Source of the DNA: Candidatus Niyogibacteria bacterium
GTDB taxonomy: Bacteria; Patescibacteriota; Minisyncoccia; HO2-45-28
Reading direction: 5' to 3'
Length of the DNA stretch: 64,000 nucleotides
Assembly: GCA_016432485.1 (NCBI GenBank)
Contig: CP066691.1
Span: 281,762-345,761 of the forward strand
The translations under genes and the position numbers were made by a program. The notes under the pieces were generated by a model. It searched no databases and was not told the origin of the DNA. It saw nothing but the letters and a program-made list of their open reading frames with translations. Below are positions 1 to 64,000 of this stretch, one piece after another (position 1 is the first letter of the stretch; every line of letters starts with the position of its first letter).

Positions 1-176
1 AGGTCAAAGCCCGAGATATGCGGTTCGCCTATCCAATTTTGAATATCGTCTGAAACAATTGATTGCCCGCCGAACGACTCGGTAATTAAAAGCGTCTTTA
101 ATTTTTTGCGCGCCGAATACACCGCCGCCGCCGTCCCAGCCGGCCCTCCGCCAATAATGACAACATCGTAAAGCAT
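1..176 (-). CDS. FAD-dependent pyridine nucleotide-disulfide oxidoreductase, thioredoxin-reductase-like; N-terminal fragment, gene continues beyond the window start
   Basis: Reverse translation from the ATG at 174-176 gives MLYDVVIIGGGPAGTAAAVYSARKKLKTLLITE, a GxGxxG FAD Rossmann motif typical of TrxB/AhpF N-termini. Confidence 0.6.
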   Translation of the reverse strand, partial: MLYDVVIIGGGPAGTAAAVYSARKKLKTLLITESFGGQSIVSDDIQNWIGEPHISGFD

Positions 177-191
177 AAATTTTAAAAAAAA

Positions 192-899
192 TTAATTGCC
201 GGCCAATTCTTCCTGAATCACGGCTTCAAACGAAGAAAGCGGCAAGGCTCCGGTAATATGGCGACCGTTAATGAAAGACGACGGCGTGCCCGAAACGCCT
301 AATTGTCTGCCAAGAGCCGATTCATCCTGAACCGCAGAAAGATACTTTTCCGAATCCAAGCACTCATTGAATTTTTGGGACTCAAGGCCAAGATTTGCGG
401 CGAAACTTTTAAGGTTGGCGTCTGAAAACGCGCCCCGATTCTCACCCTGCTGATTTCCAAAAAGAGCATCGTGGTATTCCCAGAATTTGCCCTGCTCGCC
501 CGCACACCTTGCTGCAACTGCGGCATCATATGATTCCTGGCCCAAAAACGCGAAGTCGCGCCAGACGAAAACAACCTGCCCTGCTTTTACATATTTTTCT
601 TTAATCTGCGGAAGGGTTTGACTCCAAAATCGGCCGCAAAACGGACACTGAAAATCGCCGAACTCCACAAAGACAACAGGGGCCGAAGGATTTCCCAAAA
701 CAAAATCGTCTTCCTGAATTTTAAGAAGGGTCTGGGCATCATCGGACAGGCCCGCAACCGCGGCTTGCTCTTTTTTTGATTCAAAACCCGCCTGTTCCTT
801 CTTCGGTCCTCCGACGTACACGACGGCTAAAGCAATAATGGCACCGGCAATAATTACCGATACCGGAATTAAATATTTAGACTTAACTTCTAAATTCAT
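192..899 (-). CDS. DsbA-like thiol:disulfide oxidoreductase, membrane-anchored
   Basis: N-terminal TM helix and CPFC (CxxC) active site in a thioredoxin fold (FGDFQCPFCGRF). Confidence 0.8.
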   Translation of the reverse strand: MNLEVKSKYLIPVSVIIAGAIIALAVVYVGGPKKEQAGFESKKEQAAVAGLSDDAQTLLKIQEDDFVLGNPSAPVVFVEFGDFQCPFCGRFWSQTLPQIKEKYVKAGQVVFVWRDFAFLGQESYDAAVAARCAGEQGKFWEYHDALFGNQQGENRGAFSDANLKSFAANLGLESQKFNECLDSEKYLSAVQDESALGRQLGVSGTPSSFINGRHITGALPLSSFEAVIQEELAGN

Positions 900-904
900 A
901 ATAT

Positions 905-2170
905 TTATATCTCTTTAAAACCCGGCGTTAATTCCTCGACATTCATCTTAACATCGATGAACCTGTCTTTGCCATCCCCCTCACCTTTAAGCCTGATGGT
1001 GTATTCCTGCAAAGCGCTTTCTCTGGGGACTTCAATCCAAAAATCCGCTCCGTCCGAAAATTGCCCCGAAGTCAAAGTTATCATCGGCGGGGAAGAAAGC
1101 GGTCCCGAAGATTCCTGGCCGTTAGTGTTATTGCGCAAGTGATACACGGCGCCCGAGAGCGCGGGCGTAATACTATCCACCGAAAGGGCCACTTGTGAAT
1201 TGAAGCCGAAAAGAGAAACTACGGTTATTATAGTTTCAGTGGAAACGGCGAAAGGAGCGGCGGTAATGCTGACTTCGATATTATTTGAAGAAGAAAGAGA
1301 AAAATCTTCCGGCAGCTCCTGGACATTGATTGAAATTCTATTTTCACCAGCATTTGCTCCACGCTCAATTATAACTTTAGCTGTATAACTCCCGACAGAA
1401 GAATAAGTATGAACAACTTCTTTTGATGTTTCTGTTACGCCGTCAAACTTAGCGCCTATTGCGGGATTTGTCGGATCGCCGCAAGCGCCGGTCGCCGACG
1501 AAACATTCGCGCTTCCGTTATTGCAATTCCACCAAAAAGTATAATTTATCGAACCTGCTCCGCCGGCAACGCTTGCGGTCAGATTTGTTGAAAGAGGAAC
1601 AAAACCGGAAGACGGCAGCGCTGAAAGAGAAACGGAAAAATCGGCGCAGGCGTCGCCCGAACCGGTAATGCCGTAATTTGAGCCGGAAAAATTAATCCAG
1701 CCGATCACATCCGAACCCCACGCCCAGCCTTGCCAGACGCACTGGCTTGCGCTTACGCCGTAATTAGAGCCGGAAAGAGAAATCCAGCCGTCCCAGCCGC
1801 CACCGTTAGCCAAAGCCCTTGCCCAGCCGGTTACAGCGCCGTTATTTTTGTTAAAATTTGCCTGACACGGCGAATTAGGACATCCGCCCAAATCGCCCTG
1901 ATTAAAGGTTATCCAACCGACATTGTCCGACCAGGCATAACCGGAAAGGCGGCCGTTTGAAGCAACCGTAACGCCGTAATTTACTCCCCCGCCTTGATTG
2001 GTTGAGTTAAAACTAATCCAGCCGGTATTTCCGGACCACGCCCAACCGGATAAATTATGCTCAGAGCCTGCAAAAACAACGAGAGCGTAAAGGGAAAAAC
2101 TCAAAGCGAAAAACAAAAGCGCAAGACATAAGATATTTTTAGTTTTACGCTGTTGTTTTACATTTTGCAT
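905..2170 (-). CDS. secreted or membrane-anchored repeat protein with GWxW-N-GWI-F repeats and a PKD-like domain
   Basis: Signal/TM at the N-terminus. Four tandem motifs (GWAWSGNTGWISFN, GYAWSDNVGWITFN, GWDGWISLSG, GWAWGSDVIGWINFSG). Beta-rich C-terminal half. Confidence 0.6.
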   Translation of the reverse strand: MQNVKQQRKTKNILCLALLFFALSFSLYALVVFAGSEHNLSGWAWSGNTGWISFNSTNQGGGVNYGVTVASNGRLSGYAWSDNVGWITFNQGDLGGCPNSPCQANFNKNNGAVTGWARALANGGGWDGWISLSGSNYGVSASQCVWQGWAWGSDVIGWINFSGSNYGITGSGDACADFSVSLSALPSSGFVPLSTNLTASVAGGAGSINYTFWWNCNNGSANVSSATGACGDPTNPAIGAKFDGVTETSKEVVHTYSSVGSYTAKVIIERGANAGENRISINVQELPEDFSLSSSNNIEVSITAAPFAVSTETIITVVSLFGFNSQVALSVDSITPALSGAVYHLRNNTNGQESSGPLSSPPMITLTSGQFSDGADFWIEVPRESALQEYTIRLKGEGDGKDRFIDVKMNVEELTPGFKEI

Positions 2171-2195
2171 TTTACACTTTTATTTTAACACATAT

Positions 2196-3329
2196 CTATT
2201 CTTTCATATAAGCGTCTCTTGTATATTTATTGCCGGCGTCCCAAACCATCCAGCCAGTTAATCCGGCGTCATAAACGGCCTGCATTTGCGCTCTGACCAT
2301 TCCCGCGTCGTAAGTCGCGCCCAAATCAAAATCCTGCAGCCACGGCCGAAGTTTTGAAGGACTGGAACTCGCGGCCGTCAGACGTCCCGAGGCCACGGTC
2401 ATCGCCTGATGCACGATTTCGTAAGGATGCAGAGCCGGATTTTTAAAATTATTAAAGCCGGGCGGATAGTGGGACGGGTAAACCATGGGAGCTATGTAGT
2501 CAAAATACAAAGCGGCGTTTTCCAAAACCTGACCTATGTTAAGGTCGTCGTAATTAACCGTAACCATTCCGAATAAATCCACGGACAACGGTAATCCGAC
2601 TCCGTCCAATTCCCTCCTTAGATAGGCGAAAAAATCGCCGATGACTTCCGCCGGAGGCGTTACTTCATCCCAATAATCATATTTAATATCTTTCATATTT
2701 CCGTCTGAAGGAAAACGCACATAGTCAAAATTCAGTTCGTCAAAACCCGCTTTTTCCGACGCTTTAGCCACTAAAACGGTATAAGCCCAAAATTCTTTGG
2801 CCGCGGGATCAATCCAAGTTAAACCTTTACGGTCTTTCCAAACACTGCCGTCTTTTTTCTTGACCGCGAGATCCGGACGCTTGGAAACAAAATACGGGTC
2901 CTGAAAAACGCTAATGCGGCCGATTACATATATATTTTTCTGGTGGAGATATTCAATAAATTCTTTAATATCGATTATCCTTTTTTCGGACGAGCCCAAA
3001 TCTTTAATGTGGGCGTCATCCGTTTCAAACGATACCCGCCCGCTGTAATCCTTAATATCAATCACCACGGCGTTAAGTTCGGTTTCCTCCACAAATTTCA
3101 CCAGGTTTTCGCGCCAATCGGCAGTGCCCGCCACCCAGCTGGTCATATAAATAGCGCGAGTCGGCTCCGGCGTCCGAAGATGCTGAATTTTTTCTTGAGA
3201 AGGCGCGGCTATTTCATTTCCCGGAGCGATATAAGAAATGCGGTTGTTGCCGCCAAAAACCAAAAAAAGAGACGCGACTCCGATAAAAGCGGCCGCCCCT
3301 AATCCAAAGTAATTTTTGAATCTGCCCAT
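2196..3329 (-). CDS. putative TIM-barrel glycoside-hydrolase-like protein (DUF4015/GHL-like), membrane-anchored
   Basis: N-terminal TM. Strand-acid pattern (NAVVIDIKDYSGRVSF, FDELNFDYVRFP) resembles the GH-like DUF4015 family. The 5' end overlaps the next ORF, so the real start is probably an internal Met. Confidence 0.45.
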   Translation of the reverse strand: MGRFKNYFGLGAAAFIGVASLFLVFGGNNRISYIAPGNEIAAPSQEKIQHLRTPEPTRAIYMTSWVAGTADWRENLVKFVEETELNAVVIDIKDYSGRVSFETDDAHIKDLGSSEKRIIDIKEFIEYLHQKNIYVIGRISVFQDPYFVSKRPDLAVKKKDGSVWKDRKGLTWIDPAAKEFWAYTVLVAKASEKAGFDELNFDYVRFPSDGNMKDIKYDYWDEVTPPAEVIGDFFAYLRRELDGVGLPLSVDLFGMVTVNYDDLNIGQVLENAALYFDYIAPMVYPSHYPPGFNNFKNPALHPYEIVHQAMTVASGRLTAASSSPSKLRPWLQDFDLGATYDAGMVRAQMQAVYDAGLTGWMVWDAGNKYTRDAYMKE

Positions 3330-4474
3330 CCATTCATTATAGCTTGATTAATCTTTCCCAAAAACCTCTGGCCGTTCATGAGAACCGCGCCTATGACGCG
3401 ATTATCTTTCATAAAAATTTTTATATGCTCTTTTTTTTCTTTATCAAAGCGGATTTCTTCGGTTTTTACGCCGAACTTTTCGTCAAAGGGGCCGACATCG
3501 CCGACAAAAGAGATATTTACGCCCAAATGGCTGATGGCGTAAACCGGAATATTTTTAAACGATTCTTTGCCGCCCGCCATATTAAGTCCCGCCGTCCTGC
3601 CCTGCATAAAAGCGCCCGACCAGTTTCCGCCAGAACGTCTTCTCCCGGAAAAACGGTCTTTATACGAGGCGACATCTCCGGCCGCCCACACATTTGGAGT
3701 CCCGGTTTCCAAATGCTCATTTACTTCCAGGCCCCCGCTTGGCGGTTTAATCGCCGCATGGGGCAGAAAGTCCAAATTTCTATCAAGACCTATACCAACG
3801 CCAACGAAGTCGGCATCTAGTTCCGCGCTGTTTTTTATCTCACGGCCAAAAATGGTCTCAATCCCGTTTTTTTGCCACAAATCCTTTAAAATTCCGAAAC
3901 CCGTTTCATCCAAAAAATCCGGCCAAAAATACTTTTCGGCGCACAATAATTTTATTTTCCATCCGTATTTTGCCAAAATCGCGATAAACTCCAAAGCCAT
4001 AAAACCTCCGCCGACGACCAGCGCCGTACCCGACGGACGCGAAGACAAAAACTCCTTAATCTTCAAAGCGTCGTCCAGCGTTTGAAGGCGAAAAATATTG
4101 CCGGGTAACAAGGTTTCAAAGTTCCATAATTTTGGCCGGCCTCCGGAGGCAATAAGAATTTTTTTAGCGCGAAATTCTTTGCCGGAAATAGTTTTAAGCG
4201 TCATAGTCTGCGAATTAAAATCGCAAACTGACTCATTCAAAAAAATATCAATGCCGTTTTTTTTATAATCGCCGGCTGTTCTCAACATCACTTTATCCAG
4301 CTCAATCTCTTTGCGGATAAATTCCGGCAAAAGAACTCTTGAATACAAAAAATGCGGCTCGCCGCAGATTAATGCGACAGAACCATTTTGGTCTTTTTGG
4401 CGTATGGTTTCTGCGGCAGTCGTTCCGGCAATTCCGCCGCCTATAATCAGATAATCAAAGACGAGTTCGGCCAT
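3299..4474 (-). CDS. FAD-dependent pyridine nucleotide-disulfide oxidoreductase (NADH oxidase/CoA-disulfide reductase-like)
   Basis: IIGGGIAGTTAAE FAD-binding Rossmann motif, a second NAD-binding GGGFMALE motif, and about 390 aa. Confidence 0.75.
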   Translation of the reverse strand: MAELVFDYLIIGGGIAGTTAAETIRQKDQNGSVALICGEPHFLYSRVLLPEFIRKEIELDKVMLRTAGDYKKNGIDIFLNESVCDFNSQTMTLKTISGKEFRAKKILIASGGRPKLWNFETLLPGNIFRLQTLDDALKIKEFLSSRPSGTALVVGGGFMALEFIAILAKYGWKIKLLCAEKYFWPDFLDETGFGILKDLWQKNGIETIFGREIKNSAELDADFVGVGIGLDRNLDFLPHAAIKPPSGGLEVNEHLETGTPNVWAAGDVASYKDRFSGRRRSGGNWSGAFMQGRTAGLNMAGGKESFKNIPVYAISHLGVNISFVGDVGPFDEKFGVKTEEIRFDKEKKEHIKIFMKDNRVIGAVLMNGQRFLGKINQAIMNGWADSKITLD

Positions 4475-4496
4475 ACGGCGCCATCAATCTTATTTG

Positions 4497-4646
4497 TATC
4501 CCCGGGATAGTTCGGCAAGAAAATCTTTCATTTTTAATTTGCCGTACGGGCCTCCGCGGCGACTTTTGCCGCTTACAAACCCGCCTCTTTGGCGCCGCAA
4601 ATGGGCTTGTTCTTCGGGGGTATATTCGGGTAATTTTTCGTTCATA
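4497..4646 (-). CDS. small basic protein (about 50 aa), not in the ORF track
   Basis: Minus-strand ORF MNEKLPEYTPEEQAHLRRQRGGFVSGKSRRGGPYGKLKMKDFLAELSRGYK. It is intergenic and short, with no obvious RBS. Confidence 0.25.
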
Positions 4647-4686
4647 TCGTTATTATATTAAATTATACAAAAAAGGCAGAAAAAGC

Positions 4687-4720
4687 AAAATCCCTCCGAG
4701 AAACTTCGGGGGGATTTTGT
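4687..4720. terminator. intrinsic terminator hairpin with flanking T runs, usable in both directions
   Basis: AAAATCCCTCCGAG-aaac-TTCGGGGGGATTTTGTT; downstream of the small minus-strand gene 4737-4910. Confidence 0.55.
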
Positions 4721-4736
4721 TATTCACTCCTTTGAT

Positions 4737-4910
4737 TTACATCGCCTGTCCTGCCGACTTTCCTCCGGCCATCGCTGACCAAAAAGCAAGAATCGCAATG
4801 ACGATACCGGTTACCACCATTAATGAACGGTGGGCGGAAGGCGTAAGACCCAAGAAGGGCATCAAAATGACCCAGAGTCCCAAAACGCCGTTAATCCAAT
4901 TTTGCCACAT
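4737..4910 (-). CDS. small two-TM membrane protein (57 aa)
   Basis: Minus-strand ORF MWQNWINGVLGLWVILMPFLGLTPSAHRSLMVVTGIVIAILAFWSAMAGGKSAGQAM. Hydrophobic and followed by a terminator. The overlapping plus-strand ORF 4717-4935 looks spurious. Confidence 0.45.
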   Translation of the reverse strand: MWQNWINGVLGLWVILMPFLGLTPSAHRSLMVVTGIVIAILAFWSAMAGGKSAGQAM

Positions 4911-4980
4911 AATTCAGGTAAAAAATTTAATTTAAAATTAATAAAAGGTTGAAACGACCTTATGTTATTATTTTATCATG

Positions 4981-5013
4981 GCCGCGGAATATAAAAACGG
5001 GGGTTATCCACAA
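4981..5013. terminator. intrinsic terminator for the mutase-meaB operon (hairpin plus T-tract on the minus strand)
   Basis: GGGGGTT-atccaca-AACCCCC flanked by A/T runs. A second perfect 26-bp palindrome (CCTCTTTGCCGGCCGGCAAAGAGG core) lies at 5072-5097 just after the meaB stop. Confidence 0.6.
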
Positions 5014-5119
5014 CCCCCATTTTGGGTCCGGCCGCCATTTAACACATTTAAAAAGCTTAATTTTATATTAATAAAGTAAAATCCTCTTTGCCGGCCGGCA
5101 AAGAGGACAAATAAATCGT

Positions 5120-5833
5120 CTAAGATGTTCGGAACAAAAAATCACGGTGCTTATAGATACCGTCGCGGACAACGGCTTCAACGCCCTCGCCCGTCAAAGC
5201 GTTAGCCCCAAAGACCAACTGCGTCCATCCTTTAATTTCGCGCAGCAATCCGTTAAGCATCGCGGAAAACCTTTTTTCTTCGTCTGCTTTGCCTCTTAAA
5301 TTCAAAACCATGATGTGAGCGTGTTCGTGTATGCCGGATTTCATAAGGTTGACGATATCGGCCCTGATATCCGGTAAAAAGATGAAAGTATCCGCCGCGT
5401 CTTTAATTCCCAAATCCATTTGTCCGGCGCCGGGACTTTCGACTAAAACGATTTCAGCAAAATGAGAAGCGACGTTCACCAAATTCAACAAATGCGGAAC
5501 GCTTGAATCTTTTGAGCCCCTGGAACTCAGGGAACGAATGAAAACTCCCTCATCCAAATAGTGAGCGCGCATTCTTATTCTGTCGCCAAGAAACGCTCCG
5601 CCGCTTTCCGGGTCGCTCGGGTCAATCGCAAGCACCACAACGGATTTATTATCGCTCCTTAATGCTTTTATAATTTGGTTAGTCAAAGTGCTTTTTCCGG
5701 CAGCGGCCGCGCCGGTTACGCCGACTACGTGCGCCGGGCCGCGCGATTGAAATTCCGGCGGAAAATTTCTGCCGTCGGCAGCGCAACTTAAAAGACGCGT
5801 CAGTCGCTTGGGGTCAGCCACGTTAACGCTCAT
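5120..5833 (-). CDS. meaB: MeaB/ArgK-like G3E GTPase (methylmalonyl-CoA mutase chaperone)
   Basis: P-loop GVTGAAAAGKST; overlaps the upstream mutase gene by 11 nt; ArgK/MeaB-like overall pattern, although shorter than canonical MeaB. Confidence 0.7.
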   Translation of the reverse strand: MSVNVADPKRLTRLLSCAADGRNFPPEFQSRGPAHVVGVTGAAAAGKSTLTNQIIKALRSDNKSVVVLAIDPSDPESGGAFLGDRIRMRAHYLDEGVFIRSLSSRGSKDSSVPHLLNLVNVASHFAEIVLVESPGAGQMDLGIKDAADTFIFLPDIRADIVNLMKSGIHEHAHIMVLNLRGKADEEKRFSAMLNGLLREIKGWTQLVFGANALTGEGVEAVVRDGIYKHRDFLFRTS

Positions 5834-7853
5834 TTGCTTTCTCCTCTCCTTCCTTTAAAAATTCGGCGATATTTTTATAGAGATCGGGTCCGGCCGTAAA
5901 AAAACGCTCAACCCCCGATTTCTTCAATAGGTCCGCTTCGGTTCGGCGAATAATTCCCCCGCCGATAACTTTGGCTCTTTCATGTCCGACAATCCGCAAA
6001 TTTTGAATAAGGTCTTCAAAAAGTACGACCGGCGAACCTATATGAGTGGATACCGCGACAACATCAACGTTTTCCTGCAAAGCCACCCTTGCCAAATTCA
6101 AAGTTGAAAGATGTAGTCCGGGATAAATAACTTCCGCGCCCAGATTTTTTAAAAACGGAGCAATAAGATAGATCGGCCTGTCATGACCATCAAGTCCTCC
6201 CTTGGCCAATAAAACCCTCAACGGTTTTTTCAAACGATAAATTCTGACGAGATCGGCTGAATTTTTGTCCGGCTCTGCCGGCACGTAAAGTCCTTTATCC
6301 TCATACGCGCCCCAAACCTGTTTCATGGCTGAAACAATTTCACCAAGAGTCGCTCCGCTTGTCGCCGCGCGAATTAAAAACGGCATTATGTTTTCTTCGG
6401 TTTCGGCAACACGGCGAATATCGTCCAGGGCGGAGCGCGCTTCTGAAATTTTGCTGAATGCCGATCTTTCGCGCTTAAAAGCCGCGAGACTTTCAAGCTG
6501 TCTTTCTTCAAAACCCCGCCTGGTTTCAAGCTCGCGGGCAACGCTTTCCGGCTCATCCAATTCTTCTTGCAGGCAATATTTTGTGACTCCGACAATCTGC
6601 ATCGCGCCCGAACGCAAACCCCGATCATATTCTCGCGCTGATTCCTGCACAACCCTTTGAGGGTATCCGGCTTTGACCGCCTCAATCATTCCGCCGATTT
6701 GCTCTATTCTCTGAATTTCGGCAAGAGCTTCTTCAAAAATTCTTTGAGTACTTTCCTCTATAAAATACGAGCCGCCCAGGGCGTCGACAACGGCGCAAAT
6801 TCCGGTTTCTTCCTGCAAAATCTGCTGAGTGCGGGCCGCGACTCTGGCTGCTCCTTCGGTCGGCGTGCACATCACCTCGTCATACGAATTAGTGTGCATA
6901 CTTTGGGCTCCGCCTAAAGCTCCGGCCAGAGCCTGAATGGCAACGCGCACGATGTTATTCAGCGACTCCTCTCGGGTCAAAGTGCAGCCGGCAGTCTGAA
7001 CATGCATCCGGCACCACTCGGAACGGTAATTTTTAGCGCCAAACCAATGCCGCATAATATGCGCCCATAATTTGCGCGCCGCGCGCAGTTTCGCTATTTC
7101 TTCCAGAAAGTCATTATGGATATCAAAAAAGAAAGAAAGCCGGGGCGCGAAATCATCAATTTTCAAACCGCGTTTTACGGCCTCGCGCGCGTAGGCAACG
7201 CCGTCGGCCAAAGTAAAAGCCAGTTCCTGAACCGCCGTGGCTCCGGCTTCTCGGATATGGTAACCGCTGATTGATATGGGATTCCATCTCGGCATATATT
7301 TGGCCGCGAACTCAATCGTATCCGTAACCAATCTCATGCTCGGTCCTTCAGGAAAAATCCATTCCCGCTGAGCTATAAATTCTTTCAATATGTCGTTTTG
7401 GATCGTCCCGCCTAATTTTTCAACGGCGATTCCTCTTTTTTGAGCCATAGCGATATACATAGCCCAGATTATTGCCGCGGGCCCGCTGATAGTCATTGAA
7501 ACCGTAAGCTGGTCTATGGCAATGCCGTTAAAAAGCTCTTCCATATCGCGGATAGTGTCTACAGCGACGCCATCCCAGCCCACTTCTCCCCGGCAGATCG
7601 GGTCATCCGAATCAAATCCCATAAGCGTAGGCAGGTCAAACGGCGTTGAAAGTCCGGTAGTCCCGGCGCCTAAAAGCATTTTCCAGCGGGCATTAGTATC
7701 AAAAGCCAAGCCGTGTCCGGCAAATTGCCTGATGGTCCACTTTTTATCTCGGTACATTCCGGGATGAATCCCTCGGGTATATGGAAATTCTCCAGCCGGC
7801 GCCGGCTCATGAAGAGCCGCGAAACCTTCAGCCAGTTCGTCCGCTAATCGCAC
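5823..7853 (-). CDS. methylmalonyl-CoA mutase-like, fused substrate-binding barrel plus C-terminal B12-binding domain (MutB-like)
   Basis: Conserved MCM N-terminal motifs (FAGHGLAFDTNARWKMLLGAGTTGLS). C-terminal cobalamin-binding DxHxxG signature (GLDGHDRP) and a Rossmann-like B12 domain. Confidence 0.8.
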   Translation of the reverse strand: MRLADELAEGFAALHEPAPAGEFPYTRGIHPGMYRDKKWTIRQFAGHGLAFDTNARWKMLLGAGTTGLSTPFDLPTLMGFDSDDPICRGEVGWDGVAVDTIRDMEELFNGIAIDQLTVSMTISGPAAIIWAMYIAMAQKRGIAVEKLGGTIQNDILKEFIAQREWIFPEGPSMRLVTDTIEFAAKYMPRWNPISISGYHIREAGATAVQELAFTLADGVAYAREAVKRGLKIDDFAPRLSFFFDIHNDFLEEIAKLRAARKLWAHIMRHWFGAKNYRSEWCRMHVQTAGCTLTREESLNNIVRVAIQALAGALGGAQSMHTNSYDEVMCTPTEGAARVAARTQQILQEETGICAVVDALGGSYFIEESTQRIFEEALAEIQRIEQIGGMIEAVKAGYPQRVVQESAREYDRGLRSGAMQIVGVTKYCLQEELDEPESVARELETRRGFEERQLESLAAFKRERSAFSKISEARSALDDIRRVAETEENIMPFLIRAATSGATLGEIVSAMKQVWGAYEDKGLYVPAEPDKNSADLVRIYRLKKPLRVLLAKGGLDGHDRPIYLIAPFLKNLGAEVIYPGLHLSTLNLARVALQENVDVVAVSTHIGSPVVLFEDLIQNLRIVGHERAKVIGGGIIRRTEADLLKKSGVERFFTAGPDLYKNIAEFLKEGEEKANER

Positions 7854-7912
7854 CGTAATTCCTCCCAGTCCTTATCAAAGTTTCCGCGTTTAATATAACA
7901 AATAATCGCTTT

Positions 7913-8914
7913 TTAAGCTATAAGTTTTTTAAACTCCTCCACCATCGGCACTTGTTCGGGGTCCGCGCCGTAGTAAAGCGCCAAATGATAGGCGGTCCAC
8001 TCCGCCAGAAGTATGGAAGAAAAAATTTTATGCCAGATATTCGCGGGTAAGACGTTTGGGACGGCCGTCCCAATCGTATGACAAACGAATCCCCTCTTTT
8101 TCAAAAGTTTTTGGGTTATATCCATTCTTCTCGCGATTCGCGGATCGTCTTCGGGGTCGCGTAAAAATATAAAAGAGAAATTCCGCGAAAGTTCTTTTGC
8201 CTCTCCCACCGAGTCAAAACCGGTCATCTCGTTATGATTGAGTTCTGGAAAAACATTGTAAAAAGCAGGAATCTTTCCGGTCTCGTTAAATATGGCTTTC
8301 CAGTTGAGCGCGAGCGCGCTATTTTTTTCTGACGCGTAAATCACCGGAATTTTCCCTTCAAGTTTTTTAGCAAGCTCTTTTCCGACATTTTCCGAACCGG
8401 AATCAAAATTAACCGCAAGTTTTTTAACCTCCGCGATTTCTTCATCCTCGCCCATCAATTTCAAAAGAGCCAAAACGGAAAATCCGACGGCCATTCGCGG
8501 CTGAATCCCCGTATCCGGAATTCTTACAAAGGCGACGCCTTTGCTTCGGGCTTCTTCAAGCAGTTTTCCGCCGATTGAAATCGCGGCCAAATTTAATTTT
8601 TTCTCAAACGCCTCGCCAAACGAGTCCAGCGCTTCCTCCGTGTTTCCGGAATAAGAATTGATAATAACAAGCCGTTCGTTCAAGTCGCTTTTTTTGGGCT
8701 TATCCTGAGCGTAGTCGAAGGGCAATCCGTAGTTTGAATGGATGACTAAATCCAAATCGGAGCGCGCCGCCTTAATCAAGTCCGCCGCCAAATGCGACCC
8801 GCCCATTCCGCAGACAACAAATTTATTTTTAGGCCGGAGGTTTTCCGCATTTTCAATAACCGGCTCAAACCCCAGCTGCTTCGGAAAATCTTTTATAACT
8901 TTGTCCATTGGCAT
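7913..8914 (-). CDS. bifunctional phosphoglucose/phosphomannose isomerase (SIS domain, archaeal-type PGI/PMI)
   Basis: SIS-domain motif VVCGMGGSHLAADLIK, two SIS repeats, about 330 aa. Confidence 0.7.
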   Translation of the reverse strand: MPMDKVIKDFPKQLGFEPVIENAENLRPKNKFVVCGMGGSHLAADLIKAARSDLDLVIHSNYGLPFDYAQDKPKKSDLNERLVIINSYSGNTEEALDSFGEAFEKKLNLAAISIGGKLLEEARSKGVAFVRIPDTGIQPRMAVGFSVLALLKLMGEDEEIAEVKKLAVNFDSGSENVGKELAKKLEGKIPVIYASEKNSALALNWKAIFNETGKIPAFYNVFPELNHNEMTGFDSVGEAKELSRNFSFIFLRDPEDDPRIARRMDITQKLLKKRGFVCHTIGTAVPNVLPANIWHKIFSSILLAEWTAYHLALYYGADPEQVPMVEEFKKLIA

Positions 8915-8979
8915 ATAGAAATTATATCAATACCTCAACGCTTTATCCATCATCCCCTTGGCGCTTTTACCTTTTGCTC

Positions 8980-9008
8980 TTGCAATTACTAAAAGGGTGT
9001 GCTATAAT
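8980..9008 (+). promoter_or_regulatory. sigma70-like promoter (TTGCAA, 17 nt, TGcTATAAT extended -10) for the small membrane gene
   Basis: TTGCAA at 8980-8985 and TATAAT at 9003-9008 with a TG at -15/-14. Followed by a YerC-operator half-site TATCGTAGTT at 9011-9020. Confidence 0.45.
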
Positions 9009-9087
9009 CATATCGTAGTTCGTTAACTGGGTAGAGATGCCCCAAAACCGCCCGAGAGGGCTTCCCAGAGATGGGGAGGAGGACAAA

Positions 9088-9252
9088 ATGAAAGACATCG
9101 GAAAAGCTATCGCCACCATTGCAATTTGGGGCGGGACAGCAGGTCTTTCGTATCTTTTCCTTGGATTCGGTATTTTATCGGGACTTGGCGCTTTCTTGAT
9201 GGTGCTGGGAGCTATTCTGCTCACAGCCGCGCTATGGAAACTGAAGATCTAA
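9088..9252 (+). CDS. small membrane protein (54 aa), hypothetical
   Basis: Strong RBS GGAGGAGG before the ATG at 9088; two TM helices. The track ORF 9037-9252 probably starts too early. Confidence 0.5.
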   Translation: MKDIGKAIATIAIWGGTAGLSYLFLGFGILSGLGAFLMVLGAILLTAALWKLKI

Positions 9253-9261
9253 TCTCTTTCT

Positions 9262-9296
9262 TGCATAGGCCTAGCTCACATGAGCGGGCCTTTTTC
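9262..9296 (+). terminator. intrinsic terminator (nested hairpin GGCC-GCTCAcaTGAGC-GGCC plus TTTTTCTT)
   Basis: Palindromic hairpin followed by a T-run, downstream of 9088-9252. Confidence 0.5.
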
Positions 9297-9469
9297 TTAC
9301 CCCTGTGTCATGTGACATCTCTACACTTTAAATACTGTCACGCACGGATTTTCTTTATTTTAAGCCATTTTTCATCTGTTAATACTTCGAATTGGTCATT
9401 TTATAGAAAATGTCATGGGGAACTTATGCTTGATTATTCGCCCTTTCTGCGGTACTCTCAATAAAGAAC

Positions 9470-9721
9470 TTGGTTGGGAGGAAAAACACGGAAATGTTTA
9501 TACAAACAGCTGGCTGGATAGGAACAACTCTGATTGTTCTTGCTTATTTTCTTGTTTCTCGCCAATATGTAACCGGAAAAAGCAAGATTTATCAACTTAT
9601 GAATCTGTTCGGCGCTATCGGCGTTGGCATCAATGTCTTTCACCAAGAAGCCTGGCCCGCTCTAGCTCTACAGATTACTTGGGCTATCATAGCCATTATA
9701 TCGCTCATTCGACCCAAGTAG
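9470..9721 (+). CDS. small integral membrane protein, hypothetical
   Basis: Three predicted TM helices; RBS GGGAGG upstream. Confidence 0.5.
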   Translation: MVGRKNTEMFIQTAGWIGTTLIVLAYFLVSRQYVTGKSKIYQLMNLFGAIGVGINVFHQEAWPALALQITWAIIAIISLIRPK

Positions 9722-9825
9722 CTCGGTTCATTGAAATCGGGCTTTTTTCTTTGTTTTATCTCCCGTGACACTTCTTATATTTCTTCCCCTGTTTGATTTG
9801 CCGCGCGGATATCCAAATCTTAATC

Positions 9826-10524
9826 TCAAAAAGTCAGCCGGCGGAATGGCTCGGCATATTTTGTCCCGCTCTTTTTACCGTTTAGGCGCGCCCGTTCTAC
9901 AACTCCTTTTTCAAGCAGACGCATATCATGAAACTGGCTCTTATGCGCCCGCAGGGCTTTTAATTTCAGTCCGATGGTTTTAGAAATGTCCATAAATTTA
10001 TTCGGATTTTCAGGATTCCAAAACCAGGCCTCGTTTATTTGATGGGGTTTAAACTTCTTGGCCAATTCCGGAAAATAATATTTTGAACCGGCCGCGGGGT
10101 AAATGGCGTCAAAAACGGCTTCAGCCGACGTCCGATGGTCGCGATGCGAGCCGTAAAAACTAATAAAAGATTTATTGGCCGGGTCCGGAGAAACAATTAT
10201 ATCCGGCCCGACCATTCTGATAACTTTGACTATTTTTTTACGCAGGGCTTTGGTATTTTCAACCTCTCCGTCAAGTTCATCCAGAAACAAAACTTTTTTA
10301 ACTCCGACTATTTTGGCCGCGTTCATCTGTTCTTTGCGGCGCGTATTTTTCATTGCTCCGGCATTCAGGCCGGCTTTGTGCGCCCCTTTTGAGCCGTCAG
10401 TTATGACGCAATAAAAAATTTCATTGCCGTTTTTGGCAAGCTCCGCGGCGCTTCCGCTAAAACCAAAATCCGCGTCGTCGGGGTGCGGAGAAAATACCAG
10501 AAATTTTCTGACTTTCTTTGCCAT
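9826..10524 (-). CDS. PIG-L/LmbE family N-acetylglucosaminyl deacetylase
   Basis: N-terminal PHPDDADFGFSGS motif and downstream HRDH signature of the LmbE-like fold. Confidence 0.75.
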   Translation of the reverse strand: MAKKVRKFLVFSPHPDDADFGFSGSAAELAKNGNEIFYCVITDGSKGAHKAGLNAGAMKNTRRKEQMNAAKIVGVKKVLFLDELDGEVENTKALRKKIVKVIRMVGPDIIVSPDPANKSFISFYGSHRDHRTSAEAVFDAIYPAAGSKYYFPELAKKFKPHQINEAWFWNPENPNKFMDISKTIGLKLKALRAHKSQFHDMRLLEKGVVERARLNGKKSGTKYAEPFRRLTF

Positions 10525-10841
10525 AAAAAATAAAAAGTATTTTTACAATTTAACATATTATTCAAAAGATTAAAATGGTTGATATGCCCTTATTTTTTAT
10601 GTTTTAGGCAGGCGCATATGGCGGTTTTTTAGCTCCGCGGTATTTGATTTTTCAAACCGGCCGTTCTTTGCCCCAGCGGGCAAAGTCGGCCTGCGCTCTC
10701 GGCGCAAAATCGGCCTCAATGCCTGCGCGGCATAAAAAAGAGGCCGAACCGTGCTTTTGCGCCTCCGAGAGCTTTGAAAAACCAAACACCGCTTCGCTTT
10801 TGTAAAAACCGCCAAATGTGCTTGCCCATTACCTTAAAGTA

Positions 10842-10870
10842 TTGACAAAATATAATAATAGGAGTATAAT
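10842..10870 (+). promoter_or_regulatory. consensus sigma70 promoter (TTGACA, 17 nt, TATAAT)
   Basis: TTGACA at 10842-10847, a 17-nt spacer and TATAAT at 10865-10870, about 70 nt upstream of the 10940 ATG. RBS GAGGAGGGAG lies before the start. Confidence 0.6.
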
Positions 10871-10939
10871 AGGAGTTAAATAAATAGGCAGTTCTTAAGA
10901 CAAACCAAGCGCCCACGGGGCGAAAGAGGAGGGAGTAAA

Positions 10940-11725
10940 ATGAGTTTCCGGATGAAGGTGGTGCTGTCTTTGGCCTTGACAATGTTCGGTCTCACTGCCG
11001 TAACCCCGGCCTTCGGGGACGTGCTCACCTGCGGCAAGGACGTGATCGTGAACAGCGATTCAACCTACGCGCGGTTTGCGGGTCTTGACCCTGACTGCTA
11101 CGGCAGGGGCGTGGAGCCAGCCGTGGTCGTCTCGAGTAAGGAACGGCGCGAGGCCGCCGAGGCGAGGATACGCATCTTGGAATCCGAGCTCAAGAAAGCG
11201 GTGGAGCCGGCCGTGGTCATCCCGGAGAGCAGCAGGAAACGGCACGAGGCCGCCGAGGCGAGGATACGCATCTTGGAATCCGAGTCCAAGAAGGCAATGG
11301 ATGAACTCAAAAAGCTGGCAGCCCTACGGGCAAAACCGGCAATCAAACCGCCGGTGGTGAAAACCACCCTGACAGCGAAAAAAGCAACTACCGTCGCCGG
11401 CAAAAAGAAGTCCGGCCCCCCCACGCCATCCTGGGTATGGATTATGATTGGCGTGGTGCTCATCGCGATCCTGGCGTCATTACTCGCCAAAGTCGCAGAG
11501 AACTTTCCAAGCCGGCTTATCATGAAAGGTGGGCGCCGAGCCGCCGCACCGGCCGGCCCAACCGCGCCGCCCAACCCAGAGGCGCCACCCGCCCCCGAAA
11601 ACGCAACCCCGCCTGACACTCCCGCGCCTGCCGAAGAGCAGTCCGTCGATGAAAAACCGCCGACGGAACCAGACGAACCCTCAACGCCGTCAACTACGTC
11701 GGGCGTCAGCACTTCCAGACGCTAA
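10940..11725 (+). CDS. secreted/membrane protein with a tandem roughly 31-aa repeat, a central TM helix and a Pro/Thr-rich tail; high-GC gene
   Basis: Signal peptide. Two tandem 90-96-nt repeats (11111-11200 and 11201-11296), each containing EAAEARIRILESE. TM helix WVWIMIGVVLIAILASLLA. PAPT-rich C-terminus. Local GC is visibly much higher than the flanks. Confidence 0.6.
   Translation: MSFRMKVVLSLALTMFGLTAVTPAFGDVLTCGKDVIVNSDSTYARFAGLDPDCYGRGVEPAVVVSSKERREAAEARIRILESELKKAVEPAVVIPESSRKRHEAAEARIRILESESKKAMDELKKLAALRAKPAIKPPVVKTTLTAKKATTVAGKKKSGPPTPSWVWIMIGVVLIAILASLLAKVAENFPSRLIMKGGRRAAAPAGPTAPPNPEAPPAPENATPPDTPAPAEEQSVDEKPPTEPDEPSTPSTTSGVSTSRR
11111..11296 (+). repeat. tandem direct repeat, 2 units of 90 and 96 nt, inside the CDS
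   Basis: gtggagcc[a/g]gccgtggtc...cgaggccgccgaggcgaggatacgcatcttggaatccgag repeated, with a 40-nt identical core. Confidence 0.85.
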
Positions 11726-11746
11726 ACCCGCCTGGACGGAAACAAA

Positions 11747-11778
11747 GGGGCTCCCCCACCAGGGAGCCCCGTTTTTTA
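11747..11778 (+). terminator. intrinsic terminator
   Basis: GGGGCTCCC-ccacca-GGGAGCCCC followed by GTTTTTTATT. Confidence 0.7.
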
Positions 11779-11869
11779 TTAGATTTCTTTTTTCATATTT
11801 ACTTTTTACGTAATTCATACTATCCTGGGGACAGAAGAACACGGTTCATTTGCCGGGAGGAAATATCAG

Positions 11870-12190
11870 ATGGTCACATTGCCGGACGGCGTTACGTTTA
11901 TTTTCGAACGAAACAGTAAATTAAAATATGTTAAAACTACCGAATACACCTCTGATCGCCTGCTGATTTTTTCCCGACTGATTAAAAAAACGACGGGGGA
12001 AATTTTAAATTCAATCGCTGATAAATTCAACGATGATATTTCGGAAGAACTTATCAATCGCCATCTTGATGAACTGGACCCGCCGCTGCCAAACCCGGAA
12101 GATGTTGAAATCCGGGGTCCGGTTACGGATATTGAAATTCGAGCGCAATTTACAAGGTCACAGGAGCGCCTGATAGAACCATCAGAATAA
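11870..12190 (+). CDS. hypothetical protein
   Basis: RBS GGGAGG 8 nt upstream; followed by terminator CCCCTC-atttgc-GAGGGG plus a T-run at 12200-12236. Confidence 0.45.
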   Translation: MVTLPDGVTFIFERNSKLKYVKTTEYTSDRLLIFSRLIKKTTGEILNSIADKFNDDISEELINRHLDELDPPLPNPEDVEIRGPVTDIEIRAQFTRSQERLIEPSE

Positions 12191-12257
12191 CAAACACCCC
12201 GCCCCTCATTTGCGAGGGGATTTTTTATTTTTTAAAAATGTTTCTTCCTCTTCTTTT

Positions 12258-12716
12258 TTACGCCTCCCTTATTTCGTGGCTGATAATCGTGTCATTATCC
12301 TTGAAGAAAAAATCGGCATTGAAGTTTTTGCCGGCCAGAAACAGGGGAAACCAGTGGCGGTCGTCGGGCCACATCTTGTCAAACGGAATTTCATCTTTGG
12401 CGTACCATTCGGGCTTCATTTCTTCCCCTTCCGTCGGCTCGCCTTTAAATTTTGTCGCGGAAAAAAGATGCACTTCCAGCGTTTCGGGATTACCCTGAAA
12501 TTCAAAATTGATTACTCCCCTCTTTTTTAAATCTTCCGGCACAACACTAATTTCCTCTTTTATCTCGCGCATTGCCGCCTGTTCAATGGTTTCTCCTTCA
12601 ACCGGCTTTCCGCCAAAACCGTTCCAGCGGCCCTCTCCAAAACCGCGTTTTTTTAAACCCAAAAGCACATGAGTATCGTTATGAATAAGGCAGAGGGTTA
12701 AAATTTTTTTAGTCAT
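12258..12716 (-). CDS. NUDIX hydrolase
   Basis: Nudix box GGKPVEGETIEQAAMREIKEEISV (GX5EX7REUXEEXGU). Confidence 0.85.
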   Translation of the reverse strand: MTKKILTLCLIHNDTHVLLGLKKRGFGEGRWNGFGGKPVEGETIEQAAMREIKEEISVVPEDLKKRGVINFEFQGNPETLEVHLFSATKFKGEPTEGEEMKPEWYAKDEIPFDKMWPDDRHWFPLFLAGKNFNADFFFKDNDTIISHEIREA

Positions 12717-12727
12717 ATATGAAAATT

Positions 12728-13219
12728 TTAGCGTATCAGCTGAAAAATGGCTATACCAAAGGCAACGCTGACATTAAGCGATTCCTTTTTGCCCCTCTGG
12801 GGAATTTCCAAAATTTTATCCGATTGTCTCAAAATACTTTCCGGCAGACCTTTTGTTTCTTCGCCCAAAATAAGTGCGTATTTAAACTTTTTAACAGATT
12901 TGAACTTAAAGATATTAACCGACTTTTTATGCTGTTCAAGCGCGAGTATTTTATAGCCCTCTTTTTTTAATTTTTTAATCAAGGCGGCCGCGGACTTGTA
13001 ATGTTCATACGACACGGAGTATTCCGCGCCGAGCGCGACTTTCGCCAGTTTCTGATTTATTCTGCCGTATTTATCGCGGGGCCCGGGCGTAATTCCGCAT
13101 AAATAAATTTTCTCAACGCCGGCGGCGTCGGCCGTCCTGAAAATTGAGCCGACATTATGCGAACTACGGATGTTATTTAAAATCGCGACCATAAAAAGAT
13201 AGTGTATCAATTTTAACAT
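12728..13219 (-). CDS. SpoU/TrmH-family RNA 2'-O-methyltransferase (SPOUT)
   Basis: C-terminal SPOUT knot motifs LILGEETKGLP and LNVSVAFGIAIFQL; about 160 aa. Confidence 0.8.
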   Translation of the reverse strand: MLKLIHYLFMVAILNNIRSSHNVGSIFRTADAAGVEKIYLCGITPGPRDKYGRINQKLAKVALGAEYSVSYEHYKSAAALIKKLKKEGYKILALEQHKKSVNIFKFKSVKKFKYALILGEETKGLPESILRQSDKILEIPQRGKKESLNVSVAFGIAIFQLIR

Positions 13220-13273
13220 AAAAACTTTACAAATTTTCCGCAGATAGTTAATCTTAGGCAGGATTTAGCTTCT

Positions 13274-13909
13274 TTGACCGGAGGAGAAATGCTTAAAAAC
13301 GCCCTGTGGCGCGGCTTTATTATTCTCGGGTTTTTACTGGTTGCCTCAATAACCTTAAAACTGATTTCTTCAACCTTTCTAGAGCCGCTATTCGTCAATC
13401 CCATAGAACGCGCATTGCTTAATTCGGCATTAGCGGATTTTTTGGACCAATTCTGGCTCAAGATGTTATCGTTTATTTTGGGCATAACGGGTTTTATTGC
13501 GGTTGTGACCATAGTGGGCTTGCTATCCATAGGCAATTTTGTTTCTCGTCTCTTCAGCCGCTTTCCACGTCTGGCAAAAATACCACTGTTAAAAAAATTG
13601 GCCGATATCTGGTTTATGAAAATTTTTGAATGGAAAACGGGACTCCACGCCCGCTATGTCATTGAAATGGAAGATCGGCTTTTTTATAGCGGCGGCAAGA
13701 TAATCGGAATTGTGACTAATGAATTTACTAAAGAAGACGGCCGCGTCTTTTGCAATGTTTTCTTGCCAACCGCGATAAGCATCTGGACCGGAAATTTGCT
13801 CAAAGACGTCCCTAAAGACGAGTTCCGTATTTTGGATGGAGCGACTTTAAGCGAATGCACTATTTTATTCGGTTCCTTCGGCGCCAATGATCCCCTTCAT
13901 CGTCATTGA
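13274..13909 (+). CDS. DUF502-family membrane protein
   Basis: Two N-terminal TM helices plus a conserved C-terminal region (FLPTAISIWTGNLL) typical of DUF502. Confidence 0.55.
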   Translation: MTGGEMLKNALWRGFIILGFLLVASITLKLISSTFLEPLFVNPIERALLNSALADFLDQFWLKMLSFILGITGFIAVVTIVGLLSIGNFVSRLFSRFPRLAKIPLLKKLADIWFMKIFEWKTGLHARYVIEMEDRLFYSGGKIIGIVTNEFTKEDGRVFCNVFLPTAISIWTGNLLKDVPKDEFRILDGATLSECTILFGSFGANDPLHRH

Positions 13910-13964
13910 CAAAAATCAAGTCGGCTGATATGATATCCTTGGAATAAATGAGGAGGAGAAAAAA

Positions 13965-14192
13965 ATGATGGTGCTGGATGAACAGTTTTTACGTTGCGGA
14001 AATGAAGGTTGCGGTGAAATACTTAAACGCTTGCCCAGTCCATATTTTGAGTTAGGAGTTTGCTATTACGGATGTCCGAGATGCAATCTTGTTTTTAAAG
14101 CAAAGATTGAAAATAACGCTATTAGCGCGCTTGAAAAAGACGAAAGAACTTACGAAAAATATATGCTGGAACATCCCAAAAATTGGGAATGA
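13965..14192 (+). CDS. small zinc-ribbon protein (2x CxxC)
   Basis: CGNEGCGE...CYYGCPRCN; RBS GAGGAGG upstream. Confidence 0.5.
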   Translation: MMVLDEQFLRCGNEGCGEILKRLPSPYFELGVCYYGCPRCNLVFKAKIENNAISALEKDERTYEKYMLEHPKNWE

Positions 14193-14240
14193 TAAGTAAA
14201 AATCTCATCAAAACCGCTTCTGCAAAAGTCAGAGCGGTTT

Positions 14241-14609
14241 TTATGTCGAAAAGTAATTTTTTCGGCGAGACCAAAAATCCAACGCAAGAGCTAAAGCGCC
14301 TGCCAGAAGTCCTATGTCGCGAACGGTTATGGCGTTAATTCCCGAAACCAATAAAACCAGCGCCAAATGAAGAACGGCTAAAAGCGAGGCCGTGAATGTC
14401 CAAAAATTAATCAGCAGGAAAAAACCCACCGCCAAATCAAAAATACCCGCGCCAATCATCGTTTTTTCCGGAGTAGTAAAAAGAAAATTCACGGCCCACG
14501 GCTTTATAAACCCGCTCCAGGCCGCGGGATTTTGCAAAATCAAAACGCCTATCCAGACAAAAGTAATGCCCAATCCTATTCGTAAAATATGCGCCGAGGC
14601 GGTTTTCAT
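14241..14609 (-). CDS. DoxX-family membrane protein
   Basis: Four TM helices and a DoxX-like N-terminus (LRIGLGITFVWIGVLILQNPAAW). Confidence 0.65.
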   Translation of the reverse strand: MKTASAHILRIGLGITFVWIGVLILQNPAAWSGFIKPWAVNFLFTTPEKTMIGAGIFDLAVGFFLLINFWTFTASLLAVLHLALVLLVSGINAITVRDIGLLAGALALALDFWSRRKNYFST

Positions 14610-15748
14610 AATTTTCCCTCCTTTATTTTCCGGCGTATGTTCTCCACGAATTTATTAAAACAAAAAAGATTATGCATCGTCAATAAGCGTAAGGGCGTTA
14701 TCTCCCGCGCGCGCAGCAAGTGTGAAATATAATTTCGCCTGTAATTTTTGCAGACAAAACAGGAGCAATGCTCGTCAATCGGTTTTTTATCTTTCAAAAA
14801 GCGGCTTTGGCTGAGATTGACCGGTCCGGAATTCGTAAAGGCAACTCCCGTTCGCGCGTAATGCGTGGGCACGGTGCAATCAAATGTGTCTATGCCGCTT
14901 TTAATTATAAGTTCGATGTCTTCAAGTTTGCCTATACCCAATAAATGCCTTGGCTTTTTTTCATCAAGAAGCGGGAGCGTCCACGAAATTATGTCTTTGG
15001 TTGTTTTCTTGCTTACGCCCAAATCTCCTCCGATGCCGTATCCGTCAAAACCCAGCGAATTTATAAATTTCGCGCTTTCCTGTCTCAAGTCCTTAAAATC
15101 AGAGCCCTGCGTTATGCCGAATAGCGATTGTTTTTTATTTTTTTTTGATTCCAAACATATTTTCGCCCATTTGTGGGTGCGTGCCAGAGATTTTTTAATA
15201 TAGTCCTTTGACGACAGGGGGGCGGTACATTCGTCAAAAGCAAAAATAATATCGGCGCCGAGGGCCTCCTGTATTTTTATTGATTCTCTCGGACCTAAAA
15301 AAAGCGGGCGGCCGTCCACGGGCGAACGGAAATGGACGCCGTCGTCGGTAATTTTTACCGATTTCGGCTGGGAGTGTTCTGAAATCATAATTTCTTTGCC
15401 GGATTGTCCGCTTATTTTCTTTCCCACGCCCAAGTCATGTCCAAAACCCAAACTAAAAACCTGAAATCCGCCGGAATCGGTCATGAGCGCGCCGGGCCAA
15501 TTCATAAATTGATGCAAGCCGCCGGCCGATTCAATTATTTTTTCGCCGGGCTTCAAATGCAGATGAAAAGTGTTGGCAATCAAAAGCCGGCAGCCGGCGG
15601 CCGCGGCTTCTTCCGAAGTCAAAGTTTTTACAACCGCCTGCGTCGCCACCGATACAAGGGCCGGTGTCTCAACTTCGCCGCGCTCGGTATGCAAAATCCC
15701 CAGCCGCGCCCGGCTCCTTTTTGATTTTTTAAGTATTTCAAAACGCAT
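14606..15748 (-). CDS. tgt: queuine tRNA-ribosyltransferase (tRNA-guanine transglycosylase)
   Basis: Tgt catalytic motifs (MTDSGGFQVFSL, LGIGKLED) and C-terminal Zn site CSCFVC...H. Confidence 0.9.
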   Translation of the reverse strand: MRFEILKKSKRSRARLGILHTERGEVETPALVSVATQAVVKTLTSEEAAAAGCRLLIANTFHLHLKPGEKIIESAGGLHQFMNWPGALMTDSGGFQVFSLGFGHDLGVGKKISGQSGKEIMISEHSQPKSVKITDDGVHFRSPVDGRPLFLGPRESIKIQEALGADIIFAFDECTAPLSSKDYIKKSLARTHKWAKICLESKKNKKQSLFGITQGSDFKDLRQESAKFINSLGFDGYGIGGDLGVSKKTTKDIISWTLPLLDEKKPRHLLGIGKLEDIELIIKSGIDTFDCTVPTHYARTGVAFTNSGPVNLSQSRFLKDKKPIDEHCSCFVCKNYRRNYISHLLRAREITPLRLLTMHNLFCFNKFVENIRRKIKEGKL

Positions 15749-15795
15749 TTTTATTATTTTAAGACACGCCTACATTTCAACTGGTATTTTAAGAT

Positions 15796-15846
15796 AAATG
15801 TTTTAAATAAGGTGATGTTTTAAATAGAATGATGTTTTAAATAGGA
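15796..15846. repeat. three tandem 17-bp repeats (TGATGTTTTAAATAGRA) in the tgt upstream region
   Basis: aaatgttttaaataagg / tgatgttttaaatagaa / tgatgttttaaatagga, directly seen. Confidence 0.8.
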
Positions 15847-15860
15847 TATATTCACCTAAG

Positions 15861-15888
15861 TTTAAACTACGATATATCGTAGTTGAAA
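15861..15888. promoter_or_regulatory. 28-bp palindrome (one mismatched pair), copy 1 of the YerC-associated operator; sits in the tgt promoter region
   Basis: tttaaactacgatatatcgtagttgaaa with a perfect 20-bp core at 15865-15884. A near-identical copy lies at 16404-16431. Confidence 0.6.
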
Positions 15889-15909
15889 TAAATGCATCTG
15901 TTTTTTAAC

Positions 15910-16326
15910 TTATTCTTTATTCATCATGTCATAAAACCATTTCCATCGGCCGCGTCCTCTCGGCGGAAGACCGGCGCTCAGTAAAATTTCCAAATCGTCA
16001 ATAAATCCTCTTTTTTTCTTGGCATCAACAATAATTGCCTTTATGTTGTCAAAATCCCCGCCCCTCATCCCCTTCCACAAACGGCCTACGGTAGAAGGAC
16101 TGACCTTCAGCGTTTTTTCCACTACCGTAAAAGGGTATTTGTTAAAAAGCATCAGGATAACAGCTAAGCGTTTGGCCAGCATTATCCGTTCCGTGGACGA
16201 CAAAAGGTCACCAAAGAAAAGCCGGCCAAAATTCTTATCTTTTAAGCTGGCCATAACGGCGTAAAAACGATCATTCATTTTTAAAAATGCTTTCTTTTTT
16301 AATTTTCTCTTCGAAATATGCGGCAT
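15910..16326 (-). CDS. TrpR-like YerC/YecD-family DNA-binding protein
   Basis: LLSSTERIMLAKRLAVILML...VVEKTLKVSPSTVGRL matches the YerC/YecD TrpR-like HTH pattern. Confidence 0.6.
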   Translation of the reverse strand: MPHISKRKLKKKAFLKMNDRFYAVMASLKDKNFGRLFFGDLLSSTERIMLAKRLAVILMLFNKYPFTVVEKTLKVSPSTVGRLWKGMRGGDFDNIKAIIVDAKKKRGFIDDLEILLSAGLPPRGRGRWKWFYDMMNKE

Positions 16327-16403
16327 ATATTTATTTGTGTTTTGATATTAACATCCATACTGCCAATGCTATTAACGGTTATATTAGCTTATAAAAACCA
16401 AGC

Positions 16404-16431
16404 TTTCAACTACGATATATCGTAGTTGAAA
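16404..16431. promoter_or_regulatory. perfect 28-bp palindrome, copy 2 of the YerC-associated operator, in the yerC promoter region
   Basis: tttcaactacgatatatcgtagttgaaa; perfect inverted repeat checked base by base. Confidence 0.6.
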
Positions 16432-16473
16432 ATAGGTTGAAAATGGATTGTGAGCACTAGTAAAAGGCCTTAA

Positions 16474-16506
16474 ATAAAAAAACGCCTCGAGAAAAACTCG
16501 AGGCGA
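16474..16506 (-). terminator. intrinsic terminator
   Basis: GCCTCGAG-aaaaa-CTCGAGGC followed on the minus strand by TTTTTTTATTT, downstream of 16517-17011. Confidence 0.7.
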
Positions 16507-16516
16507 AAATCAAAAC

Positions 16517-17011
16517 TCAATTGCCGTCGGATCCTCTGCCATACGGAATTTCCGACCTCTTCTCTTCCCACTTTTCGTCAGACAAAAGATAATCTTTATA
16601 GCTTGGTCTGGTCGAGAGACCGGCCCTTTTGGCGATTCCGTGCATTTCCCAAAAACAGTGTTTACGTGCCGCGGCATTTTTCTTACATATATTCAAATTT
16701 TCCACAGCACCCCAACTCGGGGCAGGATCATCCGCCACTATCTTAGACCATCTGGCTTCGTTTTCAAATGCCGCATTAAGAAAATCGGCTTCTCGTTTCA
16801 AAGCACGGTCAACAGCACCTCGAACAATTTTTCTCCAACCATCCGCGCATCCGCAATGTCTCGGTGTAAACGGATTTATGCCAAAAGTTCTTTGGAAATC
16901 AAACAGATTTATTTCATCTTCCCACATCAGCCATCTCGGTTTGCCATGAAATAAACCCAAACAGAACCCGAATGCTACTATGATAAAGGCCAAAACAAGC
17001 AGCGCCCCCAT
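16517..17011 (-). CDS. membrane-anchored hypothetical protein
   Basis: N-terminal TM helix; Cys/Trp-containing soluble domain; no recognisable family. Confidence 0.45.
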   Translation of the reverse strand: MGALLVLAFIIVAFGFCLGLFHGKPRWLMWEDEINLFDFQRTFGINPFTPRHCGCADGWRKIVRGAVDRALKREADFLNAAFENEARWSKIVADDPAPSWGAVENLNICKKNAAARKHCFWEMHGIAKRAGLSTRPSYKDYLLSDEKWEEKRSEIPYGRGSDGN

Positions 17012-17234
17012 CCACCTTTCCTCCTTTTTTCAAGGCGCTCTTCGCCTTGGGAGACGCTCTTCGCCTCCGAGGAGAACCGAACCCCGCCCAACGAAAGCCT
17101 ATCTTTCGCGGCGGGCCAAAACGCTTTTTCAAATCCTTCGTGAGAATATCAAAAAACAGGCGCTTCGTCAAGCCCTTTATGTTTTAAAAAATAATTTCCA
17201 TTCTCTCTAAAACCTACGATCGTAAGATTTAAAT

Positions 17235-17712
17235 TTACCCCCACCAGCGGTGAAGTCCGGGGAAATTTTTGCAAATAGGCAGATTCGCGCACCAGTTTTC
17301 CAAACCCCAGTAGCGTCCGGCGCGGACTGTCGCGAAATAAACCAGAACCAAAGCGTAAATTATATGGTCATCAATAATATATGAATTCTGGCCGATATAA
17401 GGAAAGGTCAAAACCGGAAAGTAGTAAAGAAGCATCAGCAAGGCGCCGAAAATCGAGGAAAACCTGACTCCGATACCCAAAATTAACGACGCGCCAAGCA
17501 AAGTCAGCCCCCCATTCATTTATAAAATTGATTGTCGGCAGGATATTCGGCTGTAAAAACCATTGATAAAACGCCGGAAAAGTTTTTGCCGAACCCAAAT
17601 ACCCCGCCGCCGACCAAGCCGGATTTAAAATCTTGGTAATTCCTGCGTAAAACATCACCCAGCCCATTGAAACCCGCAGGATAAATAACGCAAATTTTTG
17701 GCCGCCGTTCAT
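17235..17712 (-). pseudogene. DoxX-like membrane protein gene split by a frameshift (two overlapping ORFs 17371-17712 and 17235-17519)
   Basis: The upstream ORF has a DoxX-like N-terminus (FALFILRVSMGWVMFYAGITKILNP). The downstream ORF in another frame continues the TM helices. They overlap across 17371-17519. Confidence 0.45.
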
Positions 17713-17730
17713 ATTTAAAAATATTTTTAA

Positions 17731-18492
17731 TTAAGCCGCCAACCATCCGCCGTCGACATATAAAGTTGAGCCAGTTATATAACCGGCCTCATCGGAAGCC
17801 AAAAATACCACTGCCGCCGACACTTCTTCGGGCCTGCCCATTCTTTTTAACGGCACCCTTGAAAGCATCGCGTCCATTTCTTCTTTGGAGGTGTTTGCGG
17901 CATCAACCATTGGCGTATCAATAACACCAGGAGCAATAGCATTGACATTTATGCCGAGAGGCGCCAGTTCTATTGCCATCGTTTCGGTCATACCGATTAT
18001 CCCGCCTTTAGAAGCCGTATAATGGGCGCCGTATGAAAAACCTATCCCGACCCCGCCAGAAGCAATTGAAGCAATATTGATTATTCGACCCCATTTATTT
18101 TTAGCCATTTCTTTGGCCGCGCGCTGAGCACAAAGAAATTCTCCTTTCAAATTTATTGCCAGTGTCCTATCCCATTCTTTCTCAGTCATTTCAAGCGCGG
18201 ATTTGGGCAAAAATACGCCGGCATTATTTACCAAAATATCCAATCGGCCGTAAAATTTAATTACTTCGTCAAAAACTTTATTAACCTCATCGGCATTTGA
18301 TACGTCCATCCTCAAACAAACCGCCTCTCCTCCCCTTGCTTTAATCTCTTCAACCACCGGCAAACATTCTCCGGCATCAATATCGGTTACGATAACTTTC
18401 GCGCCCTGTTCGGCCAAAGCCAAAGCATGCGTCCGGCCCATACCGCGCCTGGCGCCCGTAACTAACGCGATTTTATTTTTAAGACCAAACAT
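17731..18492 (-). CDS. short-chain dehydrogenase/reductase (FabG-like)
   Basis: TGARRGMG cofactor motif, NNAG, and the YxxxK catalytic motif (YTASKGG). Confidence 0.85.
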   Translation of the reverse strand: MFGLKNKIALVTGARRGMGRTHALALAEQGAKVIVTDIDAGECLPVVEEIKARGGEAVCLRMDVSNADEVNKVFDEVIKFYGRLDILVNNAGVFLPKSALEMTEKEWDRTLAINLKGEFLCAQRAAKEMAKNKWGRIINIASIASGGVGIGFSYGAHYTASKGGIIGMTETMAIELAPLGINVNAIAPGVIDTPMVDAANTSKEEMDAMLSRVPLKRMGRPEEVSAAVVFLASDEAGYITGSTLYVDGGWLAA

Positions 18493-18501
18493 TAAATCGG
18501 A

Positions 18502-18726
18502 TTATTTTTTATCAATATGCTGCCAAAGCCAAACTATTACCAAGACGCCGACAATCAGAAAAATGGTTGAGTAGGCGAACATAAAAAATCCTCCCCACCC
18601 GTAACCCATCATGCTCCACGGCATCATATTCCAGCCGGAAACATCCGCGCCGTTGGCCAAAACGGCAAAAGGCGACAAAGCCGCAAGGGCTAAAATTATT
18701 TTTTTCATAAAATAAACATATTTCAA
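18502..18726 (-). CDS. small secreted/membrane protein
   Basis: Signal peptide plus one TM helix. Confidence 0.4.
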   Translation of the reverse strand: MKYVYFMKKIILALAALSPFAVLANGADVSGWNMMPWSMMGYGWGGFFMFAYSTIFLIVGVLVIVWLWQHIDKK

Positions 18727-18750
18727 CTAATAATGCCCGACTTTTTTATT

Positions 18751-20904
18751 TTATATCTTTTTTCGGCGCATTAAAATAGCGTTTATCGCGACTATCACCG
18801 TGGATAGCGACATTAGGATTGCGGCCGCCGCCGGCTGTAACAATACGCCCTTAAACGCCAAAACTCCCGCAGCCAGCGGAATTGCCGCAACATTATAGCC
18901 CGCCGCCCAAAAAAGATTTTGAATCATCTTATTATATGTGAGGCGCGAAAGTTTAATTATCTTTACGATATCCCTTGGGTCGTTTCGGACAAGAATTATG
19001 CCCGCGGATTCAATGGCCACATTCGTTCCCGCGCCTATGGCTATGCCCAAATCTGCTTGCGTTAAGGCCGGCGCATCGTTAATTCCGTCCCCCACCATCG
19101 CAACCTTCATCCCTTTTTCCTGCAAAATTTTTACTTTTTCCGATTTTTCGCCCGGCAAGACCCTCGCGAAATATTCATCTATTCCCAATTCGTTTGCCAC
19201 CCACTTTGCGACATTATCCGAATCACCGGTAATCATAGCGACCCTAACGCCTTCTTCCTTAAGCGCGCGCAATGCTTCTCTTGATTCCTCACGAATTAAA
19301 TCGGATAAAGCCAGAGCGCCCAAAATAGAACCGCGGTCAAGCGCGTAAATTATAGTTTTGCCTTTTTTGTTTTCTATCTCTATTTCGCCTCGCAATTTAT
19401 CAGTTAAAGGAGACTTTACTCCTTCCAAAATCGCTTGTCCGCCGACTAAAATTTCTTTGCCGTCTATTTGGCCGCTAACCCCCTTGCCGGCAATGCGCTT
19501 GAAATTTTTTATCTCAAAGAGCGATAGGTGTTTTTCCGCCGCCGCCCTTACAATGGCTTTGGATATAAAATGCTCCGAATGAGCATCAACCGAAGCCGCC
19601 AAACGCAAAAGTTCATTTTCATTCTCCGCGCCGACATTCCAAATGTCAGTCAGTCCGTATTCTCCTTTGGTCAATGTTCCGGTTTTATCAAAAAGCACCA
19701 CATCAATTTTTCGGGCCAGCTCAAGCGCGAGACGCTGTTTAATCAAAAATCCCCGGCGCGCGGCCATAGTCGTTGATATTGAAGCCACAAGAGGAACCGC
19801 CAAACCCAAAGCGTGCGGACAAGCAATGACCAAAACCGCAACCAGCCGCTCAACGGCAAAACCAAAACCGGCTTTAGCAACAAGCCAGAAAATAAAGGCC
19901 GAGGCACCGAAAGCAATCGCGATAATGGTCAGGAAATAAGCCGCGCGGTCGGAAAGAATCTGCAGTCGGGATTTTGACGCCTGGGCTTCGCGCACCAAAC
20001 GCATGATTCCGGCCAAAAAAGTATGTTCTCCAACCTTAGTTACTTTAATTTTCAAAGCGCCGTCGCCGTTTATGGTGCCGGCGATGACTTCTGACGATGC
20101 GGATTTTTTTACCGGGGCCGATTCTCCGGTAATCATTGATTCGTTGGCTTCCGATTCTCCTTCAACAACAACTCCGTCCGTGGGAATTCTTCCGCCCGGA
20201 CGCACAAAAACAATATCTCCTTCCTTTATTTCTTCTAGACGGACTTTTTTGGGCTCGCCGTTTTTAATCACCTCGGCTTCGTCGGGTATAAGTTTTGAGA
20301 GTTCTTTAAGCGCTCCTTGCGCGCCCGAAACCGCTCTCATTTCTATCCAATGGCCCAAAAGCATAACCGTAATCAGCGAGGAAAGCTCCCAGAAAAGGCC
20401 TTCTTCGGGGCGTCCGACCAAAACGACATAAATACTATAAATGTAAGCAGCGCCTATGGCGACGGCTATCAAGGTCATCATTCCCGGCAGACGCGCTTTT
20501 AATTCCCTCGCGGCGCTCGCCAAAAAAATCCACCCGCCGTAAAAAAATATGATTGAGCCCAAAACAGCAGGAATATAAGAAGAGCCGTAAAATGCGGGCG
20601 CCCGCCACTCAAAAAGCTGATTTAAAATATCGGAATAAATCACAACCGGAATAGAGAGAATCAAACTCACCCAAAATTTTTTCAAAAACGCCTCGGTTGA
20701 ATGCCCGGCGTGCTTATCATGCTCTTTATGGTCAGTATGCTTTTTATGACTCGTGGTAATTAAATTCATTCCGCATTCATGGCAAATTCCCGGCGATTCT
20801 TCCAAAATCTCCGGATGCATGGGGCAGGTGTAAAAACTCCCGCCTTTTTCGGCAGAATCAGAATCATTTTTATGTTCCTGATGACAATAATTATGATGGT
20901 TCAT
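18751..20904 (-). CDS. heavy-metal-translocating P1B-type ATPase (CopB-like, CPH motif) with an N-terminal His-rich/CPMHPE metal-binding region
   Basis: DKTGTLT phosphorylation site, GDGINDAPAL, TM6 CPH (IACPHALG), N-terminal YTCPMHPE...CHECGM and a His-rich stretch. Confidence 0.85.
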   Translation of the reverse strand: MNHHNYCHQEHKNDSDSAEKGGSFYTCPMHPEILEESPGICHECGMNLITTSHKKHTDHKEHDKHAGHSTEAFLKKFWVSLILSIPVVIYSDILNQLFEWRAPAFYGSSYIPAVLGSIIFFYGGWIFLASAARELKARLPGMMTLIAVAIGAAYIYSIYVVLVGRPEEGLFWELSSLITVMLLGHWIEMRAVSGAQGALKELSKLIPDEAEVIKNGEPKKVRLEEIKEGDIVFVRPGGRIPTDGVVVEGESEANESMITGESAPVKKSASSEVIAGTINGDGALKIKVTKVGEHTFLAGIMRLVREAQASKSRLQILSDRAAYFLTIIAIAFGASAFIFWLVAKAGFGFAVERLVAVLVIACPHALGLAVPLVASISTTMAARRGFLIKQRLALELARKIDVVLFDKTGTLTKGEYGLTDIWNVGAENENELLRLAASVDAHSEHFISKAIVRAAAEKHLSLFEIKNFKRIAGKGVSGQIDGKEILVGGQAILEGVKSPLTDKLRGEIEIENKKGKTIIYALDRGSILGALALSDLIREESREALRALKEEGVRVAMITGDSDNVAKWVANELGIDEYFARVLPGEKSEKVKILQEKGMKVAMVGDGINDAPALTQADLGIAIGAGTNVAIESAGIILVRNDPRDIVKIIKLSRLTYNKMIQNLFWAAGYNVAAIPLAAGVLAFKGVLLQPAAAAILMSLSTVIVAINAILMRRKKI

Positions 20905-21077
20905 ACCTTACTCTTTAAAGAAAAAATAAATGACTATCCATACAGTCAAAGTATAAGACTCCAAATAAGCCGGGCATACCGCACAGTCGAATTAGGTTAC
21001 GCGCCTTTCCAGCCGGACAAAAATTTATTTTTATTTAGTTCCATATGTTTTTGTTAAGTTATTAATTTTTCCGACCT

Positions 21078-21338
21078 TTATTTTTGTTTTAACTCGTCAA
21101 ACTTTTTCTTCAACTGTTCTTCGGTCGCGCCACCAAAAGCGAAGAACTCGTCATTTACAAGAATCCCGGGGCTTGAAAGGATATTATACTTTTTAACCAT
21201 TTCTTGACCTTCGGGCGTGGTCATATCAATTTCTTCAATGGTAAGTTCGGGGTAGTCAGCTCTCATATTTTCCAAAGTTACCTTAACCGCGGCGCAATGC
21301 TGACAGCCCGGAGGACGAATAAGAGTTACCTTTAACAT
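21078..21338 (-). CDS. glutaredoxin/thioredoxin-like small protein (CxxC)
   Basis: PGCQHC active site in a roughly 85-aa thioredoxin fold. Confidence 0.6.
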   Translation of the reverse strand: MLKVTLIRPPGCQHCAAVKVTLENMRADYPELTIEEIDMTTPEGQEMVKKYNILSSPGILVNDEFFAFGGATEEQLKKKFDELKQK

Positions 21339-21360
21339 AAATTTATAATTTCTAATTATT

Positions 21361-21549
21361 CTAATTTCTAGTCACGACCTTTTTAATTCTTTTTGAAATC
21401 ATAATTACCAAAGCAATAATTATAATTGCGATAATTGGCCCCCACCAATCCGCTTCGGCCAGATTCGTTATTTCCTCTTCCCCTTCATGGGCAAATATTT
21501 TAACCAAAGGCAGAAGCAACAATATGCTTATTGAAAAAAGTTTCTTCAT
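21361..21549 (-). CDS. small membrane protein
   Basis: Signal peptide plus TM; HEGEEE motif; 4-nt overlap with the upstream gene. Confidence 0.35.
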   Translation of the reverse strand: MKKLFSISILLLLPLVKIFAHEGEEEITNLAEADWWGPIIAIIIIALVIMISKRIKKVVTRN

Positions 21550-22520
21550 AAATTTTGATTAGCGGCGTCGGTTTTACGCAAGTGAACCGCGTCCCACAAA
21601 ATAATCGCGCCAATAATGCCCGCGAATACAACCCACGGGACAATTCCGCCAATTCCCTGCGGAAGATTCAGAGACGATTCAATAATCGCCGATTCCGCTA
21701 TTTTTGGAAACGCAACCTCCAAAAATCTGTTCCATCCCTGATGGATAATTGAATCCTCAAACCAGGCCATTCCAAAAAATCCATAATTAAATATAAACGC
21801 GCCTAACGCCACCAGGGCCCATGCGACCCATCGTTTTACTTTTTCCTGATAAAAACTTAATTTGTTCATTGCGTTAATTCCCAATACCGCAAGCACAACA
21901 AGGAATAAAAGCGGCACAATTCTTCCAAGTCCGTGAAGCGCGCCCAACGACGCGCCGACCGTCGGAATACCGAGAGTCGCGACATAACCAAAGAGAATAT
22001 AGAAAGCGGGATTCGGACATCCCACGCCGGCATTGCCGAGAAAGAATCCCAAAAAGAAACTGCGGATATAATCATTTTTGCCCTGTAAAGATCGCGGGAG
22101 AATTGTTTGTTTGAAAGGCAGTTTGAATTTAATCAGATTAAGTTCGGAAACGCCGAATACCAGCGCCGCGATTCCGCCCAAAAGCAACATCCATGTTATA
22201 ACTTTATACAAAGCGACAAAACCCCCGAGCCAGCCAAGAGCCATTCCGTAAAGAGTAAAAGTAAGGGTTAATCCCAAACCGAAAAGAAAGGCCATAGTAA
22301 GTCCTTTGCCGATTTTACGCGAAAGCGCTAACGGCACGATGATAAATACCAGCGGAAAGGTGCATGGCAAAAAAATCATTGAGATGCCGGCAAGAAAAGC
22401 AAGAGAATATCCCGGAATAAATTCCGGCGATGTCCATAAGCTAAAGAGTCCCACCAAAATTATTGAAAGCAGAATAAAAGCCGCGGCTGTTAGCCAGATT
22501 TTAATTATATTTACACCCAT
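21546..22520 (-). CDS. DsbD/CcdA-family thiol-disulfide transporter-like membrane protein
   Basis: Polytopic; two conserved Cys in TM segments (FLPCTFP and GVGCPNPAF), resembling the CcdA/DsbD transmembrane domain. Confidence 0.5.
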   Translation of the reverse strand: MGVNIIKIWLTAAAFILLSIILVGLFSLWTSPEFIPGYSLAFLAGISMIFLPCTFPLVFIIVPLALSRKIGKGLTMAFLFGLGLTLTFTLYGMALGWLGGFVALYKVITWMLLLGGIAALVFGVSELNLIKFKLPFKQTILPRSLQGKNDYIRSFFLGFFLGNAGVGCPNPAFYILFGYVATLGIPTVGASLGALHGLGRIVPLLFLVVLAVLGINAMNKLSFYQEKVKRWVAWALVALGAFIFNYGFFGMAWFEDSIIHQGWNRFLEVAFPKIAESAIIESSLNLPQGIGGIVPWVVFAGIIGAIILWDAVHLRKTDAANQNL

Positions 22521-22552
22521 AAATTTATCTTATTGTCCCTACTTATATTATA

Positions 22553-23347
22553 TCAGATGGCGCAACCGCCGGATTGCGGCTGGGAATCTACGGCGCAAGG
22601 AGAACCGGCATCCTGATTTAATTCGGGAAACCACATTGCGTTAACCTTTGCGGCAAAATCGTACATTTCTTTTTCACCCACTCCTTGTGAGGCCATCAAT
22701 TCCAAAAGCCCGAGCATGGCCATACCGTGATTGCAGTCGGGGAAATAGGTTGAATTACTGCAGCAAGGCCGATAAACATTTTTGCTGACGCGTTCAACTA
22801 ATTCCTGCTGTTCCTCGTTCAAAATCACGAATGGGTGCCTGGCATAATGCTCCATTGCGTGTCCTTTTGCCAGCGTCCACCCTCCGGTTGATGCGAATCG
22901 GGAAGCCTTGATCAAGACCTCTTCGGCCGAAGCGGGACTTTTGCCGTCATAAGTCGTCATCGGGCCATAAATTAAAATATCGTTTCTGTTGCCAAGACCC
23001 AAAGCCCATAAAAGATTTAGGATAACGCCCGAGTTTTCAGGAGTAATTTTAAGATCGCCGTTATTTTCGCCGTAAAGAAGCTGGCGCGTTTTTTCATCCA
23101 AACCGCCGCGACCCGCGTAAAGCGATTCAAATTTTTCGGCGTCAATCACGCCCACGCTTATCATTTTTACACCTAAATCGCCCCATTTAACCGGCAAGAC
23201 CGTTCCTTCCGAGAACCCTGGCGCAACCGCGGCAAGATTTTTATTTTTTTCAGCAGCCGGTTTTTGAGTATAAATCCATGCGCCTCCAAGAATAAGCGCT
23301 GAAACTACTATGGCAACCGGCAAATTAAAACTGTTTTTTATGTCCAT
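22553..23347 (-). CDS. membrane-anchored extracytoplasmic Cys-containing hypothetical protein
   Basis: N-terminal TM; CC and C..C motifs near the C-terminus; sits within the redox gene cluster. Confidence 0.4.
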   Translation of the reverse strand: MDIKNSFNLPVAIVVSALILGGAWIYTQKPAAEKNKNLAAVAPGFSEGTVLPVKWGDLGVKMISVGVIDAEKFESLYAGRGGLDEKTRQLLYGENNGDLKITPENSGVILNLLWALGLGNRNDILIYGPMTTYDGKSPASAEEVLIKASRFASTGGWTLAKGHAMEHYARHPFVILNEEQQELVERVSKNVYRPCCSNSTYFPDCNHGMAMLGLLELMASQGVGEKEMYDFAAKVNAMWFPELNQDAGSPCAVDSQPQSGGCAI

Positions 23348-23356
23348 AAATTATTT

Positions 23357-23722
23357 TTATTTTTTATTCTCTAATAAGCACCCGCTTGCCTCTGATAATT
23401 TTTCAAGACCCGTCTCACCTTCAAATCTGCGGCCGTCGGAAAGAATCCATGTCGGATAGCCGTTAATTTTTTCAGCTAAGCATTTGTCCGTTTCTTCGGT
23501 ACACTCCACATAATTCACGAGGCGAAATGAACCGGCGAAGGCCTTTTTCTCGTTTTGGCAATGCGGACACCAGTAGGCGCCGTACATAACGACGCCTCTA
23601 TCCGTAAGGCATTGCGCGAAATCGTCATATTTTCCCTCAACCGATTCTTTCGGCCAAAAAATAAATACAAATACTGCTGCTAAAATTACGGCTAATAAAA
23701 TAATCCAAATAATTTTTTTCAT
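23357..23722 (-). CDS. membrane-anchored thioredoxin-like protein
   Basis: N-terminal TM plus WCPHC active site. Confidence 0.7.
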   Translation of the reverse strand: MKKIIWIILLAVILAAVFVFIFWPKESVEGKYDDFAQCLTDRGVVMYGAYWCPHCQNEKKAFAGSFRLVNYVECTEETDKCLAEKINGYPTWILSDGRRFEGETGLEKLSEASGCLLENKK

Positions 23723-23746
23723 ACTATAGTTCGACTACGCTCACTA

Positions 23747-24304
23747 TTAACAGCAATTTTTTAACTCGTCTTCCAATTTTTCGGCTTTGGCCGAATGTTT
23801 TTTGAGATTCTCGCTTCCGCTATTTTTTCTGACAAAAAAGACGTAAACGAGCATCGTGAAAAAAACAATTTCAATGACAAATGTCGGCCAGCTCAAAGCG
23901 CCTATGGCGATGTGCGCCAAATAAAATCCGGCGACGATAACGGCAAACCTGAACCAGAAAGATTTTTCGCCTCGCCAGTTGAATTTTTTTTCCGCCTGAT
24001 ACGCAATGCCCGCAACCGTCCCGCCCATCAGAAGCGTTATTACCGGCAAATATAAATCTACCGGCGCAAAGTCGGCCAAAACCGCGAGCGTCATCAAAAT
24101 CCACGCCCCCGAAACGCCGGCGCAAAGAGCGCAAACAGAAAAAGGCAAAAATTTATTCGCGACCTTGACGCCCAAAGTTATTGCCACAAATAAAATCAAA
24201 GCAATGATTATATCCATAATTAAAGAAGAAATATTAAAGCGCCCAAAACGACCATGGCTATTCCGCCCCAAAGCCGCATATTTTTTCGTTCTTCGGCCTG
24301 CCAA
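23747..24304 (-). CDS. polytopic membrane protein with a CxxC motif, possible disulfide-bond-formation (DsbB/VKOR-like) function
   Basis: Four to five TM helices; CALC in the first TM region; C-terminal CC; adjacent to a thioredoxin-like gene. Assignment is tentative. Confidence 0.35.
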   Translation of the reverse strand: MAGRRTKKYAALGRNSHGRFGRFNISSLIMDIIIALILFVAITLGVKVANKFLPFSVCALCAGVSGAWILMTLAVLADFAPVDLYLPVITLLMGGTVAGIAYQAEKKFNWRGEKSFWFRFAVIVAGFYLAHIAIGALSWPTFVIEIVFFTMLVYVFFVRKNSGSENLKKHSAKAEKLEDELKNCC

Positions 24305-25002
24305 GCCCGAACTTTTTTAAGCAATTTCTCCTCGCTCGCGATTAAAAGAATTATCGCGAGCGGCAAAACAAATATCAGATTGTACATCAGAAGATACCCA
24401 AAACCTCTCAAATAAGTCGCGCTGTCGTGCAAAAGCCCCAAAACCATGAGATACGGACCGCCGGTGCAGGGAAACTCGCAAAGCCCGACTAAGACCCCCA
24501 AGAAAAACGCCGTCGGCATAGAGGCCTTCTCCATAAGTTGCGCCATTTTGTGATGAGCCGCGTGCGGAACTCGAAGTTTTATGGGAAATGTCGGGAAAAA
24601 TTCATTGATGACGTTAATCGCGCCAAAGGCAATGAGAAGCGACGCTCCAACTTTAGCCATAAAATGCGGGGTGTTGAATAAATGCAGGGCTTGCAAAATC
24701 CCAAGGCCGATTAAAACATAAATTACGAACACACCCAGAATGTAGAAACCGCCTATGCGCAAAATCCCCGATCGCATTTGCCCCAGACCAAAAAGAAAAG
24801 CGACGGTCAGTAAAAGAATTGAGAAAGCGCAGGGATTGATTGAATCAATCAAAGCCGCGATGCCGACCAAAGGCAGAATCCAGCGGCCGCCATCGGACCA
24901 ATTCCACAAAATTTCCGTTCCCGCGCCACCAAATCTGAAAAAAATGACCACGGCCGCAAGTAAAACCGCGAAAACAACCAAAAAAACGAATCTGGAATTC
25001 AT
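24220..25002 (-). CDS. ccdA: CcdA-like cytochrome-c-biogenesis/DsbD transmembrane-domain thiol-disulfide transporter
   Basis: Six TM helices; conserved INPCAFS and EFPCTGGP Cys motifs; about 260 aa. Confidence 0.65.
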   Translation of the reverse strand: MNSRFVFLVVFAVLLAAVVIFFRFGGAGTEILWNWSDGGRWILPLVGIAALIDSINPCAFSILLLTVAFLFGLGQMRSGILRIGGFYILGVFVIYVLIGLGILQALHLFNTPHFMAKVGASLLIAFGAINVINEFFPTFPIKLRVPHAAHHKMAQLMEKASMPTAFFLGVLVGLCEFPCTGGPYLMVLGLLHDSATYLRGFGYLLMYNLIFVLPLAIILLIASEEKLLKKVRAWQAEERKNMRLWGGIAMVVLGALIFLL

Positions 25003-25007
25003 AGTCC

Positions 25008-25496
25008 TTACGGGGTTACCGTTGCTTTAATCATAAATTCGGCAACCGGACCCGAATCATCCTCAATTATGACTTCCCTTTCAATGTAACCGATACCGGT
25101 CGGGCCGTGCGCCGCCGGATCAAATTCAACCAGAATTTCGGCTTCCTCGTTTGGTGCCAATGTTTGACCAGCTCTCGGCACAAACCCATGCCCGGGCATG
25201 CCGTAAGGCCCGTATTTCTTTCCACCTTGAATTAAAGTGGCTTCGGTACACATGCAGGAAGTGTAGATTTTTTCCATCTTAAGCGGATCGGTTCCCGAGT
25301 TGGTAATCTTGAATTTGTGATTTACCTTGCCTTTTGCCATTGAAATTGAGCCGAAATCATAGAGTTCCTCATCAAGTTTCAGAAATCCGGCCGAGGCCGA
25401 AAGCGAGGCACTTTTTTGCGGCTGTATGTATTTTAGTCCCCATAATCCCCCGACAACCAAAATTGCTACAGTTAAAGTTAAAATAATTTTTCGCAT
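25008..25496 (-). CDS. DUF1573-domain secreted protein
   Basis: Signal/TM anchor; FDFGSISMAKGKVNHKFKITNSGTDPL...SCMCT pattern typical of DUF1573. Confidence 0.6.
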   Translation of the reverse strand: MRKIILTLTVAILVVGGLWGLKYIQPQKSASLSASAGFLKLDEELYDFGSISMAKGKVNHKFKITNSGTDPLKMEKIYTSCMCTEATLIQGGKKYGPYGMPGHGFVPRAGQTLAPNEEAEILVEFDPAAHGPTGIGYIEREVIIEDDSGPVAEFMIKATVTP

Positions 25497-25584
25497 ATTT
25501 TAAGCAATAAAAAATAAAAACCCCTTATAGAGGTTTTGCGCCGCGATATAAATATGCCCGACCGGCAAATTTAAAATCGCGGTT

Positions 25585-26049
25585 TCAGTTAAAAGACGGG
25601 CTGTTTTCGTGTAGCGAAAGCCAGCGTAAATATTTTTCAGGAAAACGAACCGCGGCCGCGAACCAACGGCTCAAAACCGAAAAAGAAAAATCTTTGTTAA
25701 CGTAAATATCCGCGGCCGAAGCTGTCAGATAAATAGCAACCGTAAACAAAACGGCAAGTACGGCAAAATTAAAAGCCGCGGAAAAAACGGCTAAAGAAAA
25801 ACTCTTAAAGGCGTTGGAGTAAAAAGAAACTGCCCCGCTTATGCCTGGAGGACAGGCCGAACGGTTGACCGCGGCAGCTAAACATCCGCCGCGCATTTCG
25901 GCATTATGACCCATGGCCAAAAACCCAAAAATCGCGATTGCGATGAAACCAAAAAGTATGAAATTAACCAAAAACTTGTTCACTATTGCATTATAGTCCT
26001 CGTCCAAATCAAGGTCAACAAACCCCTCAACTTCGTTCAGGGCAAACAA
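25585..26049 (-). CDS. hypothetical membrane protein
   Basis: Two to three TM helices. Confidence 0.4.
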   Translation of the reverse strand: MFALNEVEGFVDLDLDEDYNAIVNKFLVNFILFGFIAIAIFGFLAMGHNAEMRGGCLAAAVNRSACPPGISGAVSFYSNAFKSFSLAVFSAAFNFAVLAVLFTVAIYLTASAADIYVNKDFSFSVLSRWFAAAVRFPEKYLRWLSLHENSPSFN

Positions 26050-26080
26050 AAAACGCGCTGTCGGGCGCGTTGTTTCAACC

Positions 26081-26503
26081 TTAATCAGTGCCGAGATTCA
26101 CAATCATCTTACGTTCAAGGGTTTCACCGGCTATTATTTGAATCCCGCCTGTGTGTCTTAAGTTGTTAAAATTTACGTAGGGCTTGCCGTTGTATTCTAC
26201 AAAAATACTATACTCCGCCGCTTCAAGCTCTATACTAAATTCTCCGTTTTCATCCGTATCTACCACAACGACTGGCTCTTGAGATCCGAGATACAGATCG
26301 CCGGGCGGCCATCCGTCTTTTCCATATTTATAGTCAAGAATTTCTTTGCAAGACGCTTCCCATGCGCCAATACATTCTTTGCAGAAAATTGGCGGGCTGT
26401 AAATAAAAATCCTTGTTTTAAATGGCACAACTTTTCCTCTAGGCATTGGTGGCATAAAATCGCCCGTCCGTTTAAAAGCCTGGCCTTTCAGCAGCCCCCT
26501 CAT
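26081..26503 (-). CDS. hypothetical protein with a carboxypeptidase-regulatory-like beta-sandwich
   Basis: VVVDTDENGEFSIEL...IFV pattern. Confidence 0.35.
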   Translation of the reverse strand: MRGLLKGQAFKRTGDFMPPMPRGKVVPFKTRIFIYSPPIFCKECIGAWEASCKEILDYKYGKDGWPPGDLYLGSQEPVVVVDTDENGEFSIELEAAEYSIFVEYNGKPYVNFNNLRHTGGIQIIAGETLERKMIVNLGTD

Positions 26504-26631
26504 TCCTAAAACCTCCTCTCAAAAAACACCCGACCCCATCTTTGCATATTCAGTAAAAAATCGCAACCTAACCAATTTTTAATTGGCTTTTAATCAAATC
26601 AAAAACCGGCCAAACAATCACAAGTCACACA

Positions 26632-26661
26632 ATTCAGACGGCCGTCCGAATTATATGACTT
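26632..26661. repeat. 30-bp direct repeat, copy A, containing an 18-bp imperfect palindrome
   Basis: attcagacggccgtcCgaattatatgactt; matches 27253-27282 with one mismatch. The reverse complement contains TATAAT directly abutting the palindrome. Confidence 0.85.
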
Positions 26662-26682
26662 ACTATATTTGCCATATTTGTG

Positions 26683-27210
26683 TTACACAACTTCTTCTAT
26701 AAGAAACAATTTAATATATGGGATAACGCGGTAGGATCGTATAATTTCTTCAGTTTCTTTGTAAACATCGTAGGGGCACACCCACGCACTTTGCTGGAGT
26801 TTTTGATAACCCAGATTTATCAACGCCTCTCTCAATAATCCCCTCGTCCGCCTTTGCTTCTCCGGAATATCAAAAATGATCATTACCCATCTCCCGTCTT
26901 TTCGTCTTTTCTTTTGCTTTGATTTCCACCTTGCCAAAAGCACCCTTTTGGCGCCTTTGGGCGTAAGAATAATCCCCCTTGTGCCCTCAAGAGCTTTCAC
27001 CTTTATATATCCTCTTTCTCCTAAATTCTTAATAAACTGACTGAATTTGGTTCTGGCTTTCAATATTTGATACTCGCGTCTCAAGCGATGCTCTTCGGGG
27101 TAAACAACTTGATGCATCGTGTGCGGTGCTAAGACATCATATGCTTTATCCATTTTCTCAATAAATAGATAGAGTTTCCATAAAAACGCATCGGTAATTG
27201 GTAATTTCAC
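26683..27210 (-). CDS. winged-helix plus Cas2-like-fold (PaaX_C-like) putative transcriptional regulator
   Basis: C-terminal WVMIIFDIPEKQRRTRGLLREALINLGYQKLQQSAWVC matches the Cas2 core pattern (YDI..KRR.K...L..YG.R.Q.SVFEC). The N-terminal half is wHTH-like. Bracketed by 30-bp direct repeats. Confidence 0.5.
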   Translation of the reverse strand: MKLPITDAFLWKLYLFIEKMDKAYDVLAPHTMHQVVYPEEHRLRREYQILKARTKFSQFIKNLGERGYIKVKALEGTRGIILTPKGAKRVLLARWKSKQKKRRKDGRWVMIIFDIPEKQRRTRGLLREALINLGYQKLQQSAWVCPYDVYKETEEIIRSYRVIPYIKLFLIEEVV

Positions 27211-27252
27211 GATGTTTTAATTATACATCAATTTAAAACACAAGGTAATATG

Positions 27253-27282
27253 ATTCAGACGGCCGTCTGAATTATATGACTT
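27253..27282. repeat. 30-bp direct repeat, copy B, with a perfect 20-bp palindrome ATTCAGACGGCCGTCTGAAT
   Basis: Directly seen; lies in the promoter region of 26683-27210. Confidence 0.85.
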
Positions 27283-27287
27283 GGGTT

Positions 27288-28430
27288 TTATTTATCTTCA
27301 AAATATTTTCTGCCTTTAAGCTTATCGGGCATCAAATCCTCGCTGGTGTATTTCTCATAACCTTTGCCGTAGTTTAAATTCTTCATCAATTTTGTGGACG
27401 CGTTTCGGATTTTAAGCGGAATCGGGAGGTTACCGTGATCTTTTGCGTCTTTCATCGCCGACATCAATCCGTCGTAAGCCCTGCGGTCTTTTTTGCACTG
27501 CGCCAAATACGCGACTCCATGAGCCAGATTTATCGCGCATTCGGGAAGTCCTATTGTTTCAACCGCGCGAAAGACCTCGTTAGCGACAACAAGCGCTGTC
27601 GGCTGGGCTAAACCAATATCTTCGGATGCAAAAATAACCATTCTGCGAGCGATAAATTTCGGGTCTTCGCCCGCGTCCACCATTCGCGCCAAATAATATA
27701 AAGCCGCATCCGGCTGGCTCGCGCGCATGCTTTTTATAAACGCGCTGATGGTATTATAATGTTCCTCGCCTTTTTTATCGTATCGTAAATGTTTTGATTG
27801 CAACGCGGATTTCAAATTTTCTAAATTAACTTTGCCATACAAATTATCCGTTGTTTCAAGCAAATTAAGAGCTTGGCGGGCGTCGCCGTTGGCCATGGCA
27901 ATAAGCCAATTTTGCGCGTCTTTTGGCATATTCATTTTAGTTCTGCGTATAATCCGCGTCATTTCGGCATTGTTTAATTCATTCATTACAAAAACACGGC
28001 AACGGGATAAAAGCGCGGGGATGACTTCAAAACTGGGATTTTCAGTGGTTGCGCCGATTAAAGTTAAACGCCCCGACTCAACAAAAGGCAATAAAAAATC
28101 CTGCTGGGCTTTATTGAAACGATGAATCTCGTCTAAAAATAAAATTTTACTTTTCTCGCCCAACTTGCCCTGATTGGTTCCAAGAATTTCTTTTATGTCT
28201 TCTTTTCCGGCCGAAACCGCCGAAAGTTCGTGAAGTTCGGCGTCAAGATTTCTTGCGTAAATCCGCGCGAGTGTTGTTTTGCCCACCCCCGGCGGGCCCC
28301 AAAAAATAAATGAAAAAAGGTGTCGTTTGCGAACGGCCTCATAAATCGGCTTTCCCTTGCCAGCCAAATGCCCCTGCCCCACGAATTCCCTTAAATTTTT
28401 TGGCCTGATTTTTGCCGCTAGCGGTTCCAT
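27288..28430 (-). CDS. rarA: recombination factor RarA/MgsA (AAA+ ATPase)
   Basis: Walker [12 protein letters not shown] and the RarA C-terminal helical domain. Confidence 0.85.
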
Positions 28431-28481
28431 AACGACTTAATTCTAATAAAAAAACCGCCTCGCGTGAAGCGGGACGGCTGG

Positions 28482-29075
28482 CTATTCGTGGTTTTTTGAA
28501 AACCATTTGGCAAATTTCGTAGCGGCGTTACTATCTCTTTTTTTGCGCCACAAGGCGCGCTCCCCATCGTTCATTTCGGCAATAGTTTTTGTATAACCCT
28601 CCGGAACAAAAATCTGCCACAAACCCGACCACGCCTCTTTCGTCAACTCGCCTTTTGGCTTATTCGAAACAGAGCCCAAAATTGTGTCTTCAAAAAATTT
28701 TACATTCTCGCCGTCATCGGTATAAGCAAGACACTCGCGAAATTCGCATTTGCGCGTCCTTTTTTTGACAAGCACCATAATCCCCTCCGGCCCAAGCGTC
28801 ATAAAAGCGAATCTGACAAACGTCCCCGGAAAGTTCGGCCAAGCGTGGAGATAAAAACCAGAATCCTGCACAATCACGGGCTTTTTTATCAATTTATATG
28901 CCGCCAAAACTTTCTGTCTGGCAATTTCTTTTAGGTCCATCAATTGCGGCTCCGGCAATTCTCTATCTATGTGCTCAATTTCAATCCCATACGGCTCAAA
29001 AACGGTCTTAAATGAAGCGACTTTACCGGGATTCGTGGTTACCAGACAAATTTTAGACATACGCCTTCTCCGCAA
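28482..29075 (-). CDS. Ham1/RdgB-family non-canonical purine NTP pyrophosphatase
   Basis: N-terminal TTNPGKVASFK and C-terminal FVPEGYTKTIAEM motifs. Confidence 0.7.
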   Translation of the reverse strand: MRRRRMSKICLVTTNPGKVASFKTVFEPYGIEIEHIDRELPEPQLMDLKEIARQKVLAAYKLIKKPVIVQDSGFYLHAWPNFPGTFVRFAFMTLGPEGIMVLVKKRTRKCEFRECLAYTDDGENVKFFEDTILGSVSNKPKGELTKEAWSGLWQIFVPEGYTKTIAEMNDGERALWRKKRDSNAATKFAKWFSKNHE

Positions 29076-29114
29076 ATATAACCAAATCCTAAATTAGGTT
29101 ATCAGAAAATACAC

Positions 29115-29336
29115 TTATTGCAATATTTCAAAAATTTTGGAGGGGCGGCGGGCTCCTTTTATCATACGAACGCGCGATGCGGGGATTTTTAAATGTTCGG
29201 CAAGAGCGCGGATAACCGCGCGGTTGGCCTCGCCCCGTTCGGCTTTTGCTTTTACGCAAATCTCAAAATGATTTTCTGATTTACGCGAAATCCCCTCTTT
29301 TTTCGCGCCGGCAAAAACTTTTACTTTAATTAACAT
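29115..29336 (-). CDS. DUF167 (YggU/UPF0235) protein
   Basis: VKAKAERGEANRAVIRALAEHLKIPASRVRMIKGARRPSK matches the YggU pattern. Confidence 0.7.
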   Translation of the reverse strand: MLIKVKVFAGAKKEGISRKSENHFEICVKAKAERGEANRAVIRALAEHLKIPASRVRMIKGARRPSKIFEILQ

Positions 29337-29387
29337 AATTATTCATATCTCACCGGAGGCATTTTTAAGAAATTTAAAAACTCAAGT

Positions 29388-30089
29388 TTATTTTATTCTT
29401 ATTTTTTTCTCGTTTCGTCCGGCGTAATAATCGCACTTTTTGCACTCCAAATCGTCTCCCGGGTAAGGTTTTTCAAGAAAATCAACCATTTCTTTGAGTT
29501 TCTTTTCAAAATTTTTGGCGTCAATTTTCACTTCGTCCACATGACTCGCGAATTTCACTTCTGTTGACGGGTCGTTTTTGTCTTTGACGAAATAGTGCAG
29601 CAAAAAGGCGCGGTCTGACGGCTTATATCCGTTTTTCAAAAACATATAGCCATAGGCGGCAAGTTGGTCGCGGTAATATTTCTGCTTGTCTTCAGCCGGC
29701 GCGTTGCCGGATGATTTGTAATCGGCCGGAATAAAGCGGCCGTCCGATTCCACAAAAACATCGTCAATTTTTCCGACAAGTTCGTAACCCGAATTTTCAT
29801 TTACCACTTTAAGCGCGCTGGAATTGGTCCGCCACTCGTTGAGAAGTTCCAGATCGTCAAAAGTCCTTATGCCCATTTTCTCAAGCTCCTTGGATTCCGG
29901 CGGAAATTTTTTGTCGGCGCGGTATTTGTCGTATCTGGTCTTTAAAATGCTGTCCATCGCCGTATTTAAAGCCAACGGCAGCATCGGCGGTTTTCTATGA
30001 TGATTCTCAAGCCAAAAACAGGCCTTGCATTCCGTATAAGAATAAAGCCCGCTCGGGCTCAACTTCCATAATCCATTTTTTGTTTTCAT
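29388..30089 (-). CDS. PD-(D/E)xK nuclease, Cas4/RecB-like, with four Cys
   Basis: IDD...ADYK nuclease motif. N-terminal CKAC and C-terminal CKKC pairs, consistent with Cas4-type Fe-S ligation. Confidence 0.55.
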   Translation of the reverse strand: MKTKNGLWKLSPSGLYSYTECKACFWLENHHRKPPMLPLALNTAMDSILKTRYDKYRADKKFPPESKELEKMGIRTFDDLELLNEWRTNSSALKVVNENSGYELVGKIDDVFVESDGRFIPADYKSSGNAPAEDKQKYYRDQLAAYGYMFLKNGYKPSDRAFLLHYFVKDKNDPSTEVKFASHVDEVKIDAKNFEKKLKEMVDFLEKPYPGDDLECKKCDYYAGRNEKKIRIK

Positions 30090-30271
30090 GATTTTGGTTT
30101 TTTGTTCTTTTTTAAGTGTTTAAAAATCTCAATTTGACGAAGGCGCCTTTCGGCTTCTTTTTTTGTGTTATATCTTCCAAAAACTCTGCCTGTTTTTTCC
30201 GACGTCACCACATACTGTCCCTTGACTTTTTTAATCACGTACCTATAATAACACCGGACGTTGTTAAGCAT
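30086..30271 (-). CDS. small basic protein, hypothetical
   Basis: 61 aa, Lys/Arg-rich; overlaps the upstream nuclease gene by 4 nt. Confidence 0.35.
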   Translation of the reverse strand: MLNNVRCYYRYVIKKVKGQYVVTSEKTGRVFGRYNTKKEAERRLRQIEIFKHLKKNKKPKS

Positions 30272-30556
30272 AAGGGGGATGCCGTGAAAATTCTACGCGC
30301 TCTTCTTAAGGCGCTAAATCCTCTCATCTGGCTTATTAATCTGTTTATGTACTTTGCGCATCTTGAGGGTCAGAGATCTTGTAAAGAATATCATCCTTAT
30401 GATTTTTTCTGGGATCTAAAATATTTTTAAGGCCGAACCGCCCAACCCTCTTGGGCGGTTTCAATTGTTGCAAAGCATTTAATTATTCATATAATGTATA
30501 GAGAAGTTCCCTTTAAATTCATTCCGCAGTAGCTCAATGGTAGAGCAGCTCCCTGT

Positions 30557-31128
30557 GAATAAAATAGTTCGTTTTTTGTGGTATACTTAAATGTGTATGC
30601 CAAAAGAAAAACGAACATACGCCGACCGCCGAGAGTATTTAAAAATGGCAGTGACCAAAAGACGACGAAGATTAAAAACACTGCTTGTAGAATATAAAGG
30701 CGGGAAATGCACGGTCTGCAGTTATAATAAAACCCCGTGGGCAATGGATCTTCATCATGTTGATGAATCCAAGAAATCATTTGATATGTCCTCACGCGGA
30801 CTTACCCGCTCATGGGAACGTCTTAAAAAAGAGGCAGATAAGTGTGTGTTGCTTTGTGCAAATTGTCACAGAGAAATACACGCCGGCGTAACGCAGCTTC
30901 CTAAAGTAATTTAGGTTGAAAAATCTCGGGATAACGGTGAAGCCCTAAATCTTTTGCATTAGATTGGGTAATACCGTGGGAACCTTTGCTTGTTCGGGGT
31001 TTACTCCGAGCGAAGTCGAGGAGCGCCGTAGAGACTAGATACCGAGATCCCGCCATTCATTTGAAATATTATTTAATGGAGGGGGGGAAAGATATAGTCC
31101 AACCCTAAAAGTAATTTTAGGACCGTTG
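30557..31128 (+). mobile_element. group I intron (about 572 nt) with an embedded HNH homing-endonuclease ORF
   Basis: Lies between tRNA halves. Exon 1 ends in T and the intron ends in G (accgttG). P7-like pairing GAGACTAGA / GATATAGTCC, with the latter close to the Tetrahymena AGATATAGTCGG segment. P9-like hairpin CCTAAAAgtaaTTTTAGG just before the 3' splice site. Confidence 0.6.
30591..30914 (+). CDS. HNH homing endonuclease (intron-encoded)
   Basis: CTVCS...DLHHVD...CANCHREIH HNH/zinc-finger motif; 107 aa, basic. Confidence 0.75.
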   Translation: MCMPKEKRTYADRREYLKMAVTKRRRRLKTLLVEYKGGKCTVCSYNKTPWAMDLHHVDESKKSFDMSSRGLTRSWERLKKEADKCVLLCANCHREIHAGVTQLPKVI

Positions 31129-31234
31129 TAAGGAGTTGGTTGTAGGTTCGAATCCTACCTGCGGAGCCAATAAACTAGATACGAACTCATTTTTTGAAGA
31201 TTAGACCTCTATCAGAGGTCGTATCCAGCGCGGT

Positions 31235-31270
31235 TGACAATCGCTTGACAATTGAATATAGATTGCTTGG
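31235..31270 (+). promoter_or_regulatory. candidate promoter for the SNF2 operon
   Basis: Two TTGACA hexamers (GCGGTTGACAATCGCTTGACAATTGAATATAGAT); the first is 17 nt from TATAGA. Confidence 0.3.
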
Positions 31271-31292
31271 GTTTTGTGCCGCAAAACGCCCC

Positions 31293-31331
31293 GCCCCCGC
31301 CTCCGGCATATGCCGGAGGCGGGGGGTTTTA
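31293..31331 (+). terminator. intrinsic terminator downstream of the tRNA
   Basis: CCCCGCCTCCGGCATATGCCGGAGGCGGGGGG followed by TTTT. Confidence 0.7.
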
Positions 31332-31464
31332 GGTTGAAATCAGGCCAAAAATGTGGGAAAGTAAGGGGGATATGAAGAATCTCATGGAAAAATTGAAAAA
31401 GGTGCTTATCAAAGAGATGTTTACACATTCGGTGTTCCGCTTGATGATTTAATCAAGTAGAAAT

Positions 31465-34398
31465 ATGTCGGTTTTTCTTAAAAAATATTTGGCTGAAAAA
31501 GTAGCTCTTCAAAAAATGGCCGGCTCTTTGAACCGCCTATCTTCTGTCTTGGCAAAATCAACGATTGACCTCAACCCGTATCAAATTCATGCGGCTCTTT
31601 ACGCATTTAACAGTCCGCTTTCTCGTGGCGCAATTTTGGCCGATGAAGTCGGCTTGGGTAAGACGATTGAAGCCGGCATTATCATATCCCAACTTTGGGC
31701 CGAAGGGAAGAGAAAGATATTAATTCTTGCCCCGGCCTCGTTAAGAAAACAGTGGCAAGATGAGTTGCTTTCAAAATTTGGAATTGAATCAGAAGTTTGG
31801 GACGGCCCCTCTTTTAGGGCGCAAACAGACATGGGAGAAAAGACACCCCTAACTTACAGTGGCGTTTTTATAATTTCTTACCATTTTGCTTACAGCCACC
31901 TTGAATTGATAAGGAAGCAAGGTTGGGCTGTTGTTGTAATAGATGAAGCCCATCGTTTTAGGCGTGTGTTCAAGGGAAGAGATGCCTCAAAAATGGCATA
32001 CGACATTCGGGAAATAATAAAAGATAAACCAAAGGTTTTGCTGACGGCAACACCCCTGCAAAACAGCCTTGAGGAATTATACGGGATAGCAAGTTTTATA
32101 GACGACAAGCTTCTCGGATCATCCTATAGTTTCAAAACGAAGTTCATACAGCCGATAAAGGACCAGTCGGGGTTAGCTAAATTGAGATTGGAGGAATTGA
32201 GGGCATTGATACGCGGGGAAGAAGGCGACGACCCGTCGTCAATCTCCGGAGTAATTACACGGACTTTGAGAAAACAAGTTTTGGAGTATGTGCAATTTAC
32301 CGACAGGACATCAATGACTTTTGACTTTACTCCCACCGAGGAAGAAGTTGAATTGTACGAGAAAGTTTCCGCATACCTCCAGCGTCCTAATGTGGCGGCC
32401 ATTACCGCGACGCAGAGAAATTTGATGATTCTCGTTTACAGAAAATTATTGGCCAGTTCGTCGTTCGCCATAGCCGACACCCTGAAGAAGTTAAGTGAGA
32501 ATCTAAAAAACGAATTGAAGTTGCGAAATAAAGAAGCAGTGGCCGAGGAGTTGAATCCGGAGTCAACGGCAGATGAGGGCCTTTTGGAAGAATTTGAAGA
32601 ATCAGAATTGGAGGGAGTAGAACAAGGTCAGAAGAAAGAAAAGCAACGCGTTGACGATACTTTTAGCGATGACGACATAAAAAAGGAAATAGAGGAGTTG
32701 GAAGGATATTATTCATTGGCAGTCAAAATTAAAGAAAACACAAAGGGTAAAGCGTTGATTAACGCCTTGTCGCAACTTTTCAAACAGGCCAGAGAAAAGA
32801 AGTGGCCTGAAAAAGCTGTGGTGTTCACAGAGTCAACGCGCACTCAGGACTATCTTTTAAAACTTCTCAAAGAAGCCGGAATTTCTTTTACGGAATTCAA
32901 CGGGTCAAATAACTCGCCCGAAGCACGAGAGGCATTCAATCGTTGGAAAAAGGAGTTTCCAGAAGCGGCATCTGTTGGTTCAGCATCTGCCAACACGCGC
33001 CAAGCTCTTATTCATGACTTCAGAACAAATACACAAGTCTTGCTTACCACAGAAGCGGGGGCGGAAGGATTAAACCTCCAGTTTGCAAATATTGTCATCA
33101 ATTATGATTTGCCGTGGAATCCTCAAAGAGTGGAACAGAGAATCGGCCGTTGCCACCGCTACGGCCAAAAGCACCAAGTGGTAGTTGCGAATTTTCTTAA
33201 TACAAAAAATTACGCCGATAAGCGAGTACTGGAATTGTTGAGCGAGAAACTAAATTTATTTAACGGACTTTTTGGAAGTTCCGATGAGATTCTTGGCGCT
33301 TTGGAATCCGGTCTTGATTTTGAAAAGAAGATACTTGAAATTTATCAAAACAGCAGAAGCCCTGAAGAATACGACAAAGCGTTTACAGAACTACAGGAAA
33401 GCTTGAAAGATGTTATCTCAAAAACAACCTTGCAATATAGAAACTTGTTATTGGAAAGCGCGGATCAAGCTGTTGCCGCATTATTCAAAAAAACGGAAGC
33501 GGAAACTAAAAAAGCGATTTCAGATTTTGACAGGGATTTGCTTTTTCTCTGCAAGCTCACGCTGGAAGAAAAGATAAAACCAACCGAGGATGAGGCGATT
33601 TTTGTGATAGATGGTTATAAATTTCCGATTGCTTTTCGAGAGCTTCGCGATGATGAAGAAGGTAAAATTTCCCGCGCGCACAAAGACCATCCAGTCATCA
33701 GTAAAATTATTGAAGATAATTTGAAACTGCAAACTAAGCCGATACCTTCTTTGATTTTTGAGCTTTCAAAACACGGCGGTAAAATATCCCAGTTGAGCGA
33801 CGCTAAAGTAAAAGAAGGATTTATATTTCTTTGGAAGTTAAAGATAGCCGGAGTCGAGACGGAAGAAATTTTAGTGCCGCTCGTTTTTCTCGAAAAAACA
33901 GAAGGCGAATTCAGCGCATTGGATGTGGCAATTGCCAATGAATTCATTGATGTGGAAAGTGTTGATTCTGAAAAAACACTTGAGAGTTCGCCTATTAAAA
34001 AAGAGTTTTTGCTTCAAACTTGGGAAAAATGGAAAAAGCCAGTTGTAGAAAGGTATCAGAAAAGAAATGAGCGTCTTTTTGACAGGGAGACGAACAGGAT
34101 AAACCGATATTACGACGACTACGCGCTTCGTGTTGAAGATAGGATGAAAAAGTCGGAAAATGAACAAAAGGATGTAAATCGTAGGAGAGATAATTCCTCC
34201 GACTTGGAAGAAAGGCGGAAGTTGCTCAAGCGAATTCAAGACATCAATATTGCTTTGGACAAGCTAAGAATCCAGCAGTTGAAGTTGAGACAAGAAGGTG
34301 CGAAATTGCGAGAAAAAGAACTGGACAATCTTTGGAAAACTCTGGAGCCGAAAATTTCCGAAGAAATGATTGCGATAACGCATTTCACCATTCAATAA
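31465..34398 (+). CDS. SNF2-family DNA-dependent ATPase/translocase with a roughly 350-aa C-terminal domain of unknown function
   Basis: Motif I DEVGLGKT, Ia PASLRKQWQDE, II DEAH, III TATPLQNSLEELY, helicase-C motifs (TEAGAEGLNLQ, QRIGRCHRYGQ). Acidic insert between lobes; coiled-coil C-terminus. Confidence 0.85.
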   Translation: MSVFLKKYLAEKVALQKMAGSLNRLSSVLAKSTIDLNPYQIHAALYAFNSPLSRGAILADEVGLGKTIEAGIIISQLWAEGKRKILILAPASLRKQWQDELLSKFGIESEVWDGPSFRAQTDMGEKTPLTYSGVFIISYHFAYSHLELIRKQGWAVVVIDEAHRFRRVFKGRDASKMAYDIREIIKDKPKVLLTATPLQNSLEELYGIASFIDDKLLGSSYSFKTKFIQPIKDQSGLAKLRLEELRALIRGEEGDDPSSISGVITRTLRKQVLEYVQFTDRTSMTFDFTPTEEEVELYEKVSAYLQRPNVAAITATQRNLMILVYRKLLASSSFAIADTLKKLSENLKNELKLRNKEAVAEELNPESTADEGLLEEFEESELEGVEQGQKKEKQRVDDTFSDDDIKKEIEELEGYYSLAVKIKENTKGKALINALSQLFKQAREKKWPEKAVVFTESTRTQDYLLKLLKEAGISFTEFNGSNNSPEAREAFNRWKKEFPEAASVGSASANTRQALIHDFRTNTQVLLTTEAGAEGLNLQFANIVINYDLPWNPQRVEQRIGRCHRYGQKHQVVVANFLNTKNYADKRVLELLSEKLNLFNGLFGSSDEILGALESGLDFEKKILEIYQNSRSPEEYDKAFTELQESLKDVISKTTLQYRNLLLESADQAVAALFKKTEAETKKAISDFDRDLLFLCKLTLEEKIKPTEDEAIFVIDGYKFPIAFRELRDDEEGKISRAHKDHPVISKIIEDNLKLQTKPIPSLIFELSKHGGKISQLSDAKVKEGFIFLWKLKIAGVETEEILVPLVFLEKTEGEFSALDVAIANEFIDVESVDSEKTLESSPIKKEFLLQTWEKWKKPVVERYQKRNERLFDRETNRINRYYDDYALRVEDRMKKSENEQKDVNRRRDNSSDLEERRKLLKRIQDINIALDKLRIQQLKLRQEGAKLREKELDNLWKTLEPKISEEMIAITHFTIQ

Positions 34399-34399
34399 T

Positions 34400-35374
34400 A
34401 TGTCAACGGAAATTAAACAAAAAAAACAGGACTTGGGAATTTTTTACACCGACCAGAGAATCGTGAGTTTTATATATGATATTCTTTCTGTCTGGAAAGC
34501 AAAAGAGGACGAGGATTTAAAGCGTTGGGAGAGTCGAAAACCTCATGCTCACTATCCGTCAGTTATTGATCCGGCTTGCGGCGAGGGAATCTTCTTAAAG
34601 AAAGCAGTGGAGTCCGGTTTTACCGGATACAATCCTACACATAAAGTGCCATATATTTTCGGTATTGATATAGATGAATCGGTTGTTGATAAATGGGAAT
34701 CTGTTGAGCTTCTAAATTTTTTCCACGAAGACAGAAGGGCAATGAAAAATCACTTTTATGGCCAAAACGGATTGCTTAATCTGCCGAATAGAAAATTGCC
34801 TTACAAAAAAATGGAAGACGGACTTGTACAATTTGATGCGGTTGTTGGTAATCCGCCGTATGGAGGCATCGGTCTTAAAGAAGAAGAAATGAGGGGCAAA
34901 TTGGCGGCATCCCTTTTGGAGTACGAGATATGGAAATACGCTTTTGATATACAAATAAGCAAGCAGGGAAATATGTTTGGATCCATGGCCTCTCAAAAGG
35001 ACATTGTAAATAGATTGAGAAATATGCCCATCGAAATTTTATTTCTAGAGAGATTTATACAACTTGCAAAGCCGGGCGGTTGGATAGCTATCATTATTCC
35101 AGACGGCATTTTAACCAATTCAAATTCTCACTATGTACGCGAATTTGTTAGCGAGAAAGCAAGAGTGGAAGCAATTGTTTCTTTGCCGCGAGACGCTTTC
35201 AAAAATGTTGGCACAACAGCCAAAACCAGCATTTTATTTTTACAAAAATATAAAGACCAAGGGAAAGAGCGAGATTTAAACTATCCGGTTTTTCTCGCTT
35301 CAGTCGAATCTCTTGAAGAAAAATATTTTAAAATTATAAAAGATGCTTACCAAAAGCATTATACAAAAATATGA
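34400..35374 (+). CDS. gamma-class N6-adenine DNA methyltransferase (HsdM/Eco57I-like catalytic module without TRD)
   Basis: Motif I DPACGEGIFL and motif IV VVGNPPYGG; the start is 2 nt after the SNF2 stop. Confidence 0.8.
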   Translation: MSTEIKQKKQDLGIFYTDQRIVSFIYDILSVWKAKEDEDLKRWESRKPHAHYPSVIDPACGEGIFLKKAVESGFTGYNPTHKVPYIFGIDIDESVVDKWESVELLNFFHEDRRAMKNHFYGQNGLLNLPNRKLPYKKMEDGLVQFDAVVGNPPYGGIGLKEEEMRGKLAASLLEYEIWKYAFDIQISKQGNMFGSMASQKDIVNRLRNMPIEILFLERFIQLAKPGGWIAIIIPDGILTNSNSHYVREFVSEKARVEAIVSLPRDAFKNVGTTAKTSILFLQKYKDQGKERDLNYPVFLASVESLEEKYFKIIKDAYQKHYTKI

Positions 35375-36198
35375 GCAAGAAAAATTTAGTTCAAATAACA
35401 ACAGATGAAAAAGGTCGGGAAATCGTAATGGTACGAGTGGATAAAACCCTGAAAGAAATGATGGAAGAAAAACCATCAAGTAGATGGAATGCTGCTTACT
35501 GGCATCCAACCTATGTTAAAAATTCAGAAGAAATAGCAGCAAGTAATTTTTCTGTAATTAAAATAGGCGACGCGGAAGAAAGATTGACTTATGGCGCAAT
35601 CGTTACTGGCGGGAAAAATTATGAGGGGAAGGGAGTATTTTTAGTCAATCAGGGAGATATCCAATTTACCGGATTAGATAATACGAATTTGAAAGAAGTT
35701 AAAAAAGCTTCTCCTTGGAATATTGAACGCGCAAAGGTTAAACTTAATTCTTTGATTTTAGCTCGATCTGGAGTTGGAGGAGTTGGTAAAAATCGAATTA
35801 CTATTATAACCAAGCCAATGAATGCGGTGGTAGATAGTTTTGTTGATGTTTTAGACCTAGACGATAAAAAAATTAATCCTGTTTATGTACTTGTCTTTTG
35901 GAAAACTATGTTTGGGAAATTACAAATTGAAAGAATAATAAATGGCGTTGGAACTGTAAATATTAGTTTTGATGAAATTAGAGAAATGAAAATACTTGAT
36001 ATTTCGGAAGGTGTTCAAGGCAATATTGAATCCGAATATAAAAAAATATCTGTCTTTCACGACAAGGCAATGGAAGCAAAGAAAAAGGGCAAGGATGTGG
36101 AATACAAAGCTAACATGGAAACCGCCGAGAGAATGCTGAAAGATTTAATCGCTAAAACCGAAGCCGTTATTCGCGGCGAGAAAAAAGATGTAATTTAA
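35371..36198 (+). CDS. HsdS-like DNA specificity protein with a single target-recognition domain
   Basis: TRD-like pattern (LTYGAIVTGG..., LILARSGVGGVGKNRITI, INGVGTVNISFDEIREMKILDISE) plus a helical conserved region. Overlaps the MTase stop by 4 nt. Confidence 0.7.
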   Translation: MSKKNLVQITTDEKGREIVMVRVDKTLKEMMEEKPSSRWNAAYWHPTYVKNSEEIAASNFSVIKIGDAEERLTYGAIVTGGKNYEGKGVFLVNQGDIQFTGLDNTNLKEVKKASPWNIERAKVKLNSLILARSGVGGVGKNRITIITKPMNAVVDSFVDVLDLDDKKINPVYVLVFWKTMFGKLQIERIINGVGTVNISFDEIREMKILDISEGVQGNIESEYKKISVFHDKAMEAKKKGKDVEYKANMETAERMLKDLIAKTEAVIRGEKKDVI

Positions 36199-36203
36199 TT
36201 TTT

Positions 36204-37997
36204 ATGCCAGAACAAAGGTCGGAAAATTCTTATATCGTAAACGACATCTTACCGTTTCTGGCAAGCAATTTTGGCTACCCGATTCATGACGCGGAGCGAG
36301 TAAAAATAAACGATGTTCCGATTTTTCGGCCAAGCGGCGGCAGAAGTGGGTCCACAATTGATATTGTCTACTATCATAACGGGGAGCCAGTTCTTCTCAT
36401 TGAAGCAAAAACTAAACATAAAACTCATGAGTCCGCATTGATAGAAGCAAAGAATTATCTAAAAAACTTTCCCATAGACAAACCGGAGTTTGCTCCGTCT
36501 GGCTTGCCCCCAAAAATTTTGGCAACAACAGTCGGTAAAAACATTAAATTTTACAAATGGAGCATAGATTATTCAAAACCAATTCCGGATTTTATAACCG
36601 AAGAAATTGAGGTTTTATCATTTGAGAAGTTGCTTTCCTACTACGGATTAATTAAAGAATATAAGGCGCGCATTTTAGAGCCCAAAAACTTTGCCACGGA
36701 TTTTTTTGACGAACTAATTTCTATTTTCAAATTTCATAAAAAAGAGAAAAAAATAACAAAGGATGTTGTCAAAGAAGTTGTTTATCAAATTCACAATTAT
36801 TTGCTGAATCCAAAAAAATACACCGGCGATTATCCTTACACCGAATTGGACTTACAAGGACAAAAAGCCGTTCGCGATCTGTTTAAGCGATTTGATTTTG
36901 TCGCTTCGCTTGGCCCGGAAATAGCCAAAGAATTTCGCAAGTCGATTTTGAGATCTTTTCAAGGCGAAGAATTCAATCAGTACCTTACCGAAAAATGCGT
37001 TATAGATTTTGTTTTCGGTCTGATTGGCAAATTGAACAAACACACGAAAGTTTTGGATTTCGAGTGTGGTAGTGGAGGATTTTTGGCGACGGCAGTCAAT
37101 CAGAACAATTTGGATTTGGAAAATGTGATGGGGATTGATATTGAGGACTTGCCTTATATCATCGCCAAAACTTACTTTGCTCTGTACTTCGGAAAAACCG
37201 GTGAGGGGTTGAATCTTGTCCCAATAAAGAAAGATAACGGCTTGTTTTATCACGGCAAGAATTGGGATTTAGTTGTGGGCAATCCCGCCGGAAGCAGTAA
37301 ATACGAACATGGCGATGAAGATAAAATTTTTGAGAATCTAAATAGTGATTTAAATAACGACGACAAAAAAGATAAAATTTCGGAGTACAATTTGTCAATT
37401 CAGCAAGCGATTCAATCCGCTCGCGTTGGCGGCAAGATTTGTTTGATACTGCCTGAAGGAGTGTTTTCAAATTCTCAAGACGAGTTTTTAAGAAAATATA
37501 TCGCCAAATATTGCAATATATTGGCAATCGTGAGCTTGCCACCGGGGTCGTTCAGAAGAGGAACAACAGTAAGCCAGTTAAGGAGAGGCGCACAATCTGC
37601 TTCAATGAAAATGTCTATTGTGTACGCGGAAAAAACCAGAGAGGTCAGGAAAAAAGAAGGATTGGAAGTTGATTTGAGGCATTTGGACTACCCGATATTT
37701 TTAGCGCACATTGATAAGGTTGATTCCGGATCAGGCGAAATCAGTGAATGGCTGGAGGAAAGATTAAACGTTGTGTTGGAGCAATGGAAAGAGTGGCAGA
37801 ATAAAGCTGAATTGAATGATATTGAAAAAATAACCACAAAGCTTGATAAAGAAGAAAAGATAAAAGAAAATCAAAAAACTTTGTTTAGCAAGGTCGAGCT
37901 CGACAAGACAAACATAGAAAAAAGTAAAAAGATAAAACCAAAAGAGGGTAAGTCAGAAACAAAGATAAGCAAAAACTTGGAAGATTTATTAAGTTAA
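36204..37997 (+). CDS. HsdR_N-type PD-(D/E)xK nuclease fused to a paralogous N6-MTase-like domain with a degenerate motif IV (NPAG) and a Lys-rich coiled-coil tail
   Basis: N-terminus GSTIDIVYYHNGEPVLLIEAKTK (D...ExK). MTase-like domain has motif I LDFECGSGGFLATAV but VVGNPAGSS in place of NPPY. Collinear similarity to the 34400-35374 protein (MGIDIE vs FGIDID, GGKICLILPEGV vs GGWIAIIIPDGI, AIVSLPP vs AIVSLPR). Confidence 0.7.
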   Translation: MPEQRSENSYIVNDILPFLASNFGYPIHDAERVKINDVPIFRPSGGRSGSTIDIVYYHNGEPVLLIEAKTKHKTHESALIEAKNYLKNFPIDKPEFAPSGLPPKILATTVGKNIKFYKWSIDYSKPIPDFITEEIEVLSFEKLLSYYGLIKEYKARILEPKNFATDFFDELISIFKFHKKEKKITKDVVKEVVYQIHNYLLNPKKYTGDYPYTELDLQGQKAVRDLFKRFDFVASLGPEIAKEFRKSILRSFQGEEFNQYLTEKCVIDFVFGLIGKLNKHTKVLDFECGSGGFLATAVNQNNLDLENVMGIDIEDLPYIIAKTYFALYFGKTGEGLNLVPIKKDNGLFYHGKNWDLVVGNPAGSSKYEHGDEDKIFENLNSDLNNDDKKDKISEYNLSIQQAIQSARVGGKICLILPEGVFSNSQDEFLRKYIAKYCNILAIVSLPPGSFRRGTTVSQLRRGAQSASMKMSIVYAEKTREVRKKEGLEVDLRHLDYPIFLAHIDKVDSGSGEISEWLEERLNVVLEQWKEWQNKAELNDIEKITTKLDKEEKIKENQKTLFSKVELDKTNIEKSKKIKPKEGKSETKISKNLEDLLS

Positions 37998-38001
37998 AAA
38001 T

Positions 38002-38283
38002 ATGAAAAAAGATAATAAAACAATAGGTATTACAATTCGTTTTTTCACCAACGATCTGCCGGGTCGTGTAGGAACCAAAAAGGAACACACACCATTTTGG
38101 ACTTGTGGCAACGTTCATCTCGAGGCGAACAAAACAAAAGGAATAAAACCTCAAGATGAAATGTTCAATTACTTTGAAGATATTCCCCGCGCAATTAAGG
38201 TGGTTTTAAGCAAAAGTAAATTGGTAGCCGTTGAAGATGTTGCGTATAGCATGAGAGCAGAGAAAAGAAGAAAAACAAGTTGA
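38002..38283 (+). CDS. small hypothetical protein, last gene of the operon
   Basis: 93 aa; begins 4 nt after the upstream stop. Confidence 0.4.
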   Translation: MKKDNKTIGITIRFFTNDLPGRVGTKKEHTPFWTCGNVHLEANKTKGIKPQDEMFNYFEDIPRAIKVVLSKSKLVAVEDVAYSMRAEKRRKTS

Positions 38284-38568
38284 TCAGCTCGTCTATGGTT
38301 CGATAAACTCACCACAGGTAAACTCTACACCCTCACCCCGGAGGAAATTAAGGTTGTGGAAAATTGATTTGCATTTTCAAAAATTTATGTCCTAACTTTA
38401 AAACCAAGTTGATTTTTTAAATAAAATATGCTAGACTTAAACTAAAGTAGATAAAAAATTGAGAGATTAATAAATCGGGGGTTCGCTAAACATTTTTTGT
38501 GACGCAACCTCATTCATCCCTCCGATTCACGGAAAGATGCTCGTCCGAAAACGGCGGCATCTCAAGAA

Positions 38569-38597
38569 AAACGGACGGGATAGGTCCGTTTTTTTGT
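38569..38597 (+). terminator. intrinsic terminator
   Basis: AACGGAC-gggatag-GTCCGTT followed by TTTTTTG. Confidence 0.65.
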
Positions 38598-38634
38598 TTG
38601 CTGAGTCGAAAAACAGTAATTATTAATTCATTGC

Positions 38635-38919
38635 TTGTCAAAATATATGATAACTTTAGAGCTTGTTTTCGCAGTTATAACAACCGTCCTTACTCTAGCC
38701 AATATTTTTCAGTGGTTTGATCACAGATCAAAAAATAAAGCACTGCAAAGCTTTCTGGAAGCTATTCACGACATCTCTAAAAGGTTAGAGGGGGTAAGTG
38801 ATGGACCAACAATTAAACAAAAATCTCAAGATATTTGTTCGGTAGTAAACGCCGCAATAGTAACGGTTGGTGGATATAAAAAGCCGTTTTTTAACCGCAT
38901 TAAAAAGGGTGGGGCTTAA
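38635..38919 (+). CDS. hypothetical membrane-anchored protein
   Basis: N-terminal TM; followed by terminator AAACGGCTAAATC-ggtg-GATTTAGCCGTTT at about 38996-39032. Confidence 0.4.
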   Translation: MSKYMITLELVFAVITTVLTLANIFQWFDHRSKNKALQSFLEAIHDISKRLEGVSDGPTIKQKSQDICSVVNAAIVTVGGYKKPFFNRIKKGGA

Positions 38920-39101
38920 AAATCCTGAAAACCACATGAGTCTTGATCTGCTTAGATAAGCGGAGATGGCGCTTTGCTAATTCAGGGACCCGACACCAAA
39001 CGGCTAAATCGGTGATTTAGCCGTTTGGTTTGCCCTTGATTTTTCCCAAAATTTTTTGTAGGCTTGGAATATCTTTATGGATATCTTTATCTTCTTAAAA
39101 A

Positions 39102-39785
39102 GTGAAAAAAGATCAAAAAATATATATAAAAGAGAACGATGTTAACTTTCGGAAGCCATCCGGTGAACCAGATGGCGTGGAAAAAATGAAAGCGGGACAG
39201 AATCTCGTTTTTGTGGATGGGCCGTGGTTTAGGGCAACAAAAGATGGAAAGATTGGTTGGGTCTATGCTGACTATATATCTGAAACGAATCCGAACCCCG
39301 CACAGCAGCCACAGCAATTGATTTCTTTTGTGGAGGGATGGCCAAACTTATACAACAGCCCTGTTACTGTTGCCGTTCGCGAAATTATTAATAATGAGTT
39401 TGGGCTTGAAGCGGAGAAAATCCCGTTAAATTGTACCGAATACGTCCAGTATTGCATCAAGACAAAACTGGGCATTGTTATCGAGTGGCCATCTGACCGC
39501 CCGCGTCATGGCGGAAAATGGGCAGATATTTTTAGACGAAATAATTTGTACAAGGTTATAAATGAACCAGTTTCAAATTGTGCTGCTTGTTTTACTGATG
39601 TCCGCAAGAAAGACGGAACTTTAACAAAGGAAGGTCACGTTGCATTTGTTGAAGAAATATTTCCTGATGGCTCAATAAAAATTTCAGAGGCAAATTGGCC
39701 CAACAGCGGTATTTATAGTGAGCGTATTTTAAGCAAAGCGGATTGGCAAAATAAATATAGGTGCCGTTTTATTGATTTTTTATGA
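39102..39785 (+). CDS. SH3b plus CHAP-domain peptidoglycan hydrolase (no signal peptide)
   Basis: SH3b-like GQNLVFVDGPWFRATKDGKIGWVYADYI. CHAP Cys (CTEYVQYC) and His (GHVAFVEEI). Confidence 0.65.
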   Translation: MKKDQKIYIKENDVNFRKPSGEPDGVEKMKAGQNLVFVDGPWFRATKDGKIGWVYADYISETNPNPAQQPQQLISFVEGWPNLYNSPVTVAVREIINNEFGLEAEKIPLNCTEYVQYCIKTKLGIVIEWPSDRPRHGGKWADIFRRNNLYKVINEPVSNCAACFTDVRKKDGTLTKEGHVAFVEEIFPDGSIKISEANWPNSGIYSERILSKADWQNKYRCRFIDFL

Positions 39786-40279
39786 CAATACCGGGTCAAC
39801 AAAAAGTACGAAAAATTATTCGTGGGGACGAACAAAATAGGATTACTATTGCGGTGGTATTTTTGGCCACCTATCTAACTATTATTTTTGGGCTGTCTGA
39901 TAAAATCAGGGTATCTATAAATGATATAAACGGGATGAGCATCTTGAATGACTTGGTTTTTGCAATTTTTATAGTTTTCGGCGTCTTAATTTCATCTCTG
40001 TTTTTCTTATATCTAGTTTTCACGGCACTAAGTTTAGATTTTAATAAACAAAAAGAGGTTATTTTTGAGCAAGAGGTGAGTGAGAAAAAATTAGTTAAAG
40101 TAAGAGAAAAACTTTTTAATGCTGGAGTGCGATCTGTTTTCATTTCATTTACGTTCCCGGTTTATTATCTCTTCGTTTTGTTTAGGAAAGGTTACGGAGT
40201 ATGGACCTCCGTATTGCTGTGGGGCTTCAGTCTAGCCTTAATATATATTTTGTTATTTTTAGTTTTTAAAGACGATTAA
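39782..40279 (+). CDS. four-TM membrane protein, hypothetical
   Basis: Overlaps the CHAP gene by 4 nt. Confidence 0.45.
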   Translation: MTIPGQQKVRKIIRGDEQNRITIAVVFLATYLTIIFGLSDKIRVSINDINGMSILNDLVFAIFIVFGVLISSLFFLYLVFTALSLDFNKQKEVIFEQEVSEKKLVKVREKLFNAGVRSVFISFTFPVYYLFVLFRKGYGVWTSVLLWGFSLALIYILLFLVFKDD

Positions 40280-40311
40280 CTGGCCAACAAAAAAATTAGG
40301 AAAATAAATTT

Positions 40312-41136
40312 ATGAACGAATTTGAATATATTAAACAGCATCTGCTCAATAGATTAGAAATTGATCGCGGATACTCTCATGGTGGGGCCCAGCGTATTTT
40401 AAGAGAACAACTAAATGAATGGGAAAAAAGAAAAAATGGCATTAAAGATTTATATGGCTTGTATAGACAATTTCTTATAAGCGCGCAAAATCGGCAGGGC
40501 ATGCCTAACATTATAGGGGGAGAAAAAGGGGTTGATGAAATTTTAGAAAAAGTCATTAAGACACGACGACTTGATAAAATTGTGGAAAACTTTAAATCAC
40601 CGGAAATTCTCTTTGAGAAAATTAAAAAGGTGAGTATAACAAAAAAACATACACTGAAAAGCTCTAAAAATACATGGATTGGTTTTTGTAAATCTGTTAT
40701 ATCCAGCGCGGAGTTTTTAAAGCAGTTTAAAGATTTAAACGATTTTAGAAAGTTTGCGGATTCTTTGTATAAAGTGAGGGGAGCGCGTATGGCTCTGCCT
40801 CTTATCATAAGTGCGGAAGTTAGCGGGATTGGGTTGGCATTGGCTTGTGATATTTTAAAAGAAAGCGGATACCCAGATTATGTTAAACCCGATATTTGGA
40901 TTAAGCGCTTTGCAAAAGCTTTTGAAATTACAAAGTCAAACAGCGACTACAGAATAGCGGAGGATCTCGTGGCTTATAGTAAATCTATTAACGAACTGCC
41001 GTATGTGGTTGATAAGGCGTTCTGGTTAACTGGTAGCGGAGATTTTTATCTTAGTGGAGATAAAATCGAAAGAGTTAAAAAAGAAGATATAGAAAGTTTT
41101 GTTGAAAAATATAAAAAAGAGAAATTAACCCCATGA
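40312..41136 (+). CDS. hypothetical protein with an HhH-GPD-like motif (possible DNA glycosylase fold)
   Basis: LPLIISAEVSGIGLALACDIL followed by VKPDIWIKRF resembles the EndoIII LPGVG...VDTHIFRV arrangement. Confidence 0.35.
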   Translation: MNEFEYIKQHLLNRLEIDRGYSHGGAQRILREQLNEWEKRKNGIKDLYGLYRQFLISAQNRQGMPNIIGGEKGVDEILEKVIKTRRLDKIVENFKSPEILFEKIKKVSITKKHTLKSSKNTWIGFCKSVISSAEFLKQFKDLNDFRKFADSLYKVRGARMALPLIISAEVSGIGLALACDILKESGYPDYVKPDIWIKRFAKAFEITKSNSDYRIAEDLVAYSKSINELPYVVDKAFWLTGSGDFYLSGDKIERVKKEDIESFVEKYKKEKLTP

Positions 41137-41474
41137 CCTCAATTTTAATTTCCATAATTATTTTTCTTGCCGTGGCAGTTTTGGTGCTGGCTGTTTTTGC
41201 GCGTAAAGAAGCGGAAAAACACGGCACGAATACGAAAGATGAATTTGTCGGTATCTGCGCCTCGGCAATTGAGACGGCTTCGGAAAAAGAATCTCGCAAG
41301 CAAAAGGCGCTGGCTATGTTTGAGCGGAAAAAAGAACTCTCCAACGCCGAAATCCGCAAGACGCTCGGCGTATCTAGCCGCACGGCCGTGCGCTATTTAG
41401 ATGAATTGGAAGCGGAGGGCAAAATAGAGCAAGTCGGCAAAATCGGCCACGCCGTCACCTACCGTCTAAAATAA
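41133..41474 (+). CDS. membrane-anchored winged-HTH DNA-binding protein
   Basis: N-terminal TM plus C-terminal LSNAEIRKTLGVSSRTAVRYLDELEAEGKI HTH. Confidence 0.55.
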   Translation: MTSILISIIIFLAVAVLVLAVFARKEAEKHGTNTKDEFVGICASAIETASEKESRKQKALAMFERKKELSNAEIRKTLGVSSRTAVRYLDELEAEGKIEQVGKIGHAVTYRLK

Positions 41475-41475
41475 A

Positions 41476-41513
41476 ACAACATTCCAACATTCTGCAGAAT
41501 GTTGGAATGTTGT
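41476..41513. promoter_or_regulatory. perfect 38-bp palindrome, ArsR operator candidate, copy 1
   Basis: aacaacattccaacattctgcagaatgttggaatgttgtt, checked base by base. Located immediately upstream of the arsR-like gene. Confidence 0.6.
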
Positions 41514-41536
41514 GGCGGATGTGTTATGTTGTAAAT

Positions 41537-41806
41537 ATGGTAAAGACTTCAAGACAACTGGAAAGATATTTTAAGGGCGCGGCCAACCATCGGCGAATTG
41601 ATATCTTGTTTACGGTTGAAAAAAATGACGGGATTACGGTTGAAGAGATTGCGGATGCTCTGGAGGCAAATTTCAAGACCATCTCCCAGCACACACGCTC
41701 GCTGGTCCATGCCGGTCTGTTGAATAAACAATACCGCGGCCGTCGGGTAGCGCACTCACTTTCTCCCTATGGCAAATTTTTCCTTAAGTTCATGAAAACA
41801 TTCTAA
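41537..41806 (+). CDS. ArsR/SmtB-family transcriptional regulator
   Basis: HRRIDILFTV...ITVEEIADALEANFKTISQHTRSLVHAGLL ArsR HTH. The track start at 41507 overlaps the palindrome, so the likely true start is the ATG at 41537 (MVKTSRQL). Confidence 0.7.
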   Translation: MVKTSRQLERYFKGAANHRRIDILFTVEKNDGITVEEIADALEANFKTISQHTRSLVHAGLLNKQYRGRRVAHSLSPYGKFFLKFMKTF

Positions 41807-41830
41807 CATTCTGCAGAATGTTAGAATGTT
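41797..41830. promoter_or_regulatory. perfect 34-bp palindrome, ArsR operator candidate, copy 2, upstream of tspO
   Basis: aaacattctaacattctgcagaatgttagaatgttt; shares its core with copy 1. Confidence 0.6.
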
Positions 41831-41865
41831 ATGAATGCGCCAGACGAGTGGCGTATTGAAAAAAA

Positions 41866-42375
41866 ATGAAAATCGGTAATATTTTAAAACTCACTATTGC
41901 GATTGCGGTGTCGGAATTGGCCGGTGTGATCGGCTCGTTTTTTACTGTTTCTTCAATTCCAAATTGGTATGCCGGGCTGGTGAAGCCGGCGCTCAATCCT
42001 CCTGCTTGGGTATTTGGACCCGCGTGGACTATGCTTTACGCGTTGATGGGCATTTCGCTTTTTTTGATCTGGAAGATCAACCCTTCCGAAGCTCGCGTCG
42101 GCGAGCGTAGGAGGGCCGTCACATTATTTTTCATCCAGCTTTTCTTAAACGCAATCTGGTCAATTATTTTCTTTGGCCTGCATGGTTCAACATGGCTCAC
42201 CATAAACAATCTCGGCTGGGCATTGGTTGATATCATTCTTCTCTGGCTCGCGATCGTCTGGACAATGGTTGTATTCTACAAAATTTCTCGCCCGGCGGCA
42301 TATCTCCTCGTGCCGTATCTTCTCTGGGTAAGTTTCGCGATGTATTTAAACTACGCGATCTGGGCATTAAATTGA
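41866..42375 (+). CDS. tspO: TspO/MBR tryptophan-rich sensory protein
   Basis: Five TM helices; conserved NPPAWVFGPAWTMLY and W-rich segments. Confidence 0.85.
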   Translation: MKIGNILKLTIAIAVSELAGVIGSFFTVSSIPNWYAGLVKPALNPPAWVFGPAWTMLYALMGISLFLIWKINPSEARVGERRRAVTLFFIQLFLNAIWSIIFFGLHGSTWLTINNLGWALVDIILLWLAIVWTMVVFYKISRPAAYLLVPYLLWVSFAMYLNYAIWALN

Positions 42376-42382
42376 AAAAATT

Positions 42383-42847
42383 ATGACCACATACAGACAC
42401 ACTCAAATTGGTTACCTGATGCTCTCTATTACGCTCGTCGTGCTGGTGTTTTTCGCGTGGCTTCAGATCACGGCCAGAGCTGAACCTCCTTCGTATGACT
42501 CCGGCACCAATTTTGCCATTACCGCCATAATGGCACTCATTCTGTTTATCCTTGCATCGTTTTCAACGCTTACCGTCTTCATTGACGAACAATTTTTGAA
42601 AATCTGTTTTGGCTGGGGCATTTTCCGCAAAAAGTTTCCGTTAACCGATATCGCCACTATCGGGAAAGTAAAAAATCATTGGTATTACGGCTGGGGCATA
42701 CGGCTATGGTTCTGGCCGTATATGTGGATTTTTAATGTTTCCGGCATTGACGCGATTGAAATTCGAATTAAGAACGGAAAAATCTATCGTATCGGCACGG
42801 ACGAGCCGGAAAAACTTGAGGCCGCGATCAAGCAAGCAATAAGTTAA
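42383..42847 (+). CDS. hypothetical membrane protein
   Basis: Two N-terminal TM helices plus a Trp-rich region. Confidence 0.4.
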   Translation: MTTYRHTQIGYLMLSITLVVLVFFAWLQITARAEPPSYDSGTNFAITAIMALILFILASFSTLTVFIDEQFLKICFGWGIFRKKFPLTDIATIGKVKNHWYYGWGIRLWFWPYMWIFNVSGIDAIEIRIKNGKIYRIGTDEPEKLEAAIKQAIS

Positions 42848-43002
42848 GCAAATCGTCCTAAGGGTTCAAGTTTCGTTTTACGGCTCGTCAGTATCGCAAT
42901 TGGCGCAAAGGGCTCTTACCCTCGGCACAAATCACCGCGGGGACAATTACGGGGCAGTCAGCTCGTTTAAAGTAGATTAATACGTTTAACAAGTTATAAA
43001 AA

Positions 43003-44415
43003 TTGGGCGATAATGGGGATGTGAAGCATAAATCCTCGATTCTACCAATAGTGGCGGTATTATTCTTTTTTGAGATAATGCTTGTCAATGCGCAAGCAGA
43101 TTTTATATTCTCAAAAACACTTCGGAAGGGAAATTCTGGAGCAGATGTCCATAAATTACAGGAAGCCCTTGCCGCAATGCCCGATATTTACCCCGAAAAG
43201 CTTGTTACGGGATACTTTGGTGTTCTAACAAGGCAAGCAGTGCGAAGATTTCAGAAAAAATACGGAATTGTTTCTTCGGGCGATGAAAGCACTACGGGAT
43301 ACGGATTGGTCGGGCCCAAAACAAGAAAAAAGCTGAATGAATTTATGGGAGGGCCGCAAGCCGGAATATCACAAGCGACAACGACTCCTTCCGGTTCCGA
43401 ACTAAAAATAAATTCCGCGTTATGTCCGGATAACATTTGGGATGAAGCAGAACAAAAAGATTTGAACCTGTGCCCGGAAGACAATCCGATAAATAATCCG
43501 AAATCCGCAGTCGCGAAAATTGCGCCGCAGGCATCTTCATCTCCGTCTGCGTCGACTACGACACCTCCGCAAATTACACAACCGCTCCCCCCGCCTGTTT
43601 CGACGACAACGCCGCCGTTTAAATGGACAAAAGATTCGGGAATTAGAATTTCTGGAGGACAAGTTCCGTATGTTTACAAACTCAAAGATGGCAGATACCG
43701 CATGTATTATTGCGGCACGAATGGCAGTATTATGTCGGCTATTTCTTCAGACGGACTTAATTTTCAGACAGAATCAGGAGCGCGCTTGTCGCCAATCTAT
43801 GGCGATTTTGAGGCCGTCATTTGCGACCCAACGCTTGTAGAACTGTCAGATGGCCGATTTCGTCTTTACTACAAAGGCGCTAATACCGGCGGTGTGCCGG
43901 CAATACATAAAGTATTTTCGGCCATTTCGTCTGACGGGTTAAATTTTGAACGGGAGGGATTGGTTATAGACTCGGAGAAAACTGACGACCAGAGTTGGGC
44001 AAGCGTACCCGAGGCGATTAAATTATCCGATGGTCGCGTTCGACTTTATTATGTATCAAGGGCTTGCGGCCGCGGCTGTATAGTTTCCGCCATATCAAGT
44101 GACGGCCTAAATTTTACAAAAGAGGAAACGAAAATTTACGATTATGTTGATCCGTCGGTAACACAACTTTCAGACGGCAGGTTTTTTCTTGTTACTGCGA
44201 ATTTTACTTCGCAGGGCGGAACCGAACTTTATAGTTTTATTTCGAGTGACGGTATTCATTTTGACAATGCGAATCCGCAATCGGTAATCGTTGAATCGGT
44301 GGCAGATCCGGCAATTGTGAGGGTGGACGACAAAACTTATAGAATTTATTACTGGAAGATACCAGACAGCTCTCCCGTCATCTATAGCATTACCGGAACA
44401 ATCGCAGGACAGTAG
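43003..44415 (+). CDS. secreted protein with a peptidoglycan-binding domain and five Asp-box (SxDGxNF) repeats, probable beta-propeller
   Basis: Signal peptide; PG_binding_1-like LRKGNSGADVHKLQEAL...LTRQAVRRFQKKYGI; repeated ISSDGLNF motifs. Confidence 0.55.
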   Translation: MGDNGDVKHKSSILPIVAVLFFFEIMLVNAQADFIFSKTLRKGNSGADVHKLQEALAAMPDIYPEKLVTGYFGVLTRQAVRRFQKKYGIVSSGDESTTGYGLVGPKTRKKLNEFMGGPQAGISQATTTPSGSELKINSALCPDNIWDEAEQKDLNLCPEDNPINNPKSAVAKIAPQASSSPSASTTTPPQITQPLPPPVSTTTPPFKWTKDSGIRISGGQVPYVYKLKDGRYRMYYCGTNGSIMSAISSDGLNFQTESGARLSPIYGDFEAVICDPTLVELSDGRFRLYYKGANTGGVPAIHKVFSAISSDGLNFEREGLVIDSEKTDDQSWASVPEAIKLSDGRVRLYYVSRACGRGCIVSAISSDGLNFTKEETKIYDYVDPSVTQLSDGRFFLVTANFTSQGGTELYSFISSDGIHFDNANPQSVIVESVADPAIVRVDDKTYRIYYWKIPDSSPVIYSITGTIAGQ

Positions 44416-44509
44416 TCAAACTAATTTTCTCTACACTCGGCAGCAACTGATTCATTTGCGCTAAGATAACAGTGGGATATTCGTATTTTTCCGCCCAGTC
44501 AAACTCCCA

Positions 44510-44538
44510 CCCCGTTAGATGCGAGCTATCTAACGGGG
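44510..44538. repeat. hairpin with an 11-bp perfect stem
   Basis: CCCCGTTAGAT-gcgagct-ATCTAACGGGG. Confidence 0.8.
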
Positions 44539-44555
44539 TGAAAAAGTCATCAAGC

Positions 44556-44616
44556 GGGGGGAGCAAAAACAAAAGCAGACGGCCATGTGTCGTCTGCTTT
44601 TGTTTTTGCTCCCCCC
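44556..44616. repeat. hairpin with a 26-bp perfect stem and 9-nt loop
   Basis: GGGGGGAGCAAAAACAAAAGCAGACG-gccatgtgt-CGTCTGCTTTTGTTTTTGCTCCCCCC. Confidence 0.85.
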
Positions 44617-44694
44617 AATCCCCTCCTGCTGAGCCGTCTTTGCTCAAAAAGTTTTGGCGGCTACATCTTTAAATAAACCCAAAAAATTGGTAAA

Positions 44695-45363
44695 ATGATA
44701 ACAACCGCTATGAAATTACTCCTTACTTCAAACGGGTTTTCAAATCAAGCAATCGCTGACACACTCTTTGAATTGGTCGGCAAGAAGCCGGAAGATACGA
44801 GTTTAGTTTTCATCCCCACCGCCTCAAATGTTGAGGCGGAACATAAAGATTGGTTTATTGACGACCTTATCAATATTAAAAAACAAAACTTCAAATCGGT
44901 CGCCATAACTGACATTTCGGCTGTGCCGGAAAATATCTGGCGCCCGCAACTGGAAGAAGCGGATGTTTTGTTTTTTGAAGGCGGCAACACTTATCACCTC
45001 ATGCGCTGGATAAATGAGTCGGGGCTTATAAAACTTTTGCCGGAAATGCTGAAGTCAAAAGTATATGTTGGCTTGAGCGCGGGAAGCATGGTAACCGGCC
45101 CCGATCTAGACCTCCGCCTTTTCAAAGCGATTTATGGTGAAGAGGCGGAAAAAGATTCGGTGGCTGGACTTGGTCTTGTAGATTTTTATTTTTTACCGCA
45201 TCTCAATAACCCTCACTTCTCCGCGCGGATTGAAGCTAATCTCAAAGAAGTGATGAAAGAAATTAAGAGAAAGACCTATGTACTTGACGATTACTCCGCG
45301 CTAAAGGTAGTTGACGGAAAAGTGGAACATGTCGGTGGCGGGAAATATCTGGAATTTAATTAA
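44695..45363 (+). CDS. peptidase S51 (dipeptidase E/cyanophycinase-like)
   Basis: GLSAGSM nucleophile motif and class-I glutamine-amidotransferase-like fold pattern. Confidence 0.7.
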   Translation: MITTAMKLLLTSNGFSNQAIADTLFELVGKKPEDTSLVFIPTASNVEAEHKDWFIDDLINIKKQNFKSVAITDISAVPENIWRPQLEEADVLFFEGGNTYHLMRWINESGLIKLLPEMLKSKVYVGLSAGSMVTGPDLDLRLFKAIYGEEAEKDSVAGLGLVDFYFLPHLNNPHFSARIEANLKEVMKEIKRKTYVLDDYSALKVVDGKVEHVGGGKYLEFN

Positions 45364-45375
45364 ATTGGAATAATT

Positions 45376-45837
45376 ATGAATACCGAAATTCTCGCAATAT
45401 TTCTAAACGAAGCGAACAAAGCGACTTATGCCAACAAAAACACCCCCAAAGTCGCGCCCACTCGCCTGAAGTCAGAGGACTACCATTTTGAAAAAGATGG
45501 CTTGATTTACCACGATACATATTTTGGTGGACGCGACTTTATCGGTGAGGAAATCGTATACGAAAACGAAAAACCAGTATGGGGCGCAAATTATTTCGGC
45601 TTTGTCCTTGATAAGAAAGTGAGCGAGAAAGATGTTTACGATTTCCTCCGAAAAGCACTGATGCAAGAATACAACGATATTATTCCGGTTCGAGGACCAG
45701 CAAAATTTTCTGATGGTGAGTGGACTTATCAATTTACAGCAAATGGTGGCTTAGAAAACTTTGCTGGTCAAGAAGAAATTTTGCTAAACGCAAAAATTGT
45801 GTATCGTTGTTTGATACACGGAGGATTCATCAGATAG
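45376..45837 (+). CDS. hypothetical protein
   Basis: 153 aa, no recognisable family. Followed by twin GC-rich hairpins at 45855-45901. Confidence 0.4.
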   Translation: MNTEILAIFLNEANKATYANKNTPKVAPTRLKSEDYHFEKDGLIYHDTYFGGRDFIGEEIVYENEKPVWGANYFGFVLDKKVSEKDVYDFLRKALMQEYNDIIPVRGPAKFSDGEWTYQFTANGGLENFAGQEEILLNAKIVYRCLIHGGFIR

Positions 45838-45955
45838 CCGCCGGATTTTTTCTTCCCCGCCGCGCTTGCGGGCGGGGCTTCCTCGCCGCCGCAGGCGGCG
45901 AAATGCGTTCGAACTATCTTAAGAATACAGAACCAAAACATGAAGTTAGAATTTT

Positions 45956-46765
45956 TTGCGAGAACGAGATAAAATAGAACCAATGAACGAGAAAGCCATG
46001 CCTGCCGGCAGGCAGGGATTCGCGCCGCTTATAATTATTGTCATCGCGACTTTAGTTATCGGCGCCGGAGTCGTCTGGTTTTTAAGATTCCGGAGTGAAG
46101 GGGGGTTATCTTCCCGAGCAGCCGTCCCTCAATTTATCCAAGCCGATTTTATTGACTTATCAAAAATATCCGCCATATCAAAATTTCGTTCGGGAAGCGG
46201 ACATGACTTTTCACGAGGATCGGGAGAAACCTGCCGCAGTATGAAGCATTATTTTAATGTTCAAAGGCCGGAATCAGCGGAAGAATTAATTAACAAAAAC
46301 AGGGGCATCCCGCCAAAACCTGACGGCAAAACAGATATCCCTATTTACAGTCCGGTTGACGGAAAGATTATCAGCATTGAATCTGACCAATTTGGTGAAC
46401 AATTTTATATTCGGCCAGATTCTCATCCCAACTTCACCGTTCGGCTATTCCATATTTATCCGCTCTCGGATATTAAAAAAGGCATTAAAGTTAAAGCCGG
46501 ACAGAAAATTGGCGTCATTGGACAATATCAAAACACCGACATCGCGATTACAAAGGGCTGGACCAATTACTTTTCCTACTTTGAGGTTATGCCCGATGAT
46601 ATTTTTGCGAAATACCAGGCCTTGGGAATTAAAAATCGCGACGAATTAATTATTTCAAAAGCAGACCGCGACGCCAATCCATTACAATGCAACGGGGAAT
46701 GGTTTACCAAGAATTATGACAGCGATCCAAATTCCGGAAACTTTGTTTATTTAACCAGACATTGA
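45956..46765 (+). CDS. membrane-anchored hypothetical protein (weak M23/LytM-like beta-barrel resemblance)
   Basis: N-terminal TM; VKAGQKIGVIGQ resembles the M23 C-terminal strand, but the HxH motif is absent. Confidence 0.35.
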   Translation: MRERDKIEPMNEKAMPAGRQGFAPLIIIVIATLVIGAGVVWFLRFRSEGGLSSRAAVPQFIQADFIDLSKISAISKFRSGSGHDFSRGSGETCRSMKHYFNVQRPESAEELINKNRGIPPKPDGKTDIPIYSPVDGKIISIESDQFGEQFYIRPDSHPNFTVRLFHIYPLSDIKKGIKVKAGQKIGVIGQYQNTDIAITKGWTNYFSYFEVMPDDIFAKYQALGIKNRDELIISKADRDANPLQCNGEWFTKNYDSDPNSGNFVYLTRH

Positions 46766-46781
46766 TAAAATAGCTTAAGCT

Positions 46782-47387
46782 ATGATGCCTATTTCTAAAT
46801 CGGGCCTCCTCGTTTCTCTGGCTTCCGGAATTTTTATTGGCGGCGCTTTGTTTGATGTGTTGCCGGAGACAATAAAAAACCTCGGAATATCCACAGCCGT
46901 CTTTTGGCTGCTTGTCGGCTATATTGGCTGGTGGATTATTAAGCTCGTTTTACAAAAATTAAAAAAGGCCTCTCTGCCGTATCTCACCGCCGCCGCGTTG
47001 TGGCTTCATTCCGTTTTGGAAGGAATGGTTACCGGACTTGCTTTTGGGGTTTCTCAATTATTCGGGTTTGTCATACTTATCGCGATGACTCTGCATATTC
47101 TTCCGGAATTTTTTTTGTCTATGATACTTATGAAAGGAGCCGGCTCAACCACAAAATGGTCGCTCGCGACCACCTTTGCCGGGTTTGGATTGCTTTACGC
47201 AAGTTTTGGAATAACTTATTGGCTGATACCTGACTTCGGGACGATACTGCCGATTGCTCTCGCGCTGTCGGGCGGGGCTTTCTTGTTTGTTGGATTGGCC
47301 AGTTTCTGGAAAAGAAAGTCGCTTGCGAACTTTGTATCGCTTCTTGTTGGTATCGGTGTTATCTTTCTGCAAAGCGTAGCAGATTGA
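46782..47387 (+). CDS. ZIP-family metal transporter-like membrane protein
   Basis: Six to seven TM helices; HSVLEGMVTGLAFG and HILPEFF motifs resemble the ZIP/ZupT metal-binding motifs. Confidence 0.5.
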   Translation: MMPISKSGLLVSLASGIFIGGALFDVLPETIKNLGISTAVFWLLVGYIGWWIIKLVLQKLKKASLPYLTAAALWLHSVLEGMVTGLAFGVSQLFGFVILIAMTLHILPEFFLSMILMKGAGSTTKWSLATTFAGFGLLYASFGITYWLIPDFGTILPIALALSGGAFLFVGLASFWKRKSLANFVSLLVGIGVIFLQSVAD

Positions 47388-47448
47388 ATTTTTCGCTTTG
47401 GGGATAACCGAATTTACGTTCTTTCTCGGGAAAATGATAAAATAAAAT

Positions 47449-49665
47449 ATGCAAAATAAAAAATGGTTGGCCGCGAGAGCGGCGGTGTTTTATTTGACCT
47501 TAGCCCTGATTCTTCCGGCCGGAGCGTGGGCCGCCGAGGAAACGGCCGAAGAAGTGCCCGAAACCGTTCAGGCGGCAATTGAAGAAGCGGCGGAGAAATC
47601 TTTAGAAGAGGAGCGGAAACCCGAGGAAGTAAAACTGGATACGGAAATCAAAGCGGAAGATCTGGGGGTAGAAAAGGCTAGGGTTTTGCCGGGCAGTTTT
47701 TTCTACGGGTTCAAGAATTTTTTCCGCGGGACGCAGGAGGTCTTGACTCTGAACTCGGTGAAAAAAGCCGAACTTCGGCTGCAACACGCCAATGAAAAAA
47801 TTATTGAAATCCAGCAGCTCGCGGAGGAACAAGGGGCTGAAAAAGCGTCGGAAATTTCGGCAGGAGTCATCAGGGGAATTAACCGGAACTTTGAAAGAAT
47901 CGCGAATCAGGGTGATAAATTAAAAAAGGCCAAAGCCAAAGACGGCCAAAGAGTGGAAAAACTCCTTGATAAAATCGCCGACAATTCATTAAAACAGCAG
48001 ATTGTCCTGCAAAACTTGCAAGGACAGGTTCCGGAAAAGGCCTTTGCCCAAATTGAGGAAGCCAGGCAACGGAATTTAGAAATGTTTGGCCAAGTGATGA
48101 CCAAAGTGGCCGAAAATCCTCAAGAGCTGGCCCAACGTTTGCCGCGAATCATTGAAAACAGGGAGGGCAGCGATTTTAAGGAGTTAAAGGCCGTGGAGAT
48201 TTTAAGAGAATTGGAAGACAAGGCGCCGGAAGAGACTAAGGAGGCCTTAAGATTAGCCCAAAACGCGCTCGCCCAGAGATTTGAGCAAAGATTCGCCGCC
48301 CTGCCCGAAAAAACCAGAACGGAAAAACTCAATAATTATGTTGAGTTCTTGCCGGGCAACGCCGTCCGACAGTTTGAAACCCTTGAGACAATGAAACAGA
48401 ATTTCCAGTCGCCGAAAACAATGCAAGAAATGGAAATCGCCAAAGACGGAGCCCTCCGCAAATTTGAAAATCAGTTCTCGCGGTTTGATGGCGATGAGGC
48501 CCGCCAGGCGTTTATGCAGCCCTGGAGGGAAGGCAGTCCCGAGGCCTTAAGAACGATGACGGAAATGGAAATGAGAATGGAACCCCCAAAGGATGACCCT
48601 AGCGCTCCGCCCGTGCCAGTTTTCCAGAATTTCCAGCAGTTTCACCAGGAAGCCCAAAACAATTTCCGGGAACGTTTTGACGACAATCCAGAGGCCCTGC
48701 GACAAAATCCGGTTTTTCAAAGAATGGCGGAAAATCCAGATATTGTTGATTTGAAATTAACGCAGGACTTGAGTCGGGCTTTCCAGCCCGGCCAAGAGGC
48801 GCCCGGGCCTATCGAGCCAGAGGGAGCCGCGCCGCCGCCTCAACCAAGAACATTTGATTTTATGAAAGAGGTCCGGAATCAAGCGACGGAAAAATTCATT
48901 GAAAACACGGAAAATAATGACCAAACCAACAGATTTATCTTTGGACCTCCTGTTCCCGGCGGTTTGAAAGTTCTGGAAGAAATCAGAGGACGGGCTCCTT
49001 TTCAGGCGCAAGCAGGATTAAACCGAGCCATTGAAGCCCAAACCCAAACAGTGGAAAGACACGCGGAGCGCGTTGAAATGATTGAACAAAAAGAAAGGGA
49101 GAGAAAGTTCCAAAAGATAGAGGAGATAAACCGTCAGATATTTATGCCGCCATCCGAGTCCCCCGGAGGCGAAGGCCAGGTAACAGGACAGCCACAACCG
49201 ACAGGACAACCAAGAGAAGAAATTATGAAAATATTCAGGCCAGAAATGCGTCAGGAAATAGAGGGATTCAGAAAGAGAATACCGGAGGGACAGCAGCCAA
49301 TTTTCAGACCCGAAAAAAGCAGTCAAGAACAAGGGGGTGTCCCCGGCGGACCACCGCCAAGACCAAATGTTCCTTTGACGCCGGAAAGAGCCAAAATGTT
49401 TGAAGGAAGACAGCCGACGCCTCAACCAATCGGCGAACCGCAATTCCGGGAACAGCCCGGCAATATGAAGCCAATTTTGCCCGCGCCAACGCCAACGCCA
49501 GCTCCGATTCAGGAAAGGGCTTTGCCTCTGCCGGTCGGTCCGGCTCCAGTGCCGGCCCCCGCCCCCACTCCAACGTCTGCTCCAACGCCAACCATAATGC
49601 CAGCTCCAACGCCCGCACCAGCTCCAGCGCCCGTTTCAGAACCAGGCCTTAATAATTCTTTCTAA
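47449..49665 (+). CDS. large secreted low-complexity protein (Glu/Gln/Pro-rich; DUF5667-like N-terminus)
   Basis: Signal peptide; VLPGSFFYGFKNFFRG N-terminal motif; long coiled-coil/PQ-rich and PAPT-rich C-terminus. Confidence 0.55.
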   Translation: MQNKKWLAARAAVFYLTLALILPAGAWAAEETAEEVPETVQAAIEEAAEKSLEEERKPEEVKLDTEIKAEDLGVEKARVLPGSFFYGFKNFFRGTQEVLTLNSVKKAELRLQHANEKIIEIQQLAEEQGAEKASEISAGVIRGINRNFERIANQGDKLKKAKAKDGQRVEKLLDKIADNSLKQQIVLQNLQGQVPEKAFAQIEEARQRNLEMFGQVMTKVAENPQELAQRLPRIIENREGSDFKELKAVEILRELEDKAPEETKEALRLAQNALAQRFEQRFAALPEKTRTEKLNNYVEFLPGNAVRQFETLETMKQNFQSPKTMQEMEIAKDGALRKFENQFSRFDGDEARQAFMQPWREGSPEALRTMTEMEMRMEPPKDDPSAPPVPVFQNFQQFHQEAQNNFRERFDDNPEALRQNPVFQRMAENPDIVDLKLTQDLSRAFQPGQEAPGPIEPEGAAPPPQPRTFDFMKEVRNQATEKFIENTENNDQTNRFIFGPPVPGGLKVLEEIRGRAPFQAQAGLNRAIEAQTQTVERHAERVEMIEQKERERKFQKIEEINRQIFMPPSESPGGEGQVTGQPQPTGQPREEIMKIFRPEMRQEIEGFRKRIPEGQQPIFRPEKSSQEQGGVPGGPPPRPNVPLTPERAKMFEGRQPTPQPIGEPQFREQPGNMKPILPAPTPTPAPIQERALPLPVGPAPVPAPAPTPTSAPTPTIMPAPTPAPAPAPVSEPGLNNSF

Positions 49666-49695
49666 ATTTTTAATGAGTGTTAAAATGTAAATACT

Positions 49696-49887
49696 ATGAA
49701 TATAAAAACTTTTTATTCAACAGTCGGAATTATCTTTGCGCTTATTTTTATTTTACACTCGGCTAGAATTATCTTTGGCTGGAGCGCCGTTATCGGCGGA
49801 TTAGAAATTCCCATGTGGGTAAGCTGGATTGCCGTTTTTGTGGCAGGATTCCTTATCTATCAAGGAAATAAATTCAGAAAACAATAG
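49696..49887 (+). CDS. small two-TM membrane protein
   Basis: Hydrophobic, 63 aa. Confidence 0.4.
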   Translation: MNIKTFYSTVGIIFALIFILHSARIIFGWSAVIGGLEIPMWVSWIAVFVAGFLIYQGNKFRKQ

Positions 49888-49893
49888 ACAGAA

Positions 49894-50610
49894 GTGTCAA
49901 AAAGCGTAGTCAGAGTTTATCTTTTGCTTTTTATCGCCGCTATCGCGGTCTGGCTCTATAATTCCAATCTTGATTTTTATTACGGCCGGGGCGGAAACTT
50001 TCCTTCCTTTTTGGAGAACTGGCCGGTCTCTTCCCGCCTTTTACTGCTCAATTTAACATCAAACATTTTTTATGCGTTTATCGCGCTGGGACTTCTCATT
50101 GAGTTTTTTAATCCAAAAATAGAAATCAAGCGGCAAAGAAACAAGTTTTTGGCGGGGCTTGGCATTTTGCTAGTGGCCAACGCTTTGATGGTTGGCTGGA
50201 ATAACACCCTTTTTTCCGGGAATCTTTATTATCTAATTGATACGGTAATTTACGGATTGGGATTCGGGCTTATGTTTTTATTTATGTCGCCGCAAAAAAC
50301 ATTGGGCTTGAGCGTCGTTTTGTGGGCCCGCCTTATTGAGGTGGGCGGATTTTTTATCGGTTATTTTTTCATGCCCGCCGTCTTGAGCATGTGGCCGGAG
50401 GGCTACACTCTCGGTCATTTTGCGCGCGGACCGGCTTTTATGTTTACCAACTACTTTTTTTGGACGGATTACATTACGGCCGTCGGAAGTTTAATTGGGG
50501 TCATAATTTTGTTAAAAAAATTTAATTTTTCAAAATTTTGGATGTCCTCTTTTTTTATCGGCGCGATTATTGTGGGATACAACATCGCCCGCGCGCTCAT
50601 TAAAGCGTAG
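49894..50610 (+). CDS. polytopic membrane protein, hypothetical
   Basis: Six or more predicted TM helices. Confidence 0.45.
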   Translation: MSKSVVRVYLLLFIAAIAVWLYNSNLDFYYGRGGNFPSFLENWPVSSRLLLLNLTSNIFYAFIALGLLIEFFNPKIEIKRQRNKFLAGLGILLVANALMVGWNNTLFSGNLYYLIDTVIYGLGFGLMFLFMSPQKTLGLSVVLWARLIEVGGFFIGYFFMPAVLSMWPEGYTLGHFARGPAFMFTNYFFWTDYITAVGSLIGVIILLKKFNFSKFWMSSFFIGAIIVGYNIARALIKA

Positions 50611-50707
50611 AGGTTCAAAATAATCCGCCGTCGGGCGAGAGGTATTTTTTTTCGCCCATAAATATGGAAGTAAGAAACACCCCGCAGTCGCGGGGCAAGT
50701 AGCAAAT

Positions 50708-52498
50708 ATGGAAATACGCAATATCGCTATTATCGCTCATGTAGACCACGGCAAAACCACTTTGACCGATGCTTTGATGCGTCAGTCCGGGGTTGCCGAA
50801 GAAGGGGTCTCAATGGATTCAAACGCCCTTGAACTTGAGCGCGGAATTACGATTTATTCAAAAAACGCGGCGATTTTTTACAAAGATACAAAAATAAATA
50901 TCGTAGACACTCCCGGGCACGCCGATTTCGGCTCCGAGGTTGAACGGGTTTTACACTCAATTGATTCGGTCCTTTTGGTGGTTGACGCGCAAGAGGGGCC
51001 GATGCCCCAGACCCGTTTTGTTCTAAAAAAGTCGCTTGAGCTGGGATTGAAACCGATTGTGGTTATAAATAAAATTGATAAGCCCGCGGCCGACCCGAAA
51101 CGCACCGAAGAACAAACGCTTGAGCTTTTTTTGGAGCTTGGCGCGAACGACGAACAAGCCGATTTTCCGGTGATTTATGCCATAGGCCGCGAAGGTATAG
51201 CCAAATTAAAACTTGAAGACGAATCCAAGGATTTGACTCCCCTGCTTGACGCCATTCTCAAACATATTCCGCCGACATCAAGTTCCACGATTGACCTGCC
51301 GCTTAGATTGCAGCCATTTAATCTTGCCTATGATAATTTTTTGGGGCGGCTTGCGGTATCGCGGGTTTACGAGGGCTCGGTAAGCGCGGGCCAAAATGTG
51401 TTTGTCAAAAAACCCGAGAGCGAGGCCCGCGCGGGAAAAATAACGCGTATATTCACTTTCCGAGGATTGAAACGGATTGAAACCGAACGCGCTGAAGCCG
51501 GAGACATCGTGATGATAGCCGGAATTCCGGATATTGATATCGGCGAAACCGTGGCTTCAAACTCCGATACTCCTCCCCTACCCGCAATCGCGGTGGATGA
51601 GCCGACGATTGTTTTGAATTTTTTGATTAATAATTCGCCTTTTGCCGGACGCGAAGGAAAATTCGTAACCTCGCGCCAGCTTCGCGAACGGCTCAAACGA
51701 GAACTGGAAGTGAATGTCGGCCTGCGCGTTGATTTTAATTCGTCAGAAAATTTTACGGTGTCCGGCCGGGGCGAACTGCACATCGCGATTCTGCTTGAAA
51801 ATATGCGCCGAGAGGGCTATGAAGTGCAGGTGTCCCAGCCGCAAGTCATATTCCATCAGGAAGAAAACGGCGAGCGAAGCGAGCCGTTTGAAGAAGTGAT
51901 TATTGACACTCCATCACAGCATCAGGGCACTATTATTGAACGCCTTGGCAAACGCAGATTCGTGATGAAAGACATAAAAACGCGCGGCAATTCGGTTCGC
52001 ATAATCTTTGAAGGGCCGACGCGCGGAATTTTGGGGTACCGCAGTCAATTCGTGATTGACACCAAAGGCGAAGGAATTATTTCTTCAAGAGTTATCGGAT
52101 TCAAACCTTACGCCGGCGAAATTAAAAAGCGCTCTACGGGCTCAATGATCTCTATGGCTGACGGAAAAGCATTGGGATATTCGCTTTGGAACCTGCAAGA
52201 CCGAGGCGTGCTTTATATCGGCCCGAGCGCCGAAGTTTATGAAGGCATGGTTATCGGCAATACATCCAAAGGCGAAGAGATGAGCGTGAATCCGACCAAA
52301 GGAAAACAGCTTACCAACGTGCGCGCGTCGGGATCGGATGAAGCCATCGCGCTTACTCCTCCTTATGAACTTACGATTGAGCGCGGACTTGAAGTGATAG
52401 CCGTAGACGAATATCTGGAAATAACACCCAAAAGCGTCCGCCTGCGAAAACAGCATCTCACCAAAATTGACCGCTCCAGAGCGCGAAATAAAATATAG
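50708..52498 (+). CDS. typA: translational GTPase TypA/BipA
   Basis: G1 AHVDHGKTT, G3 DTPGHADF, G4 NKID; about 600 aa with an EF-G-like domain order. Confidence 0.9.
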   Translation: MEIRNIAIIAHVDHGKTTLTDALMRQSGVAEEGVSMDSNALELERGITIYSKNAAIFYKDTKINIVDTPGHADFGSEVERVLHSIDSVLLVVDAQEGPMPQTRFVLKKSLELGLKPIVVINKIDKPAADPKRTEEQTLELFLELGANDEQADFPVIYAIGREGIAKLKLEDESKDLTPLLDAILKHIPPTSSSTIDLPLRLQPFNLAYDNFLGRLAVSRVYEGSVSAGQNVFVKKPESEARAGKITRIFTFRGLKRIETERAEAGDIVMIAGIPDIDIGETVASNSDTPPLPAIAVDEPTIVLNFLINNSPFAGREGKFVTSRQLRERLKRELEVNVGLRVDFNSSENFTVSGRGELHIAILLENMRREGYEVQVSQPQVIFHQEENGERSEPFEEVIIDTPSQHQGTIIERLGKRRFVMKDIKTRGNSVRIIFEGPTRGILGYRSQFVIDTKGEGIISSRVIGFKPYAGEIKKRSTGSMISMADGKALGYSLWNLQDRGVLYIGPSAEVYEGMVIGNTSKGEEMSVNPTKGKQLTNVRASGSDEAIALTPPYELTIERGLEVIAVDEYLEITPKSVRLRKQHLTKIDRSRARNKI

Positions 52499-52537
52499 CC
52501 AAAAGGATATAGAATAACCGCGACGGGAACAAAAACA

Positions 52538-52568
52538 AAAAGGGCGAATAGCCCTTTCTTTTTTTATC
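52538..52568. terminator. bidirectional intrinsic terminator between convergent genes
   Basis: AAGGGC-gaata-GCCCTT with T-runs on both sides. Confidence 0.65.
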
Positions 52569-52932
52569 TGGTTAAAAATTCATTGAGCGCTTTTTCGTTT
52601 TCGGCGAAGTCCATATAACGGCGTTCTTTTCCTTCTTCAGAAAAACCTTGCTTAATCGCCAGACGATTGCACAAATCCTGCAATACAGAAAAAATGATTG
52701 AACGCAGAACTTTTGAGCCAATCCAGTATTGGCCGTTCATGCGGAGGGCGCCCATTATTTTCAAACTGTCGGGAGAATTCATAGCATTGGAAAAATCAAC
52801 AAATCCGCGCTCTTCTTGATACAGTTTAAAAAATTTTCTCAACAGCTCTCTATGTTTCTTGCCAAGTTTTCTAAGATTTAATCTTTCGCCTTCTAAGGTT
52901 ATGTAGTAAAACCCGGCCTGTCCTCTGCTCAT
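52564..52932 (-). CDS. hypothetical protein
   Basis: 122 aa, no recognisable family. Confidence 0.4.
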   Translation of the reverse strand: MSRGQAGFYYITLEGERLNLRKLGKKHRELLRKFFKLYQEERGFVDFSNAMNSPDSLKIMGALRMNGQYWIGSKVLRSIIFSVLQDLCNRLAIKQGFSEEGKERRYMDFAENEKALNEFLTR

Positions 52933-53021
52933 TTATCCCCTCCTCAAATTGCTAAAGCCAAAACAACACTATCATTGACAACCATAAAAATCAAATCTCA
53001 AGAGGTTTATCAAATTATTAT

Positions 53022-53420
53022 ATGATATATAATATGCTTATTATGGAAAATAAGAAAAAAATTGAATGGATTTTGCGTATCGGGGTTGCCGGCGAGTTTG
53101 CCGGACACGGTTTATTGGCAATAGGCGGAAAAGCAGACTGGGTAGGCTGGATCGGCCAAATGATAAAGGTCAGCGAGCCGACTGCGACAGCGCTCCTGCT
53201 CTGGGCAGGCATTTCGGACCTGATTGTGGCAACAATTATTTTGATAAAACCGATTCGTCCGGTTATTTTGTGGGCGGCTTTCTGGGGTTTTTGGACCGCT
53301 CTTGTGCGCCCTTTGGTTGGCGTGGGATGGCTGGATTTCATAGAGCGATTCGCGAACTGGGCCGCACCGTTGGCTTTATATTACTTATACCGCCTGCCGG
53401 GCAAAACAAATAATAAATAA
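53022..53420 (+). CDS. hypothetical membrane protein
   Basis: Four TM helices. The alternative overlapping ORFs (53066-53413 plus, 53018-53341 minus) are judged less likely. Confidence 0.4.
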   Translation: MIYNMLIMENKKKIEWILRIGVAGEFAGHGLLAIGGKADWVGWIGQMIKVSEPTATALLLWAGISDLIVATIILIKPIRPVILWAAFWGFWTALVRPLVGVGWLDFIERFANWAAPLALYYLYRLPGKTNNK

Positions 53421-53422
53421 TA

Positions 53423-54325
53423 TTGTTGAGAAAACTTATACTAACAGCCGCGATTTTGATGCCGTTATTCGCGCTGGCCTCTGCCCTGACCAACGCCGGC
53501 TTCCTGCAAGGCGGCATTTGGTATTCCAAAGACCCGTTTTTTGCCGGAGAAACCGTCAGGATTTATGCCGCGCTTTTTAATAGCGGTCCGGATGACATTT
53601 CCGGAACCGTTGAATTTTTTGACAATCAAAAATCAATAGGCGTTTCTGATTTTTTTGTGGAACGCGGAGGAAAATTCACCCAAGTATGGAACGATTGGAA
53701 AGCTGCCGAAGGCCAACATTCCATAGAAGCGAAAATAATAAAAGCGTCTCTCTTACGGGTGGGAAAGCCGCCCATAGCAGTTGAACTGGCAAAACAAAAA
53801 ACTCAAAGTAGTTCGCTTTCAATACAAAAAGACACCGACGGCGACCTGATAGGAAACGACAGCGACCCCGATGATGATAATGACGGCATTCCGGACATTG
53901 AAGAAATAAAAAACGGCACGGATCCATTGATCTCAAATCCGCGAGCGCAAAAAAAGGAAAACGTCATTCCGGATAACGAAGAACCAGAAAAAAATATCAC
54001 GGATGAATTGATTTCTTTGCTGCCGCGAGATTCGGAACCGCAAATATCGGCGGCCAGGAACGCGGTAAAGGAGGTATTGGCGCCGACCGTGGAATTTTTG
54101 GAAGAAAAAAAGAATGAAGTCAGAAAACGGCTGCAAGCCTTAGCCCAAAATCCGCAAGCCGATTCAAAAGAAAAAATAATAGATTATTCTTACCTCTCCG
54201 CGCTGACGGCCGCGTCTTTTATTTTTAAAAACGAAGTCGTCTTATATATCGTGGCGGCCTTTGCGGCCTATCTTGTCTTAAAAATGATATTTCGCAGGAT
54301 TTTCAGAAGATTCCACAGGCCCTAA
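53423..54325 (+). CDS. secreted protein with thrombospondin-type-3-like Asp-rich calcium-binding repeats and a C-terminal TM anchor
   Basis: Signal peptide; DTDGDLIGNDSDPDDDNDGIPDIEE; C-terminal hydrophobic helix. Confidence 0.5.
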   Translation: MLRKLILTAAILMPLFALASALTNAGFLQGGIWYSKDPFFAGETVRIYAALFNSGPDDISGTVEFFDNQKSIGVSDFFVERGGKFTQVWNDWKAAEGQHSIEAKIIKASLLRVGKPPIAVELAKQKTQSSSLSIQKDTDGDLIGNDSDPDDDNDGIPDIEEIKNGTDPLISNPRAQKKENVIPDNEEPEKNITDELISLLPRDSEPQISAARNAVKEVLAPTVEFLEEKKNEVRKRLQALAQNPQADSKEKIIDYSYLSALTAASFIFKNEVVLYIVAAFAAYLVLKMIFRRIFRRFHRP

Positions 54326-54334
54326 AGACCTCCT

Positions 54335-54362
54335 TGACATTGTATCTGGCCTATGATAAGAT
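54335..54362 (+). promoter_or_regulatory. candidate promoter for csp (TTGACA, 16 nt, TAAGAT) with a long 5' UTR
   Basis: TTGACA at 54335-54340; about 100-nt leader, as is typical for cold-shock genes. Confidence 0.35.
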
Positions 54363-54462
54363 GGACTTAATCAAATCAGGGCTGTAAGAGAAACGGGGGT
54401 CGGGTTTTGTTCTACAGCAAGCTGTTTTTGAGGAATTATTTAATTTATTCCTTTCACAATAA

Positions 54463-54663
54463 ATGAACGAGGGAACAATTGCTCGACTGACTGACCGAGG
54501 CTTCGGGTTCATCGCTCGCGCGGGTGAAGAAAAAGATCTTTTCTTCCACTCAAACGAGCTTCAGAACGTAAAGTTCGATGAGCTCAAAGAGGGGGACAAA
54601 GTCACTTTTGAGATTGCTGAAGGTCCTAAAGGCCTTAGCGCTGTAAAAGTTAACCGAGTGTAA
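54463..54663 (+). CDS. cspA: cold-shock protein (CspA family)
   Basis: RNP motifs GFGFI and FFH within a 66-aa cold-shock domain. Confidence 0.9.
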   Translation: MNEGTIARLTDRGFGFIARAGEEKDLFFHSNELQNVKFDELKEGDKVTFEIAEGPKGLSAVKVNRV

Positions 54664-54707
54664 CTAAAACAAAAATCCGTCTCGCGTCCGCGGGACGGGT
54701 TTTTGTT

Positions 54708-55463
54708 TTGGTGTATAATATAATTGATCATATGGCCTCAATATTTGTCGTAACGCCGACCTATAACGAAAGGGATAATCTGGAAAAGCTCGTCAAAAAA
54801 ATAATCGGCGCCGGAATCGCGAGCCTCAAAATAATCGTGGTTGATGACAATTCTCCGGACGGCACCGGAGAACTGGCCGAGAAGCTGGCCAAAATTTATC
54901 CGCTAAAAGTCCTGCACCGCGCGAACAAATCCGGCCTCGGCACCGCCTATGTCCACGCTTTTAAAAAAATACTAAGCGGCGAATTTAACGATGGGGGCCT
55001 GCCCGATTATATCGTGCAAATTGACGCCGATTTATCGCACGACCCCGAGGTAATTATGCGAATGCTTGCCAAAATGCCGGAATGCGACGTGGTTTTGGGA
55101 TCGCGCTACATCCCGGGCGGAGAAATAAAAAATTGGGGCTTTCTGCGCCGGCTGATCAGCCGCTTCGGCAATATATACGCGCGTTTAATCCTTGCCCTCC
55201 CCCATCAAGACCTGACCGGAGGATTTAAATGCTGGAAAAAAGAGGCTCTGGCGGCCATAGACTGGAATTCCCTTTCTTCAATCGGCTACAATTTTCAGAT
55301 TGAGACCACTTATCGCGCTTACAAAAAGGGATTTAAGATTTGTGAAATCCCGATAATTTTTACCGAGCGCAAAACCGGCGTTTCAAAATTCAATCCCAAA
55401 ATAATCCTTGAAAGTTTCTGGAAAGTGCTGGTTTTGAGGTTTAAAAATAGAAAAAATAAATAA
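54708..55463 (+). CDS. GT2 polyprenol-phosphate mannosyltransferase (DPM-synthase-like)
   Basis: VVTPTYNE, VDDNSPDGT and DADLSHDP motifs. Confidence 0.8.
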   Translation: MVYNIIDHMASIFVVTPTYNERDNLEKLVKKIIGAGIASLKIIVVDDNSPDGTGELAEKLAKIYPLKVLHRANKSGLGTAYVHAFKKILSGEFNDGGLPDYIVQIDADLSHDPEVIMRMLAKMPECDVVLGSRYIPGGEIKNWGFLRRLISRFGNIYARLILALPHQDLTGGFKCWKKEALAAIDWNSLSSIGYNFQIETTYRAYKKGFKICEIPIIFTERKTGVSKFNPKIILESFWKVLVLRFKNRKNK

Positions 55464-55494
55464 ATTCATACGTACATCTTTTTTGTACGATTTT

Positions 55495-56925
55495 TTATTT
55501 CCTCCCGAATATAATATATCTTTCACGAATAACTTGAATATTGTACTCGCCGGAAAGCGCGTAAGAATCGGCATAAGACTGCAAGGCCTCGGGATTGTAA
55601 AAACCGAATAAATCCCCGCCGTCTATGATAACCGCATCCGGACGGAAAGGCTTACCGTCGACCCAAAAAGGTTCGCTGCCAAGCATATAAACACGCTCGC
55701 GCTTTGCCAGATGCGGCAAAATATTGGCATGGGCGGAAACTGATATCTCCCCGGGAATATTTTTAACGATTTGCCGCAGAGTCTGGCGGCGTTCATTTGA
55801 TTTAAAAATTTCTGTCGGAAAATAAAAGGGACTGACGGGAGAACGAAATAAAAATCCGGCAAGTATGACGGCGGCAAACAGCCATTTTACCCAAATTATT
55901 TTTTCAGGCCAAATTTTTAATAAGGACTTAAGGCCGTAAACCGAGGATATAAAAATTCCGGCGATGAGCATTGAGTCATATTGATAAAATCCTGAAAATT
56001 GGCTGGAAAAATTGGTCAAAAGATTTTCCAGAAGCCCCGGAACTAAAAGTAAAAGGGAAAGCGGGCGGATAAACGGCAAAAATAAAACCGGAAAAAAAAT
56101 CCAAAATAAATAAGTGAGTTTCGGCGCGGTAAAAGCCGTTTTGAAAAAAAGCGGCGGATGCGTAAATAAATTTCGCGCAATCTCCGAAAAACTTCCGCCA
56201 AGCGCGGCATATCGGTCAAGACGCAACAACCCCCCTCCGAAAACCGGCATAATCAATTTAACTGAAATTATAAAATAGCCCAGCGCCGCGGCCGCGACCC
56301 ACAAACCATTTTTTCTTTCGTCCCTTTGTCGCCAATGTAAAACGGCCAAAAATAAACCGCTAAACGCGACTGCTAAAATGGCGTCTTCCTGGGTGACAGA
56401 TGCCAAAACCATAAATACCCAAAACCAGAGCCATTTTTTTTCGTTAAAAAAATAAAAAGCCGCAAGCAGCGCCGGAATCAAAAAAGCTATCGGATGAAAA
56501 TCAAAAAAATTTACCCAGTGAAGCGCGGGATATAAAAGGTACCCGAAGGCGATAATTAAAGCCGAACCCCTGCGCTCCAGAACTTTTTTGGCAAACAGAT
56601 AGAGCGGCAGCGCGCCAAGGGCAAGCGCCAATGTCTGAATAATCAGCAGGTAATAAGCGCTGGGGAAAACCAAAAAACCCGGAAGCAAAACAAAAATAAT
56701 CGGACTCATGTGAACCCCCAGATGGTTCGACACTTCTTCAATACTGTTTTGCATTATTCTGCCTTGAGCCGTGTTCCAGAAGGTCTGAAAAAAAATTCCC
56801 ATATCCCAGGCCTGCGTTTGAAAATCGTAGTGGCGCGCGACGGAAACAGAGCCGACAACCGCGATATAAACGAAAATCGCGGCTAAAACCGCAAAAAACG
56901 CCTTTCGCTCGCTTAAAATTTTCAT
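55495..56925 (-). CDS. polytopic membrane protein (DUF2079-like, putative glycosyltransferase/flippase-type)
   Basis: About 12 TM helices plus a C-terminal soluble domain. Confidence 0.4.
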   Translation of the reverse strand: MKILSERKAFFAVLAAIFVYIAVVGSVSVARHYDFQTQAWDMGIFFQTFWNTAQGRIMQNSIEEVSNHLGVHMSPIIFVLLPGFLVFPSAYYLLIIQTLALALGALPLYLFAKKVLERRGSALIIAFGYLLYPALHWVNFFDFHPIAFLIPALLAAFYFFNEKKWLWFWVFMVLASVTQEDAILAVAFSGLFLAVLHWRQRDERKNGLWVAAAALGYFIISVKLIMPVFGGGLLRLDRYAALGGSFSEIARNLFTHPPLFFKTAFTAPKLTYLFWIFFPVLFLPFIRPLSLLLLVPGLLENLLTNFSSQFSGFYQYDSMLIAGIFISSVYGLKSLLKIWPEKIIWVKWLFAAVILAGFLFRSPVSPFYFPTEIFKSNERRQTLRQIVKNIPGEISVSAHANILPHLAKRERVYMLGSEPFWVDGKPFRPDAVIIDGGDLFGFYNPEALQSYADSYALSGEYNIQVIRERYIIFGRK

Positions 56926-56954
56926 ATATAAAGAATATAATATAATAATCCTTT

Positions 56955-58586
56955 ATGAAAACCAGAAATTGGCTAATTTTGATACTTATACTTGCCGCGG
57001 TTTTACGTTTTTGGGGGCTCTCCCGAGGCGACACCGTAAACGATGAGGTCTTTTATGGATTTCGGGCCGTCGGCCTTATGGATTTTGACGAGGCAGCCGA
57101 ACAAACAACGCCTCTTGAATGGCTTGATCCGAACATCCCCTCATGGACCAAACTCTCCTTCCACGACCATCCGCCGCTGGTATTCTGGGTCCAGCATTTC
57201 TCCATTTTGCTTTTCGGAGAAAATAATTTTGCTCTGCGCTTTCCGTCAGCCGTACTGGGCATTTTATCGGTTTATCTTTTGTATTTAATCGGCCGGCGGC
57301 TTTACTCGGCGCGCGCCGGCTTGGTGGCCGCGGCCTTAATGGCCGTAACGCTCAACTCGGTTTATATTTCGCGGACAGGACTGCAGGAAGCATTCGTGAT
57401 ATTTTTCCTGCTTTTGGCGTCTTATTTTTTTCTGCGCTCGCTTGATGAAGAAAATTATCTAATCTGGCTTGGCGCCGCGCTCGGACTCGGATTTTTGACA
57501 AAATATAACGTTTTTGTGCTTGTTCCGATTTTTACAACCTATTTGCTATTTTTCAGGCGCGATTATTTTTTGAATAAAAAATTGTGGCTCGGCGGGGCGC
57601 TGGCCGCGATTATTTTCAGCCCGGTGATAATTTACAATATTAAACTTTACCAAACGGTCGGGCATTTTGACTTTCAATTTTCTTATATTTTCGGCCAAAA
57701 TCCAGAGGTCTGGAAAATCGCTCCGGGCAAAGAAATCGGGGGCCTTACGGACCGACTTAAGAACTTCGTTTTGCGCTTTATCGCAAGCAATTCGTGGCTG
57801 TTTCTCGGGATTTTCGCGGCGGCGGCATCTGCGGCACTTGTAGGTGCGATAAAGAAACGAAAAGAGTTTTTAAAAGAAAATTCCTTTCTTCTTCTTGCCT
57901 CCGCTTACTTGCTTTTGTTACTAGCCGCAATCGGCCCCTCATACCGCTTTTTAACCATGCTTACGCCGTTTATGGCCCTTGGCACCGGAGTTTTTCTGAA
58001 TTACATTTATAAAAGCAAAATTTTTCTTCTCGCTCTCGGTGTATTTCTTGCGTTTGAAATTTTTTATTCTTTCAACAACCAAATCACCTACTACCCCATC
58101 GGGCCCCAGCTGTGGCTTTCTTCAAAAGTCCGCTATGAAAATTACAACTGGGGTTATAACGCGCTCGGAGATTTTTTTAAAAAAGAACTCAAAGAAAAAA
58201 TGCCGGCTATAAGATTTGACGCGCGCTATAAATTTATTGAAAAAGCGCAGGATAAATCTTTAGAGCTTGCTCAAAAAAACGGCTTTGAACCGTTCCCGGC
58301 TATGATTATAACCTACGGCAATTTTGACCGCGGAGCGAAACTCTGGGTTTTAGACCGGCTGCATATTTATCACGGCTGGCCGGTGATTGATCTGGATACC
58401 TATTTTAAGTATTTATCCGAAAACGGCCCTGACTATTACGAGCGAGTTGGTTTTAAGCATTACTATTTCGTGTTGGCTGCTAATATCGTTCCCTCTTACG
58501 AATTCCAAAAAATAGTCGGGGATACCAAATCCTTGAGCGTTTTAAATCCTCGGGGTGATGAGACGTTTAGGATCTATAAATTTTAA
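56955..58586 (+). CDS. PMT/ArnT-family (GT39/GT83-like) membrane glycosyltransferase
   Basis: N-terminal DE-containing loop (VNDEVFYGF), 10 or more TM helices, C-terminal soluble domain. Confidence 0.6.
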
Positions 58587-59755
58587 CTGTAACCGTCAAG
58601 TTTATGCGCTTTTGAATGCTGGCGGATTCTTTCAAGGGCTTTGGCCTCAATCTGGCGGATGCGTTCGCGAGTAACGCCGAATTCTTTGCCTACTTCCTCC
58701 AGAGTGTGGGTTATGGCGTCTTCCAGACCGAAACGCATTTTTAAAATCTTCTGCTCTCTGGGCGTAAGATCAACTATTATATCGCGAAGCTGGTCTTTTA
58801 AAAGTTTTCGCGCGGTTTCTTGATCGGGAGAAAGAATAGTATCGTCCATTATAAACTCACCCAGCGTTGAATCCTCTTCGTCCTCGCCCACTGGAGCGTC
58901 AATTGAAATCGTATCCTGCGAAATCTTCTGAATATGATGAATTTTTTCAACCTCAAGACCCATTTCATCGGCAATTTCTTCAGCCAGCGGGTCGCGCCCC
59001 AAATCCTGCGTTAATCTGCGCACGGCCTGCTGATATTTTGAAATGGTTTCAACCATATGCACCGGAATACGAATGGTGCGCGCCTGGTCTGCCAGCGCCC
59101 TGGTAATAGCCTGCCGAATCCACCAGGTGGCGTAAGTCGAAAACTTGAATCCGCGCCTCCAGTCAAATTTTTCCACAGCGCGGAATAAACCGATATTCCC
59201 TTCCTGAATCAGATCCAGAAGAGTGAGATTCGGGGAGCGTCCGGCGTAACGCTTGGCGATTGACACCACCAAACGCAGGTTGGCTAAAGCCAGACGATTC
59301 TTGGCGTCTTCGTCTCCTTTTTCTATTTTTCTGGCCAGTTCCTTTTCGTCCTCAGCGCTAAGTAACGGTATTTTCCCTATTTCACGAAGATACATCTGCA
59401 CCGAATCCGTACCCGTAAGCTCCAGCGCCTCGCGCAGCTTAACCTGGCGCGTCTTTTTTTCCTCAACTTCCAGCAGGTCTTTGCCTTCAACCACATCAAT
59501 ACCGGCCTCCTGCAAACGGTTATAAAGATCTTCAAGAAAAAGAATGTTGCGTTCAATATGGTGAAACTTGGACAGTATTTCACCATAGGTTACAAATCCT
59601 CGGATTCTTCCGCGCTTAATGAGTTCAGCGACTTTTTCCTCGCTAAACTCCTTTTTAGCCGAGAATCTGCCTGCCGCGGATAACTTGGGCTTTTTTGCAG
59701 ACTTGGCCCCGGGCCTTTTTTTGGCCCTGGATTTTGATTTGATCTTTTTAGGCAT
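58583..59755 (-). CDS. rpoD: RNA polymerase primary sigma factor (sigma-70)
   Basis: Region 2 [10 protein letters not shown]...[12 protein letters not shown]; regions 3 and 4 present. Confidence 0.9.
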
Positions 59756-59821
59756 GTAAATATCTATCTTACATTAAATTGCCGGACATTTCAACTTAAA
59801 AACTATTTAATTTTAACGGCG

Positions 59822-61555
59822 CTAAAGGGAGTTAAGTTCGGCTGAAACGGCCTTGAATTCGTTAAATTTTTTCTCAAGTTCTTCTTTACCTCCGGAATCC
59901 TCCAGCTCTCTGACCGATTCCCCGAGCTTGATCAGCCGGTTTTTCAAATGTTCTTTTTGAAGTTCTTTGGCTAAATTTTTAAACTGGTCCGACAGATTAT
60001 CTTCTAGAGAGTAAATCACTTCGGCTTCAAGCGCCAATTTTTTGACGTAGTGATCTTCGGCCGCGCTACCTTGCGCGCTTGATTCAAAAATATGCCGGCG
60101 TTCCGGAGAAAACCAATCAGCCCGACAATCACCAAAAACCGTTGACAAATCATTTCTTCGCCATGCGGCCAGACCTATTAGCCTTTCCTCTAAAAGGCTT
60201 TTGCGGCTTCGCGTTTGCGGGCGAATTTCATAAGCCGCATCTTTTGAATCAGGCTTTGCTTTTATTCTTTTGAGCTCCTGCCAAACATTTTCTTCGCGCA
60301 TTTTAAGGGCGCTTGCGACTTCGCCGACCCAATGGGCCTTATCTATTTCGCTCGGCATAGCGGAAATATACGGCAATACGGATCGCCCCGCTTCTTTTTT
60401 AAAGGCAAGGACATCTTTATGCTTTGAAGCCAAGGTTTTCAGCAGAAACGCGACAATCGGCTCGGCTTTTTCCAAAACAACCGGCCAGCTTTCGGGGTTT
60501 TCTTTTATTAAATCAGCCGGATCTTTTACTTCCGGTATCAAAACTATTTTTACGTCAAATCCGCAGGTCAAAGCCAGGTCAAGGCTTTTTTTCGTGGCCT
60601 CAAAGCCGGCGTTATCCATATCAAAAGACATAATTAAGGTATCGCAAAGCCGTTTAATGCTTATTAGATGCTGCATGGTTAAAGCCGTTCCGGAAACAGC
60701 CACGGCGTTAACGACGCCGGCTTGATGCGACATAATCAGGTCCATTTGCCCTTCAAGAATTATTGCCGCGTTTTTTTTGCGGATTTCGGATTTCGCCCGA
60801 TCAAAACCGTAAAGCACTCTGGATTTGTCGTAAAGGGTCGTTTGGGGGGTGTTGATATATTTTGCCGGTTCAATGTCCGCGCCGCCCGGACGCAGATCTT
60901 TCTCAAAAATTCTGCCGGAAAAACCCACAATGCGCCCCGCGCCGTCAAAAAGCGGAAACATTACGCGGGCGCGAAATCGATCGTAAAATCTGCCGGTAGC
61001 CGGCTGTTGGTCGCCGGCTGCCGCGATAGCTAATCCCGCTTTTTCTATTTCATCTTGTTTAAAACCGGCTTGTTTAAGGTGGGAAATGGTAGCGTCCCAA
61101 GAATCGGGAGCGTAGCCCAAACGAAACGATTTGGCGGTTTGCCCCGTCATGCCGCGCTCTTTTAAATACGCGCCGACATCTTTTCTTTCATATAAATTTT
61201 TTTCATAAAATGAGGCGGCTGTTTCCAGCAAATCCAGAAGGCGCGTGCGTTCGCTTCTCAATTTGGGGTCCTGGCGTTCAAGCTCCACTCCGGTTTTTTC
61301 AGCAAGAATCCGCAGAGCTTCGGGGAATTCAACTCCCTCAATATTCATTACGAATCTGAAAATGTCTCCTCCGGCGTTGCATCCGAAGCAGTGCCACATT
61401 TGGCGCGCGGGAGAAACATAGAAAGACGGCGTGCGCTCGGAGTGAAACGGGCAGACGGCCTTAAAGTTGACGCCGGCTTTTTCCAGCTTGATATAGGAAC
61501 CGACAAGTTCGGCAACATCCATTTTTTCTTTTATTCTCTCTACGGGCGAAGGCAT
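59822..61555 (-). CDS. dnaG: DNA primase
   Basis: Zinc ribbon CPFHSE...CFGC plus TOPRIM motifs (EGQMD, DMDNAG). Confidence 0.9.
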   Translation of the reverse strand: MPSPVERIKEKMDVAELVGSYIKLEKAGVNFKAVCPFHSERTPSFYVSPARQMWHCFGCNAGGDIFRFVMNIEGVEFPEALRILAEKTGVELERQDPKLRSERTRLLDLLETAASFYEKNLYERKDVGAYLKERGMTGQTAKSFRLGYAPDSWDATISHLKQAGFKQDEIEKAGLAIAAAGDQQPATGRFYDRFRARVMFPLFDGAGRIVGFSGRIFEKDLRPGGADIEPAKYINTPQTTLYDKSRVLYGFDRAKSEIRKKNAAIILEGQMDLIMSHQAGVVNAVAVSGTALTMQHLISIKRLCDTLIMSFDMDNAGFEATKKSLDLALTCGFDVKIVLIPEVKDPADLIKENPESWPVVLEKAEPIVAFLLKTLASKHKDVLAFKKEAGRSVLPYISAMPSEIDKAHWVGEVASALKMREENVWQELKRIKAKPDSKDAAYEIRPQTRSRKSLLEERLIGLAAWRRNDLSTVFGDCRADWFSPERRHIFESSAQGSAAEDHYVKKLALEAEVIYSLEDNLSDQFKNLAKELQKEHLKNRLIKLGESVRELEDSGGKEELEKKFNEFKAVSAELNSL

Positions 61556-61706
61556 AAAGTTATCTAAAATCTAGCAGATTTTTGACTTTCGGGCAATGTA
61601 AAGAGCCGCAAGCTCAAAAAAATCCTCATGAAATCGGCCTTGCCTTGGGCCTAAAAAACTGCTAGTTTTTTGACAGACCCGTTACTTAACAGCAAAGGGA
61701 CAAACA

Positions 61707-62819
61707 GTGATGAAACCAAAAATCAGATTTAATGAAAAACGAGCGCTTGATATTTTTCGTATTCTGGCCGACTTGTGGAAAAAACGCGCGGGAATTTTCC
61801 AGGGAGTTCTTCTTCCGCAAGAAAAATGGCTCCTGCCGAGCTCCACTGATTCTCGCGATTATGCTAATTGGCTTTTTTTTGCTTCCATGCCGATGCGCGG
61901 CGGAATCATGTCCGAATTGCCGTTCAAATTATGGTGGACTCTGCAAAGAAAAACGCCCGAACTTTTTCGTCCGGAAATAATTTCAAAGGATTTCTCGCCG
62001 AAAACAATACTTGAGGTCGTGCGCCTGACGCTTTTGGAGATTCTTGAAGAAAACGGGGCGCCTTTGCCGGCAAACGGCGATGATTTTGGGTTCAAACTGG
62101 ATGAATTATCCCGCTGGTGGCACCAAAACGCAAAAACGCTCAATCAATGTTGGGGAAACAGTGTGTTAAACATTTTTAACGGCGCGCGCGAATTTGAGGG
62201 AGCTTTCGCCAAAATATCCCCGAACGGAAAATCGCCGGATGGTTTTCGCGGAGTGCGAAGAAAAATCTTTTCTCTTTTCGTAATCTGGCTCCAGGAAAGA
62301 AATCTCATTCCGATTTTTCCCGCGCCCATCCCAGTGGATTTTCACGCCATAAGAGTGCTGTGGGCAACAGAAATTCTGGATTTAAGCGGCATCGCCAAAC
62401 CATTTGAACCGAAAACGGAAGGGCAAAAAAAGCTCGCAGTCATTGCCGGTTTGCCGACGATAAGAGTTTCTGAAAAATTTACGGACGCGATTGCGATATG
62501 GTCGCAAAAATTCCTGCAAAAACACGGAATTTCACACCTCAATATCAATCCCGCGCTCTGGGTTTTAAGCCGCGACTTTTGCAAATGGCAAATCCAAAAT
62601 AAAATTCGCGGAGGCGGAACACTATTTTTTTCCGCCGAAACGCTGGAAAAAAATCCGGAACTCTGGCCGACCAAACATAACAACCCGTGCAAACTGTGTC
62701 CGATTGAGAAGTTTTGCACCGGGGTTGTTCCCAACCACCCATATTCAAGGCAGGGATTGCTTGCGCGAGGAAGACGAGCCAAACATCCTCAACTGGAACT
62801 AATCCTGGAAGGGAGGTGA
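61707..62819 (+). CDS. hypothetical protein with an EndoIII-like VDxHxxRV motif and a C-terminal Cys cluster
   Basis: PVDFHAIRV and CKLCPIEKFC (C-x2-C-x5-C). Confidence 0.35.
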   Translation: MMKPKIRFNEKRALDIFRILADLWKKRAGIFQGVLLPQEKWLLPSSTDSRDYANWLFFASMPMRGGIMSELPFKLWWTLQRKTPELFRPEIISKDFSPKTILEVVRLTLLEILEENGAPLPANGDDFGFKLDELSRWWHQNAKTLNQCWGNSVLNIFNGAREFEGAFAKISPNGKSPDGFRGVRRKIFSLFVIWLQERNLIPIFPAPIPVDFHAIRVLWATEILDLSGIAKPFEPKTEGQKKLAVIAGLPTIRVSEKFTDAIAIWSQKFLQKHGISHLNINPALWVLSRDFCKWQIQNKIRGGGTLFFSAETLEKNPELWPTKHNNPCKLCPIEKFCTGVVPNHPYSRQGLLARGRRAKHPQLELILEGR

Positions 62820-62824
62820 AATAA

Positions 62825-63832
62825 TTGTCCGGATATTCGGCGCCGGACTTAGTAAAAAGAGATGTTGCTTCAATACTTAGATGGGCGGAAGTGACTATAG
62901 AAATTACTCCTGCCGGCGTTGAAGAACATGTTAATCCGGATCCCGGCCTTAGAGTTATCGGCGTGATAGGCCAAGGAGCCAGTGGCCACAAAAATCTCTG
63001 CGGTCAAAAGTTTGAAAAAGCCGTCCTTATGGAAATCGGCATAAGCCGAGGACGCCCCTACGGCGCGACTGTAACGCCAATTGATTCTTTTGACCCTGAA
63101 ATGCCCAAAACACTTGCCAGACGACGAGGCGAATATTTTTCCATCACCGAAGAACAATATATTCAAGCAGCGCCATACCTCTGGGAACATATCCAGCGCA
63201 TTGCCGATGAACGAATCAGTAGATGGAAACGCGGCCCAAAATATCCAATTAAATTGCCGACTCAACGCACTTTTATGCACGCGCTCACCCATAAAATCAG
63301 ACAATACTTATTTCTCTGGCGTCCCCAACCCAAAGGAGCGCGATTCAGTGTTTCCAAACACGATACATATTTAATTCAAGATATTTTCTTCGCCGAGCTT
63401 TCGTGCAATCCGCAATTTAGGCGCGCGGTAACGGGACTTGCTAAATTCATCCATCAAGTTTTCAGCCGCTTGCGCTACGGCGCCAGCGATAAAAACCTGT
63501 ACGCGCTGGTCGAAAATATCAAAGAGCGCGGAATTCCGACTCGTATTATTTACGAAGCGCGCAGTTTCGCGTTGAATAACCTGCGCATAATTCCGGGTTA
63601 TGATGCGGAGGAAGCAATTCCTCTCTGGAAAATATTTTTTGAAAAACTCGGCCTGCCCGACTTAGAGATTTGCCCGGAACGGGCTCTTGCCGACGGCGCG
63701 CTTCCCGGCGCGCATGAACGCCTCGGTAATGTCCGGCTTCGTGTAAGCACCGGAATAGATGCAAATAAAAATTATGTAGTTTTTGAGGTCTATTCATCCG
63801 CCAAACTTAATACGGGTGTCAATAAAACATAA
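62825..63832 (+). CDS. hypothetical protein
   Basis: 335 aa; starts 5 nt after the upstream gene; no recognisable family. Confidence 0.4.
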   Translation: MSGYSAPDLVKRDVASILRWAEVTIEITPAGVEEHVNPDPGLRVIGVIGQGASGHKNLCGQKFEKAVLMEIGISRGRPYGATVTPIDSFDPEMPKTLARRRGEYFSITEEQYIQAAPYLWEHIQRIADERISRWKRGPKYPIKLPTQRTFMHALTHKIRQYLFLWRPQPKGARFSVSKHDTYLIQDIFFAELSCNPQFRRAVTGLAKFIHQVFSRLRYGASDKNLYALVENIKERGIPTRIIYEARSFALNNLRIIPGYDAEEAIPLWKIFFEKLGLPDLEICPERALADGALPGAHERLGNVRLRVSTGIDANKNYVVFEVYSSAKLNTGVNKT

Positions 63833-63883
63833 CCGCGACCGGCAAAATCCGCCGGCCGCTTTTAATTTATTTTTTAATTTTAA

Positions 63884-64000
63884 TCAGAGCTTTGGCCTCA
63901 ACGCCTTTTCAAGAGGCGGATAGAGTTCCGGATCAATGGTCCTGTCAAAACAATAGTATCCCGATGGGTGGTCCCACGCGCCCGAAAGATAGCCGAAAGG
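63884..64000 (-). CDS. C-terminal fragment of a minus-strand gene that continues beyond the window end
   Basis: Reverse translation ends ...PFGYLSGAWDHPSGYYCFDRTIDPELYPPLEKALRPKL-stop at 63884-63886. Confidence 0.3.
   Translation of the reverse strand, partial: PFGYLSGAWDHPSGYYCFDRTIDPELYPPLEKALRPKL

Follow-up and report, generated by a model that had tools for sequence, protein, structure and literature searches.

A GC-rich orphan gene with divergent alleles at a fixed locus of a Niyogibacteria lineage probably encodes a diversifying surface protein

Introduction

A small, GC-rich gene in the chromosome of a Candidatus Niyogibacteria bacterium raises the question of whether it entered this genome recently or is a resident whose product has diversified. 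CPR/Patescibacteria presumably live attached to other cells and, to our knowledge, almost nothing is known of the proteins that they expose. An earlier note, made from the nucleotide sequence, described strong expression signals and internal repeats, and proposed that the gene is a recent acquisition, a contingency locus or a rapidly evolving surface-protein gene. We analysed it within a 64-kb stretch of DNA, hereafter the window, and compared it with its relatives. The data make it probable that this is a resident gene for a small cell-surface protein, restricted to one Niyogibacteria lineage, which occupies a fixed locus, occurs in divergent allele classes and encodes an exposed, diversifying product.

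Results

Composition of the gene

10940-11725, plus strand: coding sequence of 261 aa (HYY55_01540, QQG46509.1; deposited from Met5) for a predicted type-I membrane protein restricted to one lineage

The deposited annotation starts at Met5. We prefer the ATG at 10940 because of its spacing from the ribosome-binding site (RBS) and because the N-terminus that it adds is conserved in a relative (MGFLMK).

We compared the composition of this ORF with that of the window's remaining ORFs of 90 aa or more (n = 66). Its GC content was 0.616, versus a mean of 0.439 (sd 0.038, maximum 0.506; z = 4.7), and its GC3 was 0.718, versus a mean of 0.452 (sd 0.062, maximum 0.553; z = 4.3). The GC contrast noted earlier was also strong in a 200-nt profile (0.58-0.67 within the gene, 0.35-0.49 in the flanks) and in codon usage: T-ending codons made up 8.8% of the gene versus 27.7% of the background, and GTT and GGA were used for none of the 22 Val and none of the 13 Gly residues, respectively. 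The GC content expected from the amino acids of the gene and the codon usage of the background was 0.548, so that amino-acid composition accounts for only part of the observed value. Translational selection as a source of the high GC3 found no support in the three genes compared, in which GC3 was 0.464 (EF-P, sister genome) and approximately 0.50 (BipA and RpoD, window). The ordinary value of EF-P suggests that high expression does not account for the composition of the gene.

Expression signals

10842-10870, plus strand: sigma-70-type promoter (TTGACA at 10842-10847, 17-nt spacer, TATAAT at 10865-10870)
10871-10939, plus strand: 5' leader, about 60 nt long, which carries a small hairpin (CGCCC-ACG-GGGCG, 10910-10922) followed by the RBS
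10926-10935, plus strand: RBS, GAGGAGGGAG, with a GGAGG core that ends 7 nt 5' of the ATG at 10940
11747-11777, plus strand: intrinsic terminator, in which a T run follows a GC-rich hairpin (11747-11770)

The perfect promoter and strong RBS described earlier were both confirmed. The TTGACA-17-TATAAT sequence is the sole 12/12 match in the window, in which three sites with at most one mismatch occurred versus 0.31 expected, and the RBS has a GGAGG core. The window also contains a full-length RpoD gene (58583-59755). Perfect hexamers at the same spacing precede the homologue in L001, the only related genome available; there, the leader hairpin and RBS are kept despite several indels in the leader, and the terminator stem-loop is identical to that of the window. 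The arrangement suggests a monocistronic gene with its own promoter and terminator, which is probably strongly transcribed.

Architecture of the predicted protein

10940-11017, plus strand: residues 1-26, signal-peptide-like N-terminus (MSFRMK, hydrophobic core, AFG before D), overlapped by a predicted helix at residues 3-30
11018-11110, plus strand: residues 27-57, head with two conserved cysteines (C31, C53) and the conserved motifs CGKDV and DPDCYGRGVE
11111-11200, plus strand: tandem repeat unit 1, 30 aa, VEPAVVVSSKERREAAEARIRILESELKKA, predicted helical
11201-11296, plus strand: tandem repeat unit 2, 32 aa, VEPAVVIPESSRKRHEAAEARIRILESESKKA
11330-11428, plus strand: residues 131-163, basic Lys/Pro/Thr/Ala-rich linker, with low pLDDT and no secondary structure
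11416-11422, plus strand: C7 homopolymer within the coding sequence, just 5' of the transmembrane helix
11429-11527, plus strand: residues 164-196, transmembrane helix (164-187) and juxtamembrane motif NFPSRLIMK
11528-11722, plus strand: residues 197-261, Pro/Ala/Thr-rich, acidic tail, missing from the other allele class

The signal peptide, transmembrane helix and PAPT-rich tail of the earlier description were all recovered. Hydropathy was 1.5-1.9 across residues 3-26, with a hydrophobic stretch at 7-25, and this segment is conserved in P0002, the homologue in L001. The signal peptide was called from hydropathy and the −3/−1 rule; cleavage and surface exposure are accordingly predictions from hydropathy. 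The transmembrane helix reached a Kyte-Doolittle value of 2.64 and is also helical in the predicted structure, and the NFPSRLIMK motif is identical across all alleles. The 65-aa tail contains 17 Pro, 10 Ala and 8 Thr. In the head, an extracytoplasmic disulfide between C31 and C53 is plausible given the DsbA-like and DsbD-TM genes that are also in the window. The segment around the linker (residues 119-165) has a net charge of +9, an unusual feature in an exported stretch that directly precedes a transmembrane helix. The single-sequence AlphaFold model was poor (pLDDT 57.7).

The protein had no match in Pfam and no significant match in NCBIfam (best E = 0.08, GspC), PHROGs (best E = 0.005) or the PDB (best E = 0.028, a coiled coil). 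The LPXTG motif of sortase-anchored proteins is lacking before the transmembrane helix, where the sequence is KKKSGPPTPSW; the helix is followed by an 18-aa conserved motif and the 65-aa tail, unlike the short basic tail of sortase substrates. Nor is the protein a lipoprotein by its signal region, which has no lipobox ([LVI][ASTVI][GAS]C) and ends TPAFG followed by DVLTC, in which the cysteine stands five residues past an Asp and follows VLT. We also considered three further identities, namely a type IV pilin, a holin-like lysis protein and a unimolecular spanin, and rejected them all, since the protein has neither a lipobox nor a prepilin motif (G followed by FxxxE) and its surroundings are not those of a phage.

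Relatives and synteny

Among approximately 15 billion proteins, the only relatives of the protein were two alleles of 190 aa, and a search of 5.8 billion clusters yielded P0001, P0002 and P0009 only. An exhaustive profile search of 1.84 billion representatives added nothing credible. A 3056-aa eukaryotic ZP-repeat protein (P0003) matched over a 36-aa stretch, repeated in the subject, at 39% identity, and was judged a chance match. P0009 is a third allele, encoded on a Logan contig (L055, run SRR12113429), and is 98.6% identical to the L001 allele.

In L001 and L055, the homologue lies at the same site as in the window, between PIG-L on one side and NUDIX-SpoU on the other, and has the same signals around it: the perfect promoter, the leader hairpin, the RBS and the terminator. 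Alleles of this other class have neither the repeat nor the tail and end in MKLRAR followed by the stop codon; the L055 context also lacks the structured element upstream and the small ORF downstream that are described below. One run series, assumed from its accession numbering to be a single study, contains both classes. A contig search with the PIG-L neighbour returned one close relative, the L001 contig, and 20 distant loci, none of which encodes the protein beside PIG-L. The chromosomal location of the gene is fixed, yet genomes that share approximately 95% identity elsewhere carry it in no fewer than two strongly divergent allele classes.

Divergence between haplotypes

Between the window and the L001 haplotype, the protein is 54% identical, versus 94-98% for the products of the flanking genes and 82% for SpoU. 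Nucleotide identity is 96.7% in PIG-L, 97.2% in the left intergenic region and 95.9% in NUDIX; inside the unit it is 89.6% in the promoter and leader, 83% in the head, 73% in the middle and 85% in the transmembrane part. According to the Nei-Gojobori method, dN and dS were 0.37 and 0.52 for the gene, 0.015 and 0.105 for PIG-L, and 0.013 and 0.237 for NUDIX. Indels also separate the haplotypes in the repeat, in the tail and in the leader. No other gene comes close to this one in divergence between the two haplotypes, which co-occur and are nearly identical elsewhere, and the earlier suggestion of a rapidly evolving surface protein is well supported as to its rate of change, surface exposure being predicted.

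Within the gene, dS falls back to 0.12 in the transmembrane segment. A peak in the gene followed by this drop fits an imported or older segment between conserved flanks. The overall dN/dS was 0.72, not above 1, in a set of three sequences that fall into two classes, in which selection is not separable from recombination. The divergence of SpoU (dS 0.36, with the 82% identity above), together with differing gene content, indicates that the whole neighbourhood is somewhat mosaic.

The same numbers bear on another explanation, that the protein is an internal structural or assembly component of the envelope, such as a coiled-coil part of a secretion, pilus or division machine, which drifts fast because of low constraint rather than exposure. 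Helical repeats with a single transmembrane helix are common in machine components, dN/dS is below 1, and the best NCBIfam match, although very weak (12.6 bits versus a cut-off of 150), is to GspC. However, dS is raised two- to fivefold over the flanks, which low constraint alone does not explain. The gene is monocistronic and has no partner genes nearby, its neighbours being unrelated housekeeping enzymes, and machine components are normally phylum-wide, whereas this protein has no relatives beyond its alleles. We regard an envelope-internal role as very unlikely.

Tandem repeats and the C7 tract

The earlier note reported two tandem repeats of about 31 aa, near-identical in nucleotide sequence. 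Two tandem units are indeed present, of 30 and 32 aa, but they are similar rather than near-identical: 81 of 90 aligned nucleotides match (90%), with one 6-nt indel. A perfect 40-nt core is common to both (11149-11188 and 11245-11284). The units were found by repeat finding and pairwise alignment and were not reported by TRF, which found no short multi-copy repeats. Differences between the units include T>C, A>G and G>A and are not A-specific; together with the lack of a reverse transcriptase (RT) domain among the window's ORFs of 90 aa or more, this led us to reject the target of a diversity-generating retroelement.

The C7 tract is the only run of seven or more C in the 64 kb, and a slip of one nucleotide in either direction would yield products of 168 or 225 aa without the transmembrane helix. 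Nine window-type Logan contigs from seven or more runs (SRR12113418, -25, -26, -28 and -30 among the window-type runs) matched the window at 100% identity wherever they overlap it, and the five that cover the tract showed no variation in its length. Logan contigs assembled at k = 31 end at 11178 or start at 11255, inside the 40-nt core, so that the number of units is not readable from those contigs.

These observations speak to the proposal that the gene is a contingency locus, in which slipped-strand or unequal recombination between the repeats, or slippage in the C7 tract, switches the form of the protein at high frequency. The 40-nt identical core in units of 90 and 96 nt suffices for occasional unequal recombination; the C7 tract, unique in the 64 kb, could delete the membrane anchor by a single slip; and the gene clearly varies between strains. 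Against the proposal, the units number only two and are 90% identical, and the other allele class lacks the repeat altogether, differing by sequence replacement and an 11-codon difference in length and not by unit number. Seven run assemblies are moreover identical over their covered parts, including C7 in five contigs, and seven C residues lie at the lower edge of the tract lengths known to phase-vary. The contingency claim of the earlier note was thus not supported, and frequent switching at this locus appears very unlikely.

Resident or acquired

A recent acquisition was the other origin proposed earlier. In composition the gene resembles an acquired islet, by GC, GC3 and T-ending codons alike (see above), but a homologue occupies the same site in the close relatives L001 and L055. 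The L001 allele has a GC3 of 0.717 and 9.5% T-ending codons, nearly the values of the window allele. High GC and GC3 are common to both allele classes; they are not a mark of recent entry into the genome but a long-standing trait of the gene lineage.

We weighed the broader possibility that a high-GC donor supplied the gene horizontally, whether to this genome in recent times or to an ancestor of both haplotypes. The codon usage is unlike that of all other ORFs in the window, with a GC3 well above their maximum and the avoidance of GTT and GGA, and the EF-P value from the sister genome speaks against expression level as an explanation. The Ala/Pro/Arg-rich composition of the protein also resembles that of high-GC bacterial proteins. 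By contrast, the recent version of this explanation is refuted by the syntenic homologues with identical expression signals and the same GC3. Neither of the two very large protein searches found a homologue in a donor lineage or any other organism, and the promoter, RBS and terminator appear native and AT-rich. The window contains no tRNA gene, its ORFs of at least 90 aa encode no integrase or transposase Pfam domain, no flanking direct repeats were found, and a search of the island for phage DNA gave no match. Acquisition from outside is therefore unlikely, though less so than the two explanations above, and would have to predate the split of the haplotypes. As this case shows, atypical GC content by itself is a poor sign of recent transfer.

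Haplotype-specific sequences beside the gene

10602-10835, minus strand: structured element of approximately 234 nt, a three-way junction that ends a few nt upstream of the −35 hexamer and is not part of the gene
11870-12190, plus strand: orf106, 106 aa, haplotype-specific, with its own RBS and a terminator at 12202-12219 (unit 11870-12219)

At the position of the 465-nt segment that contains orf106, L001 has 5 nt instead. Neither L001 nor L055 carries the ORF, and it had no homologues besides itself.

The structured element had an MFE z of −9.3. At the corresponding site neither L001 nor L055 has it, so that among these haplotypes only that of the window carries it. Five further copies were found (six in all), each the only one on its contig, and none occurs elsewhere in the 64 kb. 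In the alignment of the copies, 98.2% of cells were paired and 12 pairs showed double changes, versus 0-3 in slid controls. The termini are the least conserved part; in one copy (L052), the outer stem differs in sequence and still pairs. The internal core and its G.U pairs are conserved and strand-specific. A conserved core, strand-specific G.U pairs and a re-paired outer stem together form a pattern that fits a structured RNA.

No Rfam family matched the element at gathering score, and at E ≤ 1 there was only a chance match (E = 0.65). Pattern matches in metagenomes were unrelated in 18 of 19 cases, scans of viral sequence found nothing, and a covariance model (R1) detected no further copies in the 388 kb searched. 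A retron ncRNA was rejected, there being no RT downstream and the order of hairpins being reversed, as were an integron attC site, 6S RNA and SRP RNA, which neither Rfam nor context supports. A search of the literature on CPR 6S RNA and structured RNAs found nothing relevant.

As a compact intergenic sequence of about 200-235 nt with a long stem, the element resembles both MITE-like palindromes (ERIC, Correia) and small structured RNA genes. It shares with MITE-like repeats its presence or absence between near-identical genomes and an A/T-rich junction that allows a TA/TAA duplication or none. Unlike ERIC and Correia, its ends are not the conserved part and there is one copy per contig. If the element is an RNA, it would represent a new family in a phylum from which very few non-coding RNAs have been described.

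Discussion

The data favour a resident gene for a diversifying surface protein. On this reading, a Sec signal peptide would be cleaved after AFG, and the extracellular part would comprise the two-Cys head, the two 30- and 32-aa helical repeats with a third helix, and the basic Lys/Pro/Thr-rich spacer. The single C-terminal transmembrane helix would anchor the protein, with the NFPSRLIMK motif and, in the window allele, the Pro/Ala/Thr-rich tail facing the cytoplasm. Most likely, the exposed protein diversifies for host contact or for recognition by phages or antagonists. Alleles may be replaced by homologous recombination in the conserved flanks, while in-frame indels and selection that is either relaxed or diversifying add to the change.

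A more specific version joins several of these observations: the gene would be a two-class surface cassette maintained by balancing or frequency-dependent selection, its GC3 would stem from recombination-associated GC bias, and its left border would be an undescribed, possibly mobile structured RNA of Patescibacteria. We advance this combination tentatively, as a possibility that is more doubtful than the surface-protein reading itself.

The gene is a concrete candidate for a determinant of host or phage interaction: an orphan with the sole perfect sigma-70 promoter in the window and a product predicted to be membrane-anchored. It could double as a strain marker.

Among known systems, the combination of a repeat and a short homopolymer in the coding sequence of a surface-protein gene recalls the phase-variable surface genes of Neisseria and Haemophilus. 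Unlike those contingency loci, the gene has no multi-copy short repeats, its tract is only seven C and its length did not vary in the contigs that cover it.

A closer parallel within the CPR is a hypervariable gene of Gracilibacteria (BD1-5), which encodes a predicted extracellular PTD-repeat protein in an otherwise uniform population and at whose repeat the assembly broke (PMC6851277). The two cases share a CPR bacterium, a single locally hypervariable gene and an assembly break at the repeat. In the BD1-5 gene, PTD is encoded by many 9-nt units that vary at synonymous sites while the peptide is conserved, and the transmembrane helix is N-terminal (PMC6851277). The gene described here differs in its two long helical units, its mostly non-synonymous and indel variation, its C-terminal anchor and its atypical GC content.

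The only computed link to pneumococcal PspA was a weak match of P0002 (E = 0.18). There is no sequence homology to PspA or to streptococcal M protein, and the predicted protein, at about a quarter of their size, has neither an LPXTG motif nor choline-binding repeats. It is predicted to be anchored by a transmembrane helix followed by a cytoplasmic tail, in a CPR bacterium. The likeness is architectural: M protein and PspA have the same order of parts, namely a signal peptide, variable helical repeats, a Pro/Lys-rich spacer and a conserved C-terminal anchor, and their alleles, too, diverge very strongly at a fixed locus in genomes that are otherwise similar.

Transcription unit and predicted protein

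The region 10842-11725 (+) comprises a single whole transcription unit, the elements of which are as follows:

Promoter (+): TTGACA at 10842-10847, a 17-nt spacer and TATAAT at 10865-10870; 12/12 match to the sigma-70 consensus
Leader (+): ~60 nt, with a small hairpin at 10910-10922 and including the RBS, GAGGAGGGAG
ORF (+): 10940-11725, 261 aa, stop codon at 11723-11725
Terminator (+): 11747-11777, a GC-rich hairpin followed by a T run

The perfect promoter reported in an earlier note proved to be the sole 12/12 sigma-70 match within the 64-kb window, which contains three sites with at most one mismatch versus 0.31 expected from shuffles. A consensus sigma-70 promoter is meaningful here, as a full-length primary sigma factor (regions 1.1 to 4) is encoded at 58583-59755. 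An exact 11-nt tandem duplication (ATAATAGGAGT x2) at 10855-10876 spans the −10 hexamer and is absent from the promoter in L001, a related MAG contig. The GGAGG core of the RBS ends 7 nt 5' of the ATG at 10940. In the deposited record of this Candidatus Niyogibacteria MAG (contig of 836,981 bp), the gene is HYY55_01540 (QQG46509.1) and is annotated from Met5. We favour the start at 10940 because of the RBS spacing and because the first residues are kept in a relative.

The encoded protein has the following architecture:

Residues 1-26: signal-peptide-like (MSFRMK, hydrophobic core, AFG/D)
Residues 27-57: short head with two Cys (C31, C53)
Residues 58-87 and 88-119: repeats of 30 and 32 aa in tandem, both made up of a VEPAVV segment and a helix rich in Arg, Glu and Ala
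To about residue 130: the helix of the second repeat (predicted 98-130) extends beyond the repeat
Residues 131-163: basic Lys/Pro/Thr-rich spacer
Residues 164-187: strong TM helix (Kyte-Doolittle up to 2.64)
Residues 188-196: NFPSRLIMK motif
Residues 197-261: acidic tail with 17 Pro, 10 Ala and 8 Thr

The N-terminus, TM helix and Pro/Ala/Thr-rich tail thus agree with the earlier description. The tandem repeats of ~31 aa are likewise present, but at the nucleotide level their similarity falls short of near-identity: of 90 aligned positions 81 match, the units differ by an indel of 6 nt, and they share a perfectly matching core of 40 nt. The protein contains no lipobox, LPXTG or prepilin motif. 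Sequence searches of Pfam, NCBIfam, PHROGs and PDB returned no significant match, and the weak matches are coiled-coil noise. A single-sequence AlphaFold model was poor (pLDDT 57.7), with helices at residues 3-30, 66-92, 98-130 and 164-187. A disulfide in the head, if this is exported, would be plausible, as the window contains DsbA-like and DsbD-TM genes.

Base composition and relatives

A GC profile confirmed that the gene is much more GC-rich than its surroundings. Its GC of 0.616 and GC3 of 0.718 compare with means of 0.439 (sd 0.038, max 0.506) and 0.452 (sd 0.062, max 0.553), respectively, in the 66 other window ORFs of at least 90 aa (z = 4.7 and 4.3). The Ala, Pro, Arg and Gly content contributes part of this excess, a GC of 0.548 being expected with background codons. 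The remainder is synonymous choice, so the contrast is real and exceeds an effect of protein composition. T-ending codons make up 8.8% versus 27.7% in the background, GTT and GGA are unused (0 of 22 Val and 0 of 13 Gly), and C-ending and G-ending codons are both raised. A 204-aa antisense ORF inside the gene, 11098-11712 (−), can most likely be put down to the high GC, which leaves few stop codons.

A word-indexed search of 5.8e9 protein clusters matched only the protein itself and P0002, a 190-aa allele. An exhaustive profile search of 1.84e9 representatives yielded no further credible relative, and a cluster look-up added P0009, which differs from P0002 at 3 residues. A match to a eukaryotic ZP-repeat protein was dismissed as chance: it covers only a 36-aa stretch, repeated in the subject. 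P0002 is encoded on L001 (CAZNNT010000006.1) in the same order as in the window: PIG-L (−), gene (+), NUDIX (−), SpoU (−). The L001 allele shares the perfect TTGACA-17-TATAAT, RBS, leader hairpin and terminator stem-loop, and has a GC3 of 0.717 against a background GC of 0.445. The odd composition is therefore common to both forms. Together, the shared site, signals and GC3 indicate that the gene is a resident of the PIG-L/NUDIX site in this lineage and remove the recent acquisition by the window genome that had been proposed. An ancient transfer, preceding the split of the two haplotypes, is unlikely and lacks positive support: protein searches found no donor, and neither a tRNA nor, among ORFs of at least 90 aa, a mobility gene was detected in the window.

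Divergence between the haplotypes

Nucleotide identities between the window and L001 were determined segment by segment:

PIG-L: 96.7%
Intergenic DNA left of the promoter: 97.2%
Promoter and leader: 89.6%, with the hexamers, the hairpin and the RBS all conserved
Signal peptide and head: 83%
Repeats and spacer: 73%, with many gaps
TM part: 85%
NUDIX: 95.9%

At the protein level, identity is 54% for the gene versus 97% for PIG-L, 98% for NUDIX, 94% for DUF502-like and 82% for SpoU. According to Nei-Gojobori estimates, dN and dS are 0.37 and 0.52 for the gene, 0.015 and 0.105 for PIG-L, and 0.013 and 0.237 for NUDIX. The suggestion of a rapidly evolving surface protein is thus supported. The gene's dN is ~25-fold above that of PIG-L and NUDIX, and its dS is elevated too. 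Taken together, these values are better accounted for by an old or imported allele between conserved flanks than by simple point-mutation drift. Within the gene, dS reaches 0.74 in the middle segment and returns to 0.12 in the TM segment. Two allele classes are too few to separate recombination from diversifying selection, and overall dN/dS is 0.72. That the product is a weakly constrained component of an envelope machine is improbable.

The short class, represented by L001 and by the Logan contig L055 (P0009; run SRR12113429), lacks the tandem repeat; the middle of the protein is shorter by 11 codons, which does not amount to one repeat unit. It also has no tail, ending in MKLRAR*, and its members differ from each other by 3 non-synonymous and 3 synonymous changes. 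Runs SRR12113418, 25, 26, 28 and 30, SRR12113385 and SRR4343428 yielded contigs that match the window at 100% identity over the parts they span. Judging by accession numbering, both classes seem to come from one and the same study.

Two features bear on contingency switching. Window-type Logan contigs end at 11178 or start at 11255, 30 nt into each core copy; a k=31 graph behaves in this way at a repeat, and the breaks carry no copy-number information. A C7 tract at 11416-11422, just 5' of the part encoding the TM helix, is the window's only C run of at least 7, and a ±1 slip there would yield a product without the membrane anchor. The tract is identical in the five contigs that span it, with no length variation seen. 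Contingency behaviour is accordingly possible but unsupported, and we give it little credence as an explanation.

A mosaic neighbourhood

The neighbourhood is mosaic and varies as a block, the window haplotype having four extras relative to L001 and L055:

An insertion of 234 nt that stops a few nt before the −35
The repeat duplication in the gene
The tail of the gene product
A stretch of 465 nt that separates the gene's terminator from NUDIX and contains an orphan ORF of 106 aa

The 106-aa ORF (11870-12190) has its own RBS and terminator (region 11870-12219) and a native-like GC of 0.42; searches found no homologue except itself. L001 carries a 389-aa AAA_28 gene directly after SpoU that the window lacks and, beyond PIG-L, gene content is wholly different. 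SpoU is itself far more diverged than its neighbours (dS 0.36). The differences at SpoU and AAA_28 concern 12728-13224 of the window and 7103-8797 of L001.

An upstream structured element

The insertion, at 10602-10835 (−), is structured (folding z = −9.3). L001 and L055 lack it, and their sequence at this site reads cccttattttt/aaagggtattgaca. A pattern scan of metagenomes picked up a single homologue, L047 (81% identity), and a spurious ORF across the element, used as a protein probe, revealed four further copies (L051, L052, L053 and L054). The six copies share a three-way junction of 67 pairs in which 98.2% of cells are paired. Twelve pairs are changed on both sides, versus 0-3 with slid partners, and the pairing score was reached by 0 of 500 shuffles. 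The conservation of G.U (22 cells versus 4 A.C cells) points to the window minus strand as the functional one. The outer stem of L052 differs in sequence yet still pairs, which would not be expected of the terminal repeats of a MITE. The element matched no Rfam family, and covariance model R1 detected no further copy in 388 kb scanned. The same-direction genes downstream of the copies are unrelated (PIG-L, mraZ, histidine kinase and infA), and no evidence was found for a functional tie to the surface-protein gene. We regard the element as a candidate for a new, possibly mobile structured RNA of Patescibacteria, or for a structured mobile element. It is the most novel by-product of the analysis.

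A low-GC island

In an island at about 31465-41136, ORF GC is 0.33-0.42 versus 0.44 for the window. Its products include a 977-aa SNF2/ResIII helicase, two Eco57I-like N6-adenine methyltransferase proteins and one protein with a CHAP domain, and several further ORFs fall into no family. The island resembles a restriction/defence locus and makes a stronger case for horizontal acquisition than does the GC-rich gene. Just upstream, 30815-31121 matches the group I intron family (RF00028, 57.3 bits, E = 6e-12); no tRNA or rRNA gene that might host it was detected in the window.

Comparison with known surface proteins

Overall, the data are best explained if the gene encodes a predicted strongly expressed, Sec-exported, C-terminally anchored surface protein. 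The gene, which has at least two allele classes, would be lineage-specific and represent the lineage's local hot spot of divergence. The product's likeness to M protein and PspA, the fibrillar, variable surface proteins of Gram-positive cocci, is architectural. The nearest CPR precedent is a Gracilibacteria genome with a hypervariable repeat surface gene (PMC6851277). The protein belongs to neither of these families; the gene is an orphan, and a new example of a well-known type of locus.

Follow-up and report, generated by a model that had tools for sequence, protein, structure and literature searches.

A TrpR/HisR-fold regulator of Patescibacteria and the palindrome pair that probably serves as its operators

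Within a stretch of 64,000 nucleotides from a Candidatus Niyogibacteria genome (the whole of which is referred to here as the window), a gene for a TrpR/HisR-fold protein is bracketed by two copies of the same palindrome, and these two palindromes are probably the cognate DNA operators of the protein encoded between them. A dimer of the protein would bind each dyad via its helix-turn-helix, and because the upstream operator overlaps the −35 element of the regulator's own promoter, the protein would repress its own synthesis. The operator that follows the stop codon would belong to the same self-contained operator–gene–operator unit, in which looping with the first operator is its probable mode of action, unless the bound site serves instead as a roadblock where the gene ends. 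Judging from its sequences, the regulator family is a distinct TrpR/HisR subfamily, characterized by a C-terminal extension and by the conserved operator–gene–operator layout.

The 20-mer AACTACGATATATCGTAGTT is a perfect palindrome that occurs twice in the whole 64-kb window, at 15865–15884 and 16408–16427. There is no third site in the window, even with three mismatches permitted, and the 20-mer had 0 matches across 100 shuffles. Both copies have an 11-6-11 layout, and their centres are 543 bp apart. As the initial annotation had stated, one copy is perfect and the other nearly so. The upstream copy, in the promoter of the regulator (16404–16431), is a perfect 28-bp dyad, TTTCAACTACGATATATCGTAGTTGAAA, with the halves TTTCAACTACGATA and TATCGTAGTTGAAA, and its centre lies 91.5 bp 5′ of the regulator start codon. 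The downstream copy, TTTAAACTACGATATATCGTAGTTGAAA, which is proximal to tgt (15861–15888), forms 13 of the 14 pairs, the single mismatch falling in the outer arm of the 28-bp dyad; its edge is 21 bp past the regulator stop codon and 113 bp ahead of the tgt start codon. The likeness of the two copies ends at the palindrome. A duplicated promoter or the ends of a mobile element were considered as the origin of the pair and rejected, the similarity of the flanks being at background level.

The gene between the palindromes (15910–16326, minus strand) encodes a protein of 138 residues, identified as a TrpR/HisR-fold helix-turn-helix regulator by Pfam, by fold match and by family alignment. The Pfam family Trp_repressor (PF01371) matches residues 19–86 with 33.5 bits, where the gathering cutoff is 27, and is the only Pfam match of the protein, which bears out the description of the gene as TrpR-like. 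The protein begins with MPHISK, has the recognition helix VSPSTVGR, and carries a basic C-terminal motif, GLPPRGRGRWKW. In a profile search of the PDB, the significant matches were exclusively structures of the HisR/YerC type, with 3KOR first (E = 2e-8), followed by 3FRW and 3G1C. The structure predicted by AlphaFold2 is all-helical, with a pLDDT of 82.7 overall and above 90 over residues 11–100, and Foldseek placed the same three structures at the top, with a probability of 1.0 to HisR-like structures and of 0.97–0.99 to E. coli TrpR (1TRR/1TRO). Its top matches overall had probabilities of 0.97–1.0 and target-normalised TM scores of 0.70–0.84.

The more specific label of YerC, which had been attached to the gene from the sequence, is not appropriate. 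YerC of B. subtilis is HisR, a histidine repressor of the TrpR family with fewer than 100 residues (PMC9413887). The protein studied here is longer at 138 residues, scores 25.7 bits against the YerC/YecD model of NCBIfam (TIGR02531), below the cutoff of 42.2, and has an operator unlike the HisR (YerC) consensus. We conclude that the regulator is a relative of HisR/YerC and of TrpR, and not a YerC orthologue.

The predicted promoter of the regulator (16381–16409, minus strand) has a −35 element TTGAAA at 16409–16404, a 17-bp spacer and a −10 element TAATAT at 16386–16381. The −35 hexamer is the outer arm of the upstream palindrome. The operator therefore overlaps the −35 element, an arrangement that points to repression of the regulator's own promoter. 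On the far side of the promoter lies a gene for a 164-residue protein without a family match (16517–17011, minus strand, from the list of open reading frames), and this gene is followed by a GC-rich, canonical intrinsic terminator (16483–16505, minus strand) with nine pairs, seven of them GC, and a T-run. Since this terminator is present, the upstream palindrome is not needed to terminate transcription of the upstream gene.

The closest relative that we found, an orthologue at locus L339 with 76% identity, retains both palindromes, while the other intergenic DNA has diverged. In its upstream intergenic region the palindrome block is the sole conserved stretch of sequence, and its promoter consists of TTGAAA, again the palindrome arm, then 17 diverged bases and GATAAT, with the same −35/−10 geometry as in the window. 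The placing of one palindrome copy in the regulator's own promoter, as proposed in the initial annotation, is thus seen in the window and kept in the relative. For most of the other lineages, only 12–45 bp separate the dyad centre from the ATG. Upstream of the regulator, no sigma-70-like promoter could be detected at 28 of the 47 loci; at nine, the −10 element is itself formed by the half-site TA(T/C)GAT or by the centre of the palindrome. The gene 5′ of the regulator is co-directional with it in 48 of 57 family loci.

We then examined the family as a whole. When 1.84 billion cluster representatives were searched with a profile, 1690 family clusters (50% identity) were obtained at E ≤ 1e-10, and wherever the source of a member was named, it was Patescibacteria/CPR. 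The homologues are approximately 130–145 residues long, and the family alignment shows the MPHISK N-terminus, the helix-turn-helix TERIMLAKRLA ... LKVSPSTVxR and the basic C-terminal GLPPRGRGRWKW motif. In four orthologous loci (48–56% identity), a 14-bp core of the palindrome, TACGATATATCGTA, is present upstream and just downstream of the gene in all four, and the neighbouring genes are unrelated: glmS/SHMT, a cation ATPase, and RsmE with a convergent open reading frame. A metagenome scan with the protein as query added 80 further loci, 722 kb in total. Here the core, with up to two mismatches, occurs 12–56 bp ahead of the start of the match and 18–85 bp past its end; the surrounding DNA, out to 10 kb on either side, has scarcely any other site. 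Loci that lack the TACGATATATCGTA core have another palindrome instead, the same one on both sides, as found by an unbiased palindrome search.

To put numbers on this arrangement, we defined a gene as bracketed if the two palindromes had perfect arms of at least 7 bp and identical 14-mers, and lay no more than 130 bp upstream and no more than 150 bp downstream. On this definition, 43 of 66 distinct family genes from metagenomes are bracketed by an identical perfect palindrome, whereas the 409 control genes taken from these loci include none that is. At the bracketed loci the upstream dyad is centred at a median of 26.5 bp 5′ of the ATG and the downstream one at a median of 31.5 bp 3′ of the stop codon, and the centres of the pair are 429–502 bp apart in most loci. 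Helical phasing of the operator pair gave p ~0.006 at 10.4 bp in the raw data, a value that is not significant after de-replication. Sites away from the regulator, with at most one mismatch to the core of the locus itself, number two in approximately 720 kb of family loci. Autoregulation of the regulator, which was proposed from the window, is well supported by this comparison together with the position of the upstream operator on the regulator's own −35 element.

The type of palindrome differs among lineages, and both sides of a gene always have the same type. There are at least nine types, including TACGATATATCGTA, TATGATATATCATA, TATCATATATGATA, TACAGTATACTGTA, ATACAGCGCTGTAT and CTCGATTAATCGAG, and the type follows the recognition helix of the linked protein. 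SPST occurs with TACGATATATCGTA (TACGAT), TRQT with TATGATATATCATA (TATGAT), SPAT or SYAT with TATCATATATGATA (TATCAT), and SPVT..K with TACAGTATACTGTA (TACAGT), while the types found at a single locus go with other recognition helices. A 706-kb contig carries two paralogues, one flanked on both sides by GATACGATATATCGTATC and the other, also on both sides, by GCTTCGATATATCGAAGC. The variable residue of the helix directly precedes an invariant Thr, and the two are probably at the position of Ala80-Thr81 of TrpR; in the xxT..R pattern of the helix, the two invariant residues, Thr and Arg, presumably correspond to TrpR Thr81 and Arg84. Palindrome type and recognition helix therefore appear to co-vary, an association that is partly confounded by shared ancestry. 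Co-variation, together with the near-exclusive linkage of palindrome and gene, argues strongly for the assignment of the palindromes as operators.

Whatever its type, the palindrome is a dyad without a gap, and its centre (ATAT, TATA, TTAA or GCGC) is self-complementary. This form suggests a symmetric DNA-binding dimer acting on the duplex and not the loop of an RNA hairpin. In some palindromes the arms are 17–24 bp long, which exceeds the need of one helix-turn-helix dimer.

Palindromes of this kind also occur on their own, away from any family gene. The exact 18-mer ACTACGATATATCGTAGT was found in at least 120 stretches of GTDB genomes, and among the matches listed all were Patescibacteria MAGs, from Saccharibacteria, Nomurabacteria, Paceibacterota, Adlerbacteria, Kaiserbacteria, Moranbacteria and other lineages. 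The 147 listed sites comprise 35 that flank a family gene, approximately 65 intergenic solo sites, and approximately 50 coding coincidences (about a third of the listed matches), which encode the peptide LRYIVV (in reverse transcriptases, for instance) or TTIYRS. The listed solo sites are mostly 10–30 bp past a stop codon, with 34 between co-directional, 13 between convergent and one between divergent gene pairs, and about a quarter of them are flanked by an A-run and a T-run. Among the matches listed, some genomes have a bracketed regulator as well as several solo sites; one Saccharibacteria MAG has arrays of 3–7 sites, and other genes are sometimes bracketed, namely DUF1653 in L320 and GatC in L304. 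The genes adjoining the listed solo sites (among them a Na/Ca exchanger, a protein with a TP_methylase domain, Rpe, PriA, DNA polymerase III delta′, MazG, GatC and DUF1653) have no functional theme that we could find, and no unknown family recurs beside these sites. In viral contigs the 14-mer core is mostly single-copy and chance-like among the matches listed. The initial annotation had named a dispersed repeat at many unrelated loci as the finding that would speak against an operator. Solo copies do exist, but they are rare in the family loci, at two in approximately 720 kb, so that on this sample the objection applies only weakly.

The bias of the solo copies toward 3′ ends is not predicted by a classical promoter–operator model. 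Because the solo copies favour 3′ ends, we considered a boundary or roadblock reading, according to which the protein bound to post-stop palindromes forms a roadblock or insulator, the whole being a sequence-programmable gene-boundary system common to the Patescibacteria. We regard such a system as decidedly unlikely. If it existed, the bound sites would act as factor-dependent terminators or as shields against convergent transcription; they would be the regulator's own plus those of a few other genes, for the most part in convergent or co-directional gene pairs and almost never between divergent genes; and the flanking pair would insulate the regulator gene as well as autoregulate it.

A different role for the downstream copy was proposed in the initial annotation, namely that it is an operator in the promoter of tgt, with the neighbouring 17-bp repeats as extra binding sites, so that the regulator and tgt form a small regulon. 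The gene in question, for tRNA-guanine(34) transglycosylase (14606–15748, minus strand; TIGR00430, 440 bits), is the co-directional downstream neighbour of the regulator and overlaps a DoxX-like gene (14241–14609, minus strand). The palindrome lies just upstream of tgt, as given above, and the window scan found no canonical terminator between them; moreover, 25 of 62 relatives likewise have a co-directional gene downstream, such as ArgRS in the TATGATATATCATA clade, and the neighbours are often related to tRNA or translation (aminoacyl-tRNA synthetase genes, RsmE, TsaE, GatB). The repeats are also real: the unit ATGTTTTAAATARRRTG is present in 2.8 tandem copies with 90% matches at 15798–15844 (15798–15848 when counted as 2.8–3 units), in the interval between the palindrome and the tgt promoter-like site, and is identical in all same-strain assemblies. 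There are, however, no further good copies of the unit in the window. The promoter-like sequence that fits tgt best, TTGAAA-16-AATAAT at 15780–15753, has its −35 element approximately 97 bp downstream of the palindrome centre. At L339 the site is kept, but in the downstream sequence of this locus, which extends to 190 bp, there is no tgt gene, the repeats are missing from the 94 bp past the palindrome, and no promoter follows the site. More generally, the post-stop copy is present whatever gene follows, and that gene is convergent in 37 of 62 family loci. TGT is not among the most frequent 25 of 47 Pfam families of downstream neighbours (n = 62) or the most frequent 25 of 30 of upstream neighbours (n = 57); the neighbours are clade-specific housekeeping genes (gyrB, ArgRS, DapF, ThrRS-type aminoacyl-tRNA synthetase, GAPDH, SHMT, RsmE), in contexts that are stable within clades, for example ThrRS-type synthetase/regulator/gyrB and glmS/regulator/SHMT. 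A tblastn search with the Tgt of the window against 1.63 Mb of site-containing loci found two tgt genes, the first of them 6.7 kb away from a site. The second, the single case among 208 loci of a tgt close to a site, is separated from it by a terminator and a promoter-led GC-rich region. We therefore consider it unlikely that tgt is a target of the regulator, and on these comparisons the post-stop copy is better seen as part of the regulator gene's own conserved architecture than as a tgt operator. Any link between tgt and the palindrome is specific to the Niyogibacteria genome studied. Because no canonical terminator intervenes, the downstream palindrome could modulate read-through into tgt-doxX; this would be a local effect and not a conserved purpose.

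Two further explanations dispense with a regulator acting on operators, and both appear very improbable. The palindromes might be hairpins that act at the RNA level, as protein-independent terminators or as stabilisers of transcript ends. This would suit their position just past stop codons and the flanks of those listed solo copies, about a quarter, that resemble bidirectional terminators; and the upstream copy in the window is flagged as terminator-like by the scan, weakly, with four GC pairs and the tail CTTGGTTTTT. The downstream copy in the window is not flagged, though, only 4 of 47 downstream copies in the family meet canonical terminator criteria, and other terminators are also rare there. 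The window copies have a T-rich 5′ arm and an A-rich 3′ arm, the reverse of a terminator, and the upstream one is already preceded by a canonical terminator. A hairpin would moreover not account for conservation of the sequence itself, the same 14–18-mer being found in Saccharibacteria and Paceibacterota, for a palindrome type that co-varies with the linked protein, or for the self-complementary centre in every type. Equally hard to sustain is the idea of a mobile or recombining element, whether a dispersed repeat of the REP/MITE kind, a REPtron-like cassette, or a segment with a recombination site at each end, in the manner of hix/Hin or pdif modules. A gene bracketed by identical 11-6-11 palindromes would fit such an element, as would solo copies that lie, like REPs, at unrelated loci, at gene 3′ ends and between convergent genes, and also the arrays and the bracketed DUF1653 and GatC genes. 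Against it, the protein is an all-helical helix-turn-helix protein in which neither Pfam nor the AlphaFold2 fold reveals a recombinase domain of the HUH, serine or tyrosine kind. In the DNA covered, copies are very few, at two in the 64-kb window and two solo sites in approximately 720 kb of family loci, similarity is confined to the palindrome, and gene context is inherited stably within clades. An invertible module is also disfavoured by the 10 same-strain assemblies retrieved from different samples, which are identical in sequence over the 821-bp region and have one orientation throughout.

The interpretation of the palindromes as operators of the enclosed regulator gene can be compared with known systems. 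HisR binds 20-bp palindromes with the consensus cacTTTAnnnnnnTAAAgtg, the consensus being lineage-specific, and regulates its own gene in roughly half of the genomes (PMC9413887). The regulator described here resembles HisR, which provides the closest structures by sequence and by fold, in being a small all-helical helix-turn-helix protein with a 20-bp palindrome, one that in HisR too is often at its own gene. It differs in its length of 138 residues, with two or three extra C-terminal helices and the conserved basic GLPPRGRGRWKW tail; in its operator, which is AACTACGATATATCGTAGTT (core TACGATATATCGTA, or lineage variants) and not cacTTTAnnnnnnTAAAgtg; and in having a second operator past the stop codon. 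Furthermore, his genes are not nearby: there are none among the neighbours of the family loci in the Pfam listing of these neighbours. With E. coli TrpR, which has operators at trpR, trpEDCBA and aroH, it shares the fold and apparently also the promoter-overlapping dyad and negative autoregulation; however, the identity is only 12–17%, and at its own gene TrpR has one operator instead of a flanking pair.

Paired operators a few hundred base pairs apart are found with GalR (OE/OI), LacI (O1/O2), DeoR and AraC (O2/I1), and by analogy suggest cooperative binding here. Those families are unrelated to the present one, and their distal operators are inside or upstream of the regulated operon, whereas here the pair encloses the regulator gene. 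REPtrons, which combine a RAYT gene with REP sequences, are similar in that a gene is bracketed by a short palindrome with more copies at intergenic 3′ ends of genes; they differ from the present loci, which have no HUH (Y1) transposase, few copies in the DNA covered, and dyads that are perfect and gap-free. We found no description of the motif or of the subfamily in the searchable literature, the coverage of which is incomplete, so that this is absence of evidence only.

Candidate Phyla Radiation bacteria (Patescibacteria) have tiny genomes and few regulators, and to our knowledge almost no regulator–operator pair has been characterised for them. The present analysis provides one predicted pair, with an operator that is specified to the base pair for each lineage. 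In the family, nature would offer a graded set of recognition helices that co-evolve with their operators, together with an unusual layout, for which synthetic DNA and recombinant protein suffice for direct tests, so that the organisms need not be cultured. The analysis also sets right the inviting idea, not supported by the comparison, that this regulator controls queuosine modification of tRNA.

Some smaller features of the window remain to be mentioned. An isolated half-site, TATCGTAGTT, had been pointed out at 9011–9020 (plus strand), just after a strong promoter. It is indeed there, directly after a TTGCAA-17-TATAAT promoter, but where its left half should be, only 1 of 10 positions fits the full site. 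It consequently has no dyad partner, and is probably a chance occurrence. The remaining matches to the 10-mer half-site outside the two palindromes have one mismatch each. ARAGORN and Rfam added nothing further on side observations. The window also contains a 47-nt direct repeat (81%), which is not a general feature. A protein identical to the regulator is annotated in a Candidatus Niyogibacteria MAG, and is also encoded on 16 contigs from groundwater runs.

The genome represented by the 706-kb contig Ga0208375_1000003 carries two paralogues of the regulator gene, which encodes a protein of the TrpR/HisR fold, at loci L139 and L158. Each paralogue is bracketed by its own variant of the palindrome, with half-sites beginning TAC in one case and TTC in the other. 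This suggests that the two paralogues have diverged in specificity in a way that avoids cross-talk.

In the Saccharibacteria MAG SRP141376_co3_12, the family gene at L263 (1–800) has five copies of the exact 18-mer palindrome upstream and two downstream, spaced 55–64 bp apart, a spacing that arises partly by tandem duplication of a 64-bp unit. The same MAG contains two more arrays of three sites (L223, 5975–6140, and L273, 2562–2707), one of which adjoins a tRNA-Ile gene. In the window, the upstream palindrome has its outer arm repeated in tandem at 16425–16446 (GTTGAAAATAG / GTTGAAAATGG), leaving an extra TTGAAA beside this operator on its gene-distal side.

In other Patescibacteria MAGs, two small, unrelated genes, one for a DUF1653 protein and one for GatC, each lie between a pair of exact 18-mer copies (L320, 1805–2387, and L304, 3819–4435, respectively), so the regulator gene is not strictly alone in having such a bracket. 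Among the matches listed, the exact 18-mer ACTACGATATATCGTAGT is also found inside real genes at many loci (between L219 and L338), where it encodes LRYIVV or TTIYRS, as in the motif VFLS.DK..LE..LRYIVVFL and in the MurD-like sequence ...TGTDR......TTIYRS. Genome-wide scans for the operator motif will therefore yield false positives in coding sequence.

At L336 (1–140), the palindrome centred on the 18-mer remains perfect over arms of at least 71 bp, reaching the edge of the stored stretch; it is a natural inverted repeat of very great length or else a fold-back artefact of assembly. At L246 (140–500), a promoter-like TTGACA-17-TACACT lies between tgt and a solo site (an 18-mer without the family gene) with its terminator, and is followed by a GC-rich stretch of approximately 300 nt that closes with a T-run. 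Rfam at gathering thresholds gave no match to this stretch, which resembles a structured RNA gene.

The window also contains a full-length group I intron on the forward strand at 30815–31121 (Rfam RF00028, 57 bits). The window gave no rRNA match and no tRNA call by ARAGORN, an exact search for GCTCCGC identified no matching 5′ half, and splicing trials on the flanking tRNA-like sequence gave no tRNA call. Immediately 3′ of the intron, the flank at 31145–31185 resembles the 3′ half of a tRNA, with the T-arm GGTTCGAATCC followed by ...CTGCGGAGCCA, and this suggests a tRNA gene interrupted by the intron.

Follow-up and report, generated by a model that had tools for sequence, protein, structure and literature searches.

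Palindrome pairs bracketing small regulator genes in Parcubacteria as candidate autoregulatory modules

In a 64-kb stretch of DNA from an uncultivated ultra-small bacterium (Parcubacteria), hereafter the window, three unrelated regulator genes each lie between two copies of their own candidate palindromic site. The question raised by this layout is whether such a pair marks the promoters of two adjacent genes or belongs to the regulator gene itself. On balance, we favor the explanation that the two palindromes are cognate operator sites of the protein encoded between them, and that the whole is a conserved, self-contained autoregulatory module of Parcubacteria.

Palindrome pairs in the window

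An unbiased scan of the 64 kb for pairs of similar palindromes located 60-1500 bp apart recovered exactly three pairs, each enclosing one small regulator gene (TrpR/YerC-like, PaaX-like and ArsR-like), and these are the three brackets described in the initial annotation, all at the places given there. The enclosed proteins are DNA binders by family, namely, a member of the TrpR family, an ArsR-type HTH_5 protein, and a PaaX-like protein combining a winged helix with a Cas2-like fold. Twenty shuffles produced two palindrome pairs in total, which corresponds to a chance expectation of ~0.1 pairs vs three observed. The suggested rarity of perfect palindromes was also borne out: seven perfect ones of at least 20 bp were observed in the window, whereas 0.17 are expected from 200 Markov shuffles. 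Five of the seven fall in the three brackets, and the remaining two (5082-5107 and 31294-31325) are GC-rich hairpins that do not adjoin regulators. Each bracket motif has exactly two occurrences in 64 kb (0-0.03 expected per motif), with centre-to-centre distances of 319, 543 and 621 bp. The description of the copies as long perfect palindromes holds for both ArsR-type copies, the TrpR-like upstream copy and the core of the PaaX-like upstream copy, whereas the two other downstream copies are near-perfect.

Architecture of the three brackets

The TrpR-family (YerC-like) regulator (15910-16326, minus strand; 138 aa) matches the Pfam Trp_repressor family with 33.5 bits (cut-off 27), shows weak sequence matches to the solved YerC-type proteins 3KOR and 3FRW (E 2e-3), and carries a conserved basic C-terminal motif PPRGRGRWKW (AGLPPRGRGRWKW). 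Its 258 homologues belong mostly to Parcubacteria. The candidate upstream operator (16404-16431) is a 28-bp perfect palindrome TTTCAACTACGATATATCGTAGTTGAAA located 77 nt before the start codon, and its gene-proximal end forms the -35-like TTGAAA of a promoter-like element, TTGAAA-17-TAATAT (16409-16381, minus strand). An ordinary GC-rich, T-tailed terminator lies beside this copy at 16483-16505. The downstream copy (15861-15888), perfect over 20 bp (15865-15884) and extending to 28 bp with one mismatched pair, is located 21 nt past the regulator stop codon and 112 nt ahead of the start (15748) of the next co-directional gene, tgt (14606-15748, minus strand), encoding queuine tRNA-ribosyltransferase (Pfam TGT, E 1e-123). 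The tgt gene has its own promoter-like site at 15780-15753, ~95 nt from the palindrome, and a 17-nt tandem repeat in 2.8 copies (15798-15844) lies between the two.

The PaaX-like regulator (26683-27210, minus strand; 175 aa) is composed of an N-terminal winged-helix-like domain without any Pfam match and a Cas2-like PaaX_M domain (70.7 bits), and it lacks the PaaX_C domain. The top structural match of its AlphaFold model (pLDDT 73.6) is E. coli PaaX (8A39), in an alignment of 125 columns that spans both the winged helix and the Cas2-like domain; Cas2 proteins come next. The candidate upstream operator (27248-27277) contains a 20-bp perfect core ATTCAGACGGCCGTCTGAAT at 27253-27272, surrounded by an imperfect palindrome of ~40-54 bp (27236-27289). 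It is located 37 nt ahead of the GTG start, with a TATAAT box 9 nt ahead of the start. The downstream copy (26622-26661; 40 bp, 88% complementary) has a core at 26632-26651 that is not itself perfect because of one mismatch, and the 30-bp direct repeat formed by the two copies is identical at 29 of 30 positions. This copy lies 21 nt past the stop codon and 118 nt ahead of the next ORF (26081-26503, minus strand), an ORF with a GGAGG ribosome-binding site of its own.

The third bracket encloses an ArsR/MarR-type winged-helix regulator of 89 aa without cysteine (41537-41806, plus strand; Pfam HTH_5 27.5 bits, cut-off 22); an alternative start at 41507 was rejected in favor of 41537, which gives the length seen in homologues. 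It shows weak matches to HlyU, ArsR and CadC structures and has more than 1,200 homologues, those among the 120 matches listed being 78-94% identical and 88-104 aa long. The candidate upstream operator (41476-41513), a perfect palindrome of 38 bp, has two AACATTC heptads in each arm and begins 2 nt past the stop codon of a gene for an HTH_11 winged-helix protein with an N-terminal membrane segment (41133-41474, plus strand; Pfam HTH_11, E 8e-8). Its right arm carries the -35-like TTGGAA (41501-41506) of a predicted promoter (41501-41537, plus strand), followed by an extended -10 element TGT-TATGTT (41522-41530) and, 6 nt later, by the ATG at 41537, so that the mRNA is probably leaderless. This promoter was assigned by consensus and is not listed by an automated promoter scan of the window. 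The downstream copy (41797-41830), a perfect palindrome of 34 bp, contains the stop codon TAA (41804-41806), and the gene for a TspO/MBR membrane protein (41866-42375, plus strand; Pfam TspO_MBR, E 7.5e-48) starts 35 nt after it. The module is located at the edge of a low-GC restriction-modification-like island.

Conservation of the brackets in relatives

Among 80 loci with homologues of the ArsR-like gene, we found 192 sites, with at least two sites in 76 loci. Typically, one site precedes the ATG by ~40 nt and another covers the stop codon; the latter placement recurs in the majority of the 80 loci. Of 72 evaluable TrpR-like loci, 44 have both copies, representing 40 distinct pairs, and no second copy is detectable in about 35-40% of these loci. 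For the PaaX-like family, both copies were found in four of six distinct loci and a second copy was not detected in the other two; one locus (L167) has perfect palindromes of 54 bp and 42 bp. In addition, an unbiased scan revealed the same bracket around a fourth family, of canonical ArsR type, in three loci (L023, L061 and L074).

The two copies within one genome agree in a core that spans 8-13 nt of each arm. This core differs from genome to genome (CTACGATATATCGTAG, GTATGATATATCATAC, ACTGGAGTTAACTCCAGT, CTTCGATGCATCGAAG and others), co-varying with the lineage of the TrpR-like protein, and site positions 8-12 are 70-95% symmetric although they carry almost no information across genomes. The PaaX-like palindromes combine a GC-rich centre (GACGGCCGTC or GCGGCCGC) with lineage-specific arms. 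Neighbouring genes differ in almost every genome, and those of the TrpR-like genes are housekeeping genes, e.g., thrS, argS and gyrB. The conserved unit is the palindrome-gene-palindrome arrangement itself. Since the layout recurs in relatives from many other species, it represents a real, lineage-wide way of wiring putatively autoregulated repressors. Two proposals of the initial annotation, that each palindrome belongs to the regulator it brackets and that the pattern may be a regulatory style of the lineage, agree with this co-conservation in dozens of genomes, with the joint change of site and protein lineage, and with the occurrence of the layout in these three families across Parcubacteria and in the fourth family.

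Upstream copies and putative autorepression

Both the promoter-like elements and the ATG lie at constant distances from the upstream copy; all promoter assignments rest on consensus. In a large class of ArsR-like loci, the site centre lies ~43-46 nt before the ATG, with the arrangement TTGGAA-17-TGnTAnnnT and an ATG that follows after 6-9 nt. Another class has the centre ~30-35 nt before the ATG, and its palindromes end directly at a TATAAT box. This overlap with a conserved promoter (-35 or extended -10, with the ATG 6-9 nt later) fits autorepression, and the placement of one palindrome in the regulator's own promoter, as originally proposed, matches the predicted promoters.

A dimer bound at the upstream copy, over the core promoter of the regulator gene, would block RNA polymerase, and at the four-heptad ArsR-type site probably two dimers would be bound. 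The regulator, expressed from a leaderless or short-leader mRNA, would thereby repress its own synthesis. Located at the stop codon or shortly after it, the downstream copy would serve as a second operator for the same protein, with a context-dependent effect. In front of a close co-directional gene, such as tspO, it would overlap the promoter and couple this gene to the regulator. If the next gene is distant or convergent, the downstream copy cannot be a promoter operator; most likely, it would then serve as an insulator or protein roadblock at the regulator gene's 3' end or, alternatively, as an auxiliary site raising local occupancy. What the analysis establishes is that the sites exist, are non-random, are co-conserved with the genes, co-vary with the protein lineage and have a fixed upstream spacing; from this pattern we infer protein binding and repression, a leaderless start, and a function for the downstream copy. 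The layout can be used for predicting targets of these regulators.

Downstream copies and their neighbours

The initial annotation placed the second copy in the promoter of the adjacent downstream gene, so that each pair would mark a two-promoter local regulon. In the window, only the ArsR-type downstream copy is near enough to a start codon to overlap a core promoter, and TspO is likely co-regulated with the ArsR-like gene. The TrpR-like and PaaX-like downstream copies, given their distances to the next start codons, are not on an obvious core promoter. Elsewhere, the ArsR-like gene is also followed by TspO in L002, L006, L017 and L021, and where the next gene is co-directional, a -10-like box and an ATG frequently come after the downstream copy, within ~20-50 nt (for example, in L012, L014, L025, L034, L073, L075 and L080). 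Similarly, argS-type genes start 19-52 nt after the TrpR-like downstream copy.

However, the ArsR-like downstream copy is as frequent with convergent neighbours (17 of 25 cases) as with co-directional ones (34 of 53). The next gene is convergent in 17 of the 51 ArsR-like loci having both copies and in 16 of the 40 distinct TrpR-like pairs. In nine of these 17 ArsR-like loci, convergent ORFs of at least 200 aa end within 100 nt, and in five TrpR-like loci such ORFs end within about 200 nt of the downstream copy. A PaaX-like locus (L161) keeps its downstream copy although the next gene, according to independent database gene calls, is a convergent MurJ. The sequence data show strong conservation of the downstream copies in convergent loci, the neighbours vary, and 26 of the 80 ArsR-like loci contain three to seven sites. 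As a general rule, a pair that always marks two promoters is unlikely, the proposed role of the second copy being retained for the ArsR-type/TspO case in the window. The retention of the downstream copy where genes converge also counts against the operator-module explanation that we prefer, as do the distances of 112 and 118 nt in the window and the TrpR-like and PaaX-like loci in which no second copy was detected.

Mobility and hairpin formation as alternatives

Somewhat more doubtful still is a portable cassette, in which the palindromes would be the ends of the unit (recombination or hairpin sites, or hot spots of homologous exchange), the unit would move between genomes and positions, and regulation by the encoded protein would be secondary or would serve the maintenance of the element. 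In comparisons of the window with most ArsR-like loci, DNA homology spans 41476 to ~41830, ending exactly at the outer palindrome edges, and the encoded protein is 67-94% identical across many Parcubacteria classes while its neighbours change. HTH_11 homologues adjoin ArsR-type sites or are bracketed by them in L001, L002 and L063, and, compared with the window, L001 has a permuted order of genes relative to the HTH_11 gene. In L002, an array of seven ArsR-type sites separates single genes, and the genes bracketed by extra ArsR-type sites look accessory or defence-like (NYN, DUF559/REase, RhuM-Fic and PIF1). The position of the module at the island edge and the analogy with RAYT genes flanked by their REP palindromes (PMC2817692) point in the same direction. 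Nevertheless, no recombinase or transposase was found in or adjoining the unit, the proteins being plain HTH binders, and neither target-site duplications nor empty sites were identified. A transcriptional role is indicated by the constant register that the upstream copy maintains with the -10 box and the ATG. The limits of homology would lie at the palindromes as well if these were just the outermost bases under constraint, and the TrpR-like neighbours are housekeeping genes.

Several features recall protein-independent hairpins, of RNA or extruded DNA, acting as terminators, insulators or mRNA stabilisers at both gene ends: self-complementarity reaches past the core shared with the partner copy by a mean of 3.2-3.7 nt (41 of 80 copies reach 3 nt or more, vs 2-3% expected), downstream copies lie at stop codons, terminator-like calls were obtained for some copies on one strand, and G-T mismatches are in mild excess over A-C ones in gene orientation (49:27 and 40:24). 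A degenerate position of the ArsR-type site also follows its partner arm; a simple homodimer-operator model requires neither the extra self-complementarity nor this tracking. We nevertheless regard hairpins as the main function of the palindromes as improbable, given that the family-specific core common to both copies changes together with the protein, that transversion-type mismatches are the commonest class, unlike in structured RNAs, that neither a conserved T-tract after the stems nor an Rfam match was found, that the genome has ordinary terminators such as the one beside the upstream TrpR-like copy, and that transcripts from leaderless promoters would not include the upstream copy.

Comparison with known regulatory systems

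HisR of the TrpR family (YerC in B. subtilis) recognizes 20-bp palindromic operators with a lineage-specific consensus and is autoregulated in about half of the genomes studied (PMC9413887). The TrpR-like protein of Parcubacteria resembles E. coli TrpR and HisR as a small, presumably all-helical repressor by its Trp_repressor match, with a candidate palindrome of ~20 bp, likewise of lineage-specific consensus, before its own gene, where autoregulation may be expected by analogy. It differs in its greater length (138 aa, with the basic C-terminal motif), in its candidate core (CTACGATATATCGTAG vs the HisR consensus cacTTTAnnnnnnTAAAgtg, and also unlike the TrpR consensus), in the absence of his or trp genes nearby, and in the additional copy that marks the 3' end of its gene, an arrangement not reported for TrpR or HisR.

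Members of the ArsR/SmtB family (e.g., HlyU, CadC and CzrA) typically bind an inverted-repeat operator overlapping the promoter of their own operon. The ArsR-like gene shares the winged-helix HTH_5 domain and a candidate inverted-repeat operator over its predicted promoter. In contrast, its product is only 89 aa long and lacks the usual thiolate metal sites because it contains no cysteine, four AACATTC heptads make up the candidate operator, a palindrome of 34-40 bp, a further copy covers the stop codon, and the protein is highly conserved across classes. Controller (C) proteins of restriction-modification systems are very small HTH autoregulators with palindromic C-boxes at their own promoter, and they control adjacent accessory genes. 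The ArsR-like module similarly borders a restriction-modification-like island, with extra sites bracketing nuclease, Fic and helicase genes; however, C proteins have an XRE-type HTH and tandem boxes upstream only, whereas here an ArsR-type winged helix has sites on both sides of its gene.

The PaaX-like protein shares the PaaX_M domain and a predicted fold aligning to 8A39 with the E. coli phenylacetate repressor PaaX and PaaX-like proteins (Rv0674), but it lacks the C-terminal domain (175 aa vs about 305 aa), has no paa operon nearby, and is associated with a palindrome of GC-rich centre and lineage-specific arms. Two operator copies 300-620 bp apart, one at the promoter and the other inside or after a transcribed gene, recall the auxiliary operators and DNA looping of the lac (O1/O2), gal (OE/OI) and deo systems, as well as repressor roadblocks. 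The second site is, however, at the 3' end of the regulator's own gene rather than in a target operon, and there is no sign of tetramerisation or, in TrpR-like loci, of helical phasing of the copy spacing; in ArsR-like loci, the spacing is dominated by shared ancestry.

Finally, REPIN/RAYT systems comprise a gene that lies between copies of the palindrome presumably recognized by its product, and more copies occur elsewhere in the genome (PMC2817692, PMC3116915). The brackets share the single gene with palindrome copies on both sides and further copies elsewhere, but they enclose HTH regulators rather than HUH/Y1 transposases, their palindromes are few (each motif occurs twice in 64 kb, and a 6-kb locus contains two to seven), and their upstream copy is in register with a promoter.

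Palindrome pairs around three regulator genes

Three small regulator genes of the window are each bracketed by two similar palindromes, one before the start codon (upstream copy) and one at or after the stop codon (downstream copy), as the initial annotation had proposed, and all six elements were verified by enumeration of perfect palindromes and by reading of the sequence. For the TrpR/YerC-like gene (15910-16326, minus strand), the upstream copy is a perfect 28-bp palindrome located 77 nt before the start codon (16404-16431), and the downstream copy (15861-15888) has a single mismatched pair in its 28-bp span, of which 20 bp are perfect. The PaaX-like gene (26683-27210, minus strand, 175 aa) is preceded by a perfect 20-bp core (27253-27272) within a longer imperfect palindrome and followed by a copy with one mismatch in the core (26622-26661); the 30-bp direct repeat of this pair is identical at 29 of 30 positions. 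The two palindromes of the ArsR-like gene (start at 41537, plus strand, 89 aa) are both perfect and comprise 38 bp upstream (41476-41513) and 34 bp downstream (41797-41830), the latter including the stop codon of the gene. The initial description of the palindromes as perfect thus stands for the ArsR-type pair, the upstream TrpR-like copy and the upstream PaaX-like core, whereas the other two downstream copies are near-perfect.

Each motif occurs exactly twice in the 64 kb, even with three mismatches tolerated. Perfect palindromes of at least 20 bp are as rare by chance as had been supposed, with seven observed versus 0.17 expected, and five of the seven belong to the three brackets. A gene-blind search for two similar palindromes located 60-1500 bp apart returned exactly these three pairs, compared to two pairs in total from twenty shuffled sequences. 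The motif counts, the palindrome excess and the pair scan together confirm the observation. Among twenty scanned ORFs, four small HTH genes were recognised, three of which are bracketed; the fourth, an HTH_11 gene (41133-41474), ends 2 nt short of the upstream ArsR-type copy. No further HTH regulator was found among ten additional small ORFs of the window. The G+C content of the window is 37-51%, and the orientation of its genes changes from minus to plus at ~31.4 kb.

The ArsR-like family

The ArsR-like protein matches the HTH_5 profile of Pfam (27.5 bits, cut-off 22) and weakly matches solved structures of HlyU, ArsR and CadC. Its real start is at 41537, and most of the homologues listed are 88-89 aa long. 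The 89-aa sequence, as read, contains no cysteine and so lacks the cysteine-based metal or metalloid site of the ArsR/SmtB proteins. We compared 80 loci from many Parcubacteria classes, obtained by a scan of one genome per species, in which the protein is 67-89% identical (67-94% across many classes overall). In nearly every locus, the same palindrome is centred ~40 nt ahead of the ATG and recurs 10 nt beyond the last matched codon. A degenerate pattern for this AACATTC-heptad palindrome identified 192 sites in the 420 kb of these loci, with exactly two sites in 50 loci, three to seven in 26 and one in four.

The right arm of the upstream copy supplies a -35-like TTGGAA element. In a large class of loci, with the palindrome centre ~43-46 nt before the ATG, this element is followed after 17 nt by TGnTAnnnT and then, after 6-9 nt, by the ATG. 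A second class of loci has a TATAAT box directly adjoining the end of the palindrome, and the start codon comes 7-9 nt later. In the window, the predicted promoter has its -35 element at 41501-41506 and its -10 element at 41525-41530, ahead of the ATG at 41537. This fixed register with the -10 box and the ATG points to a leaderless mRNA whose core promoter is overlapped by the upstream copy, and the ArsR/SmtB trait of an inverted-repeat operator over the own promoter appears to be matched at this predicted promoter. Several genomes encode two paralogues of the ArsR-like type, each flanked by a separate pair of sites (locus pairs L004/L008, L046/L049 and L027/L053, and L035 at 1104-1379 and 3001-3267). 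The second paralogue of L035 has a variant site with a TTGA centre and a GTCGGAATG arm, which hints at specificities diverging inside one genome. With 89 aa, 67-94% identity and a 40-bp candidate operator of four heptads, the ArsR-like module would be well suited as a first subject of biochemical work.

The TrpR-like family

The TrpR/YerC-like protein matches the Trp_repressor profile (PF01371; 33.5 bits, cut-off 27, E 4.6e-8), which is also present in its homologues. In most homologous loci, related palindromes are located 0-47 nt ahead of the start codon, and the 20-28-bp candidate operator agrees with the TrpR-family trait of a palindromic operator of ~18-20 bp that often lies ahead of its own gene. 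The comparison set comprised 80 loci from a profile scan of metagenome contigs. Among the 72 evaluable loci, 44 have both copies with a common core of at least 10 nt, representing 40 distinct pairs. The two copies of one genome have 8-13 nt per arm in common, and the core varies among genomes: CTACGATATATCGTAG in the window and GTATGATATATCATAC, TTACGATATATCGTAA, ACTGGAGTTAACTCCAGT, CTTCGATGCATCGAAG or ATACAGCGCTGTAT elsewhere. Positions 8-12 from the centre carry near-zero information across genomes yet are 70-95% symmetric, a figure that is in part due to ascertainment, the sites having been found as palindromes. This variation is the pattern that would be expected from joint evolution of an operator and its recognition surface.

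The neighbours of the TrpR-like genes include tgt, argS, thrS and gyrB. A nearly invariant basic motif, AGLPPRGRGRWKW, is common to the C-termini of the TrpR-like proteins, including that encoded at 15910-16326, and is absent in classical TrpR/YerC proteins. It resembles an AT-hook and, speculatively, could contact the AT-rich palindrome centre GATATATC. Between the downstream palindrome and the promoter-like site of tgt, there is a tandem repeat of 17 nt in 2.8 copies (ATGTTTTAAATAGAATG, 90% matches; 15798-15844), which may serve another factor as a binding array or belong to the tgt leader.

The PaaX-like family

A sequence search of solved structures with the PaaX-like protein found nothing, and a fold search was therefore needed. 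The closest match to its structure model (pLDDT 73.6) is E. coli PaaX (8A39) over 125 columns, followed by Cas2 proteins; in the model, this match spans a winged-helix-like N-terminal domain of medium confidence and the Cas2-like domain. The latter is also recognised by the profile of the PaaX central Cas2-like domain (PaaX_M, PF20803; 70.7 bits, cut-off 24). No Pfam match to PaaX_C or to the PaaX N-terminal domain was obtained for the 175-aa protein, and the full three-domain PaaX architecture (wHTH, PaaX_M, PaaX_C) is excluded by the missing PaaX_C. A CRISPR Cas2 identity was also rejected: the PF09827 score falls just under the cut-off (23.7 versus 23.8 bits). Neither a CRISPR-like array in the window nor cas1 among its translated ORFs was found.

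Exact-protein look-ups provided six distinct PaaX-like loci. Both copies are present in four of them (L167, L161, L163 and L169), including perfect palindromes of 54 and 42 bp in L167 and a 36-bp palindrome over the stop codon in L161, and the remaining two have only the upstream copy. The palindrome centre (CGGCCG or GCGGCCGC) is kept, and the arms differ by lineage. A copper/thiol-redox cluster encoding a CopA-type P-type ATPase, DsbD-like membrane proteins and thioredoxin-like proteins (18751-25496) lies a few kb downstream of the PaaX-like gene, and in L163 (2552-4161) the homologue adjoins CsoR, a DsbD-like gene and thioredoxin. A functional tie between the PaaX-like gene and copper/thiol-redox genes is possible from these gene neighbourhoods.

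Recurrence of the layout

The co-conservation of palindrome and regulator, in 76 of 80 ArsR-like, 44 of 72 TrpR-like and four of six PaaX-like loci, bears out the idea that bracketing is a regulatory style of the lineage. The gene-blind pair scan over all fetched loci detected 108 pairs around the focal genes. It also found a fourth family in L023 and L061, where ACAATTC...GAATTGT palindromes flank an unrelated, canonical gene of the ArsR/HTH_5 type (86-94 aa), and inspection by eye showed the same bracket in L074. Bracketing is therefore a style shared by these genomes and not a quirk of three genes.

Parcubacteria and other Patescibacteria are uncultivated and have tiny genomes with very few regulators, and to our knowledge almost none of their regulatory sites are known from experiments. 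Searches of the literature on regulators, palindromes and regulons of Patescibacteria/CPR yielded no description of the bracket layout. A rule based on sequence only, namely a small HTH gene flanked on both sides by the same long palindrome, with the upstream copy in register with a leaderless promoter, points directly to the likely operator of each regulator and could seed regulon prediction across thousands of metagenome-assembled genomes.

Neighbours of the downstream copy

The initial annotation had also placed the second copy in the promoter of the adjacent downstream gene, each pair marking a two-promoter local regulon. As a general rule, this did not hold: the copy is kept with convergent next genes, and the neighbours vary in almost every genome. 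In ArsR-like loci, it is found with 34 of 53 co-directional and 17 of 25 convergent next genes; in nine of the convergent loci, the convergent ORFs are of 202-625 aa and end 8-88 nt from the site centre. Among the distinct TrpR-like pairs, 16 of 40 have a convergent neighbour, which reaches 200 aa or more in five cases, and MurJ converges on the PaaX-like gene in L161 according to independent gene calls. Clustering of the neighbours revealed no conserved downstream target, with TspO as the next gene in 5 of 80 loci (recurring behind the ArsR-like regulator in L002, L006, L017 and L021), argS-type genes in 11 of 80, and tgt in the window only. The distance from the palindrome to the next start in the window is 35 nt for TspO (41866-42375, plus strand), 112 nt for tgt (14606-15748, minus strand) and 118 nt for a 140-aa ORF (26081-26503, minus strand), and by this predicted geometry only TspO is near enough for promoter overlap.

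Possible portability and extended symmetry of the palindromes

An alternative reading, which we keep alive, is that palindrome, gene and palindrome move together as a portable cassette. BLASTN of the window region 39000-44500 against the 80 ArsR-like loci showed homology from 41476 to ~41830 in most of them, and these limits coincide with the outer edges of the two palindromes. This extent agrees with a moving unit of 355 bp, as does the very high conservation of the ArsR-like protein. The additional ArsR-type sites argue in the same direction, since they mark accessory genes, bracketing an HTH_11 membrane protein, an NYN nuclease, a DUF559-type endonuclease, a RhuM-Fic protein, PIF1 helicases and TspO, and L002 contains an array of seven sites with single genes between them. 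However, no recombinase, target duplication or empty site was seen.

The TrpR-like copies stay self-complementary past the core in common with their partner, and the flanks differ between the two copies. This extra self-complementarity averages 3.2 and 3.7 nt and reaches at least 3 nt in 41 of 80 copies, versus 2-3% expected. In the ArsR-type sites, the degenerate base between two heptads forms C:G in 50 of 76 upstream and T:A in 62 of 72 downstream copies, where the stop codon forces only the left T. The symmetry of these sites ends ~20 nt from the centre, where it reaches the column-shuffle expectation, so that the functional element comprises ~40 bp; for the same reason, an outer "covariation" suggested by perfect palindromes of 44-48 bp was rejected.

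Quasipalindromes tend to be "corrected" by template switching during replication (PMC7202029). The extra symmetry may reflect such a correction or a role as DNA hairpin or cruciform. We consider it rather unlikely that the units are discrete portable modules of Parcubacteria whose end palindromes are kept near-perfect and individually extended by hairpin/cruciform selection or template-switch correction and combine the roles of operator, bidirectional promoter element, and transcriptional insulator or recombination hot spot. If true, this would be a way, specific to the lineage, of insulating single-gene regulatory units and of moving them in very small genomes, unlike ordinary operators. The retention of the downstream copy whatever its neighbour, together with symmetry past the common core, raises the question of how long palindromes are maintained and which roles they have besides protein binding.

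A function of the palindromes in RNA is disfavoured. The mismatch spectrum shows only a mild excess of G-T over A-C and is dominated by transversion-type mismatches, which lends no support to an RNA hairpin, and an Rfam scan of the whole window matched no RNA family to the six palindromes, its sole match being an unrelated group I intron. In intrinsic (Rho-independent) terminators, a T-tract comes after a GC-rich stem on the strand that is transcribed. A consensus scan flags some palindrome copies as terminator-like on one strand, the stems are AT-rich except for the PaaX-type centre, terminators of the ordinary type occur nearby (e.g., 16483-16505), and the lack of a conserved T-tract after 150 aligned ArsR-type sites led us to reject this explanation.

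Other elements in the window

The group I intron (RF00028, 57.3 bits, E 6e-12) is located at 30815-31121, its 5' part is overlapped by an HNH-motif ORF (30591-30914), and it is followed by a tRNA-like 3' end (GGTTCGAATCC...GCGGAGCCA; ~31140-31170) that gave no ARAGORN call; the region 30591-31170 probably holds a tRNA gene split by the intron, together with a homing endonuclease. A perfect GC-rich palindrome of 32 bp, CCCCCGCCTCCGGCATATGCCGGAGGCGGGGG (31294-31325), lies between the conserved flanks TTTTGTGCCGCAAAACGCCCC and GTTTTAGGTTGAAATCAGGCCAAAA (31262-31350). It has a near-identical counterpart with another centre in another species (L009, ~3360-3440), and a relative brackets two genes in L075 (915-940 and 2075-2098); this element is conserved and is not a regulator bracket. 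Within ~30000-31450, the sign of the GC skew changes and gene orientation switches from minus to plus, which fits either the origin or terminus region of replication or a mere strand switch. A low-GC stretch (~34-42 kb, G+C down to 37-39%) has the ArsR-like module at its right-hand edge. Translations of 31465-38000 include a 977-aa SNF2-type helicase, two N6-adenine methylase-like proteins (324 and 597 aa) and a 275-aa specificity-like ORF, and the island looks like a horizontally acquired restriction-modification or defence island. Finally, the perfect 26-nt inverted-repeat arms with a 9-nt gap at 44556-44616, after a 470-aa gene (GGGGGGAGCAAAAACAAAAGCAGACG ... CGTCTGCTTTTGTTTTTGCTCCCCCC), probably form a strong terminator hairpin.

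Proposed mechanism and comparison with known systems

We propose that the encoded protein would bind both palindrome copies. The upstream copy would repress the leaderless promoter of the regulator itself; the downstream copy would act as the operator of the next gene where geometry permits, and elsewhere it would provide a roadblock, an insulator or an auxiliary site. In looping systems of the lac, gal and deo type, two helically phased operators of one repressor are bridged by an oligomer. In the window, the two sites of a pair are 319-621 bp apart. Helical phasing is absent in the TrpR-like loci (R 0.1-0.2), and shared ancestry can account for the clustering of the ArsR-like spacing.

Integron gene cassettes each carry one attC site, an imperfect 57-141-bp palindrome that has conserved core sites, and lie beside an integrase gene; the sites described here are of 20-48 bp, mostly perfect and specific to the flanked gene, and no integrase was present among the scanned neighbours. 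The REP/RAYT (REPIN) system, in which many REP copies accompany an HUH/Y1 (IS200-like) transposase gene, is not matched by the brackets, whose genes encode HTH regulators and whose motifs occur only twice each in the 64 kb.

The closest parallel within the TrpR family is HisR (B. subtilis YerC), which recognises 20-bp palindromes with a lineage-specific consensus and is frequently autoregulated (PMC9413887). Its operator consensus is cacTTTAnnnnnnTAAAgtg, and it controls his or histidine-transport genes (PMC9413887). The Parcubacteria TrpR-like proteins are similar in their lineage-dependent palindromic sites and candidate own-gene operator, but they are not HisR orthologues, since the core CTACGATATATCGTAG differs from cacTTTAnnnnnnTAAAgtg and no his genes are nearby.

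Autoregulated repressors of the TrpR, ArsR and PaaX types with palindromic operators are well known. What appears to be new is that two copies bracket the regulator gene in a conserved manner, whatever its neighbours, and that this recurs across Parcubacteria in four families. The fixed register of the palindromes with predicted leaderless promoters and the additional self-complementarity of each copy appear to be new as well.
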